From Tubiluchus corallicola (Eukaryota > Animalia > Priapulida), in contig JAQGDQ010000016.1 in NCBI GenBank assembly GCA_030141605.1, positions 188,282 to 252,281 on the forward strand: a stretch of DNA of 64,000 bases, read 5' to 3'. The notes under the pieces were generated by a model. That model had not been told where the DNA came from, ran no database searches, and saw only the letters and a list, made by a program, of their open reading frames with translations. Position numbers and translations under genes: made by a program. The number at the start of each line of letters is the position of its first letter. Position 1 is the stretch's first letter. Below are positions 1 to 64,000 of the stretch, piece after piece.

Positions 1-509
1 GGGGTGTTGCAGTGAAAGTCCAAGTTCTTGTTCCTGAAACATATTTACTCTTTCAACATTTATCGTACAGGTAGATAATTTCTGACTCTTTGATAAAACT
101 AAGAAAAATTTAAAGTTTCAGAATAAACTTGAACTGGTCTGTCAGTTTTGAAAAGCTAAGAGCTCTGATACACATTGAAGATAATACGACCGTAATCCCC
201 ATCTTTGAAATTCAGACTTGAAAACGCAGTTGCAGAGTATATCAAGAACCTTGTAGAACTCACAAAGTCACTTGCTGACCTTGAGGTCTCCTACTGACCT
301 CAAATACATAGATCATTCTATATATGACAAGATTTTTTATCATTCATGCTTGCGACACATACAGAGCATCTACTGCATTTTTATCTGGGCTAATTTTCAA
401 TAATTCTTTTTACAGCAATTCTCTTGTTCTTTACCTTTGTATAATTAATAATTTTCACAACCACCTTGAAAATAAATTTTTATGGAACAGATACGATTAT
501 TTTGTTTAC

Positions 510-629
510 CACAGTGTAATTCATCTGAACTGTCACCGCAGTCATCCACACCATCACACAAGACGCTGTAATTTCCTGCTGCTTGAACACATTTACCATT
601 ACTGCATTTAAGTTGTCCTTCGAGACATG
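510..629 (-). CDS. Exon: LDLa 8
   Basis: [39 protein letters not shown]; ttgcag/gtaaac. Confidence 0.9.
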
Positions 630-3600
630 CTGCAAAATGCAGAAAATGGCCAAATGATCGACTAGATTTGTTAGCAAAACTATTACAAGCAATGAAGAAA
701 AGCACAGATTGGGTCAACAACTACCATTACTATGCATTTCATTTTGTTTAGTTGATCTTCCTTTTGCTATCACTTTCAAATTCCAATGTTTGAAAAATGT
801 AGAATTAAAAAAACAAAACATCAGTGTACAAAAACAAGACATAGACCTACTGGTTAATACATTCCACTAACACACAAATGATAATTTCCAAAGTATGACA
901 TTCTGCCAACATTTCAATGAGCTATAATAATAATAATAAAAAATAATAATAAATAATAACAAAAATAACAATAATATTTATTTTGTGTAGTATATATTGT
1001 TTGTCTTTTGTTTGTCTAAATCTATAAACAATACGACAGACAATATTCAAAGATGCTTCACAAGAATTAAGAAGTTCACAAGATTAAACAGTAAGCCTAC
1101 GAAATTATGACAGGTAAATACACAAAAACTCACAGATTCATAAAGATACAAGAATATCATGACAAATAATTTGATCACCTTAAAGGCTGCATGCTATCTT
1201 AAATTAGAATTTGCTAATCCCTTTTTTAAAAAACACTAAGAACGTTGAAAGTTCTCTGATGTGCAAAGGTAGGGTTGGTCCTGCAGCAATAAATTTTTAA
1301 ATAGATTTTTTTGATCTGTCGTATAAGTAAGATGAGATTCATTTTAGAACATTGCTGTCTACACTACACTCTTTGTTCAAAACTTAAAATAATGCTGAAT
1401 GATTAAAAGTGTCAAAAACGGCACTTAAGTCAAGCAAAACAGTGTGTTGATTATCCATTTTTGACAAAATATCTCACTGAATTTTAATATTGTAAGAAGA
1501 CGGACAACTAGAAAGAAGTGAATTCAAAGCAATATGTTTGTGACTACTGTTTTCACAGTTAGTTTTGACAAGAAACAGAAAGTACTTATGGGACCGTGAT
1601 TTTGAAATACTAAATCAAGCCCAACTTTTTTAAAAAGAGATTGTACCAAGGTTCATCTCCAGTCATCCACAAATGGTCCATGCTGCAATGACAAACTAAC
1701 AATTTTGGTTAAAAGCGGCACCAGGCAATCAAGAAATTCAACAAGTTTTCTAAGCATGGGGTCAAGGTGCAAGTAGCATTTGAGGATTGCTTGATAATAC
1801 ACTACATATCATCTAGGGAAATGTCAGCAGATATCAGAATTTTTAACATACTCAATTTGGGACAACCTTACTATTTTGGATAAGAATTTTACAAGGAAAT
1901 CAATGCAGTGACTCTTGATTTTTCTTGTAGATAATCATAATAGTATTCAATAGCTATTATCGGTATCATATAACATACAGGTACTCAAATCCCTGTACGC
2001 AGAAAAATAATGGGATTTTGTATTAGACAAAGCATTGAATAAATGTTTTCACTCATATATTTTCAATATAAAAAATGTAATAGGTGCATTAGAAACACTA
2101 GGTCATCCTCCAGTGTAATAATTTTGGCAACTAGTATAAAATGGTGACAAACAGTTCAAAGGGCATTTAATAATAATGAACACTCAGTGGTTGCATGGGA
2201 CAGTGGAGACAGCAGTATATTTAAAAAAGCTAGATATTACAAAAGACACTGAAGAGGTTGGAGCAATAATGCAGCCTAGATGCAACAAGGACATAGGGGA
2301 TAAAATTAACAGAAAACACCATGGGGCAGGCAAAACAAGGGTATAACTGATTACCTGATTCACATGCTTCAATGAGGATGTAGGTAAATCCTCCTGAAAT
2401 TTCCAAATATGGTTCAGCTGAAGCAGTGGTGTTTATGCTAATCAATTCTGGTGGTTCCAATGGTGTCAGTTTTAAGCTGCTGATGCCGAAGAGTGTGTAG
2501 TCCAAGCGCTTGGCTTCTTTAATTTCAGAAGTTGTTTCTACGACCTATAAAGCAAATCATACCTGCTTGTATCAATTTTTTTATCTTACACTGTAGTTTA
2601 CGATTTGCAATGAAGGCGATTTTCCACATCTGTATTTTACGCAAGAACAAAAATTTGAAAACGATTTTTTCCTAAATTTAAGCAGTTATTTCTTGTCAAA
2701 ATTGAACAGCCTTTCATAACTAAATGCCTGCATTTTTTGAGAGTCACACCCACCTTTGGCAAATCTGTTGCCGTATCAATGTATGGATAATAGTTGCCAT
2801 CATAAGCAAACTCAATCAATACTTTATTATATTCTTCCGTAGCTAAAGCCAAAGAGGTGATATCGCGAGGCTTATCAAAGGACAATTCTACTGCCTCTGC
2901 TCTAATGACAGCCGTTAATCCCAACAAACTGACAGATTTTTCTTCTGATAATGTGTCGCTTTCCAAACGAATGGTACAGTTCTCTGCAAAACAGGTAATC
3001 ACGGTGATTACTTCATGCATTTTGTTCGATAAGTGCAAAAAATGTAATTTCTTGCTATGACTGACTACAATATAACTGTTTGATTTAGCTCGTCACTATA
3101 GAACTATTTGTTCTGCATACCTTGCCAGTTTGCACAATAAGTAATAATGAAACTGTACAAAATAGATTTAAACACTGAATTGAAACAGTTCATTACCTTT
3201 GAAATCGAAGCAACCCTTCAATTGTGACAATGTTAGTGTGGCTTCGGTTTCACCTTGTGCCAAACCAACGGGATACAGTCGAATGATTGACACTAGTCTT
3301 GGTCCAATTTCAATATCACCAACAGCATGCAGCTAATATAAGAAAACAGTAATCATTAATTAAATTATGCAGAACAAAATATTACTGGCATTATTTCTAA
3401 AAACACCAACCATGCATTGAATAGTAAGGTACATAAACTGAATCAAAAGCATTTTATTTAAGTAAAAAACATTTGGCATCAGTCTAAATACCATGGGTGA
3501 CCTATACTTTAACAGCTTGTAGCAGCAATTAACGATAAACCTTAAAAATTCGTCTTGAAATTTTATACCACTTAAATACTGCCTTTTTGCATATAGGACT

Positions 3601-6600
3601 TGCGTCAGCAGTAACGCTGTATAAAACATGTAAATTTAAACTCCCGAGATGATCGTTAGAATCAGCCATTTTGATGATAAATCAGTTGTACTGCAATAAT
3701 ATGAAATATATCGCATACAATATACTTTTGATTTTAATAATCATACATTGCCTCCTCCGTGGTGTCCTTAAAGTAAAAAGTTTCAAAAACTGTTGAAGTA
3801 AGTGACCGTACCTCTGGAAAATTTTTGGGCTTTGGAGTTAGAATAACCTTCACCGCTGAAAGTGTGCCGCCTATAGTAAGCTGTGAAATTTCTCTTAGTT
3901 TCGTTGTGTCATCCTGTAAGTCGATTTCAGCAAAGCAACTTTCAGTCATCATATCGTCCGTGCTGCATGTAAAGCCTCCTAAGAGTGAAAAAAGTTAGTT
4001 GACACAAATTGCCATTGCAACAGAGCTTTAAAATGTAGAAAAAAAGAACATTTGAAAAGTACATTTTTAGCTGACAACTAGTACCAGTCTACTTATTATG
4101 TTGGTAGTTGTGGCAAGACCAAGCTAGTTATCGAATGCAACCCAATAAGTCAAGCCACTGGATCAACAGAGGGTCTTAGCCATGCTTACAATTTACTGAG
4201 AGGATCGACCAAATGGTTATGCAAATGAAACTGCCCAAAAACAAATTTCATGATGGTTACCCATCTGTTTTTTGGAACTAGCTCAACATTTACTAACATC
4301 TGTCACTAAGCACGCAAGTATAAACTATCTCACAATATCATGAATTTGCAATTGTTTCCTTGCCAGTCTGCTTGGGCAGCACAACTAAGTATACTGCAAT
4401 GGTAAAGCTTTCAAAAACACTGAATTGTACACTGCAAAACAGTTTAGTTGAAAAAATACTTCAAAATGACATTATATTGCAAAAGCAGTTAAGAGATCTT
4501 TTACCGATGTGGATGCTGTCGGCTATGTCCGCTCCATCCTGGTCCCTAATAGAGAAAGAAGACGGGACAACTTGCTCCCCAAACGCATCAGTCTCTGTGC
4601 AAAGTTTGACGGAGTCTGGGAAACAACCGTACAGTTCATTTATAACCAAGTTGATTTCTAGTTGATCCTCGCTTGGTCGTGGCCTAATTATGATGTACTT
4701 GGCCCGAACGTCAAACAAATTCACAATGGTTCCAGTTGGAAATGCCTAGATAATTGATAATAGTAATGATATCCCAGAAATATGTGCAAGAAACAGGCAA
4801 GCTGTTAAAGCTGAACAGCGATAAATGAGTTAACTCAATATGTAGTTCTCACAATCTATGATTGTGATATGAAACCTTTCATAATTTGATTTACTAAGAA
4901 ATTACTTAGAAATTAAATACAGCAAGCAGGAAATTTTGATGCCACTATAACATTTAAAAGCTGATGTTCATAAACTCAGAGTCCATTGGCTGTTTTTATG
5001 TTTAGGTGCAGTTCGATATCTTGCAAAAACACTTTCAAAAACTGTAGTGTTTCATGTGCAAAACTGCAAGCGATTGCTCGCAGCTATGCAAATCAACGAT
5101 TCACCAATAAACATGCCTGAACCAGACAACGCATTTCTGGTAAGCTAACCCACCGACTGAGCTGCAAGTGAATATAGAGGAAGTCTGGTGCAATTAAGAG
5201 CAAGAACTTCAGCAGGAATAAGAGGTAAGAGAATGACTGGCATCATCAAAACAATAATATGTACAATCATTATTTAATGAATGATAACGACTAATTTATG
5301 GCAGTTGTAGTATAGGCATAGACAACAGTTACTGAAACATGAACGCATTTTAGCAAAGGCATTGAAAATTTATGAAAGCCAACAAAGCGATCTTTAAAAA
5401 AGGTAAGTTTTGATACAAGTTTAATGTATAAGTATCTAATAAGTTTTTACCACGGGATACTTATTCTCATACCCCTAAACGTATTGGTGCACTAGTATCG
5501 GTCTTCTTCAGACTAATTTCGACCATCGGAGCATCACTAGTCACTTTCAAATGTGAAAGAACAACACCATCATCTTTTGAAGTTTGTATTTGAACCAAGC
5601 ACTCATCATACTCATCGACAACACAAGTCCAACCCATTTCTGGATCACGAGCTTCGGGTACGGTATAGCCATTCCCATCAGTCAGAAAACTGTTTGGTAT
5701 TACCAGATGATTTTCAATGCCATCCATTTTGGTGCAGGAAGGTCTTGGAGTAAACACTAAATGGAAAAACTGGTTCCAGTAATGGATCTCTTTTACTGAT
5801 TTCTTCACTAGTTAAATAGCTATCATTTAATGACAAATTTATATTGTATTATTTTTGCTATAAGCTTATATTTAGTAAATAAAATCACTAGTCTAATAGA
5901 AGATGCTCTCAGGATCTCTTGTCATTAGTTCCAAAATGTCAACAATTCCATATAGTATTAGCCCAGCTGTAACTACCATTATTTCCATACCTGACATTCC
6001 TAGATGCAGGATAGCTGTTATAATTTCATGTTCTTCTCTCGGGCTTCTTATCTGCGGAATTCTTTTACCAAAATATTGTTTCTTTCTTACCTACAACTTC
6101 AATTGTTTCAAGCATAGCAGCAGATATCACTTATCAATAAATAATAATTACGAGTATTGTACCTTTCTGGATACATATGCACAGACATTTTTACTTTTTA
6201 CTGCAGCTGCTTACGATGAGTGACTACTCACATTGTTGGGGCAATTGAAACAAAAGAAGTTAAAACTAAAACTAAAAGTGACAGTCACTCACCTGGAGGT
6301 GTGAAACATCCAAATATCGTCGGGACAGTAAATCTAATCTCTTCCTCACTTGTCGCTCGTTTCTTCCGAAATGGGTACAATTGAATTTCATAAACCTTCT
6401 CGTTTATTAGTAAAACACCTGACGTGACGTGCTAAAAATTTAAAACAACTATATTTGTTAAAAAGTTTATGTGATCTTAGATTTTGTTTTGTAATGTATT
6501 GAAACTTAACGAAAGTTTTGTCACATATAAATTTAATTATTTTTAAGTTGAAACAACAATAAATAACTGTGAGTAACCAGTCAACCTTACTCAGCAACAA

Positions 6601-6952
6601 TGATACACAACTGGCTCAGCCTTAACAAAACAAGCTGACTGCAAAATTCATGCTACTTCTAATTAAAACGACAAATTTAAATTTCTCTTTCACCTCGAAA
6701 AAAGTTGACAACAACGTTAAAATTTGGTTAAATTTGAGCCTCCCAGTAGGCAACCGGTTGGGCTGTAGTGAGTCAATTTCAATTTGTCATCGTGCCACAT
6801 GCAGTAAGATATAAGATATCAGTAAGACAAAACTTTCAAAGTGCAAATTGAAACTAATGTTTATTTGGAATAAATTATATGATATATTCTTGAAACACAT
6901 GCAGTGTGTCGTTATATGCACACACACTCATGCTTGCACACATGCACGCATG

Positions 6953-7051
<99 letters not shown>

Positions 7052-7772
7052 TACTAAAAGCTAATGTCTTGTGAAAATGACTCAGCGGTTAGGAAGCACA
7101 CATAGGGTACATATACATATACTGGCCATTAGCATTCTCAAAGTGATTTTAATGAGCCTTTTCACAGTTTAACTACGTACAGCTGCTGTAGGTCAAAGGT
7201 CATCTGAACCCAGGGCATCTTAGCTACAACTCTCACACGACACTGACACTGTTACTATTACAATAGCATGGGCTGCGGGGCATTGTCAAGTGAACACAAA
7301 TGTGTTATTCAGTTCACATAACCTTTGACCTTTTCACGAACATCGATTGCTGGTACTGGAAAAAGACTTATCGCTACATGTGGCTTCAATGATTGGCTAA
7401 TAATGAAAAATTACTTATTTCTTGTAATAAGCTTGAACTAAATGTCTATACCAGATTTAGTTACTAATGTTTGCTTTGGTAAAGCACTAGTTTTCTCTGA
7501 TGTACCTTAAAGCATATATTTCACATAGTAAAATGGCAAAAATTCACTGGTTTAGTACGTATAGTGTGAACAACGCCGGACATTGAGAAGTCCCCGGGTC
7601 CATTTAAAGTGCTCTATTGACTAGTGCTACATTGTTGATTTAAGATAACCTTGGTATGGTTTGAGCAAAGGAAGTAGTACAGTGCTTACGGTAAGTGTTT
7701 GGCTGCAAAGCTAAGCATGCAGAAAATCAATTTTGCTCAAAGATTTTCCACTAGACTTTCCACAAAGAATCA

Positions 7773-7816
<44 letters not shown>

Positions 7817-10800
7817 TTTTTGTTTTCTACACAACTCTCAAAATGGTATAAGACTCACCCAAATTTCAGTATATTCTCCCTTTTCTAAGCATTCGTCCTC
7901 AACTCCGACTCTTTCCAAGTCCTCAGGAAGACCAAACGCTGCCACACGATCATTCGACGGCAGAGCAAAAGGAAAAGGATTAAGATTTGTGGGATTTTGG
8001 TTTCCCTCTGCTAGGGTTTCAGTTACAGATTCTGATAACGTTGGTCCTTGAGGACCACTTCTGGCAACCTCAAGTCGCACTTTATATTCTGCAACATTGC
8101 CCTGGATCATAACGTGGGACACATACACGGGCTTGCCTCCACAAACGGCGGAAAACCTTACGCTAACAGAACAATCGTCTGAATCTATTTGCTCCTGAGA
8201 ACAGGCATCTCCAGCTTGACCTGCAAGAAAATGTTTGCATGTGCAATTGCTTATCCAAACTTTCTGGAATAATCAGAGTCAGAGAGATAGAAGAAATGGA
8301 TTAACTTTCAACAAATAGCTGTTCATAATAAAACATTATGTTTTTTAAAATATAAATCACGTGTACTATAGATACTATATCACACATATCAGATTCATAA
8401 ATAGAAGGAACATAAAGGTAAAAAAAGATTAGAATAATATGCCACTCGGGACTACTCGTGTTTTTATAAGTTTACGATTATGCAACAAATTATATATCAT
8501 TACTTTTCATAATTATTACATTACTTTTCATAATTATAATATGACAATCTTATGCATCAGTGCAGCAGATTAACAAAAACAATCCGTAATAAATATACAA
8601 AAAGAATAGCTTTTACAGGTAACCAGCCACATTTGAACATAAAATTTATAATTAAATTAATCGCTATAGAGTACACATCAACAAACCAAGTTTAAGGCGA
8701 TCTTCCACATCATTTCCATCCTGATCCCTAATGGCATTGTCAGGTAAAACTTCTTCCATATCCATTGCGTTACCAACAACACACTTGGGTTCTACAGTGA
8801 ACACAAAAATGATGAGCAAATACATTCCACTTAAACAAAAATATGTACACAAAGATTACTTTAAAAATAACAAATTAGTAATTACCAACAAATTTTAGTC
8901 AAATTAGTAAACAAATGGTAATTGAAAACAGCATTGCAGGATTACGGTATATTAGGGAATACAGACTAAAATCCATCCAGTATCGGAGGTAGTGATCTCA
9001 TCGGCAGAGTATAAAATAGCACTGCACAAAAACATTAACTTCTTAAAGTGTTTGGAATAATGGAATAAGCTAGGAATAATGGAAAATACAACTTCAGTGT
9101 AATTCTATGCAGTGATGAAAGCTAGTCTATGACAGTCTTTCGACATACCAAGTAAACTTTTATTACGGTCACTATTATAAGACGAACATCATGAATTTTT
9201 TTATTAAAACAATGATTTTTGTGTCCACAAAATTCCTTTTTATAGCTGTCATATTAAAAACCACACATATATATAGATACAGAAAAACTATGTTTAACTA
9301 AACGTTGATTGGCTATACCTCCAGGTTCTGAAGGTCTGTTAGGCCATGTTTTCGCAGTTGGCAGTATGGATGGTTCAGGTACATATGACTTTGCCTGAGG
9401 GTGAATGCACCCCTTCACCTCCGGAATGGTAAAGACAACCTCAGTTTCACCCTCAGCTAACGCCACTGGATACAGTCTCAATACGCTAATTCTTAAAGGT
9501 CCAACCACAGTCGTTCCTGAACTAATCCGCTGTAAACGCAAGACGTAAACATTCTAAACAAAATGTCACTACAATGGTCTATCTACTACGACACTCAGTC
9601 TTTATCATTTTGAAATAGAAGGGAGTTATTAATTCAAAAATAGTAAAAAAATTAGGATGTTGTAGTGTGATTTAGGTTTTTGTCTTAAACAAACATTATG
9701 AAACTAGAGAGACAAACAGATATAGTACATTGTGTTTTATTAATTAAAATCATAACTGTATCTCTACCATAGTGCTGCCAGAAGACCACCATAAGAGAGA
9801 CAAAATCACTTTAAATAGAATGATGTTTATTGTTTAACTCACTTTCGACATAAGAGTATAAGTGAAATAATCACTCAGCAGCATGTATGTTAACGAAAGT
9901 CATGGGTAGGAAGCTGATATTGGCTAAAGAGAGCAGTCACTACAGAAGTTTATATCAGCTAAAGAAAGCAGTCACTGCAGAAGATTGTATTGGCTAAAGA
10001 GAGTAGTCACTATGGAAGCTTATATGAGCTAAAGAGAACAGTCACTACAGAAGCTTATATCAGCTAAAGAGAGCAATCACCACAGCAGCTTATATCAGCA
10101 AAACAGAGTAATAAAAAAGCAAACAGAACGTGTTATTAACCAGCATCTAGGAGGCCTAGGGGTAAATGACTTAACTCATACTACAAAATAATGGTTAGGG
10201 CATTTTGTTAACAAGTTCTCTCCAGATAAGAACTAATGATTTTTACAAGGAATTATTAGCAATCATGTTGTTTAATAGCTCACCTGCGGATCATGGAAAT
10301 CAGAATGGATGCACAGGCTGCTTGTGAACAAGCCAGCTCCGGTTCCACTGTCGGTTCGGTAGAGAAAGTTAAATTCTGACACGGTCCCCTTAGTGGTGAA
10401 CTGTGACACCAGGGCCGGTTCATTGCAATTGTCTGATAACGTCAACTCGATGAAACACGAATCAGAATCAAGTTCGCTAAGATCACATCGAATGCCTGGG
10501 CCACCTTTAATATGTATTTTTAATAAATATTCATATCTGAATCTGATTAACTTCATGTCTTATCCAATACAATTATCAAAAGAAGCATCTGGTAATTATT
10601 ACTTCTTTCTTAATAGCAATAGAATACAACAATATCTAAAATAAACAAACTTCTGCTACAGAAAAATTTTTTTTACGAGATACCTAACTACATAACTATG
10701 TATATTAAAGATATACATGTAATACAAGTCTTCAAAAACAGACACTTTAAAAAAGAAATTTCATTGCAGCTTCTACATGCCATGCCACATATTTTACCTA

Positions 10801-13800
10801 GCTAAAAGTGAACAGACAAAAAGTCAGTTAATTTGTGTGGGCCAAAAATTGAAGTTAATTAATGGACATACAGAATCTCAGTTTAGTAAGATTTAATGAG
10901 ACAGACTATAGAAAAGATGAAATTTACACAGCTAAATAAAGACCATTTTCAACATTATATTCACAATCTAATCAAAAGGCACTGAAATAGTTTGCTTAAA
11001 AATGCAAATCATAAATGCACAACGAGGAAAACATAGAAAAAATTATGTCTTTATTAGAAGCTGCCTGACCAGATAACTGTGGATCACTATGCTCTTACTC
11101 TTATACTCAAATCTATAAAAGATGGAGATTGATTTTACATTAATCAATTGGACTTCAGCAAAAAATTTCACAGCAACATACCTTTCCTGATAATTCTTCC
11201 CACTGGCTCGCCATCCCCGTTTTTTATGGCATCATTGGGTATGATCATTTCATCATCCATGCCGTTAACTTCATAACATTCTGGTTCTGGAGAACGAGAA
11301 CCAGAAACATATTAAATTTCCGTATTGTCTATACAGATATGCACAATTGCACATGGCAGAAAGTGTACAAAAACACTTTACTGCAAACATGATAAAAAAA
11401 ATCAATAGTCAAGATAAAAATATTTAAACATCAAAATGTGTTCTACAAATGTGTATTATTAATGTGAAATGCTACATATGTTTTTCATATCTCATGTGAA
11501 CCTGGACAATAATAATAATAATAATATAATATGACAGGGAGTATGTAGATGCTATGCATTAAAATTTAATATTTTCATTTTCTTTGACTTTTTTGTTTAT
11601 TTCCACTAAAGTTAGATAGTTAATTATCATCTACACCAGCTCGCCACAACCATCTCCATCATTATTGCTGTTGTCGTTATCATCAACATCATCATCATCA
11701 TCATCAAAATCATCATTATAAATACTGGGCTTATTACGTTAAATTTAATGCTGAACTTGATTATTTTCAACAAAAAACATTAAAATGCAGAAGCTTAAAC
11801 ACATGTATACAAGTTTTTACTATTCACCAAGTGTGTTGCTTATTATTTGTGTACTAGAAAAACAGTGTTTCCACTCGATTTTTCAATAAATCAAAGAAAG
11901 TATACTTTCGAAAAAGCAAAGAAATGCACAATGAAACAATGTTTACTATGTTTATTGCCACAAAAAATCATATCTAAATCTTACCAAATGCTAGTCTGTC
12001 TGCTGGAGGTGCTTTGAAACAACCAGTGATCTCTGGAATTGTAAACCTGGGATCTGTTTCACCATCCTTAAGAGTGAGAGGATATAGTCGCAAAACGACG
12101 ATGGACCTTGGACCAATTCTATTCACACCAGATACAAGTTGCTGCAAAAGACGTGCAAATACCAAATACTTAAAATAAAATTGGTGAGTAAAAAAGTACC
12201 AGGTTTTAGTAGCTGTTTAATTTTGAAATATTCAAGATACAACCATATTGTTGAATTATTCAAGCATACAGCATCCAACAAAACAACAAGAATATCTGCA
12301 ATTAAAAACAAACAAAGAAAGTACTTATGCTAAAAAGTAAATGAAAATCATGTGCTTGAACTAACACTCAAAATAATTGCATTAATTAATTCTCCAGATT
12401 TCTGCCTTTCATGCAACATTTTCAATTATTATGTTCTCTATGTTATCTCTATTCTTATTTGTACAGAAGACTTGTTCAAATTTGAACTTTCAGGCAAGTT
12501 CTCACTACTTATTTAGCTGGCATACTGTTTTGCCGAAATACATAAAAATCACACACACACACTAAAGCTCAAGAAATCAAATTAATTACCGAGAAGTCAG
12601 AGAACTCTCCAGATTCAAAACATTCTTGTCTGGTGATAAAAATGTCACTTGTTTGTCTTTTGACAACAGATTTGCGAGAGCTTCCTGCTTTTGATGCCGA
12701 TGTGCCAGCTTTTCTACCAGCATTGGTTGCTTGTGTCCCAAACTTTTGTCGGACATTAGTAGTTCGTGTTCCACTCTTTGTACCAGCATTAGTTGCTTGT
12801 GTCCCAACCTTTCGTCCCACTTTAGCAGTTTGTGTTCCACTCTTTGTACCAGCATTGGTTGCTTGTGTCCCAAGCTTTTGTCGGACATTAGTAGTTCGTG
12901 TTCCACTCTTTGCACCAGCATTAGTTGCTTGTGTTCCAACCTTTCGTCCGACTTTAGTAGTTTGTGTTCCAGCTTTTGTACCAGCATTGGTTGCTTGTGT
13001 CCCAAACTTTCTTCGGACATTAGTAGTTCGTGTTCCACTCTTTGAACCAGCATTAGTTGCTTGTGTCCCAACCTTTTGTCCCACATTAGTAGTTTGTGTT
13101 CGAACTTTTGCACCAGCATTGGTTGCTTGTGTCCCAAACTTTCGTCGGACATTAGTAGTTCGTGTTCCACTCTTTGAACCAGCATTAGTTGCTTGTGTCC
13201 CAACCTTTTGTCCCACATTAGTAGTTTGTGTTCGAACTTTTGCACCAGCATTGGTTGCTTGTGTCCCAAACTTTCGTCGGACATTAGTAGTTCGGGTTCC
13301 ACTCTTTGAACCAGCATTAGTTGCTTGTGTCCCAACCTTTTGTCGAAGATTAGCAGTCTGTGGTCCAGCCTTTGTTCGTGTATTTGTAGAACTTCTGCCT
13401 GTATTTAACTTCCTTCCAACAACACCAGGCTCTGCAGCTGAAATCTGGGGAGCTTTAACTGTCTGTGCATTCTGATTACGAGATTCTGAAACACTTTCTT
13501 CATTCGGTATTTCATCACCTGTTGTTATTAAAGGTTCTTTACTGCGAGCAATTGGAAAGCCAGCATCCTCCCCAACAGAAGGACTATCAGATCTTAATAT
13601 TGTTACATCGGGTTCGGGACTTATCTCAATGCCAGTTCCCTCAGTACGATCTGGTGTTTTACTTGCACTGTCGGTTGGAGACTCTTTAGCACTTTGCAAA
13701 CTGATCTCTCCACCAGGAGGAAGACTTTGAGGTCTAGGGTTAATGTCCGGTCTAATTTCATTCATAGCAGAAGACTGTCTGATAGGGGAAGTAATTTCGT

Positions 13801-16800
13801 CGCTAACAAGACTTTCCGGTCTAGGGAGTGGAACATCAGGTTCAATGTTTAGATCACTATCGACACTATCATAAGGAATTTCTGCTCCATAAGGTTTGTA
13901 TTGTACTTTGAACTCTGCTACAGTTCCTTCAAGTGTAAGCCGAGATACTAGCACTGGCATACCACAATCACTTGTCAGTTTTACTTCAATGTAACAGTCA
14001 TCGGAATCCAATTCTTCTTTAGAACAAGTGAAACCACTGCCACCTAAAATCAATTATGAGATCAAAATAAAAGAATAAGAACGAATATTGAAATAATAGT
14101 TAGTGTACATAAAACAAGAAATCAGAAAAAATAAAAGTTCAGATTAATACTAATAAAAAATACCAGATAAAGCGATACAACTGCTACTCAGAGCATAGTA
14201 GTAGATTTAAAGACAGTTAAAAGTTCAAAAGTGTAGTTCTATTTCAAGCAATTGAAAATGAGCAAGGAAGTAAATCTGTAGTGCATGGATCACTAAATAG
14301 AAATGGTTGCATCATTAAATATACGAAAATAAGTGAAATATGAAAATTTTCATTAACTTGCCCGCAGTTAGCTAAAACAGTTAGAAAGTTAGAAAAACTA
14401 TACATTAGTCAATATTCGTAAAATCTTGAGTTTGAAAGCGTGAATGCACAAAAAAAAACTGTGCATGTGAAATAAGGCGAGTTTCCTATTCACAGAACCA
14501 CCAAAAGGCAGAAACTGCAAAACTATGCATGCTAGCTTGTGTGGTTGATTTATACAGGGAAAGTTGTTACACATGGATTTGTATGGCAGCCTACTAATAT
14601 TGTAGGATAAGCCAATCGGATTAGAACTGCATATAATTTTATGCCATGGGTATTTGGGAAGTTGGTAGATTTTTTTGATTAATTTATTTCTCAATTAGTA
14701 TCCCACTACTTAATGGATCTAATGCCACCCACAAAAAGTACACAAAAAGCAAATATTTCTACTTAGCCTTACAAATTGAGGCACAGTTTAAATGTAAACA
14801 GATAATTCACGAGCAAATTTTGAGATCACTGACAAAAAACTTTTTAACTGCAGTGAAAATGTTCTTCACAGCAACATACATTTAAGAGGTTACAGCAGGA
14901 CCTCTAAATTAATGTACCTTTACGGACAAGGCTGCCAACTGAATTTCCATCTTGATCTCGAACAGCTTCATTAGGAATAAGAGTATAATCAGCCATGCCA
15001 TTGACTTCATCACATTCTGCAACAAAAGTACCAATAATTTGTGGCTTTACCAAGATTTTCCCAGGAGTTTTCTAGTTCATTGAAAAACTCATTGCAAAAA
15101 TAGTTTACTGAAAAATATATTCTAAAAAGCTAAAATAAATAAGAGTGTCTTTATTTTTTGAATTACTCTGCTAAATAGCCACAAAAAATACTGTTTTATA
15201 TTCAGACAAGGCATATCTCAATGCGTTTTAGACATCTCCTTCAATTAATAAGCTTGTAGGCCAAATTACTTTAAGAACAATGTTCCTCTTAATGCCTGTC
15301 TTGGATAACTTATAGAAAGGTGCAGAGGGCTACAGTAAATTCACCTTGTTGACTACAAAATATATTAAAATATGGAGTTATATATCACTAGTATCAGAAA
15401 AGAGGCTCAAACAGATTATCTACTAAGGTGAGAATTCAGACCTGCTCTGCTATGCTGTCTCAGTCACTCGAATAGTACAGCATGCGCACTAAAAGTGCAA
15501 GGTTTCACGTTCAAGTCTTGACTGATGGGCCATAACATTTCAGTGCCATCTTTTTCAGTCATCTAGCTGTTAAGCTACCTGTTGTATTCCTCATAATGTG
15601 GGCATGTACAAGTGTGCGCAAGCACTTTTGTGCAGTACCATAGGGCACTAATGTAAACTGAAGAGTGATGCATAATACAGATGATAGTCTTGAAGCCGTA
15701 AATGAAGTCATTTCTACTATTTTGATGACAGAAAAAATTTAAGCAGAATTTACTGATGGTTTCTGTTATGACGATTGTGCAACATTCTTTTTAAAGCTTC
15801 AAGGAATCAAGTTTTTAGTGGAAATTCTCATGTTTAGTTCTCACGACATTAGATGAGAAGATGACTGGTATGTATTTCTGCCGATACTTTTTACTTTTAC
15901 AGCATATTACATTACTGAAATTATTTTTAGCACAAAATGAAAATGCAAAGCTCATTTGTCAGATCTAGTTCCACAATTTTGAATACAAGACAATTTAATC
16001 AAAATGCTAAACTCGTAGAATTACAGACACTAAAATGCTAATTACATTGACTTAACAATTACAAAGACTGAAAAGAGCATGTCTTTGAATGTACAAGCAA
16101 CCAGCATACATTAACTCCATCCAGACAGGTAAGTGATTCGCCCTAATCAATGAGAAACTGGCACTAGCAGGATAGTGAATATGTAGATATCACAAGTTAA
16201 AGAAGTATGGAATCTCAGTTCACTCTCACAAGGTTCCGAACTCAGAAATTTGTTAAGAACATTTAGAATTAATTTAGTTATTGAGGACAATACGATAATA
16301 ATGAAATGTTGGTACAAATTATGTTAGAAAAATGACAGATGTCCAGCATACCATGACTATTTATTTAACATCATAAAAAAACAGCTAAAAATAGATTTTA
16401 TAAATAAAGACTAAAGATGGGTAAAAATCATAAGTTTGCCTTCTGTAATGCCCGAGGTAAGGAAATATAGAAGCTGTATCTGGAGACTGTGGTAACAATC
16501 AACATTTTATGATACTCTCAAACTCCCTCAGTGAGATACAGTTAATTCTGTCATGTTATGTGCAAATCACCAAGTTGTAATATAAGAAAATCAGACACAC
16601 TTCATTAACTCTTAAACAAAAAATTGTATATAATAGTGCTCTTCATCCAGCGAAAAAATGTAAAAAATGAAGACATTGTACCTGGAGGTGATGGTGGTAG
16701 AAAACAACCTTTAATTTCTGGTAAATCAATAGGCCTATCAATGGGAGAATCACTAGTTCACGCTGTATCAAGCCAGTACGAAATCAATAAAGGAAACGTA

Positions 16801-19800
16801 TTTAAGCACTACTGAACTAGAAAGTGCAGTATTCAGTACTAAACTATGGAACTCAGGCAACACAAGAGACAAACTCTTATGCTAAATAGGGGAGTGGGAA
16901 TTGATTCAGTTGTTCCCTTTGCAGTTTACTAAAATGCAGTAGGTAAAATTCATACGGATACAGACAAAATAATTTATTAACATTATTAAATGTTATTATA
17001 ACATAATAAAACATATAAAACATTATTATAATGTTATTAACATTATAATAACATACCTGGAGGTGATGGTGGTAGAAAACAACCTTTAATTTCTGGTAAA
17101 TCAATAGGCCTATCAATNNNNNNNNNNNNNNNNNNNNNNNNNNNNNNNNNNNNNNNNNNNNNNNNNNNNNNNNNNNNNNNNNNNNNNNNNNNNNNNNNNN
17201 NNNNNNNNNNNNNNNNNGGCAACACAAGAGACAAACTCTTAGGCTCCATAGGGGAGTGGGAATTGATTCAGTTGTTCTTTTTGCAGATTACTAAAATGCA
17301 GTAGGTGAAATTCATACGGATACAGACAAAATAATTTATGTTCGTAACATTGTTCCAGTAGCTATAGGCAAACATAAGAAATTCTACCTGGAGGTGGTGG
17401 TGGTACAAAGCAACCTTTAATTTCTGGTACAGTAAATCGAGCTTCATTTTCTCCATCTTTCAGCTTGACCGGATACAGACGAAAAACAGTAACTTGTCTT
17501 GGACCAATTTTATTAATGCCAGAAAACGCACGCTGAAAAAGCATTTGACAAGAGTGAGTAAAATGTGCTGAAATGCAGTCAAAATACAACTTTCTGCCTT
17601 TCATGAAACATTTTCAATTATCGTGTTCTCTATATTATCTCTTTTCATATTTGTACAGAAGACTTGTTCATATTTGAACTTTCTGGCAAGTTCTCACTAC
17701 TTATTTAGCTGGCATACTGTTTCGACGAAATACATAAAAATCATACACACACACACTAAAGTTCAAGAAATCAAATTAATTACCGAGAAGTCAGAGAACT
17801 CTCCGGATTCAAAACATTCATGTCTGGTGACAAAAATGTCATTTGTTTGTCTTTTGACAACAGATTTGCGAGAGCTGCCTGCTTTTGATGCCGATGTGCC
17901 AGCTTTTCTACCAGCATTAGTTGCTTGTGTTCCAACCTTTCGTCCGACTTTAGTAGTTTGTGTTCCAGCTTTTGTACCAGCATTGGTTGCTTGTGTCCCA
18001 AACTTTCGTCGGACATTAGTAGTTCGTGTTCCACTCTTTGAACCAGCATTAGTTGCTTGTGTCCCAACCTTTTGTCCCACATTAGTAGTTTGTGTTCGAA
18101 CTTTTGCACCAGCATTGGTTGCTTGTGTCCCAAACTTTCGTCGGACATTAGTAGTTCGTGTTCCACTCTTTGAACCAGCATTAGTTGCTTGTGTCCCAAC
18201 CTTTTGTCGAAGATTAGCAGTCTGTCGTCCAGCTTTTGTTCGTGTATTTGTAGAACTTCCACCTGTATTTAACTTCCTTCCAACAATACCAGGCTCTGCA
18301 GCTGAAATCCGGGGAGCTTTAACTGTCTGTGCATTCTGATTAGGAGATTCTGAAACATTTTCTTCATTCGGTATTTCATCACCTGTTGTTATTAAAGGTT
18401 CTTTACTGCGAGCAATTGGAAAGCCAGCCTCCTCCCCATCAGAAGGACTATCAGACCTTAATATTGTTACATCAGGTTCGGGACTTATCTCAATGCCAGT
18501 TCCCTCAGTACGATCTGGTGTTTTACTTGCACTGTCGGTTGGAGACTCTTTAGCACTTTGCAAACTGATCTCTCCACCAGGAGGAAGACTTTGAGGACTA
18601 GGGTTAATGTCCGGTCTAATTTCATTCATAGCAGAAGACTGTCTGATAGGGGAAGTAATTTCGTTGCTAACAAGACTTTCCGGTCTAGGGAGTGGAACAT
18701 CAGGTTCAGTGTTTAGATTAATATCGTCTCTTCTTCTGTTGCCTGGTGATTTATTTTCATTCACAAAGGAAGATTCTGGAGTTTGAGTGTCAAAATATTC
18801 TGTTCCATAAGGCTTGTATTGCACTTTGAACTCTGCTACAGTTCCTTGAAGAGTTAGCTGGGATACTAGTACAGGCATACCACAATCACTTGTCAGTTTT
18901 ACTTCAATATAACAGTCATCGGAATCCAATTCTTCTTTAGAACAAGTGAATCCATCACCATCTGAAAGCAAATTTTTATATATTATGTAACGTGTAACTA
19001 AATAACAAAAACTTATCTATTTCTAGACATTGCATTGACGTCACAAACAAGAGAAGGAATCTTAGCCTCACAAACAATAAATACAAAAATCATACCTTTC
19101 CTGACAAGGTTGCCAACAACATTTCCATCCTGATCCCTGATAGCCTCATTGGGAATAATGTCGTGATCAGATATACCATTAACTTCGTCACACTCTACAA
19201 AAGAGCAAAAATGACACACACATTTTCAAGAAAAACTATATAAACTATATAAACAGGTCAGCTAAATATATCCTGCGTAATACATAGTTACGAATAGCTA
19301 AACCAACTGATATCATAGCTAAGAGAAAAGCAAATGAGCACGTGTTAGACAAAACCATCACACTGCTATTTGAAAAAAGATTTAAAAGACACAGAAATCA
19401 TATAAACGTATGAAAGCATGCTAAATTAGGTCCAAAAGATTTTGTATCTTCACAGTTCCATTCAGGGTAAAGTTTTCTGATGCGAATTTTCTGCCTGGAG
19501 TAAACTTACCAGTGTGAAGTGCTTTATGAGTTACTATCAGCAAGACATTGCCAACTCTGCGACAGTTGCCACAAGCTAGTTTACAGTCTAATATGATACC
19601 TCTGTGAGTTTACTCTCAACAGCTCCTAGCACTTCTTACAGGAAATAGAGACAAGTTTATTCACTGTGAGAACTTGTGAAATATCCAAGCTACTGCAGAG
19701 ATCAGCAATTTGTCCACAGTAACTTCTTTTTAGTCTGAATGCTGTAGCAAAATTTGTCCCAAGATTAATTCATAGGAGATTTTGCTTTAAAATGTGAACC

Positions 19801-22800
19801 CTCTTGCAAGTTTGGTGGGGAGTTACAAGTCTTTTTGAAAACACATCAATCTGAATCTGTCACAACACACTATAGGCCTATCACTGGGAGAATCACTAGT
19901 TCACGCTGTATCAAGCCAGTACGAAATCAATAATGGAAACGTATTTAAGCAATACTGAACTAGAAAGTGCAGTATTCAGTACTAAACTATGGAACTCAGG
20001 CAACACAAGAGACAAACTCTTAGGCTCCATAGGGGAGTGGGAATTGATTCAGTTGTTCTTTTTGCAGATTACTAAAATGCAATAGGTGAAATTCACATGG
20101 ATACAGACAAAATAATTTATGTTCACAGCATTCTTTTAGTAGCTATAAACGGATGTAAGAAATTGTACCTGGAGGTGGTGGAGGTACAAAGCAACCTTTA
20201 ATTTCTGGTACAGTAAATCGAGCTTCATTTTCTCCATCTTTGAGCTTGACCGGATACAGACGAAAAACAGTAACTTGTCTTGGACCAATTTTATTAATGC
20301 CAGAAAACGCACGCTGAAAAAACATTTGACAAGAGTGAGTAAAATGTGCTGAAATGCAGTCAAATACAACTTTCTGCCTTTCATGCAACATTTTCAATTA
20401 TCGTGTTCTCTATATTATCTCTATTCATATTTGTACAGAAGACTTGTTCATATTTGAACTTGCTGGCAAGTTCTCACTTCTTATTTAGCTGGCATTCTGT
20501 TTTGACGAAATACATAAAAATCATACACACACACTAAAGCTCAAGAAATCAAATAAATTACCGAGAAGTCAGAGAACTCTCCGGATTCAAAACATTCATG
20601 TCTGGTGACAAAAATGTCATTTGTTTGTCTTTTGACAACAGATTTGCGAGAGCTGCCCGCTTTTGATGCCGATGTGCCAGCTTTTCTACCAGCATTAGTT
20701 GCTTGTGTTCCAACCTTTCGTCCGACTTTAGTAGTTTGTGTTCCAGCTTTTGTACCAGCATTGGTTGCTTGTGTCCCAAACTTTAGTCGGACATTAGTAG
20801 TTTGTGTTCCACTCTTTGAACCAGCATTAGTTGCTTGTGTCCCAACCTTTTGTCCCACATTAGTAGTTTGTGTTCGAACTTTTGCACCAGCATTGGTTGC
20901 TTGTGTCCCAAACTTTCGTCGGACATTAGTAGTTCGTGTTCCACTCTTTGAACCAGCATTAGTTGCTTGTGTCCCAATCTTTTGTCCCACATTAGTAGTT
21001 TGTGTTCGAACTTTTGCACCAGCATTGGTTGCTTGTGTCCCAAACTTTCGTCGGACATTAGTAGTTCGTGTTCCACTCTTTGAACCAGCATTAGTTGTTT
21101 GTGTCCTAACCTTTTGTCCCACATTAGTAGTTTGTGTTCGAACTTTTGCACCAGCATTGGTTGCTTGTGTCCCAAACTTTCGTCGGACATTAGTAGTTCG
21201 TGTCCCACTCTTTGAACCAGCATTAGTTGCTTGTGTCCCAACCTTTTGTCGAAGATTAGCAGTCTGTCGTCCAGCCTTTGTTCGTGTATTTGTAGAACTT
21301 CCACCTGTATTTAACTTCCTTCCAACAATACCAGGCTCTGCAGCTGAAATCCGGGGAGCTTTAACTGTCTGTGCATTCTGATTAGGAGATTCTGAAACAT
21401 TTTCTTCATTCGGTATTTCATCACCTGTTGTTATTAAAGGTTCTTTACTGCGAGCAATTGGAAAGCCAGCCTCCTCCCCAACAGAAGGACTATCAGACCT
21501 TAATATTGTTACATCGGGTTCGGGACTTATCTCAATGCCAGTTCCCTCAGTACGATCTGGTGTTTTACTTGCACTGTCGGTTGGAGACTCTTTAGCACTT
21601 TGCAAACTGATCTCTCCACCAGGAGGAAGACTTTGAGGTCTAGGGTTAATGTCCGGTCTAATTTCATTCATAGCAGAAGACTGTCTGATAGGGGAAGTAA
21701 TTTCGTCGCTAACAAGACTTTCCGGTCTAGGGAGTGGAACATCAGGTTCAATGTTTAGATCACTATCGACACTATCATAAGGAATTTCTGCTCCATAAGG
21801 TTTGTATTGTACTTTGAACTCTGCTACAGTTCCTTCAAGTGTAAGCCGAGATACTAGCACTGGCATACCACAATCACTTGTCAGTTTTACTTCAATATAA
21901 CAGTCATCGGAATCCAATTCTTCTTTAGAACAAGTGAATCCATCACCATCTGAAAGCAAATTTTTATATATTACGTAACGAGTAACTAAATAACAAAAAC
22001 TTATCTATTTCTAGACATTGCATTGATGTCACAAACAAGAGAAGGAATTTTAGCCTCACAAACAATAAATACAAAAATCATACCTTTCCTGACAAGGTTG
22101 CCAACAACATTTCCATCCTGATCCCTGATAGCCTCATTGGGAATAATGTCATGATCAGATATACCATTAACTTCGTCACACTCTACAAAAGAGCAAAAAT
22201 GACACACACATTTTCAAGAAAAACTATATAAACAGGTCAGCTAAATATATCCTGCGTAATACATAGTTACGAATAGCTAAACCAACTGATATCATAGCTA
22301 AGAGAAAAGCAAATGAGCACGTGTTAGACAAAACCATCACACTGCTATTTGAAAAAAGATTTAAAAGACACAGAAATCATATAAACGTATGAAAGCATGC
22401 TAAATTAGGTCCAAAAGATTTTGTATCTTCACAGTTCCATTCAGGGTAAAAAGTTTTCTGATGCGAATTTTCTGCCTGGAGTAAACTTACCAGTGTGAAG
22501 TGCTTTATGAGTTACTATCAGCAAGACATTGCCAACTCTGCGACAGTTGCCACAAGCTAGTTTACAGTCTAATATGATACCTCTGTGAGTTTACTCTCAA
22601 CAGCTGCTAGCACTTCTTACAGGAAATAGAGACAAGTTTTATTCACTGTGAGAACTTGTGAAATATTCAAGCTACTACAGAGATCAGCAATTTGCCCACA
22701 GTAACTTCTTTTTAGTCCGAGTGCTGTAGCAAGATTTGTCACGAGATTAATTCATAGGAGATTTTGCTTTAAAATGTGAACCCTCTTGCAAGTTTGGTGG

Positions 22801-25800
22801 GGAGTTACAAGTCTTTTTGAAAACACATCAATCTGAATCTGTCACAACACACTATAGGCCTATCAATGGGAGAATCACTAGTTCACGCTGTATCAAGCCA
22901 GTACGAAATCAATAAAGGAAACGTATTTAAGCACTACTGAACTAGAAAGTGCAGTATTCAGTACTAAACTATGGAACTCAGGCAACACAAGAGACAAATC
23001 CTTATGCTCCATAGGGAGTGGGAATTGATTCAGTTGTTCTTTTTGCAGATTACTAAAATGCAATAGGTGAAATTCACATGGATACAGACAAAATAACTTA
23101 TGTTCACAGCATTCTTTTAGTAGCTATAAACGGATGTAAGAAATTGTACCTGGAGGTGGTGGAGGTACAAAGCAACCTTTAATTTCTGGTACAGTAAATC
23201 GAGCTTCATTTTCTCCATCTTTGAGCTTGACCGGATACAGACGAAAAACAGTAACTTGTCTTGGACCAATTTTATTAATGCCAGAAAACGCACGCTGAAA
23301 AAACATTTGACAAGAGTGAGTAAAATGTGCTGAAATGCAGTCAAATACAACTTTCTGCCTTTCATGCAACATTTTCAATTATCGTGTTCTCTATATTATC
23401 TCTATTCATATTTGTACAGAAGACTTGTTCATATTTGAACTTGCTGGCAAGTTCTCACTTCTTATTTAGCTGGCATTCTGTTTTGACGAAATACATAAAA
23501 ATCATACACACACACTAAAGCTCAAGAAATCAAATAAATTACCGAGAAGTCAGAGAACTCTCCGGATTCAAAACATTCATGTCTGGTGACAAAAATGTCA
23601 TTTGTTTGTCTTTTGACAACAGATTTGCGAGAGCTGCCCGCTTTTGATGCCGATGTGCCAGCTTTTCTACCAGCATTAGTTGCTTGTGTTCCAACCTTTC
23701 GTCCGACTTTAGTAGTTTGTGTTCCAGCTTTTGTACCAGCATTGGTTGCTTGTGTCCCAAACTTTCGTCGGACATTAGTAGTTTGTGTTCCACTCTTTGA
23801 ACCAGCATTAGTTGCTTGTGTCCCAACCTTTTGTCCCACATTAGTAGTTTGTGTTCGAACTTTTGCACCAGCATTGGTTGCTTGTGTCCCAAACTTTCGT
23901 CGGACATTAGTAGTTTGTGTTCCACTCTTTGAACCAGCATTAGTTGTTTGTGTCCCAACCTTTTGTCCCACATTAGTAGTTTGTGTTCGAACTTTTGCAC
24001 CAGCATTGGTTGCTTGTGTCCAAAACTTTCGTCGGACATTAGTAGTTCGGGTTCCACTCTTTGAACCAGCATTAGTTGCTTGTGTCCCAACCTTTTGTCG
24101 AAGATTAGCAGTCTGTGGTCCAGCCTTTGTGCGTGTATTTGTAGAACTTCTGCCTGTATTTAACTTCCTTCCAACAACACCAGGCTCTGCAGCTGAAATC
24201 TGGGGAGCTTTAACTGTCTGTGCATTCTGATTAGGAGATTCTGAAACATTTTCTTCATTCGGTATTTCATCACCTGTTGTTATTAAAGGTTCTTTACTGC
24301 GAGCAATTGGAAAGCCAGCCTCCTCCCCAACAGAAGGACTATCAGACCTTAATATTGTTACATCGGGTTCGGGACTTATCTCAATGCCAGTTCCCTCAGT
24401 ACGATCTGGTGTTTTACTTGCACTGTCGGTTGGAGACTCTTTAGCACTTTGCAAACTGATCTCTCCACCAGGAGGAAGACTTTGAGGTCTAGGGTTAATG
24501 TCCGGTCTAATTTCATTCATAGCAGAAGACTGTCTGATAGGGGAAGTAATTTCGTCGCTAACAAGACTTTCCGGTCTAGGGAGTGGAACATCAGGTTCAA
24601 TGTTTAGATCACTATCGACACTATCATAAGGAATTTCCGCTCCATAAGGTTTGTATTGTACTTTGAACTCTGCCACAGTTCCTTCAAGTGTAAGCCGAGA
24701 TACTAGCACTGGCATACCACAATCACTTGTCAGTTTTACTTCAATATAACAGTCATCGGAATCCAATTCTTCTTTAGAACAAGTGAATCCATCACCATCT
24801 GAAGCAAATTTTTATATATTATGTAAGGTGTAACTAAATAACAAAAACTTATCTATTTCTAGACATTGCATTGATGTCACAAACAAGAGAAGGAATCTTA
24901 GCCTCACAAACAATAAATACAAAAATCATACCTTTCCTGACAAGGTTGCCAACAACATTTCCATCCTGATCCCTGATAGCCTCATTGGGAATAATGTCGT
25001 GATCAGATATACCATTAACTTCGTCACACTCTACAAAAGAGCAAAAATGACACACTCATTTCCAAGAAAAACTATATAAACAGGTCAGCTAAATATATCC
25101 TGCGTAATACATAGTTACGAATAGCTAAACCAACTGATATCATAGCTAAGAGAAAATCAAATGAGCACGTGTTAGACAAAACCATCACACTGCTATTTGA
25201 AAAAAAGATTTACAAGACAAAGAAATCATATAAACGTATGAAAGCATGCTAAATTAGGTCCAAAAGATTTTGTATCTTCACTGGTACATTCAGGGTAAAA
25301 AGTTTTCTGTTGCGAATTTTCTGCCTGGAGTAAACTTACCAGTGTGAAGTGCTTTATGAGCTACTATCAGCAAGACATTGCCAACTCTGCGACAGTTGCC
25401 ACAAGCTAGTTTACAGTCTAATATGATACTTCTTTTTAGTCCGAATGCTGTAGCAAGATTTGTCACGAGATTAATTCATAGGAGATTTTGCTTTAAAATG
25501 TGAACCCTCTTGCAAGTTTGTTGGGGAGTTACTCACAAGTCTTTTTGAAAACACATCAATCTGAATCTGGCACAACACACTATAGGCCTATCAATGGGAG
25601 AATCACTAGTTCACGCTTCATCAAGCCAGTACGAAATCAATAATGGAAACGTATTTAAGCAATACTGAACTAGAAAGTGCAGTACTCAGTACTAAACTAT
25701 GGGACTCAGGCAACACAAGAGACAAACTCTTATGCTCCATAGAGGAGTGTGAATTGATTCAGTTGTTCCCTTTGCAGATTACTAAAATGCAGTAGGTAAA

Positions 25801-28800
25801 ATTCATACGGATACAGACAAAATAATTTATGTTCATAGAATTCTTTTAGTAGCTATAAACGAATGTAAGAAATTTTACCTGGAGGTGGTGGTGGTACAAA
25901 GCAACCTTTAATTTCTGGTACAGTAAATCGAGCTTCATTTTCTCCATCTTTGAGCTTGACAGGATACAGACGAAAAACAGTAACTTGTCTTGGACCAATT
26001 TTATTAATGCCAGAAAACGCACGCTGAAAAAACATTTGACAAGAGTGAGTAAAATGTGCTGAAATGCAGTCAAATACAACTTTCTGCCTTTCATGCAACA
26101 TTTTCAATTATCGTGTTCTCTATATTATCTCTATTCATATTTGTACAGAAGACTTGTTCATATTTGAACTTTCTGGCAAGTTCTCACTACTTATTTAGCT
26201 GGCATACTGTTTCGACGAAATACATAAAAATCATACACACACACTAAAGTTCAAGAAATCAAATTAATTACCGAGAAGTCAGAGAACTCTCCAGATTCAA
26301 AACATTCATGTCTGGTGACAAAAATGTCATTTGTTTGTCTTTTGACAACAGATTTGCGAGAGCTGCCTGCTTTTGATGCCGATGTGCCAGCTTTTCTACC
26401 AGCATTAGTTGCTTGTGTTCCAACCTTTCGTCCGACTTTAGTAGTTTGTGTTCCAGCTTTTGTACCAGCATTGGTTGCTTGTGTCCCAAACTTTCGTCGG
26501 ACATTAGTAGTTCGTGTTCCACTCTTTGAACCAGCATTAGTTGCTTGTGTCCCAACCTTTTGTCCCACATTAGTAGTTTGTGTTCGAACTTTTGCACCAG
26601 CATTGGTTGCTTGTGTCCCAAACTTTCGTCGGACATTAGTAGTTCGTGTTCCACTCTTTGAACCAGCATTAGTTGTTTGTGTCCCAACCTTTTGTCCCAC
26701 ATTAGTAGTTTGTGTTCGAACTTTTGCACCAGCATTGGTTGGTTGTGTCCCAAACTTTCGTCGGACATTAGTAGTTCGTGTTCCACTCTTTGAACCAGCA
26801 TTAGTTGCTTGTGTCCCAACCTTTTGTCGAAGATTAGCAGTCTGTTGTCCAGCTTTTGTTCGTGTATTTGTAGAACTTCCACCTGTATTTAACTTCCTTC
26901 CAACAATACCAGGCTCTGCAGCTGAAATCCGGGGAGCTTTAACTGTCTGTGCATTCTGATTAGGAGATTCTGAAACATTTTCTTCATTCGGTATTTCATC
27001 ACCTGTTGTTATTAAAGGTTCTTTACTGCGAGCAATTGGAAAGCCAGCCTCCTCCCCAACAGAAGGACTATCAGACCTTAATATTGTTACATCGGGTTCG
27101 GGACTTATCTCAATGCCAGTTCCCTCAGTACGATCTGGTGTTTTACTTGCACTGTCGGTTGGAGACTCTTTAGCACTTTGCAAACTGATCTCTCCACCAG
27201 GAGGAAGACTTTGAGGTCTAGGGTTAATGTCCGGTCTAATTTCATTCATAGCAGAAGACTGTCTGATAGGGGAAGTAATTTCGTCGCTAACAAGACTTTC
27301 CGGTCTAGGGAGTGGAACATCAGGTTCAATGTTTAGATCACTATCGACACTATCATAAGGAATTTCTGCTCCATAAGGTTTGTATTGTACTTTGAACTCT
27401 GCTACAGTTCCTTCAAGTGTAAGCCGAGATACTAGCACTGGCATACCACAATCACTTGTCAGTTTTACTTCAATATAACAGTCATCGGAATCCAATTCTT
27501 CTTTAGAACAAGTGAATCCATCACCATCTGAAAGCAAATTTTTATATATTATGTAACGAGTAACTAAATAACAAAAACTTATCTATTGCTTGACATTGCA
27601 TTGATGTCACAAACAAGAGAATGAATTTTAGCCTCACAAACAATAAATACAAAAATCATACCTTTCCTGACAAGGTTGCCAACAACATTTCCATCCTGAT
27701 CCCTGATAGCCTCATTGGGAATAATGTCGTGATCAGATATACCATTAACTTCGTCACACTCTACAAAAGAGCAAAAATGACACACACATTTTCAAGAAAA
27801 ACTATATAAACAGGTCAGCTAAATATATCCTGCGTAATACATAGTTACGAATAGCTAAACCAACTGATATCATAGCTAAGAGAAAAGCAAATGAGCACGT
27901 GTTAGACAAAACCATCACACTGCTATTTGAAAAAAGATTTAAAAGACACAGAAATCATATAAACGTATGAAAGCATGCTAAATTAGGTCCAAAAGATTTT
28001 GTATCTTCACAGTTCCATTCAGGGTAAAAAGTTTTCTGATGCGAATTTTCTGCCTGGAGTAAACTTACCAGTGTGAAGTGCTTTATGAGTTACTATCAGC
28101 AAGACATTGCCAACTCTGCGACAGTTGCCACAAGCTAGTTTACAGTCTAATATGATACCTCTGTGAGTTTACTCTCAACAGCTCCTAGCACTTCTTACAG
28201 GAAATAGAGACAAGTTTTATTCACTGTGAGAACTTGTGAAATATCCAAGCTACTACAGAGATCAGCAATTTGCCCACAGTAACTTCTTTTTAGTCCGAGT
28301 GCTGTAGCAAGATTTGTCACGAGATTAATTCATAGGAGATTTTGCTTTAAAATGTGAACCCTCTTGCAAGTTTGGTGGGGAGTTACAAGTCTTTTTGAAA
28401 ACACATCAATCTGAATCTGTCACAACACACTATAGGCCTATCAATGGGAGAATCACTAGTTCACGCTGTATCAAGCCAGTACGAAATCAATAAAGGAAAC
28501 GTATTTAAGCACTACTGAACTAGAAAGTGCAGTATTCAGTACTAAACTATGGAACTCAGGCAACACAAGAGACAAACCCTTATGCTCCATAGGGGAGTGG
28601 GAATTGATTCAGTTGTTCTTTTTGCAGATTACTAAAATGCAGTAGGTGAAATTCACACGGATACAGACAAAATAATTTATGTTCACAGCATTCTTTTAGT
28701 AGCTATAAACGGATGTAAGAAATTGTACCTGGAGGTGGTGGAGGTACAAAGCAACCTTTAATTTCTGGTACAGTAAATCGAGCTTCATTTTCTCCATCTT

Positions 28801-31800
28801 TGAGCTTGACCGGATACAGACGAAAAACAGTAACTTGTCTTGGACCAATTTTATTAATGCCAGAAAACGCACGCTGAAAAAACATTTGACAAGAGTGAGT
28901 AAAATGTGCTGAAATGCAGTCAAATACAACTTTCTGCCTTTCATGCAACATTTTCAATTATCGTGTTCTCTATATTATCTCTATTCATATTTGTACAGAA
29001 GACTTGTTCATATTTGAACTTGCTGGCAAGTTCTCACTTCTTATTTAGCTGGCATTCTGTTTCGACGAAATACATAAAAATCATACACACACACTAAAGC
29101 TCAAGAAATCAAATAAATTACCGAGAAGTCAGAGAACTCTCCGGATTCAAAACATTCATGTCTGGTGACAAAAATGTCATTTGTTTGTCTTTTGACAACA
29201 GATTTGCGAGAGCTGCCTGCTTTTGATGCCGATGTGCCAGCTTTTCTACCAGCATTAGTTGCTTGTGTTCCAACCTTTCGTCCGACTTTAGTAGTTTGTG
29301 TTCCAGCTTTTGTACCAGCATTGGTTGCTTGTGTCCCAAACTTTCGTCGGACATTAGTAGTTTGTGTTCCACTCTTTGAACCAGCATTAGTTGCTTGTGT
29401 CCCAACCTTTTGTCCCACATTAGTAGTTTGTGTTCGAACTTTTGCACCAGCATTGGTTGCTTGTGTCCCAAACTTTCGTCGGACATTAGTAGTTTGTGTT
29501 CCACTCTTTGAACCAGCATTAGTTGTTTGTGTCCCAACCTTTTGTCCCACATTAGTAGTTTGTGTTCGAACTTTTGCACCAGCATTGGTTGCTTGTGTCC
29601 AAAACTTTCGTCGGACATTAGTAGTTCGGGTTCCACTCTTTGAACCAGCATTAGTTGCTTGTGTCCCAACCTTTTGTCGAAGATTAGCAGTCTGTGGTCC
29701 AGCCTTTGTGCGTGTATTTGTAGAACTTCTGCCTGTATTTAACTTCCTTCCAACAACACCAGGCTCTGCAGCTGAAATCTGGGGAGCTTTAACTGTCTGT
29801 GCATTCTGATTAGGAGATTCTGAAACATTTTCTTCATTCGGTATTTCATCACCTGTTGTTATTAAAGGTTCTTTACTGCGAGCAATTGGAAAGCCAGCCT
29901 CCTCCCCAACAGAAGGACTATCAGACCTTAATATTGTTACATCGGGTTCGGGACTTATCTCAATGCCAGTTCCCTCAGTACGATCTGGTGTTTTACTTGC
30001 ACTGTCGGTTGGAGACTCTTTAGCACTTTGCAAACTGATCTCTCCACCAGGAGGAAGACTTTGAGGTCTAGGGTTAATGTCCGGTCTAATTTCATTCATA
30101 GCAGAAGACTGTCTGATAGGGGAAGTAATTTCGTCGCTAACAAGACTTTCCGGTCTAGGGAGTGGAACATCAGGTTCAATGTTTAGATCACTATCGACAC
30201 TATCATAAGGAATTTCTGCTCCATAAGGTTTGTATTGTACTTTGAACTCTGCTACAGTTCCTTCAAGTGTAAGCCGAGATACTAGCACTGGCATACCACA
30301 ATCACTTGTCAGTTTTACTTCAATATAACAGTCATCGGAATCCAATTCTTCTTTAGAACAAGTGAATCCATCACCATCTGAAAGCAAATTTTTATATATT
30401 ATGTAACGTGTAACTAAATAACAAAAACTTATCTATTTCTAGACATTGCATTGATGTCACAAACAAGAGAAGGAATCTTAGAATCACAAACAATAAATAC
30501 AAAAATCATACCTTTCCTGACAAGGTTGCCAACAACATTTCCATCCTGATCCCTGATAGCCTCATTGGGAATAATGTCGTGATCAGATATACCATTAACT
30601 TCGTCACACTCTACAAAAGAGCAAAAATGACACACTCATTTCCAAGAAAAACTATATAAACAGGTCAGCTAAATATATCCTGCGTAATACATAGTTACGA
30701 ATAGCTAAACCAACTGATATCATAGCTAAGAGAAAATCAAATGAGCACGTGTTAGACAAAACCATCACACTGCTATTTGAAAAAAGATTTACAAGACAAA
30801 GAAATCATATAAACGTATGAAAGCATGCTAAATTAATTCCAAAAGATTTTGTATCTTCACTGGTACATTCAGGGTAAAAAGTTTTCTGTAGTGAATTTTC
30901 TGCCTGGAGTAAACTTACCAGTGTGAAGTGCTTTATGAGCTACTATCAGCAAGACATTGCCAACTCTGCGACAGTTGCCACAAGCTAGTTTACAGTCTAA
31001 TATAATACTTCTTTTTAGTCCGAATGCTGTAGCAAGATTTGTCACGAGATTAATTCATAGGAGATTTTGCTTTAAAATGTGAACTCTCTTGCAAGTTTGT
31101 TGGGGAGTTACTCACAAGTCTTTTTGAAAACACATCAATCTGAATCTGGCACAACACACTATAGGCCTATCAATGGGAGAATCACTTGTTCACGCTGTAT
31201 CAAGCCAGTACGAAATCAATAATGGAAACGTATTTAAGCAATACTGAACTAGAAAGTGCAGTATTCAGTACTAAACTATGGAACTCAGGCAACACAAGAG
31301 ACAAACTCTTATGCTCCACAGAGGAGTGTGAATTGATTCAGTTGTTCCCTTTGCAGATTACTAAAATGCAGTAGGTAAAATTCATACGGATACAGACAAA
31401 ATAATTTATGTTCATAGAATTCTTTTAGTAGCTATAAACGAATGTAAAAAATTTTACCTGGAGGTGGTGGTGGTACAAAGCAACCTTTAATTTCTGGTAC
31501 AGTAAATCGAGCTTCATTTTCTCCATCTTTCAGCTTGACCGGATACAGACGAAAAACGGTAACTTGTCTTGGACCAATTTTATTAATGCCAGAAAACGCA
31601 CGCTGAAAAAACATTTGACAAGAGTGAGTAAAATGTGCTGAAATGCAGTCAAATACAACTTTCTGCCTTTCATGCAACATTTTCAATTATCGTGTTCTCT
31701 ATATTATCTCTATTCATATTTGTACAGAAGACTTGTTCCTATTTGAACTTTCTGGCAAGTTCTCACTACTTATTTAGCTGGCATACTGTTTCGACGAAAT

Positions 31801-34800
31801 ACATAAAAATCATAAACACACACTAAAGTTCAAGAAATCAAATTAATTACCGAGAAGTCAGAGAACTCTCCAGATTCAAAACATTCATGTCTGGTGACTA
31901 AAATGTCATTTGTTTGTCTTTTGACAACAGATTTGCGAGAGCTGCCTGCTTTTGATGCCGATGTGCCAGCTTTTCTACCGGCATTAGTTGCTTGTGTTCC
32001 AACCTTTCGTCCCACTTTAGTAGTTCGTGTTCCAGCTTTTGTACCAGCATTGGTTGCTTGTGTTCCAAACTTTCGTCGGACATTAGTAGTTCGTGTCCCA
32101 CTCTTTGAACCAGCATTAGTTGCTTGTGTCCCAACCTTTCGTCCCACTTTAGCAGTTTGTGTTCCAACTTTTGTACCAGCATTGGTTGTTTGTGTCCAAA
32201 ACTTTCGTCGGACATTAGTAGTTTGTGTTCCACTCTTTGAATCAGCATTAGTTGCTTGTGTCCCAACCTTTTGTGGAAGATTAGCAGTCTGTGGTCCTGC
32301 CTTTGTTCGTGTATTTGTAGAACTTCTGCCTGTATTTAACTTCCTTCCAACAACACCAGGCTCTGCAGCTGAAATCCGGGGAGCTTTAACTGTCTGTGCA
32401 TTCTGATTAGGAGATTCTGAAACATTTTCTTCATTTGGTAATTCTCCGGCAGGCTTCGCCAGATTAGCAGGAAAACTAATTTGTGAGCCAACAGGAGGAC
32501 TTTCTGCTCTTACGTCTGCAACATCAGCTATAATTGCACTCACAGGAGGAGGTTGTTCAGCTGGCTGACGGCTAAGCTTAGATTTTAAAATTGTAACATC
32601 AGGTTCAATGTTTAGATCACTATCGACACTATCATAAGGAATTTCAGCTCCATAAGGTTTGTATTGTACTTTGAACTCTGCGACAGTTCCTTCAAGTGTA
32701 AGCTGAGATACTAGCACTGGCATATCACAATCACTTGTTAGTTTAACCTCAATATAACATTCGTCAGAATCCAACTCTTCTTTAGAACAAGTAAATCCAT
32801 CACCATCTGAAAACAAATATTTATACATTACATAACTTGTAACTAAACAACAAAAATGTGTATTTTTGCCATTACGCTGATGTCATCAATAACCGAAGGG
32901 AACATGGCCTCACAAACAACATAAACAAAAATCACACCTTTTCTGACAAGGTTTCCAACAACATTTCCATCCTGATCCCTGATAGCCTCATTGGGAATAA
33001 GGTCGTAATCAGATATGCCATTAACTTCGTCACATTCTACAAGAGAGTAAAAATACCACACTAATTTCCAAGAAAATCTATATAAACAGGTCAGCTAAAT
33101 ATATCCTGTGTAACACACGGTTAAGTCGATCAAATTAAAAATGGCTAAACCAATAGATACAAAAGCTAGGAGAAAAATCAAATTAGTACGTAATAGATAA
33201 AACCATCACACCAGTAAAAAAGGATTTCCAATACAAATAAATCATATAAACGTATGAAAGCTTTGCCAAAATAGTTCCAGAAATTTTAGACCGCCACGTG
33301 GATGTTCAGTGTGAAAAGTTTTGTGTAGTAAGTTTTCTGTCTGGCAGTAAACTTGCCATTGTGGACTGTTGTGCGAGTTATTATCAGCAAGAAATTGCAA
33401 ACTCTGCAACAGTTGCTGCCAGACCATAGAGATAAGCAACTTGCCAAAAGTAATTTCTTTCTAGTCTAAATGCTGCTGCAAGATATGTCACGAGATTAAC
33501 TAGTAGGAGATTTTGCTTTTTAATGTGAACCCCTTGCAAGTTTTTTGGCAAGTTACTTTCAAGTATTCTTGAAAACTCGAATGTGTCATAAACCATTACA
33601 GGTATATCAATGGGAGAATTACTAGCTCAAACTGTGTCAAGATAGTACGGAATTAGAAATTGCAGTATTCAATACTCAACTTTTGATCTTAGCCAATATT
33701 AAAGACGAAATGCTATGCTCCCTAGGCGAATGGGAACTAATTCAGTTATTACCTTTGCAGATTACGAAATTATGGTAGATAAATCCATATGCATTTGATA
33801 TACATACGGACAAAACAATTAATGTTCGTAACATTGTTCCAGTAGCTGTAGGCAAACATAAGAAATTTTACCTGGAGGTGGTGGTGGTACAAAGCAACCT
33901 TTAATTTCTGGTACAGTAAATCGAGCTTCATTTTCTCCATCTTTGAGCTTGACCGGATACAGACGAAAAACAGTAACTTGTCTTGGACCAATTTTATTAA
34001 TGCCAGAAAACACACGCTGAAAAAACATTTGACAAGAGTGAGTAGAATGTGCTGAAATACAGTCAAATACAACTTTCTGCCTTTCATGCAACATTTTCAA
34101 TTATTGTGTTCTCTATCTTATCTCTATTCATATTTGTACAGAAGACTTGTTCATATTTGAACTTTCTGGCAAGTTCTCACTACTTATTTAGCTGGCATAC
34201 TGTTTTGCCGAAATACATAAAAATCATACAGTTAAAGGCAACTACAAGAATGAGTTTAAGGATCAGTTATTATGCCCAGTGTGTGAGGAAGATGATGACA
34301 CTACTGAACATGTGCTTAGATGTTACAGATATGGAGAATGGAAAAAAAATTTGAACTCAGACGTATTAATGAACAGTGAAAAGGAAGGATTGCTAGAAAT
34401 TAGAAATCTAGTGAACTAATGTATGGAATACAGGATAAAGACAAATAAAGACATTAAATTTGGAAAAGACAAATAAAAGATCAGCGTTAAAAAAGAATAG
34501 ACTTCGCACCCTATAAAGGTGCCCGCCTCTGATAGGTGGAGAGAGTCGAGTATCGCAATCGCAATACACACACACTAAAGCTCAAGAAATCAAATTAATT
34601 ACCGAGAAGTCAGAGAACTCTCCAGATTCAAAACATTCATGTCTGGTGACAAAAATGTCATTTGTTTGTCTTTTGACAACAGATTTGCGAGAGCTGCCTG
34701 CTTTTGATGCCGATGTGCCAGCTTTTCTACCAGCATTAGTTGCTTGTGTTCCAACCTTTCGTCCCACATTAGTAGTTCGTGTTCCAGCTTTTGTACCAGC

Positions 34801-37800
34801 ATTGGTTGCTTGTGTTCCAAACTTTCGTCGGACATTAGTAGTTCGTGTCCCACTCTTTGAACCAGCATTAGTTGCTTGTGTCCCAACCTTTCGTCCCACT
34901 TTAGCAGTTTGTGTTCCAACTTTTGTACCAGCATTGGTTGTTTGTGTCCAAAACTTTCGTCGGACATTAGTAGTTTGTGTTCCACTCTTTGAACCAGCAT
35001 TAGTTGCTTGTGTCCCAACCTTTTGTCGAAGATTAGCAGTCTGTGGTCCAGCCTTTGTTTGTGTATTTGTAGAACTTTTCCCTGTATTTAACTTCCTTCC
35101 AACAATACCAGGCTTTGCAGCTGAAATCTGGGGAGCTTTAACTGTCTGTGCATTCTGATTAGGAGATTCTGAAACATTTTCTTCATTTGGTAATTCTCCG
35201 GCAGGCTGCGCCAGATTAGCAGGAAAACTAATTTGTGAGCCAACAGGAGGACTTTCTGCTCTTACGTCTGTAACATCAGGTATAATTGCACTCACAGGAG
35301 GAGGTTGTTCAGCTGGCTGACGGCTAAGCTTAGATTTTAAAATTGTAACATCAGGTTCAATGTTTAGATCACTATCGACACTATCATAAGGAATATCTGC
35401 TCCATAAGGTTTGTATTGTACTTTGAACTCTGCGACAGTTCCTTCAAGTGTAAGCTGAGATACTAGCACTGGCATATCACAATCACTTGTTAGTTTAACC
35501 TCAATATAACATTCGTCAGAATCCAACTCTTCTTTAGAACAAGTAAATCCATCACCATCTGAAAACAAATGTTTATACATTACATAACATGTAACTAAAC
35601 AACAAAAATGTGTATTTTTGCCATTACGCTGATGTCATCAATAACCGAAGGGAACATAGCCTCACAAACAATAAACACAAAAATCACACCTTTTCTGACA
35701 AGGTTTCCAACAACATTTCCATCCTGATCCCTGATAGCCTCATTGGGAATAAGGTCGTAATCAGATATGCCATTAACTTCGTCACATTCTACAAGAGAGT
35801 AAAAATACCACACTAATTTCCAAGAAAAACTATATAAACAGGTCAGCTAAATATATCAAGTGTAACACACGGTTAAGTCGATCAAATTAAAAATGGCTAA
35901 ACCAATAGATACAAAAGCTAAGAGAAAAATCAAATTAGTACGTAATAGACAAAACCATCACACCAGTAAAAAAGGATTTCCAATACAAATAAATCATATA
36001 AAAGTATGAAAGCTTTGCCAAATTAGTTCCAGAAATTTTAGACCGCCACGTGGATGTTCAGTGTGAAAAGTTTTGTGTAGTAAGTTTTCTGTCTGGCAGT
36101 AAACTTGCAAATGTGGACTGTTGTGAGAGTTATTATCAGCAAGAAATTGCAAACTCTGCAACAGTTGCTGCGAGCCCATAGAGATAAGCAACTTGCCAAA
36201 AGTAATTTCTTTCTAGTCTAAATGCTGCTGCAAGATATGTCACGAGATTAACTAGTAGGAGATTTTGCTTTTTAATGTGAACCCCTTGCAAGTTTTTTAG
36301 CGAGTTACTTTCACGCATTCTTGAAAACTCGTAAGTCTGAATGTGTCATAAACCATTACAGGTCTATCAATGGGAGAATTACTAGCTCAAACTGTGACAA
36401 GATAGTACGAATTAGAAATTGCAGTATTCAATACTCAACTTTTGATCTTAGCCAATATTAAAGACGAAATGCTATGCTCCCTAGGCGAATGGGAACTAAT
36501 TCAGTTATTACCTTTGCAGATTACGAAATTATGGTAGATAAATTCATATGCATTCGATACACATACAGACAAAACAATTAATGTTCGTAACATTGTTCCA
36601 GCAGCTATAGGCAAACATAAGAAATTTTACCTGGAGGTGGTGGTGGTACAAAACAACCTTTAATTTCTGGTACAGTAAATCGAGCTTCATTTTCTCCATC
36701 TTTGAGCTTGACCGGATACAGACGAAAAACAGTAACTTGTCTTGGACCAATTTTATTAATGCCAGAAAACACACGCTGAAAAAACATTTGACAAGAGTGA
36801 GTAGAATGTGCTGAAATGCAGTCAAATACAACTTTCTGCCTTTCATGCAACATTTTCAATTATCGTGTTCTCTATATTATCTCTATTCATATTTTTACAG
36901 AAGACTTGTTCATATTTGAACTTTCTGGCAAGTTCTCACTACTTATTTAGCTGGCATGCTGTTTCGACGAAATACATAAAAATCATACACACACACTAAA
37001 GCTCAAGAAATCAAATTAATTACCGAGAAGTCAGAGAACTCTCCAGATTCAAAACATTCATGTCTGGTGACAAAAATGTCATTTGTTTGTCTTTTGACAA
37101 CAGTTTTGCGAGAGCTGCCTGCTTTTGATGCCGATGTGCCAGCTTTTCTACCGGCATTAGTTGCTTGTGTTCCAACCTTTCGTCCCACATTAGTAGTTCG
37201 TGTTCCAGCTTTTGTACCAGCATTGGTTGCTTGTGTTCCAAACTTTCGTCGGACATTAGTAGTTCGTGTCCCACTCTTTGAACCAGCATTAGTTGCTTGT
37301 GTCCCAATCTTTCGTCCCACTTTAGCAGTTTGTGTTCCAACTTTTGTACCAGCATTGGTTGTTTGTGTCCAAAACTTTCGTCGGACATTAGTAGTTTGTG
37401 TTCCACTCTTTGAACCAGCATTAGTTGCTTTTGTCCCAACCTTTTGTCGAAGATTAGCAGTCTGTGGTCCAGCCTTTGTTTGTGTATTTGTAGAACTTTT
37501 CCCTGTATTTAACTTCCTTCCAACAATACCAGGCTTTGCAGCTGAAATCTGGGGAGCTTTAACTGTCTGTGCATTCTGATTAGGAGATTCTGAAACATTT
37601 TCTTCATTTGGTAATTCTCCGGCAGGCTGCGCCAGATTAGCAGGAAAACTAATTTGTGAGCCAACAGGAGGACTTTCTGCTCTTACGTCTGCAACATCAG
37701 GTATAATTGCACTCACAGGAGGAGGTTGTTCAGCTGGCTGACGGCTAAGCTTAGATTTTAAAATTGTAACATCAGGTTCAATGTTTAGATCACTATCGAC

Positions 37801-40800
37801 ACTATCATAAGGAATTTCTGCTCCATAAGGTTTGTATTGTACTTTGAACTCTGCGACAGTTCCTTCAAGTGTAAGCTGAGATACTAGCACTGGCATATCA
37901 CAATCACTTGTTAGTTTAACCTCAATATAACATTCGTCAGAATCCAACTCTTCTTTAGAACAAGTAAATCCATCACCATCTGAAAACAAATGTTTATACA
38001 TTACATAACATGTAACTAAACAACAAAAATGTGTATTTTTGCCATTACGCTGATGTCATCAATAACCGAAGGGAACATAGCCTCACAAACAATATAAACA
38101 AAAATCACACCTTTTCTGACAAGGTTTCCAACAACATTTCCATCCTGATCCCTGATAGCCTCATTGGGAATAAGGTCGTAATCAGATATGCCATTAACTT
38201 CGTCACATTCTACAAGAGAGTAAAAATACCACACTAATTTCCAAGAAAAACTATATAAACAGGTCAGCTAAATATATCAAGTGTAACACACGGTTAAGTC
38301 GATCAAATTAAAAATGGCTAAACCAATAGATACAAAAGCTAAGAGAAAAATCAAATTAGTACGTAATAGACAAAACCATCACACCAGTAAAAAAGGATTT
38401 CCAATACAAATAAATCATATAAAAGTATGAAAGCTTTGCCAAATTAGTTCCAGAAATTTTAGACCGCCACGTGGATGTTCAGTGTGAAAAGTTTTGTGTA
38501 GTAAGTTTTCTGTCTGGCAGTAAACTTGCAAATGTGGACTGTTGTGAGAGTTATTATCAGCAAGAAATTGCAAACTCTGCAACAGTTGCTGCGAGCCCAT
38601 AGAGATAAGCAACTTGCCAAAAGTAATTTCTTTCTAGTCTAAATGCTGCTGCAAGATATGTCACGAGATTAACTAGTAGGAGATTTTGCTTTTTAATGTG
38701 AACCCCTTGCAAGTTTTTTAGCGAGTTACTTTCACGCATTCTTGAAAACTCGTAAGTCTGAATGTGTCATAAACCATTACAGGTCTATCAATGGGAGAAT
38801 TACTAGCTCAAACTGTGACAAGATAGTACGAATTAGAAATTGCAGTATTCAATACTCAACTTTTGATCTTAGCCAATATTAAAGACGAAATGCTATGCTC
38901 CCTAGGCGAATGGGAACTAATTCAGTTATTACCTTTGCAGATTACGAAATTATGGTAGATAAATTCATATGCATTCGATACACATACGGACAAAACAATT
39001 AATGTTCGTAACATTGTTCCAGCAGCTATAGGCAAACATAAGAAATTTTACCTGGAGGTGGTGGTGGTACAAAACAACCTTTAATTTCTGGTACAGTAAA
39101 TCGAGCTTCATTTTCTCCATCTTTGAGCTTGACCGGATACAGACGAAAAACAGTAACTTGTCTTGGACCAATTTTATTAATGCCAGAAAACACACGCTGA
39201 AAAAACATTTGACAAGAGTGAGTAGAATGTGCTGAAATGCAGTCAAATACAACTTTCTGCCTTTCATGCAACATTTTCAATTATCGTGTTCTCTATATTA
39301 TCTCTATTCATATTTTTACAGAAGACTTGTTCATATTTGAACTTTCTGGCAAGTTCTCACTACTTATTTAGCTGGCATGCTGTTTCGACGAAATACATAA
39401 AAATCATACACACACACTAAAGCTCAAGAAATCAAATTAATTACCGAGAAGTCAGAGAACTCTCCAGATTCAAAACATTCATGTCTGGTGACAAAAATGT
39501 CATTTGTTTGTCTTTTGACAACAGATTTGCGAGAGCTGCCTGCTTTTGATGCCGATGTGCCAGCTTTTCTACCGGCATTAGTTGCTTGTGTTCCAACCTT
39601 TCGTCCCACATTAGTAGTTCGTGTTCCAGCTTTTGTACCAGCATTGGTTGCTTGTGTTCCAAACTTTCGTCGGACATTAGTAGTTCGTGTCCCACTCTTT
39701 GAACCAGCATTAGTTGCTTGTGTCCCAATCTTTCGTCCCACTTTAGCAGTTTGTGTTCCAACTTTTGTACCAGCATTGGTTGTTTGTGTCCAAAACTTTC
39801 GTCGGACATTAGTAGTTTGTGTTCCACTCTTTGAACCAGCATTAGTTGCTTTTGTCCCAACCTTTTGTCGAAGATTAGCAGTCTGTGGTCCAGCCTTTGT
39901 TTGTGTATTTGTAGAACTTTTCCCTGTATTTAACTTCCTTCCAACAATACCAGGCTTTGCAGCTGAAATCTGGGGAGCTTTAACTGTCTGTGCATTCTGA
40001 TTAGGAGATTCTGAAACATTTTCTTCATTTGGTAATTCTCCGGCAGGCTGCGCCAGATTAGCAGGAAAACTAATTTGTGAGCCAACAGGAGGACTTTCTG
40101 CTCTTACGTCTGCAACATCAGGTATAATTGCACTCACAGGAGGAGGTTGTTCAGCTGGCTGACGGCTAAGCTTAGATTTTAAAATTGTAACATCAGGTTC
40201 AATGTTTAGATCACTATCGACACTATCATAAGGAATTTCTGCTCCATAAGGTTTGTATTGTACTTTGAACTCTGCGACAGTTCCTTCAAGTGTAAGCTGA
40301 GATACTAGCACTGGCATATCACAATGACTTGTTAGTTTAACCTCAATATAACATTCGTCAGAATCCAACTCTTCTTTAGAACAAGTAAATCCATCACCAT
40401 CTGAAAACAAATGTTTATACATTACATAACATGTAACTAAACAACAAAAATGTGTATTTTTGCCATTACGCTGATGTCATCAATAACCGAAGGGAACATA
40501 GATATAAACAAAAATCACACCTTTTCTGACAAGGTTTCCAACAACATTTCCATCCTGATCCCTGATAGCCTCATTGGGAATAAGGTCGTAATCAGATATG
40601 CCATTAACTTCGTCACATTCTACAAGAGAGTAAAAATACCACACTAATTTCCAAGAAAAACTATATAAACAGGTCAGCTAAATATATCCTGCATAATACA
40701 TAGTTAAGAATAGCTAAACCAACTGATATCAAAACTAAGAGAAAATCAAATGAGCACGTGATAAACAAAACCATCACACTGCTATTTGAAAAAAGATTTA

Positions 40801-43800
40801 CAAGACAAAGAAATCATATAAACGTATCAAAGCATGCTAAATTAGGTCCGAAAGATTTTGCAACTTCACTGGTACATTCAGGGTGAAAAGTTTTCTGATG
40901 CGAATTTTCTGCCTGGAGTAAACTTACCAGTGTGAAGTGCTTTATGAGCTACTATCAGCAAGACATTGCCAACTCTGCAACAGTTGCCACAAGCTAGTTT
41001 ACAGTCTAATATGACACCTCTGTAAGTTTACTCTCAACAGCTCCTAACACTTCTTGCAGGAAATAGAGACAAGTTTTATTCACTGTGAGAACTTGTGAAA
41101 TATCCAAGCTACTACAGAGATCAGCAATTTGTCCATAGTAACTTCTTCTTAGTCCAAATGCTGCAGCAATAGCCAAGATATATATTTTACGACTAGGCAA
41201 AAAAAACAACTATAATACTTAGTTAATGAACAAATACTCTTACCATTTGGGGGTGGTGTGAAGCAACCAGTGATTTCTGGGATGGTAAACCTGGCTTGTA
41301 CCTCATTGTCTTTCAATTTAACTGGGTAGATCCGCAATACTGTAGCTCGTCTTGGATGAATTTCGTTGCGACCAGACCATAAAACCTACAAATGAAGTAG
41401 CAACTCATAGTAAAACATGGACACACCAAAAAACTCGTGTAAACCTTGTTTTCAGAAATCAAACAGAATCAAGCTCTATCCATAACCATGGCCATACCAT
41501 CCTATATATTATGCTAAATTTTAAACATAATTTTAATATATTATGCTGAAAAATCTTGCCAGCAATATGCTTTTGACAAAAAGTTATAAACACTTTTAAC
41601 AATGGTCACTTGGAATCTTGCTATCATTACAGTTTATTAATTAGCACTGATGTAATATATGCAATTTTCAAACACATTAAACTATATTAAAGTAATATGA
41701 ATAAAAGCTGGCATTGTAAAATCTGGCAATAAATAAAATCTTAGTTTCCGAATGTTTAGTTTCCAAAATGCTCCACGTAAAGCACTATAAACAGTCAGGA
41801 CAATGAACATTCCAAAGTACTTGGAAATATGCAATACTGTTAAAACTATTTTAAAAGTAAACTGGTTATAGAAAAAGTATATTCTCTACTGGTGAATAAG
41901 TATATCTGTGCATGTCATAAGCAAATAAGCTGTTCACTAGTCATCTGTGCATGCATAAGCAAATTAATATTAAATTTTTTTGCTGGTCAGAAACAAAACT
42001 GTTCATTTATGTAAAATTGTGAAGTTTTGTCTCTGGCAAGTTAAAGATTTCATATAAATACATGCAAGTAGGTTCAAACATGTTCAACTACTCACACAGC
42101 GTACAATTTTTTCAGCAACCAGTTTATTTTGATATCTTTGTAACAATATAAGTCTATTATTTCAGGATGCTTGTTTTTGTTTTCCTGAACATTGATAACG
42201 CTTTACATACAGCAAAATGTTTGGTAAATAAAGAGATATATTAATGTAACTACATAATTACCAGGGAACTGGAAAAATCGCCATCACACTCTTCATCAAT
42301 AATATCGCTTGCTTGTCTCTTCACTATAGACTTTCTAGAACTGCCTGCTTTTGTCCCAGCTTTAGTTCCAGTATTAAATGCTCCAGTCATTCTCGCTGCT
42401 GTTCTAACATTAGCACCCAGTGTTCCGACCTTTGTTCCAGCGTTAGTAGCCTGTGTACCTGTTTTTGTTCCAATGTTAGTAGCCCGTGTACCTGTTTTTG
42501 TTCCAACGTTAGTAGCCCGTGTACCTGTTTTTGTTCCACTGTTAGAGCCAAGTGTTCCAGCTTTTGTTCCGCTGTTAGTGGTAAGTGTTCCAACTTTTGT
42601 TCCAAATGTTCTAGATTGTTTTCTAGCAGTTAGACCACTAGTCTCATCTGCTAGCACTGGAGCAGGAATTGGCACACTTGGTGGTGCAGCAGGTGGTACA
42701 TCTGGTGCAGCAGCAGGTAGAGTTGGTACAACAGCTGGTGCACTTGGTACAGCAGCTGGCATACTTGGTACAGCAGGTGCGTCTTCTGCACCAAAGGGGT
42801 TTCTTGATGCTCCCATTATTGCTTCTAATGGGTTCACACCGCCTGCAGGTTTTGCTTCACTAGTCTCTCTGAATTCCATCGTAAATTGTTTCTCGCCAGG
42901 TTCTTGAGGTTTATACTGCACTTTATACTCAGCTACTGTTCCCTCTAGCCTAAGCTGAGATATTATAACTGGCACATCGCAATCGTTTGTTAGCACAACT
43001 TCCACGTAACAGTCATCAGAGTTTAACTCGCCCTCAGAACAAATGAAGCCACTGCCACCTGTAAATTTTTCATATCATCAAAACTGCTGAGCAAGTTAAA
43101 AAAGTAATAAACAAACTTATAGACTAAAATAAAAATCAATTAATGCATTAATGTTACTTATCATGGTGCAAAAGAATCTAGCTGAGAAACCACAGTTTCT
43201 CATCCCAAGACTGACACCAGTTCATCAGACCAAAGGCCTCACACTTGATTACCTGCACTTTTTTAAAGATTTTGGCAAGCTGCAAGCCAGAATCCAGCAG
43301 CCAAAGGCATGGCCTGCTGAAAATACTATTTGTAGCAAAACTGGAGCCACAAAGAGGACATTGGATGCGCCAGTAAACTGCCAGCTGTGTAATAGCCAAG
43401 GATTACAAATAATAACACCTAGAGTGAATGTTGTGCTCAAGGAGCCAGACCCCATTAATGTGAAAGCTCTCATGCCTATCCAGCCAGCCGTGAATCCACT
43501 ACTGCATAAGACTTCCTATATACATTTTATAATGTCAGCAAATTAAGTCTTCATACCTTGCCTAAGCAAATCTCCTACCACCTGACCATCCTGATTTGTG
43601 ATTCGATAATTAGGAATCACCCTTTCATCTGCCATTCCATTGAGTTCTTCACATTCTGCAATCATGATCAAATAAAACTTATTCTGGCAATGAAGGGACA
43701 TCTTAGCAACATAATTGCTTACGTTAAAAAAAGTAACGTAAGTAAAAACAGCTTACAAACAAAAGGTAAAACAAACAAACTTCAGCTCGAAGCAGTGCAA

Positions 43801-46364
43801 AGTTTCAAGCCAAAGCTTTTTATATATACAATAAAAAATAAATTTATAACATTTTCTTGGCTAGGTTAAACAAGCGAAATCAAAAAATAGAAGTAAACAA
43901 TCACAACTCATCCATGACTGACTGACTGACTAACAAAATGGCTAACTAATTAACTAATTATATTTAACCAAAGATAATAGCACATTAGTTACCGAACGGT
44001 TTATTTTGTTTGACTTAAAGGTCGAAAATTAAATTCTACCTGACTTGTCATAGCAACCAGAAACATCAGGAACAGTAAATTTGGCTTCTGTCGCACCGAG
44101 AGCGAGTTTCGTTGGAAACAATCGTATAGCACTAACTCTCTTTCCTACCCGTATTACTCCAGATAACACCTATAAGCAGAAAAATGGGAATTAACGAAAA
44201 ACTTTCTTGCTACAAGTGGTCCAGGATCAATGTAAAGGCTGAGTTATGTTCAACATAAGTACTTATATTCTCCTTAAACGAAAACTGAATCCAATCTCAA
44301 ACTAAAGCTCAAAACAATCTACCCTGTATAAAGTATTGAAAGGGACGTACTATTTTTTTAGGAATACACACGCAATTTCGCGTTCACACCACCAGTTCTT
44401 CGCTGTCACATGCATTTCGCCATTCACTAGTTAGACAGCCACTAGCATCTGCATTCCGGAAACATGTCGCACAAAAAGGTGCTGTACTTCTCAGTGTAGA
44501 GGTGTTCATTTGTGACATACTGCACACATTATAGAGCTCATGTGTGAGCAAAGACATAAAATTTGCTGAGTTTTTGTGTATCTCACTCCACATAGTACGG
44601 TAACACAGCACACTTTATTTTCGGTTTTGCTAACATGTGCCACACGCTCCTGGAAGGTTTGTGCTTTTGAAAATTATATTCAGTTGTGATGTCTTCACTA
44701 GTTAGGCTCACCACAAATTAAGCGTTTAATCTATTATTTAATTATCAGAAATATTTTAGTATTATTATAGGTGTTAAAATGTATACTTTTTACTGTACTT
44801 TAAAATGGGGCATGATATGAAAAATCATCCAAATTTCCTTTATATTAACAGAAAATGCTAAAGAACGTAAATAGTCCACAGTGAAGTAGAAACTTTTTTT
44901 ATAATCAATAGTGTAATTACCAATGGCTCAGCTTCTACAGTTTCATCAACTGGTGTGGTGGTTAGCTCTACTGGAGGCGGAATGAATCGTGCCACTTCAG
45001 CTTTTGCTGCGATAGCTGGAAGAGCATTAGTGGGAGATAAGGCCGGAATAACTGGAACCTCCGGAATAGGATCAGCTGCAGCTCTTGAAACAGGTGCAGC
45101 AGCAGCTGGAAGTACCGGAGCTGGTGGAGCAGTTTGCGTACTCGGAGCTTCTGTAATAGGTGGAGCAGCAAACGGTGCACTTTTCTGAAGCACAAAGTCT
45201 TGAAACTTGGCAGCGGTAGTTGTTCTAGTCGTAGAACTTCTGATAATTTCCTTTGGAATTTGCACTCCAGGCTTAGTCCCGATAAAGGTACCAGTCTTTG
45301 TTGACCCACGAGTACCAGTTTTTGTTGCTGAGAAGGTTCCAGTCTTTGATGTACGTGTTCCAACTTTATTAGATGTTCGTGTGCCAGTTTTGGTGGCTGT
45401 AAGCGTTCCAGCTTTTCTAGATGTATGTGTTCCGGCTTTAGTAGATGTGGCTGATGTAAAAGTGCCTGTTTTAGTTCCACGTACAGAGCTTTGCCTTTTT
45501 ACACGCGTCGAAGCGCCTACGGTCTTGCTTTTGATTCTAACAATCTGAAACAAAATTGGTAAAATTCAAAAAAATTGAGGCAAAATCAGAGCAACAATCT
45601 ATGATTACGTGATCAGCACAAACAGATTTAATTTATAGTTTAACTCAAAGGAACAGCAAGCCTACAAACATGCGAAAGAACTACAGTTATGATTATTCAA
45701 TTATTTGTTTATTAAAGTAAATCAAATGCATTGTTGGATCACCTTCTTTCTCCATACATTTCTGTCTCTAGCATCATCCTGTCTGCTAGTCCTTCAAATT
45801 TAACTGAGTACTGCTATGATTTTTAACTATTACAGCTAGGTAAATCAAGGGCAAATAAATTACATTACAGTGGTTAGTGAGTGTGCTGCACTATAGTAGA
45901 TAAGCAATACCAAGCCTAGTCTGTAAATGGATGGATCACTGCCAAAGGGCTGTTTCTGGCTGCTCCACTTACTGCACAACAAGGTAGTTCAGATCCACAC
46001 AAGGCTAATTCACCTCTGCCATTTTCAGCATTTCATCATAGAAAATTATTATTTTTGACAATAAGCTGTATTCTGGCCTTACAACCAACATTATTAGTAA
46101 CAGATTCTGCTTTTAAGTGCTGGATTTTAGACTGCAATATGCATGTAAAAGATTAATACCAAAGTGACATATGGGTCTACTACTTTGCATCTCTGCGCAT
46201 CTTTGCAACTGAACACAAATGTTGCAGTTGACAAGAGATCCATTTTAGTGATGATGCCAACAGTTTGATTTTGACTAGTTTCAGCAAGTAAAATCAGTTT
46301 AAGCAATGTCTCAGAGTAAAAATGAATATTATAAATACAAGTCTTATTATAAATCTTTCTTATA

Positions 46365-46408
<44 letters not shown>

Positions 46409-49400
46409 TTTTGAAGGAAAAGTCACTAGAAGTGTCACAACAGGTTGGTTTATTCTGGGTAAATTTAATAACGGGAGGTATAAGTTTCAATCAACATGAA
46501 AATTATCCATTGATCTCATGTCAAAAAATACACTGAAATAGCCTCACTTGAATGCAGGGTAATGCAACAAAACGATAATTAAGTCTTTTTCAAGGTTCCA
46601 TCTATTGTAGACATTGAGAAAAAATATGGAACGCTTCACAAATTTGCATGTCATGTTATATCATTACAATGTCTTAATATCAAGTTGGTAATCATATTGT
46701 CCTAATATCAATATTAATGTCTTAATATTACAATGTCTTTATCAAAAAACATTTTCAACCAAATTAAAGGATTACATGTCCTTAACAAGAAAATACGAAA
46801 AGTCCACTTGGAAATTTAGAGGTCTCTAGATCATTATATGCACCAACATATATATATATATATATATATTCCACTCAATATAATATTAGGTGGATGAGTG
46901 CATTACATGCAAGAGGAAACAATTAAGTTCTTCCTATGCTGAATGGTTAAGTAGTGCTTTCAATATAAGAAAAATAACTAAACTTCTTTTCTAGTCTTTT
47001 ATTTTTTTAATTTTTTGCTTTAAGCTTCACTTTTACTAAAAGGATTATTAAACTAGACGACTGTTTATGATTAACTCACAAACTTAAGATTCTGCAATCT
47101 GACTGGAACTGCAACTGAAGCAGGTAACATGAATGCATGTTAGCTGTACAACACATACCATGAAATGGGATATATTTGCTGGCCTTTGCCTCTGTCTCTA
47201 GATCATAATTTTACTTTTGCTGAATTCACATGGGTTTGATTACCTAAGAACTGCATTTCTTTCCATGAAATTGCAACTTGTCACTTTTGTACATACAATC
47301 ACATGGATCAGAGGTTTTGAGTCTAAATATCGTCTCCAATGAATTCTTCATGCCTGATTACTTAGGAATAAATTGCATTTCTTTTCAAAGACATCTGAAC
47401 TTAGCACTATTTGACCCATGACCTTGAGTCAAGGTCAACCAATCTTGGGTCAGCCTGTACCATTTAGTTTCTCTTATCAAGAACATTCAACTGATATACT
47501 CTAAGCTATTGTTCCTGACACTGGAAAATGTCTGTGCCCAACCTACCCAAATTTATGTTTTTGTCCCTCGATAATTTTTTTAATATCCATATGACCTATA
47601 TTTAGACACGCACAAGAACTCGACACTACCATGTACCAACAGTTACGGCCATAGCTGGATGAGGCAGTGTCTACTGAAAAACTGACAGATATCAACTGTC
47701 CTTGACTCTTTGATCCAAGGTTGCTATTCATGAGTATTGTAGAATCTTAATCAATAAAGAAACCATTGACTCCCAATAAAATTCTGCAATATATTGCATA
47801 ATCTTAATTACTAAAATAATGCAGCACATTTGACTATTCACCTAGTATATTTTTAAACATGCACATGCAACAGAACACTAACAATAAAATAATAATAATA
47901 ATAATACATGGGCAGTTGTTATGTAATACATGCTTTTCCAGCAGTTAACTGCAAGCCTGTAGCTGTAGATAGCTGTACAAGCACTATGAATACTATACAA
48001 TATTTAAAATTTAAAAAACTGTTAAAATTAAAGTAATGCATATATACTGATTTTACATCATGTTTTTAAATTGACCGAGAATGTTGGTCTGGTCTTTTAA
48101 AAGCAGGGAGCGAGGGCACAAAATCTTTTATGATAAAATGACAGGACAACTCAATAAAAATTTAATAACGAAGCTCTACCAACACTTAAGAAGAAAGATA
48201 TTCAATACCAAAATATTTAACTGTCAAAAGTGGTAGATGCAATATCAATTTGGCTGGCAACTTTTTAGTTGACAAATTTTCCTTCTAATGAACATAAAAC
48301 ATGTTCAAAAAATGATACAAACAATTCAGGTAGCACGTGAAAACCAAAATTATTACCTGAGGGTTACTGAATACACTGCCTTCCTTGTATTGCATTTTGA
48401 ATTCAGATACAGTACCAGATACCATCAACTGTGATACTAGCATAGGTATACCGTTATCTTCTACATTGAATTCTACGTAACAATCTTCAGATGTTACAGT
48501 ACCTTCTGGACATACATAACCATCTAGAAAAAATTATCCATTTATTAAATGCAACAAAAGTAAGAGAAAGTCCTTTTGCTTTTGTTTGGGCATCGTCGAT
48601 GCACTGCTTTTCTTCTTTTACTGTAACCACTGAACATCCAGCAATCAATTTAATGTAAAAAACTGTGGCAGAATCTGAACATAGATCACCAAAAGCATAC
48701 ATCTAGAGTGAGACTTAACCAACAGAGATATTGTAACGGAAGAAATAGCTAATGGTTGTACTGGTCTAGCCAGCATTTGGATTTTTGTCAATACCTGGCT
48801 TCAAACCGGTTTCTACTGGCTGTCTTTTTCAAGCACTTTAACACAGTGTTTTACAGACGACTACATGTGAAGAGCTAGTTTAGCTGTAACTTTCGTGTTA
48901 GATATTATTTAAATAATAACATTATTTATATTATAACAAATTTCTTATTATAACAGATGATATTATAACAAATCATGTGCTTATTCGTTTAATTCATAGA
49001 TGTCACAAAGTGTAAGTTCACATAATCTTTATTCTAATTTTACATGTTTAAACTGTTCAAACTTTTCGTAACATCTTTAAGAACTTGGTAATATTTGTAG
49101 CTAGATGAGATTATCCTGCTTTTTACAGATCCGAAAAAAGCCTTACTTGTAGCAAAAGCCTTTCACTAATAAACTGCACTACTGCATTGCCTTATACAGA
49201 GCTTTGAGACTTTGCTCTATTACCTTAAAATATTAATCACATCAAGTACGGCAGACAAAATCACACCGGTAGTTTTCTCAGTAGTCACCAGGTCCAGTTA
49301 TGTTTAATGTGTGCCCGATATGCAGCACACAGCATCACCAACAAGTCAGCCATTAACCTCACCTCTTGTATAGATGTTTAATTAATGGCATTGAATCTTG

Positions 49401-52400
49401 GATAACTAGAAATTCTTACTTGCTTGGGCTTTGGTAACCCAACCAAAACAAAGTCTTAATCTAGCTTAATTTAATGAAAGACAAAGTGGGAATAGAAAAT
49501 TGAAAAAAATGAATATAGAATGTTTTAATGTCAGCTAAAGGTTGCTTAGTTTATTACACGTACAAAAAAAAATGCACATGTTTTTAGTGCTTCGTTTGCA
49601 AGGTAAAGGTGATTTTTGCCGAGCAATATGTTAATACTAAAATGCAAAAAATAACATGACTAGTTTATTTGCTACAGTTTGAAATGTGTAGTTAAAATTA
49701 AACAGTCACTTGTCTATAATTGACAAATAAAACTTGCAAATGTTGGTCTTAAATACTGATTTTTACTGTGCATTAAGTAGTACCTACCATATCTGATGGC
49801 ATCAGTTACATAGTTGCCATCTTGATCTTGAACATCATCAAAGCTAATCACGGTATCCATTGCATTGATCGGATGATCACAGCTTTCTACACTCGGATCT
49901 AGATCACACGTTTGTAAAAGTAATAAGAATATTAGTTTATTTTTTAGAAATTTTTACATATTTATTTCATTGGTCGTTACAAGGCTGAAATAAGTTACAG
50001 AACACATTAAAACTAATACAAAAAGTTTGGTACCTGAGAGAAAAAACTAATCAAAATGTTGAGAATAATGAATATATTAAGAAACGAAAAATGCAACTAA
50101 AACACAGAATAATGCCTTGAGAGTTTAACTGCACACATCAATCGAAATAAATAATGGTTTTATAGAATAAAAGTAAAGATTTTCAGATAAATGTAATGTT
50201 AGTAAAACTCTTTGTGTACTTCAGAAATATTCTGAGTTCTAAAATGATGCGTGTATGTGTAACTGAAACGTTATCTTTGCAGAAGTGTTCATTAAAAAAG
50301 TGCACAGTGTTTTTGTAACCGGCTGGCTATCATATGGCTTAAGCAATCAAAATATATAAAGATGCTAAACTATCGTACATTACAGAATAACTAAGTTCTA
50401 TGTAAAAAGTCTTTAACACAATCAATCAAAAACAATGAGCAGTAGGAAACTGCAAATTCTATTTTATTACTGACTAAGCAGCTTTTTGTTAAAAGAATCC
50501 CACGTATCTACAAAACATCACACAACTTACCAGAATGTTTTAACCTTTAAAATTAACTATAAAGTATAGTACAAAATAAAATAATTTTTTAGAAAATCAA
50601 ATTTGCTCATATTGAGAATTCAAGTTTGCTATAAATATTGTATTTTATATTTTATAGTCAATTTTAAAGACAGCCCAAGATAACCAGTAACATAAGTAGA
50701 AATGGTTTGGAAAGTTGTGTGGGCATTTTTTAAATAAATATGGTCATGGTTAAATGCCTGATTTTATCAATTGCTTTGTGTAATAAATTACCTTCGCAGC
50801 CTCGTTCATCTGAAAAATCCTGACAATCAACTATGTCGTTACATCGTGTTCCGTTGACACAATTGCGATCGTCACATCTCAAGAATCCATCAGGACACTG
50901 AAAATGTCCATCCTCTACTAATTTGATTCTTTTTTGACATGAAATAATGCATCGAAAATCCAGATAGAATGCTACTGCATATTACAATACATCACTGTCT
51001 TCAAACAATTGCCTCATTGCTGGTAAGAGATTGCATGTCTAATAAAGCATCTACACACTACACAGAGCTATTAAATACACAACGAATTTATACCATTTGC
51101 TTTTATAATGTCTTATCATGACCATTTATATCATATACTAGCATGTAAATGGCAGTCAACAGTTATGATGCAGGTAATATTAACTACTTACACTTGGAGC
51201 TCCAGAACTTTGAAACGTTGGAATAAAAATTGATGGTTTTCCTTCAGGTTTTTCTAAAATAAAATGCAAGTTCAATACCAGCATAGCATTTTTAGAATTT
51301 GGTATAGTCTAATGTGATTTGCTAATAGAACATCACAACTGCAGAACGGATTTGGCATAATTAATGTGGCAATCCTCAATGTTAATCCAGCTGGCTTTAT
51401 TTTATAAAGAAGTACATGTAATTTCTGCTGCTAAAAATAAATAGTTTATGCTTCATTCTGTCATAAAGCTCATAAAATGAAAAATTTAGTACGATTAGTA
51501 CGACATCGTACGATTTTAGTACTGACATTAGTACGATTTTAGATCTTTATTGTATTGACTGTACTGTCAGTCAAGCACTGATCATTTCGGGTATTGACTG
51601 AGAAAAGTAATGAAATACCAGGAAAGTATATTGACCAGTTCTTTTAAAAACAAAACTTAAAGATAAATTATAATTTTTTTGTTTCTTTAAAAAATTTGAA
51701 CTTTAAACCATTAAACTACGTTAAAATCTCCAAGTTTGCATTTTTTGTTTAAAAATTGCTACTATTCATTTTGTATGCATTTATTTTGACGGCAAAAAGA
51801 TTTATCTTGCAGTGGTCCCAAGAATATGATTAGCAACTGCAGAGGAAACAACCCATTTCAGATCAATATTTGATAAATAGTACCACATATAAAGCTTGTA
51901 ATTAAGCACGTGGATCTATGCAACCAATCACAGAGTAATTATAACCAAGTTACAGAAGAACAAAAAGTAAATTATTTTGATTCTAGCACAACTGGGCTAC
52001 ATTGTACACATTCGTGTAATTTTAATTATACATAATCTTAATAGAAAGATTTCTAATTATGCCAGAACAAACCCACATTTAACTAAATATTAGAAACAAA
52101 AAAAGAGGCCAAAAAATGTTAAAAATTGAAATTGAAACTGACCCTGATTTCGAACCAAGGAACTTTAGTTCAAGCATAATGTTTAAGACGGCTAAAATAA
52201 TTCAGCCTGGACAAGAGAAAACTCTGATTCAATCTTAGCAGCTTGGCAATAATTCCCGCATTGTCAAATGTTGGTGATAAATGATAGCCTATTAAACATA
52301 CCTGGTTCGGGCACCTCGAAACAAGCTTCAATTTCTAATGTCAAGTTGAGAGAAGCTTCACCGGGCAACAGACTCATGGGATATATTCTCAGAGAAGATG

Positions 52401-55400
52401 CTACTTGTGCAGTACTGAATTTCAGGCTTTTGGAAAATTCCTGTGAAGCAAAGTAAATTGTTAACGGAGGTGCAAATGGTTAATGAAAACTGCAAAGAAA
52501 TGCTTGCAAACAAGTTAATTTTAAAATTCAGAAAATACTTTGAATTTTTACAGATATACATCTCCAAACTGTCTAGTATGTTGCATACTTGAGACTTATT
52601 TACTTAACTAGCTTAAGATTACACATTCCCAAAACAATTTATTTCAATGATCACTTAACACAGTGATGTAACATAATAAAATACTTAAATTCAGAAATAT
52701 GCAATGTACCTTGTCAATTTTAACATAATGGTCATCCAATATATCCTTCTTAAGAGCAACTTTGTATTTGTCCACTGTGCCACCCACTGTGACTTCCCGT
52801 AAATCGATGGGTTCGCTTTCCAGGAAAACTTGAACATATGTTTCACCAGGAACAAATCTTCGGGGCGTCCACCCAAAACCACGACTAAGACGAACAGAGC
52901 TGGCCAGAAAGCCGTAGTTGTCTGTGATATGAGCATCTGGAATGACGCCGCCTCTCATGCCAAGCTGGTAGGAACACTTCTTGCTTCGTGTGGTTTCTGT
53001 TAATGCGGAAGATTGTCAACACCATTGACAGTTAACAGGGCGATTGAATATAAACTTCTGCCGCTATTTATACTTGTTTAATAAAAGAAAACAAACTGCA
53101 ATCAATGCTTTATTAAACCAGGTAAACCAAACATCACCAGATAAACCTAGTGAATGAATATGAACTAGCAAATAAATATAACTGTAAGGATCTAGCAGAT
53201 AAACATTACTGTAAATTACAAAATCAAATTTTATATTTTTAACTGCCTTGTTATAGGTTTGCCTCTCAGAACTTGTTTCACATTATGGTGAAGTTTATAA
53301 TATTTATTACGACAGGAAATATATTAAAAATATCTTTGGGTTACTCAGTTGCAATGTAGCCTTAGAAACAGATTGCTTTCGCCATGACGCCAACCTTGTT
53401 CTTGTTCTCGTTATCATAAGCAGTAACAAGAAAAGGTTGAAGAGAATCACAACTCCAAAATACTGCTTACAGCGGAAATAAATTCATACGAAACAGTGGA
53501 AAACAATCGTTAATTTCAGAACAAACATGTCTCAGTAGAAATTTCTGTAACAGTGCGACAGTAATGATAATTGTTTATACATAAACTACCTTCTGGAGTA
53601 AAACATCCGATGATTTCAACGCTCATAACAGCTGAATCAGCATTGTCCAAAATTTTAACTGGGTAAATTCGAACAATCTGTGCTCTCATTTCATTCGTGA
53701 ATTTTACAGGTCCTTTTGTAGCATCAATAATCTACGTACAAAAATGCATAAAATAAAAATACAAGAAAAGCATAGAATCTTAATGTAAATAAATAAATAT
53801 TTATATAATGTAATTATATAAATAGAGACCGTTTTTTGAATATTTTGTAATGACTTTTTTATTTTTAAAAGTCACGTAATAAATAAAAATAATCTGGAAT
53901 TTACACAATTCTTAAGCAAACGTAATGCCACTTTCTAACTCATGCAAACTGCAAAATATAAAATACCAACATTTTTTAATTACAGTTTGTCGTTAACAGT
54001 GCCCTAAGTGGTACAAATTGCTTTCTCATTTGTGGAGTGTAAAGGTTCTGTCACCTTGGAGGCTCACACACAAAGTTATTTAGTGTGGGAAATGGCTTAA
54101 TCACTGACGCTCTTCAAATCCAGCGAGCTTGTTTCAAAACTTAATATCTCAAAACAGTTTTCTAATTTGGCACATACTTGAGTGATTACTATTTGTTGAT
54201 ATTAGCCTTTTATCTGTATATTGTTTGCAAATTGAATTACAATGTTTGTATTAGTTTTTGCCTCGGTGTTTTCTAAGAATGACCTTGTAATAAAGGGCCA
54301 AAATGTACAATTTTAACCATGTTAACTAGTTTTATATGGTTGCTTGTTCTCTTCTGGATATTTAAGTTGTCGTTATCCCACAGTAGTCAAGATTTTGGCT
54401 GTTTACCCTCATTGACAAAGATGGTTTTCACATCTAATCTAGGCAATGACAACTGCAGGCTTTGATGCGTTCTTGTTTTAATTTATCTTACCCTAGACTC
54501 TTGCTTGAATTCCTGTCCATCCTCACTAAGTGCTACGGTAAACTGTTCCACTGTTCCGCGCACTTCGACCTTTGAGATTATAACTGGCTCTTTCGGATTT
54601 GTCACAATGTCTACATATGTTCTATCTTTTCCTGTAATGATTGATATAACCTTGTAGCAAAAATTAAATTAAATTAAATTAATGACAACAATTTGAACTA
54701 TTACAACATACGCAATCATGATTAATAAGTGCATAAACATAGATTCATTACAATTAGTCACAATTTAAATTAGTTTAAACGGCTATATAAGTTGTTTGGT
54801 TTCAATTTAATACACAGTAGCAAGTGTGAAAGTCAAACACCTTACCTATCTCTGTATTAAGTTGAGGAATAACCCATCCAGACCGTAGCACATCAACAGA
54901 AATCTGGTTATTTAGATTATCGTTGATTTGTCCATTAGAAACATATCCACTACTTAATAAAGCTCGTTCATTGCAACGTGTGCCCACTGAAATAAAAATC
55001 CTTTTGATAACCAGTTTTAACAAAAAAATTATTAGAACAATGCTAGAGACAACAAGGTTAACATAGAAGACCTTACGTATTTTAAGTGAGCACATCTAAA
55101 AGCATTGAATTTCTGTCAAAATATGAATAAACCCAATATAATCAACACAGTTATTAAGCTCACGACATTAAAAGATCTTGAAGGATGCTCTCAGAGATGT
55201 CACATAAAATGCATTAAATAAAAATCCTGCAATTACATAAACAAGGAAAAACAAAGTAGGGGCACACAACGTTTAGAAATACCATTATAGAGCTTCTTCG
55301 GGTGAACATAAAATCCCAAAAAAGACAAAAGAGAAAAAAATCACAAAAAATACTAAAACTACTAAACTAATTTTTGTGGAGTTTTTCTTTATATTGTTCA

Positions 55401-57612
55401 CATAAAAAGTGGTATCGCAAAAAAGGATACAAGTATGTAGAAAAAACTTCGTAGAAAAAAGCACGTTGAAAGAACATACAAAAACAATGATTTCTATTCA
55501 TTGTTACTATTAAACATTGTGCCCTTTCTTTCTTTTTCCTTGATTTTTAATTATGGGATTTTTATTCATAGTCAATATTCCTGTCAATTATAATCTGTGT
55601 TATGAAAACAAACCGTGTTTGCAACAGAGATAATAGCACACAGCAAAGTAATTTAGTCATGAACATCAACAGGGCAGAGATAGAGAATTCAACAATTATA
55701 GTTGATTAGAAAAATCACAAACTAACTGTATATGATTCACTATTACCAAAACAATGTATTAACACATAAAATATCTAATGTCCATCTAACCAGTTCTCTT
55801 TTTCATATTTAATAAGATAAAATTAATAGGTAGCAAATAAGTAAAATAATGTGATATATACACATTGCATAACTGTATATCTTAGTTACCTGGTTTAGTA
55901 CAGCCCATTTCATCTTGCATGTCTAAGCAGTCTCTAATCCCATCACATCGGTGTGCCGGATCCAGACATGTACCGTTGTCACATGCAAACTGTCCATCTC
56001 CACATGGACCTAGTGTGATGAAATCACAAGAAATGATTCAGGACAAAGTTAACAAATCCAAAACAGCACTTCATCAATCAACCATTTGCAATATTAAATC
56101 AAAATTGAACACACAAGAGCCACTGTTACTGTATGTATTATATATATTTTTAATACCTGTATCAAAAGGAATACTAATTATCAGTTTAAGTAGCATTAAT
56201 CAAATGTGCAAATCCTGCAAACAATATGAGTAGTAGAATTTTTAAAAAATATGTCAAAACAGCAATACTTTCAAGTATCTTCCAGGTTTTCTGAAAATTT
56301 TCACAAACAACTTGCTTATTGGAGCTACAGATTTAAGATTTTGAGTACCAACATTTTTATAATGTCTCACATTCATCATAAGATTGTTGCTAACTGAACG
56401 TTACATCTCATTAACATTCCTTGCTCTTGAAAACATTGTCTTTAATTTTGTCATTTATCTATTTTAGCCTGCCGTTGCATGTTTGCTGAAAAGATCTGCA
56501 CTCAAAAAGTGCTCTTCAAAAACTGACAAAACAGAAATAGAAACATGCATACAGTATAGAAGCTTCCAGCTATAGCCTGTGGTGCAATAGCAATGGTCAC
56601 TTTTAAATTCTACAGATCTTTAGTATTAAATGGCCTAAAATTTAACACTATTGATCATACTATTATCAAATAATCATATCAAAGCAATTTTAATCAAATG
56701 TAATTTACATAATGTTGCTTGACTGGGATTTTTAGGAATTTGTTTTATTAAACATCATAACTTTAAATAGCTCACGATATATTTATTGAAAAACTATTTG
56801 TATAACGATACAAACCGATGGTTGAAGTCGGTTAAATAACTGTGCAACCCTACAAAACACCCAGAACAAAGCCAATTGGCCAATCAAAGTAAGGGCTGTA
56901 TCAGAAAAGTGAAAATATGAATGTAAGTCTATGATAATGAAAATTTATTAGTGAGTTATATTATAAAAACTTACATCCCACTTCATCAGTATCACAATCC
57001 TGTGTACCGTCACAAACTTTAAATAGAGGGAGGCAGCTGCAGTCTCCGCAAGTGAACTGTCTTGGACAAATACATGCTAAATAAAATAATAACAGAATTA
57101 GGCAGTTAATTTTTTAAGTTACAATGTAGTTAAGACCATGAACAGTTATCTTGCACAGAAACCTATAATCTATTGTCAAGTATAATCTACTCATGAAAAC
57201 CAACACACTTCAAAAGCAACAAATGCTTTTCATAACAAATGGTAACGATGAAGACGACGACAACAAAAATAGCAAAAATGATGATAACGATGACAATGAA
57301 GAAGGTGATAATAATGATGATGGTGGTGATGACGATGGCGACATTGACGATAATACCGACGACGAAGGATAAACGATGACAAATGATGATGTGACAATGA
57401 TATACAGAAAAATTATTATGATGATGATCATTATCGTAATGCTGACAATGATGAAGATATGGATGATGTTAATGACGTTGTTATAAAAGATTAATGCTAA
57501 TGAAGCTGATTAAGATGATGATGATGATATCGATGATGACAATAATGATGATGAGGATGATGGTATTAGTGATGTTGTTATAAAGATTAATGATGATGAA
57601 GCTGATTAAGAA

Positions 57613-57644
<32 letters not shown>

Positions 57645-60600
57645 CGAAGATGATAACGATGATGATATCAATGATGATGATGATGACGATAAAGGAAGAA
57701 AAATAGTGATGATAATGTTGATGATGACACTAGCAACTATGACAAAGCCAACAGTAATGGAGATAAATTTCTGAAAACCATTGCTACGATTACAATGGTG
57801 ATGATAATAATGACAATATACTTACTGCAGTTTTCTTCATCAGAGTTATCTCCACAATCATTATGACCATCACAGAGTCGAGATAGCAGAATACAAACAC
57901 CACGGCCACCACAATTATACTCACGAATGCTGGGACAGGCATCTGTAAGAACAAAAGATAATGATGAATTAGCAAACAAATGGGAAAAATGCAATTACTA
58001 TAAAACAATTATATTTTAAATTTATTTTAGCACAAATTTCATTTTGCTTGATTTGTGAAAACGATTTTTTTCATGAAATTAAGTTCTTATGAAGTTCTTC
58101 CAGAAAATACCTTACCTGTGCTTTCATGTTCAACAAAAAATACTATTTAACATTAGGTACTAGATGGCTGCCTACTAAAACTACTTCTCATTTAGGCTTT
58201 GTAATTATGGCAAATTTCTAATAAATTTTATGTTCTTGAGTCTTCACCAGCTTTAAGTGTCCTAAAATAGATAAAATAATCTTTTGTTCACTAAATAAAT
58301 GCACAACTTAAATCTACGTAACTAGAACAACAACTAACTAAAAAACTAAAACTTTAAATAACAGCACATTAAAAAAATACCACAAAAAAGAACGAAACAT
58401 ACCGCAGTAACTTTCATCGCTGTTATCGAGAACATCACAGTCAACCTTACCATCACAAACTTTTGACCTTGGTATGCATTTACCAGTATCACAAGTAAAT
58501 TCATTCTCACTGCACTGTGGTGGTGCTGTAATAGTAATTTATTTACAAGTTAATACAAATTAGCAAATCCTAACAACTTATTTACAGTCAGGAAGAAAAA
58601 AACAAACTGTGCTGATAACATGAAGTTTCAGAATTCGTTAATTGCCAAGATAGGAACGGGAAATTTTAGAACAAAAATGAACAGAGACAAAACAGTAACT
58701 TTTTCATGAAATGAAATAGAAAATTGGCCAATTTCTATTTTAAATGCCCCATACCTTTGAAAAAAGAAATAATAAAAAGTAATAAGGAAAGGAAAAAACT
58801 AGGAAATTAAGCAATACTTACGACAATTATATTCATCACTTCCATCAATGCAATCTGCCATTCCGTCACATTGATGACTCATCGGTATGCAGTCGCCCAT
58901 TTTACAAGCAAAATCCCCCAAATCGCACATAACGTTGACTGAAATTTATAAATGTGCAAATGATACAAATTAAGCTCATAGGCTGTGTTCAGGAGAAAAA
59001 CGAACTTAGTTCAAGTTCGATGACATTCCAGCCAGAACTCAAATCAAGTTTACATTCGAGTTTTGGTAAAATTCAGGTTCGAAGTTGGTATACTACCTAA
59101 ATGGCACCGCTAATGAATAAAGCACGTTAAGTGTGTAGGTCTATTGGGTCTATACACAAGGGAGTCTGCTGCAACTTTTCCAAGGGGGGGGGGTAAAGGG
59201 ATGGAACTCCTACTATCACAATTATTGCTTAAAATTATCCATAAAATGATCAATAAAAAAGATAGTGCTACAAGTCCGCACCTAACTGATTCTGGGGTTT
59301 AAATGAAAAGAACTCCATCGTAAAATTAATGGTAAAAGTAACATTCATGAGCAAAGTGCTCCACAGTTTTTCCTAGGTTAAGACTGGAGAGGATTAGCGT
59401 TCTCACAAGTTCTTGTGAGCAAAAATAATAAAAATTATGATATAAAAATAGGGAAATACAAAAAAACAGAACAAACTTTTCAAATAAATTTGAACTGATA
59501 TGGTCTGAGACTGCATGGTTTTGCCACTGCTGAAGGCGTTGATCTTTCTCTTGTATCTGGAGCTGTGATTCGTCCTAAGCTGTCACTGTTTTTGCAGTGA
59601 TCGCTTAACCCCCAGATCTGGCCTCTTAAGCCAGACTGGCAATGGTTTATATCATTTAATTTACCTGAGTGAGGCAGAGAATAGAAATTTCCGAGTCCCG
59701 ACACTCCTTAGAGAATTAATTATAAGGTTCCAACTTCCAAACCTCCTCGTCCTAGGTTAGAAGGCCTGATCCAGGGAGGGGAGTCAAATGATCTGTTTGT
59801 CACTCCCAGCAGATGCCCATGTCTATACATGTAGTTATTTAACTAAAATTCTGAATTCGCCTATTGAATTTGGTTCATTTTTACCATTTTTTACACTTGG
59901 ATTTAGCTAAATTTGACTGGGTTTGGTTTAATTAATGAGGAGTTTGGCGTAAGAAAACTGTCATCAGAGTAATACTGACTAAAGATCTGTGATATTAAGC
60001 AGTGGCATTTATTAGTATTTTCTTGAAATTTCTTGAAATTTAACAATAGAATCTGTTTGCTTTTTCATTTTTTTCATTGCTAGTTTGGGGAATAAACATG
60101 AAAGTTAAGTTCAAGTTCACGTTTTCAGTGAACTCGTTTACGTTTCAGTTGAAGTTATTTTTATAATAATTTTTGGAAAGTTCTTAAGATCACAAAGAAG
60201 TGAAAGAGTCCCTTCACTGCTATCTAGATTAAATGGGTGCTGAATTTTGGCAAGCAAAGTGCTAAGCTGAGTAAACAGAAGTTGTTAGCCACAGATGAGA
60301 ACTTGTAAAGAATTTAATAGAAAAATACAGAAAACTTATTTAGTTAATAGACTTTACCACAGAAATTTTCATCAGAACTGTCACCACAGTCGTCGCTGCC
60401 ATCACACGTCCAAGCTGCTGGTATACAGACACCATTTAGACAGCTGAACTGCCACGGTTCACAACTCTCTCCACAGGTGTCGCTAGTGACATCACATGCA
60501 AACCTGCCAGCCACGCACGTACTGAAAGAGAAAAGACAAATAATTAACCAAGTATCATATTATATTCTCAACATTTTTTATCAGGCAATGTAAAGAAATT

Positions 60601-61448
60601 CTGTGAAATACAACACATGTTTGTAATTCCATAAATGTACATTCCATTACAGCTATGGAATGTAAAAAACGTACCAGTTTTTACATTCGTCTAGCAGCAC
60701 TGTCCCGACAGGTAATTTTACTCCATCTCTACTGCATGGACAATTAGTGTTTGGTACACAGGTGTCACCTGAAACACAGGGTAACATAAGTATAACCACT
60801 GTAAACAACAAGTAAATGGTCCACCAAAAACAACAGAAACAATAAAAATAGGAAAAAGAAAAACAGAATAAGAAACAGATACAAAGAGAAGAACAAAACA
60901 AATAAATGTGACATAGAAACAGGAAATAGGTAGGCTTAGGGATATACAGCACGTAAGTAAATCTTTAGAAAACACAGGAGAATGAAGAAAGAAAGACAGA
61001 GAAACACCGGAAAAAAGAGACATTGTAAGTATGAAAGTGAATGAGAAGTAGTGACTGAAGATGACTGAATGAAAATAACAGAAAGAGAAGGATAAGGAAA
61101 CAAATGATATACCCGAGAAAAGCAGCACAGATTATACGAAGCACAGCAATCATGAAAAAGCTCGTTTGTACTATACAGCACGCAAAAAATCTGGGATTCA
61201 GGAGAAGCCCTATAAATAGAGATAATATTTATTGATTAAATGCCTGAATGACATCATTCGACCTTTAAAATAAACTTTACTGGTTACATATTACACACCC
61301 ATTAAAACAAAATCTTTGGGACAGAAGCAGCCTTCCACACAAGCAATTTTTTGGCACTCTGGTCCTGGCTCATCACCCATGTTTTCACACGTCTCAGGAC
61401 ACGTTGGTCCGCATGGGTCATAAAGAAAGCCATAATCACACTGAAGTG
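510..61448 (-). CDS. Giant secreted multidomain protein, SCO-spondin/hemolectin-like (TIL, VWC-like, LDLa x8, about 19 F5/8-type-C/discoidin-like domains); partial gene, about 65 exons
   Basis: Chain of minus-strand exons with AG/GT ends whose phases join without stops. Summed length is 20,649 nt (about 6,880 aa), phase 1 at both ends. Cys patterns match TIL and LDLa; 'LGM..G.IPD..I', 'R(L/I)YP' and 'E(I/L).GC' are discoidin motifs. Confidence 0.85.
2355..2544 (-). CDS. Exon: degenerate discoidin-like domain, C-part
   Basis: ISSLKLTPL...YILIEACES; phase 0-1. Confidence 0.7.
2754..2983 (-). CDS. Exon: degenerate discoidin-like domain, N-part
   Basis: ENCTIRLES...[16 protein letters not shown]...[16 protein letters not shown]; phase 1-0. 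Confidence 0.7.
3197..3332 (-). CDS. Exon: discoidin-like C-part
   Basis: [34 protein letters not shown]. Confidence 0.85.
3812..3978 (-). CDS. Exon: discoidin-like middle
   Basis: [21 protein letters not shown]...[15 protein letters not shown]; donor chosen to match phase 0. Confidence 0.75.
4505..4745 (-). CDS. Exon: discoidin C-part fused to the next domain's N-part
   Basis: [10 protein letters not shown]...INELYGC...[14 protein letters not shown]...IRDQDG. Confidence 0.85.
5473..5756 (-). CDS. Exon: discoidin-like domain, N-part and middle
   Basis: [21 protein letters not shown]...[10 protein letters not shown]...CLVQIQ. Confidence 0.8.
6293..6431 (-). CDS. U12 exon C (contains RKKR)
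   Basis: [46 protein letters not shown]; ttttag/gtgagt. Confidence 0.8.
6957..7050. repeat. (CA)n microsatellite
   Basis: Direct reading; a second (CA)n lies at 7771-7816. Confidence 0.95.
7859..8220 (-). CDS. U12 exon B (short non-repetitive insert)
   Basis: [45 protein letters not shown]...[13 protein letters not shown]; ttgcag/gtgagt. Confidence 0.85.
8687..8791 (-). CDS. U12 exon A
   Basis: [35 protein letters not shown]. Confidence 0.8.
9319..9529 (-). CDS. U11 exon C
   Basis: [41 protein letters not shown] plus a Pro-rich linker. Confidence 0.8.
9910..10110. repeat. 35-bp intronic minisatellite, about 5.7 copies
   Basis: GAAGCTTATATCAGCTAAAGAGAGCAGTCACTACA-like units starting at 9910, 9945, 9980, 10015, 10050 and 10085. 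Confidence 0.9.
10284..10504 (-). CDS. U11 exon B (minimal loop, no repeat insert)
   Basis: [45 protein letters not shown]...[12 protein letters not shown]. Confidence 0.85.
11182..11286 (-). CDS. U11 exon A
   Basis: [35 protein letters not shown]; alternative acceptor at 11280. Confidence 0.8.
11985..12141 (-). CDS. U10 exon C
   Basis: [42 protein letters not shown]. Confidence 0.85.
12590..14043 (-). CDS. U10 exon B (21 x 11-mer)
   Basis: Within ORF 12569..14053; ttttag/gtaatt; 1454 nt = 1256 + 198. Confidence 0.85.
14918..15016 (-). CDS. U10 exon A
   Basis: [33 protein letters not shown]. Confidence 0.85.
15460..15525 (+). mobile_element. Degenerate tRNA-like sequence (tRNA-derived SINE head or tRNA pseudogene)
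   Basis: Terminal stem TCAGTCA/TGACTGA, internal GCAC/GTGC stem and B-box-like GTTCAAGTC; D-arm is poor. Confidence 0.4.
16682..17117 (-). repeat. 375-bp sub-unit duplication carrying 3' fragments of exon C
   Basis: [14 protein letters not shown]-coding fragments at 16682-16717 and 17057-17092, fused to the array intron sequence 'ataggcctatcaat'. Confidence 0.8.
17118..17217. other. Assembly gap (100 N)
   Basis: Run of exactly 100 N, typical of an unknown-size scaffold gap. Confidence 0.99.
17388..17532 (-). CDS. U9 exon C
   Basis: Copy of exon C. Confidence 0.85.
17784..18961 (-). CDS. U9 exon B (11 x 11-mer, variant N-terminal insert)
   Basis: Within ORF 17763..18971. Confidence 0.85.
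19096..19194 (-). CDS. U9 exon A
   Basis: Copy of exon A. Confidence 0.85.
20169..20313 (-). CDS. U8 exon C
   Basis: Copy of exon C. Confidence 0.85.
20562..21949 (-). CDS. U8 exon B (19 x 11-mer)
   Basis: Within ORF 20541..21959; 1388 nt = 1256 + 132. Confidence 0.85.
22084..22182 (-). CDS. U8 exon A
   Basis: Copy of exon A. Confidence 0.85.
23150..23294 (-). CDS. U7 exon C
   Basis: Copy of exon C. Confidence 0.85.
23543..24798 (-). CDS. U7 exon B (15 x 11-mer)
   Basis: 1256 nt open; acceptor tttgcttcag. Confidence 0.85.
24932..25030 (-). CDS. U7 exon A
   Basis: Copy of exon A. Confidence 0.85.
25879..26023 (-). CDS. U6 exon C
   Basis: Copy of exon C. Confidence 0.85.
26272..27527 (-). 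CDS. U6 exon B (15 x 11-mer)
   Basis: Within ORF 26251..27537. Confidence 0.85.
27662..27760 (-). CDS. U6 exon A
   Basis: Copy of exon A. Confidence 0.85.
28729..28873 (-). CDS. U5 exon C
   Basis: Copy of exon C. Confidence 0.85.
29122..30377 (-). CDS. U5 exon B (15 x 11-mer)
   Basis: Within ORF 29101..30387; 1256 nt. Confidence 0.85.
30512..30610 (-). CDS. U5 exon A
   Basis: [33 protein letters not shown]. Confidence 0.85.
31458..31602 (-). CDS. U4 exon C
   Basis: Copy of exon C. Confidence 0.85.
31851..32806 (-). CDS. U4 exon B (11 x 11-mer)
   Basis: Within ORF 31830..32828. Confidence 0.85.
32938..33036 (-). CDS. U4 exon A
   Basis: Copy of exon A. Confidence 0.85.
33872..34016 (-). 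CDS. U3 exon C
   Basis: Copy of exon C. Confidence 0.85.
34231..34563 (+). mobile_element. 5'-truncated non-LTR retrotransposon (LINE) 3' end with ATACA target-site duplication
   Basis: 333-bp insert absent from sister introns; ATACA at 34226-30 and 34564-68; frame from 34231 reads [31 protein letters not shown] (CCHC knuckle typical of LINE ORF2 C-termini); ends in an (ATCGCA)2 tail. Confidence 0.85.
34603..35558 (-). CDS. U3 exon B (11 x 11-mer)
   Basis: Within ORF 34582..35580. Confidence 0.85.
35690..35788 (-). CDS. U3 exon A
   Basis: Copy of exon A. Confidence 0.85.
36631..36775 (-). CDS. U2 exon C
   Basis: Copy of exon C with intact splice sites. Confidence 0.85.
37024..37979 (-). 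CDS. U2 exon B (11 x 11-mer)
   Basis: Within ORF 37003..38001. Confidence 0.85.
38111..38209 (-). CDS. U2 exon A
   Basis: Copy of exon A with intact splice sites. Confidence 0.85.
39052..39196 (-). CDS. U1 exon C
   Basis: [48 protein letters not shown]. Confidence 0.85.
39445..40400 (-). CDS. U1 exon B (11 x 11-mer)
   Basis: Within ORF 39424..40422; tttcag/gtaatt. Confidence 0.85.
40521..40619 (-). CDS. U1 exon A
   Basis: [33 protein letters not shown]; 99 nt, phase 1-1. Confidence 0.85.
41244..41385 (-). CDS. Exon C of D4
   Basis: [42 protein letters not shown]. Confidence 0.85.
42262..43058 (-). CDS. Exon B of D4 with Pro/Ala and 11-mer insert
   Basis: [21 protein letters not shown]...[11 protein letters not shown] repeats...SIVKRQ...[11 protein letters not shown]. 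Confidence 0.85.
43557..43655 (-). CDS. Exon A of D4
   Basis: [33 protein letters not shown]. Confidence 0.85.
44040..44169 (-). CDS. Exon C of D3
   Basis: [39 protein letters not shown]. Confidence 0.85.
44921..45544 (-). CDS. Symmetric phase-0 insert exon of D3 (RVKR site, xxKxGTxx repeats, Pro/Ala tract)
   Basis: tttcag/gtaatt; 624 nt open; STRVKRQ then GTKTGT-type repeats. Confidence 0.8.
46367..46406. repeat. (AT)n microsatellite
   Basis: Direct reading. Confidence 0.95.
46619..46654 (-). pseudogene. RNU6: U6 snRNA 3'-end fragment
   Basis: Minus strand ATGACATGCAAATTTGTGAAGCGTTCCATATTTTTT versus U6 ATGACACGCAAATTCGTGAAGCGTTCCATATTTTT: two mismatches, both CG>TG. Confidence 0.85.
48357..48523 (-). 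CDS. Exon B of D3
   Basis: [46 protein letters not shown]; phase 1-0. Confidence 0.85.
49788..49898 (-). CDS. Exon A of discoidin-like D3
   Basis: [32 protein letters not shown]; an alternative in-frame acceptor is possible at 49886. Confidence 0.8.
50792..50897 (-). CDS. Exon: LDLa 7
   Basis: [34 protein letters not shown]. Confidence 0.9.
51192..51253 (-). CDS. Short linker exon
   Basis: [21 protein letters not shown]; tttag/gtaagt; needed to bridge phase 1 to phase 0. Confidence 0.7.
52302..52440 (-). CDS. Exon: D2 C-part
   Basis: [28 protein letters not shown]; phase 0-1. Confidence 0.85.
52710..52996 (-). CDS. Exon: discoidin domain D2, N-part and middle
   Basis: [19 protein letters not shown]...[11 protein letters not shown]...YVQVFL, a canonical F5/8C N-terminus. 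Confidence 0.9.
53590..53731 (-). CDS. Exon: D1 C-part
   Basis: [30 protein letters not shown], matching the F5/8C C-terminal signature; phase 0-1. Confidence 0.85.
54492..54631 (-). CDS. Exon: D1 middle
   Basis: [38 protein letters not shown]; phase 1-0. Confidence 0.85.
54846..54986 (-). CDS. Exon: discoidin-like domain D1, N-part
   Basis: [23 protein letters not shown]...LRSGWVIP; phase 1-1. Confidence 0.8.
55890..56009 (-). CDS. Exon: LDLa 6
   Basis: [36 protein letters not shown]; cactag/gtaact. Confidence 0.9.
56975..57076 (-). CDS. Exon: LDLa 5
   Basis: [33 protein letters not shown](C); tttag/gtaagt. Confidence 0.85.
57244..57729. repeat. Degenerate (GAT)n low-complexity tract in an intron between LDLa exons
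   Basis: GAT/GAC/AAT triplets with an internally duplicated segment ('gttgttataaaagattaatg...gaagctgattaag' twice). Confidence 0.9.
57826..57942 (-). CDS. Exon: LDLa 4
   Basis: [37 protein letters not shown]; ttacag/gtaagt. Confidence 0.9.
58403..58525 (-). CDS. Exon: LDLa 3
   Basis: [37 protein letters not shown]; ttacag/gtatgt. Confidence 0.9.
58822..58938 (-). CDS. Exon: LDLa 2
   Basis: [35 protein letters not shown]; tttcag/gtaagt. Confidence 0.9.
60358..60521 (-). CDS. Exon: TILa end + LDLa 1
   Basis: [54 protein letters not shown]; not in the ORF track. Confidence 0.9.
60675..60768 (-). CDS. Exon: TIL end / TILa (VWC-like)
   Basis: [31 protein letters not shown](C); tttcag/gtacgt; phase 1-2. 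Confidence 0.9.
61299..61448 (-). CDS. Exon: TIL domain
   Basis: [22 protein letters not shown]...[18 protein letters not shown]; ttgcag/gtgtgt; phase 1-1. Confidence 0.9.
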
Positions 61449-64000
61449 CTGCAAAGTATAAAATACAAAACATTCAACATTTATGTAAACAGTAGACGTT
61501 TAAAAAGAAGTGCCATGCTGTCAAGTGCATTATTAAAGAACATAAATGACAATGTTAAAATTTGTTAGAGTTGTCACACATTTAACTACCCTGTTTCATA
61601 ATAGACCGACCAGAGGAATACAGTTGCATAAATAAGGAAATTCGTCATTAAAATATAATGTACTTTGACAAAATGGTATTTGAAAGTCAACAGTTTCATT
61701 TGATTCTAATATTTGACTCAATCTCTAAACAGTTGGAGTTCAAAGCAGCCTGCCATTGTTTTACAAAACTATAAAGTGTGTTTTATAGAGTCTAAAAACA
61801 AGCTGTAACTGGCATATAATATGCTTTCAAAAAAATAAATAACTCTTATATAAAAAAATTTAAGAAAGTAAAACGTCAAATTTTTCCATTTATTATATCT
61901 CTTCATAACAAAAAAAAACGTGAAATTCAAGTGCCCTTATCAAGTTTACAACGATCACTTCTAATAATAATAAACCAAATTCCTCAATAAGACCAATAAG
62001 AAAAAATATAACCCACCACCGTTAAAACTACTAATTAAAATGGTACCGACCACATATTTTCAGAAAGGCACAATTATTGACAAAGCTTTAACCACTAACA
62101 ATAGAAGATAAAGGAAAACTGCACTTCTCCCAAACACATTATTAGAAACTTATGACCAGCACCATCGTTTTTTTGTTATTTTTCTGAGTGCTAGTATATA
62201 AGTTTCATCGAGGTAGACAAATTTGTTAATGATTGTAGCAAGTGTGTTAAGGAAATACCTCCAAAATCTAGACAACTTACACATTATCAACTGACAATTA
62301 CCCACTTAAAAATTTATTTTTAAGTTTAAATAAAATCAGCAGAGCTTGTGAGCAGATTGGTCAGCAAATCAGCAACACAGCATAGAGAAAGTATATTTTA
62401 TTAATTATAAAGCTTGTGGCTCCCAAATATTCAGATTAATGATAGAAGCATTATTGACCGAAAATCTAATTGGAATAATAAACATCAAAACTAACAATAA
62501 ATGAAAAACTGGCTGAAATCTATTAATCTGCATAATACATTTCTAATTTTACCGTAATTCATTGTTAATCAATAAAACTATAGATAAGTAAATAAAATAA
62601 GAAAGAACTTAATAGCATTTCTGCACTAAAGACAAAATTGATTAAATGCTAGATGCACCAAGTTTGACATCACTCTACGAGTGATACTGGCTGCTTCCAA
62701 CAATGTGGTCTTGTGTTTTCATAGTGTTAACGCTGCATTTTTTTACCTGATTCGTGTGTTTATAGCAGCATGCTAGTAGTTTTGGATATGTCTTCTTGAA
62801 TTTGTGTAAGGAAAGCTTTTATTTATTTTGGTAACTTTACTATTTTGGTACATTACTGTTTAGTTAACTTATCTAATAATTAGTACCATTTTGGCTTGTC
62901 ATTGATTTAGCCGAATAATTTCATATATAATCTTAAATTGATATTATAGTGAATTCAAAATGTACCATACAGCACTTTTGGATTCATAAAGTTCAGTATG
63001 TTCTTTGAAGCATTCATTTGTGTTGTCACAGAATGAGACAAAAAACAATGGTGATAAGGAAAAAATGATAAAAAAATGTACAAGCTTAAAACAGGGGAAC
63101 TTTTATTTAAACTGAATCGTCCAGCATCCTACAATAAAACAAAAGGGAAAGATAATAACAAAATATTTCACAATAAGCTATGATACTAAAAGAACAGTGT
63201 AACAACGTACCGATAAGCAGTGGCGAATAGCACGTTGTGCACATTTTACTAATTCATATGAACAGCACTCTGTTTTCCCATTTTTTGACATTGTTGATTA
63301 TGATTACTAATTATCCTTTCTGGACTGTGGCCAAATTATAGTCTAAATACCAATTAATAGTCTTTGTTTGTGAAAACAAGTAAGTTATTGATGTTCAGTT
63401 TACCTTAATGTCATTTTTACATGACATTGAAAGTACCACAGATCAAAAGACCACAGAGTTGCCTTATAGTTTCAGAGCTTATTTGAGACTAGAAGCTTTC
63501 GGTCTTTCTACCTTAATCAGTCACAAAGTGTGTCACAGCCAACTTACTGCAAACTAGTTTCTGCTGTTGTTGTTACATTTATCTTTGAAAGTCACCACAG
63601 GCTACAGTTTTCATTGTATGAAGCCGAAATTCTGAAGACACTACGATCACTGAGCAGACCATAAAGGAGCCTGATTTTTCACATTTCCAACATATTCCTC
63701 AAATATTCCTGTTAAATGGATCTGTCCTACACATTGTTACATCATTATGGTTTTTTCACTCTAATGTATGAATTGATCAGCACCAACAATGCATAGTCTA
63801 AATTTTTATGAAAAAAATGGATTCACGACAATTGTAAATGCTTCCTGTAGCTTTCTGGTGAAAACCATCACTTTTACAACAAATGAACAAGTAGGACATG
63901 TCTGATCCAAGCACTTCAGTGCTTTCGTTCTAGTTTATTTGGATAATTAATACTATAGCACTTCAATATGAATTTGTTACAGTATGAATTACCGGAATGA

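Follow-up and report, generated by a model that had tools for sequence, protein, structure and literature searches.

Architecture of the gene

The window, that is, the whole 64,000-nt stretch of DNA that was analysed, is spanned by a single intact gene on the minus strand, on which all exons and domains given below lie. The domain order was TIL, six LDLa, two discoidin-like domains, one LDLa, sixteen discoidin-like domains and a last LDLa. The TIL exon was placed at 61299..61448 (Pfam PF01826, E=8.5e-9), where the gene extends past the window, and further exons were looked for at 61500-64000 and none was recognised. A Cys-rich exon, VWC-like by eye and with zero Pfam matches, and six LDLa exons occupy 55890..60768; five of the six scored above the PF00057 cut-off and the remaining one gave E=1.5e-4. 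The LDLa exon in the D2/D3 interval (50792..50897; PF00057 E=4.6e-5, 24.0 bits versus a cut-off of 24.1) has a short linker exon ahead of it (51192-51253). The LDLa exon beyond the bead array (510..629; PF00057 E=3.1e-9) lies where the gene extends past the window end. VWD/C8 and a signal peptide would lie upstream of the window, and TSP1 repeats or a cystine knot downstream of its end. Because the signal peptide and VWD domains fall outside the window, we can only infer secretion.

The discoidin-like domains (beads) were modelled from D1 to U14 with AG/GT at all junctions, agreeing phases and zero stops. D1 (53590..54986, three exons) and D2 (52302..52996, two exons) carry no insert and scored 44.5 and 39.3 bits to the unit profile. 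D3 (44040..49898, four exons) lacks the cysteines termed Cys4 and Cys5, and D4 (41244..43655) has three exons. The short-stalk subtype, U1-U4 (31458..40619), has 269-aa inserts and consists of U1 (39052-40619; insert 39445-40251), U2 (36631-38209), U3 (33872-35788) and U4 (31458-33036). The long-stalk subtype, U5-U9 (17388..30610), has 343-413-aa inserts and consists of U5 (28729-30610), U6 (25879-27760), U7 (23150-25030), U8 (20169-22182) and U9 (17388-19194). U10 (11985..15016) holds a 435-aa insert (12590-13894) with 20 K-x-G-T-x-x-T-N-x-G-x 11-mers. U11 (9319..11286) and U12 (6293..8791) are Cys4/Cys5 beads, U12 with a 70-aa insert that has neither basic block nor KR|Q motif (the bar marks the putative cut), and U13 and U14 (3197..5756) are insert-free beads without Cys4/Cys5. 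At U15 (about 2355-2998) the acceptor was the sole junction problem and was not resolved; U15, whose unit-profile score was equalled by 75 of 200 shuffles, was left out of the unit count.

An assembly gap of 100 N (17118..17217, unstranded) lies in the array between U9 and U10 and is followed by two partial exon-C copies; therefore the unit number is a minimum. Contigs of run X1 over 34000-46300 had a depth of 156 for the unit contig versus 8.5-23 for those of D3/D4. This agrees with the array being truly multi-copy, although contig depth is a poor measure of copy number and X1 may be the source sample. No GT-AG joints were found in the X1 contigs across 34000-46300.

The beads are probably related to discoidin domains

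The earlier note had described the beads as discoidin-like, and this is supported indirectly, by a chain of homology. The units were linked to D1 and D2 by profile (200 shuffles of D1 reached at most 6.9 bits), the D2 exon matched the FA58C domain of neuropilin-2 (E=8.3e-4), and the domain of a chiton homologue gave a predicted jelly-roll model (pLDDT 70), whose matches were the C domains of factors V/VIII and the b1 domain of neuropilin, the best of them at E=1.7e-4. The match of the chiton domain to the window units was weak, at 7-13 bits per domain. Pfam F5_F8_type_C (PF00754) was reached by none of 28 single-exon pieces in a scan of unspliced pieces, and no discoidin came out of PDB sequence searches, whether the query was P0002, the chiton homologue, or a profile of exon B or exon C. 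Because single exons miss Pfam and the exon-B and exon-C profiles miss PDB discoidins, the case for this fold in the insert-bearing beads depends on the homology chain.

Word-based homologue searches with the D4 exon and with the TIL exon found nothing, the chiton-domain query recovered only itself among 391 candidates, and a protein atlas search gave no usable match. A HMMER scan gave 16 hits, and P0002 was the sole one aligning over the N-terminal two thirds of the domain in repeated copies. We discarded the other 15, which had less than 10 bits per stretch and were for the most part unrelated or repetitive proteins of Ig/FN3/cadherin type.

Large charge-blocked inserts lie within twelve beads

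Twelve consecutive beads (D3, D4 and U1-U10) carry an insert, in every case following the strand GTV[AS]E[FY]K, as had been proposed. By alignment the insertion point falls in the loop after strand 78-84 of the chiton model, which supports the inserts being intradomain and not interdomain. All inserts are large, and the range of 200-420 aa given before was revised to 216-435 aa, measured to the exon end; in D4 and U1-U10, 198-413 aa precede the KR|Q cut. U11 is the same bead without a large insert, as the earlier note held, with a loop of 24 aa by our boundary instead of roughly 15. The linkers between insert-bearing beads measured 5-14 residues, and those of the insert-free U13/U14 were equally short. 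The low-complexity tracts are intradomain, and the in-series Pro/Thr/Ser tract between domains that marks gel-forming mucins (PTS type) was absent.

In D4 (insert 42262-42909) a Pro/Ala/acidic stalk is followed by basic 11-mers, KR|Q (42313-42321) and a Cys5 tail. The D3 insert is a separate phase 0-0 exon (44921..45544) with block order reversed relative to D4/U, running from RVKR|Q through basic K-x-G-T 8-mers to a Pro/Ala/acidic stalk; the stalks of D3 and D4 are both Pro/Ala-rich. U1 and U10 have acid-free runs of up to 166 and 258 aa respectively, neither length being reached in 10,000 shuffles, and the longest run of D4, 109 aa, was reached in 12 of 10,000; the charge blocks therefore exceed chance. 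The basic block of U1-U10 was free of acidic residues overall, as claimed, with the exception of one Asp in U4. Net charge was -7 to -18 for the stalk, about +19 to +51 for the basic block and -1 to +24 for whole units, 11 of the 12 being net positive. S-x-E kinase motifs were few (none in U1, three in U5/U9/U10), and such counts do not support heavy phosphorylation of the stalk.

The inserts bear coding signatures. Their GC content was 0.51-0.64 at codon positions 1-2 and 0.20-0.25 at position 3, and no stop or frameshift was found in any of the 12, while intron lengths vary freely. An in-frame donor near the insert start was absent from the five B exons scanned (D4, U1, U5, U9 and U10). Between D4 and U, dN/dS was 0.08-0.21 for the core and 0.28-0.34 for KR|Q and tail, and the acidic block evolves fast (0.5-0.9). 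Exon B is 91-100% identical among U1-U10, and the A-B introns are 95-100% identical inside U1-4 and inside U5-9; U1-U10 are recent duplicates. The 12 copies amount to about three independent inserts.

Paired cysteines and a candidate cut site

A first and a last cysteine flank the bead in all 18 domains from D1 to U14. In FA58C domains the first and last cysteine bracket the domain and are disulfide-bonded, and a Cys1-Cys6 type disulfide would likewise close each bead here. Cys4, before the insert, and Cys5, after KR|Q, occur as a pair in 13 domains and are jointly missing from five, a paired presence and absence that is new here; their co-occurrence suggests that a Cys4-Cys5 bond may clamp the base of the loop.

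Every insert-bearing domain (12/12) has a single KR|Q, which the earlier note had described for U1-U10, and the motif is kept across all three independent insert types and in two orientations. The canonical R-x-K-R site is found only in D3 (RVKR|Q); the other 11 domains have S-[IV]-V-K-R with more basic residues upstream. The suggestion that the site is cleavable gained from the purifying selection on this region between D4 and U (dN/dS about 0.3). In the mirror-image D3, the predicted cut would put the basic block at the free tip as in D4/U, so that the same stalk-then-basic-tip polarity would arise from opposite block orders, which is also new here. The mirror comparison sets one D3 against one D4/U lineage. 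Disordered intradomain loops that are cut by convertases, with the halves held together, are familiar from the FnIII-2 insert domain of the insulin receptor and the S1 loop of Notch. Those are signalling receptors of other folds with one copy per protein and no repeated charged brush.

Comparison with known secreted scaffolds

The proposed kinship with invertebrate glue scaffolds held at the level of architecture, with flatworm ap2 closer than sea star Sfp1. A TIL domain followed by an LDLa cluster, a feature of SCO-spondin-like and ap2-type proteins, is present in the window, and LDLa is said to distinguish SCO-spondin from other VWD-C8-TIL proteins (PMC4948705). In Macrostomum lignano, Mlig-ap2 combines VWD/C8/TIL/LDL with 46 large repeats (21 of 255 and 25 of 221 aa), whose function is described as unknown, and its knockdown abolishes adhesion (PMC6410801, PMC8621496). 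Mlig-ap2 shares with our gene the TIL/LDLa part and the extended series of large tandem repeats behind it. By eye, its repeat appeared to combine a cysteine-bracketed domain of ~150 aa with a Thr/Arg/Lys/Ser tract, and a resemblance to D1 was seen in the domain that follows its LDLa pair. However, the ap2 tract appears to lie between domains, whereas the tract in the window is inside the bead, with acidic and basic blocks and KR|Q at its end or start.

SCO-spondin and the invertebrate SCO-spondin-like mucins (for example limpet P-vulgata_3) share the TIL and LDLa cluster; these mucins are fibre- or gel-forming secretions, and lophotrochozoan mucin-like proteins characteristically contain F5_F8_type_C domains (PMC4948705, PMC7333891). 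The window gene differs in having no fewer than 18 discoidin-like domains, which are divergent, and in carrying inserts inside domains. The chiton 'mucin-2-like' protein XP_064614628 (Liolophura sinensis) has seven tandem related divergent discoidin domains that model as FA58C, but there the Thr/Pro tracts, 40-190 aa long, separate the domains, and insert, basic block and KR|Q are lacking. The 5-14-residue bead linkers are new here, whereas relatives have low-complexity tracts between beads. Mlig-ap1 is likewise a large cohesive protein with extremely basic K/R-rich regions, which act in cohesion, and heparin blocks its function (PMC6410801); these regions are terminal blocks, and LDLa and a discoidin array are lacking. 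Sfp1 is also large and cohesive, and its subunits are reported to be cut apart before secretion (PMC9382459), autocatalytically and not at an intradomain dibasic site. A literature search on priapulid adhesion found nothing.

Proposed mechanism and alternatives

Taken with these comparisons, the reading we favour, at somewhat less than even chances, is a giant, likely secreted scaffold of the SCO-spondin/ap2 type, in which a convertase cut at KR|Q would yield a necklace held together by disulfides, whose beads bear Pro/acidic stalks that end in cationic tips. Prior to cleavage, the insert would be a closed loop, its basic block partly masked by the acidic stalk and the bead. A convertase would then probably cut each chain at KR|Q. 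Since the bead ends would be disulfide-joined, a cut inside the bead would leave the chain unbroken, and the Cys1/last-Cys bond may hold the bead halves so that the necklace stays whole. The basic block would become a free end able to bind either a neighbouring chain or a polyanion, be it a sulfated glycan, the glycocalyx, or a mineral or biofilm surface, and the exposed N-terminal Gln would likely cyclise to pyroglutamate. The matured protein would likely serve as a secreted glue or cohesive matrix.

The earlier note had proposed that the oppositely charged blocks drive self-coacervation. The sharp charge segregation was confirmed; the blocks are unbalanced, and therefore self-coacervation would need an outside polyanion or modification. 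A related alternative is a polyampholyte brush that is never cut, in which the loops stay closed, coacervation or gelation results from the acidic and basic blocks, and KR|Q is incidental or seldom used. The charge segregation and the departure of the D4/U site from the canonical furin consensus agree with this, but the persistence of KR|Q in all three independent insert types and both orientations at a dN/dS of about 0.3, as well as the net positive charge of 11 of 12 units, make it unlikely.

Somewhat less probable is a permuted polyprotein, in which the C-half of one bead and the N-half of the next form a circularly permuted discoidin, the insert is an in-series linker, and the KR|Q cut frees head-plus-diblock monomers. 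The ends of a discoidin domain are adjacent, neighbouring halves are 5-14 residues apart versus 216-435 inside a bead, and the U halves are near-identical and so interchangeable. However, this pairing would orphan Cys4 of D4 (D3 has no Cys5) and Cys5 of U12 (U13 has no Cys4) and leave the first N-half and the last C-half unpaired. Moreover, a five-proline linker would probably be stiff for loop closure, and the insert-free U13/U14 have linkers just as short.

We were also interested in whether the basic 11-mers form amphipathic 3-11 helices of the kind found in synuclein, apolipoproteins and perilipin 4. Such helices would attach to lipid, to oil or to an air-water interface, and the role of the protein would be lipoprotein capture or the coating of hydrophobic surfaces. 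Perilipin 4 is built from weakly hydrophobic 11-mers rich in T/G/V (PMC5889406), a description that the 11-mers in the window fit. In U1/U10 the 98-degree harmonic was strong and the mean 18-residue hydrophobic moment was 0.21 versus at most 0.19 in 500 shuffles. In the D4 exon AlphaFold predicted a single helix, spanning 163-230, with local pLDDT reaching 90, and Pfam Apolipoprotein matches were seen below threshold. On the other hand, the 164-degree (beta) harmonic was stronger (0.29 versus 0.21), D4 had a weak helix harmonic (0.07), and in D3 the K-x-G-T motif recurs in 8-mers instead. The AlphaFold model was made without an alignment and had a mean pLDDT of 50, and the Pfam scores of 21-45 are far under the cut-off of 90. 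This reading is therefore more doubtful still. A recent, largely neutral tandem expansion, with inserts that are tolerated baggage or skipped in most transcripts, is the least probable: the 95-100% identity of units and introns within subtypes, the acidic-block dN/dS of 0.5-0.9 and the in-frame skippable D3 insert exon would suit it, but the 12 inserts free of stops and frameshifts beside freely varying introns, their coding-type base composition, the purifying selection on cores and KR|Q tail, and the lack of a usable donor where the insert begins in the five B exons scanned speak against it.

Implications

A more far-reaching form of the convertase-cut necklace, which we put forward with less assurance, is a protease-activated bottle-brush. 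Each split discoidin bead would carry a loop opened by a convertase, in which a stiff acidic stalk presents an unmasked cationic tip that might form beta structure or a helix. The in-series design of mucins and ap2 would thereby be turned into side chains, and the flatworm ap2 repeats would be discoidin beads of the same family. To our knowledge, mucins and invertebrate glues carry their low-complexity tracts between folded domains, and the brush is made by sugars. If the proposal is true, the protein itself supplies the side chains and has an activation switch built in; triggerable wet adhesives or hydrogels could be designed and tested on this plan, with a unit of 400 aa. The array would show the extent of insertion tolerated by one discoidin loop, and discoidin beads would offer a structural hypothesis for the unexplained repeats of flatworm ap2.

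Gene Organization and Unit Duplication

The window consisted of AT-rich animal DNA and was occupied throughout by a single minus-strand gene. Its exons encoded, in order, a TIL domain (minus strand, Pfam E=8.5e-9), a Cys-rich exon, six LDLa domains, the discoidin-like domains ("beads") D1 and D2, one LDLa, 16 related domains (D3, D4, and U1–U14), a possible further bead (U15), and an LDLa. The Pfam cut-off was passed by six of the eight LDLa exons, and the remaining two fell slightly below it. Junctions were checked from D1 to U14, the boundaries of U15 being ambiguous; all were AG/GT, with matching phases and zero stops. Because a 100-N gap separates U9 from U10, the unit count is a minimum. 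Downstream of this gap lie two 64-nt fragments of exon C, one of the three exons (A, B, and C) of a unit, at 16679–16742 and 17054–17117. They are identical to each other and cover the 3′ part with the donor; they may be pseudo-exons, leftovers of unequal crossing-over, or an artefact of assembly. A long (GAT)n microsatellite was present within an LDLa intron (57514–57725).

U1–U10 were recent duplicates of two subtypes with near-identical introns, so that about three inserts, not 12, are independent. U10 (11985–15016) was a mosaic, with exon B 96–98% identical to that of U5–U9 and exons A and C only 73–81%, which suggests gene conversion confined to the insert exon. The B–C intron of U3 carried a 338-bp insertion relative to its sister introns (∼34100–34600), with very high contig depth in sequencing run X1; it is likely an interspersed repeat that arrived after unit duplication. 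A high-copy interspersed repeat was located in a D3 intron (∼44275–44900; depth >1,600 in X1), and no terminal inverted repeat was found in it.

Layout and Coding Character of the Inserts

The 12 consecutive insert-bearing domains described in an earlier note were recovered, each with 216–435 residues following the GTV[AS]E[FY]K strand. The block order given there for U1–U10, acidic, basic, then the predicted cut site KR|Q, was seen in these units and in D4, but not in D3. In D4 and U1–U10, a Pro/acidic stalk (87–161 aa, net charge −7 to −18) was followed by a basic block (108–270 aa, about +19 to +51), KR|Q, and a tail of 18–22 residues with one cysteine. The D3 insert was a separate exon with the blocks reversed: RVKR|Q came ahead of basic K-x-G-T 8-mers, and the Pro/Ala/acidic stalk came last. 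In D4 and U1–U10 the basic block was built of K-x-G-T-x-x-T-N-x-G-x 11-mers (20 copies in U10). The note describes this block as free of acidic residues; its acid-free runs in U1 and U10 were longer than in 10,000/10,000 shuffles, and one Asp broke it in U4. The U11 loop was short as claimed, at 24 aa instead of roughly 15, and U12 had a 70-aa insert with no basic block. The 11-mers (e.g., at 12661–13340) contained ∼1 Lys and ∼1 Gln per repeat, a composition that could provide substrates for transglutaminase or lysyl-oxidase cross-linking. A furin-type motif, RKKR|A, was seen in a different loop of U12 (exon C, 6293–6431).

GC content in the four inserts measured was 0.51–0.64 at codon positions 1–2 and 0.20–0.25 at position 3. 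In the five B exons with inserts that were scanned, no in-frame donor was found close to where the insert begins; the earliest was at least 97 codons into the exon. All five exon-B lengths kept the frame; intron lengths did not. The dN/dS values were 0.08–0.21 in the bead core, 0.28–0.34 across KR|Q and the tail (D4 vs. U), and 0.5–0.9 in the stalk.

Fold of the Bead and Relation to Known Proteins

The bead is probably a discoidin-type domain, on indirect support from profiles and models. A profile of eight insert-deleted units scored D1, D2, and U13 at 44.5, 39.3, and 30.5 bits (≤6.9 in 200 shuffles each), and the main exon of D2 matched neuropilin-2 b domains (E=8.3e-4). Counting against this reading, no single exon reached Pfam F5_F8_type_C, and profiles of two exons retrieved no discoidin from the PDB. 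The one credible database relative was a chiton (Liolophura sinensis) protein with seven related domains (XP_064614628), linked to the window beads by only 7–13 bits per domain. Its domain was modeled at pLDDT 70 from an alignment that included ten misplaced fragment rows, and the model matched neuropilin b1 and factor V/VIII C domains. The insert aligned to the loop after strand 78–84, the least confident part of the model. The chiton protein itself is annotated "mucin-2-like" and had no Pfam hit, and its repeats, which model as a discoidin fold, are a putative unrecognized, divergent FA58C subfamily.

LDLa marks SCO-spondin among VWD-C8-TIL proteins, F5_F8 domains typify lophotrochozoan mucin-like proteins (PMC4948705), and limpet pedal mucus contains an SCO-spondin-like protein (PMC7333891). 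Flatworm Mlig-ap2, needed for adhesion, combines VWD/C8/TIL/LDL with 46 large repeats and TSP1, and ap1 is K/R-rich, cohesive, and heparin-blocked (PMC6410801, PMC8621496). Such ap2 repeats are described as of unknown function (PMC6745481). By eye only, each Mlig-ap2 repeat looks like a cysteine-bracketed domain followed by an interdomain Thr/Arg/Lys tract, resembling discoidin-type domains with Thr/Arg/Lys linkers (PMC6410801 supplement). Cleavage of the sea star protein Sfp1 is autocatalytic (PMC9382459). The open-access literature searched yielded no account of a charge-blocked, cleavable insert inside a domain. Judged by the domains within the window, VWD and TSP1 lying outside it, the scaffold is probably of the known SCO-spondin/ap2 type; the architecture built on it is real and unusual.

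Proposed Mechanism

Linkers between insert-bearing beads were 5–14 residues long, FVPPPPPE in most cases; in the chiton protein, by contrast, Thr/Pro tracts of 40–190 aa separate the beads. Because these linkers are short, the low-complexity material is predicted to form side branches rather than lie in series. The cysteines before the insert and after KR|Q occurred as a pair in 13 domains and were jointly missing from five, and inserts had no further cysteine; this co-occurrence suggests that the pair clamps the loop base. Since U11 and U12 also have the pair, the putative clamp would be older than the cut site or have outlasted it.

Convertase-cut loops inside folded domains have analogies in the insulin receptor and Notch. 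Because D3 mirrors D4/U, cleavage at KR|Q would in both place the basic block at a free end and the Pro/acidic block beside the bead. Discoidin domains are closed by a disulfide between the first and last cysteine, which were present in 18/18 domains, so a chain cut in this way would still hold together as a necklace. Opened by a convertase, the inserts would form a brush whose cationic tips would bind outside polyanions.

Since 11 of 12 units carry a net positive charge, coacervation by oppositely charged blocks alone, as first proposed, is less likely. A polyampholyte whose inserts remain uncleaved is an unlikely alternative to this brush, and a circularly permuted polyprotein, cut into released monomers, is somewhat less probable again. 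Lipid-binding 3-11 helices are doubtful. The tips may be helical or beta: both periodicities were strong in the basic repeats, and the D3 8-mers have the K-x-G-T motif yet no helical period. Neutral expansion of the array is the least credible reading. Tentatively, we favor a protein secreted as a glue or cohesive matrix, which a convertase may activate into a brush with polyanion-binding tips.
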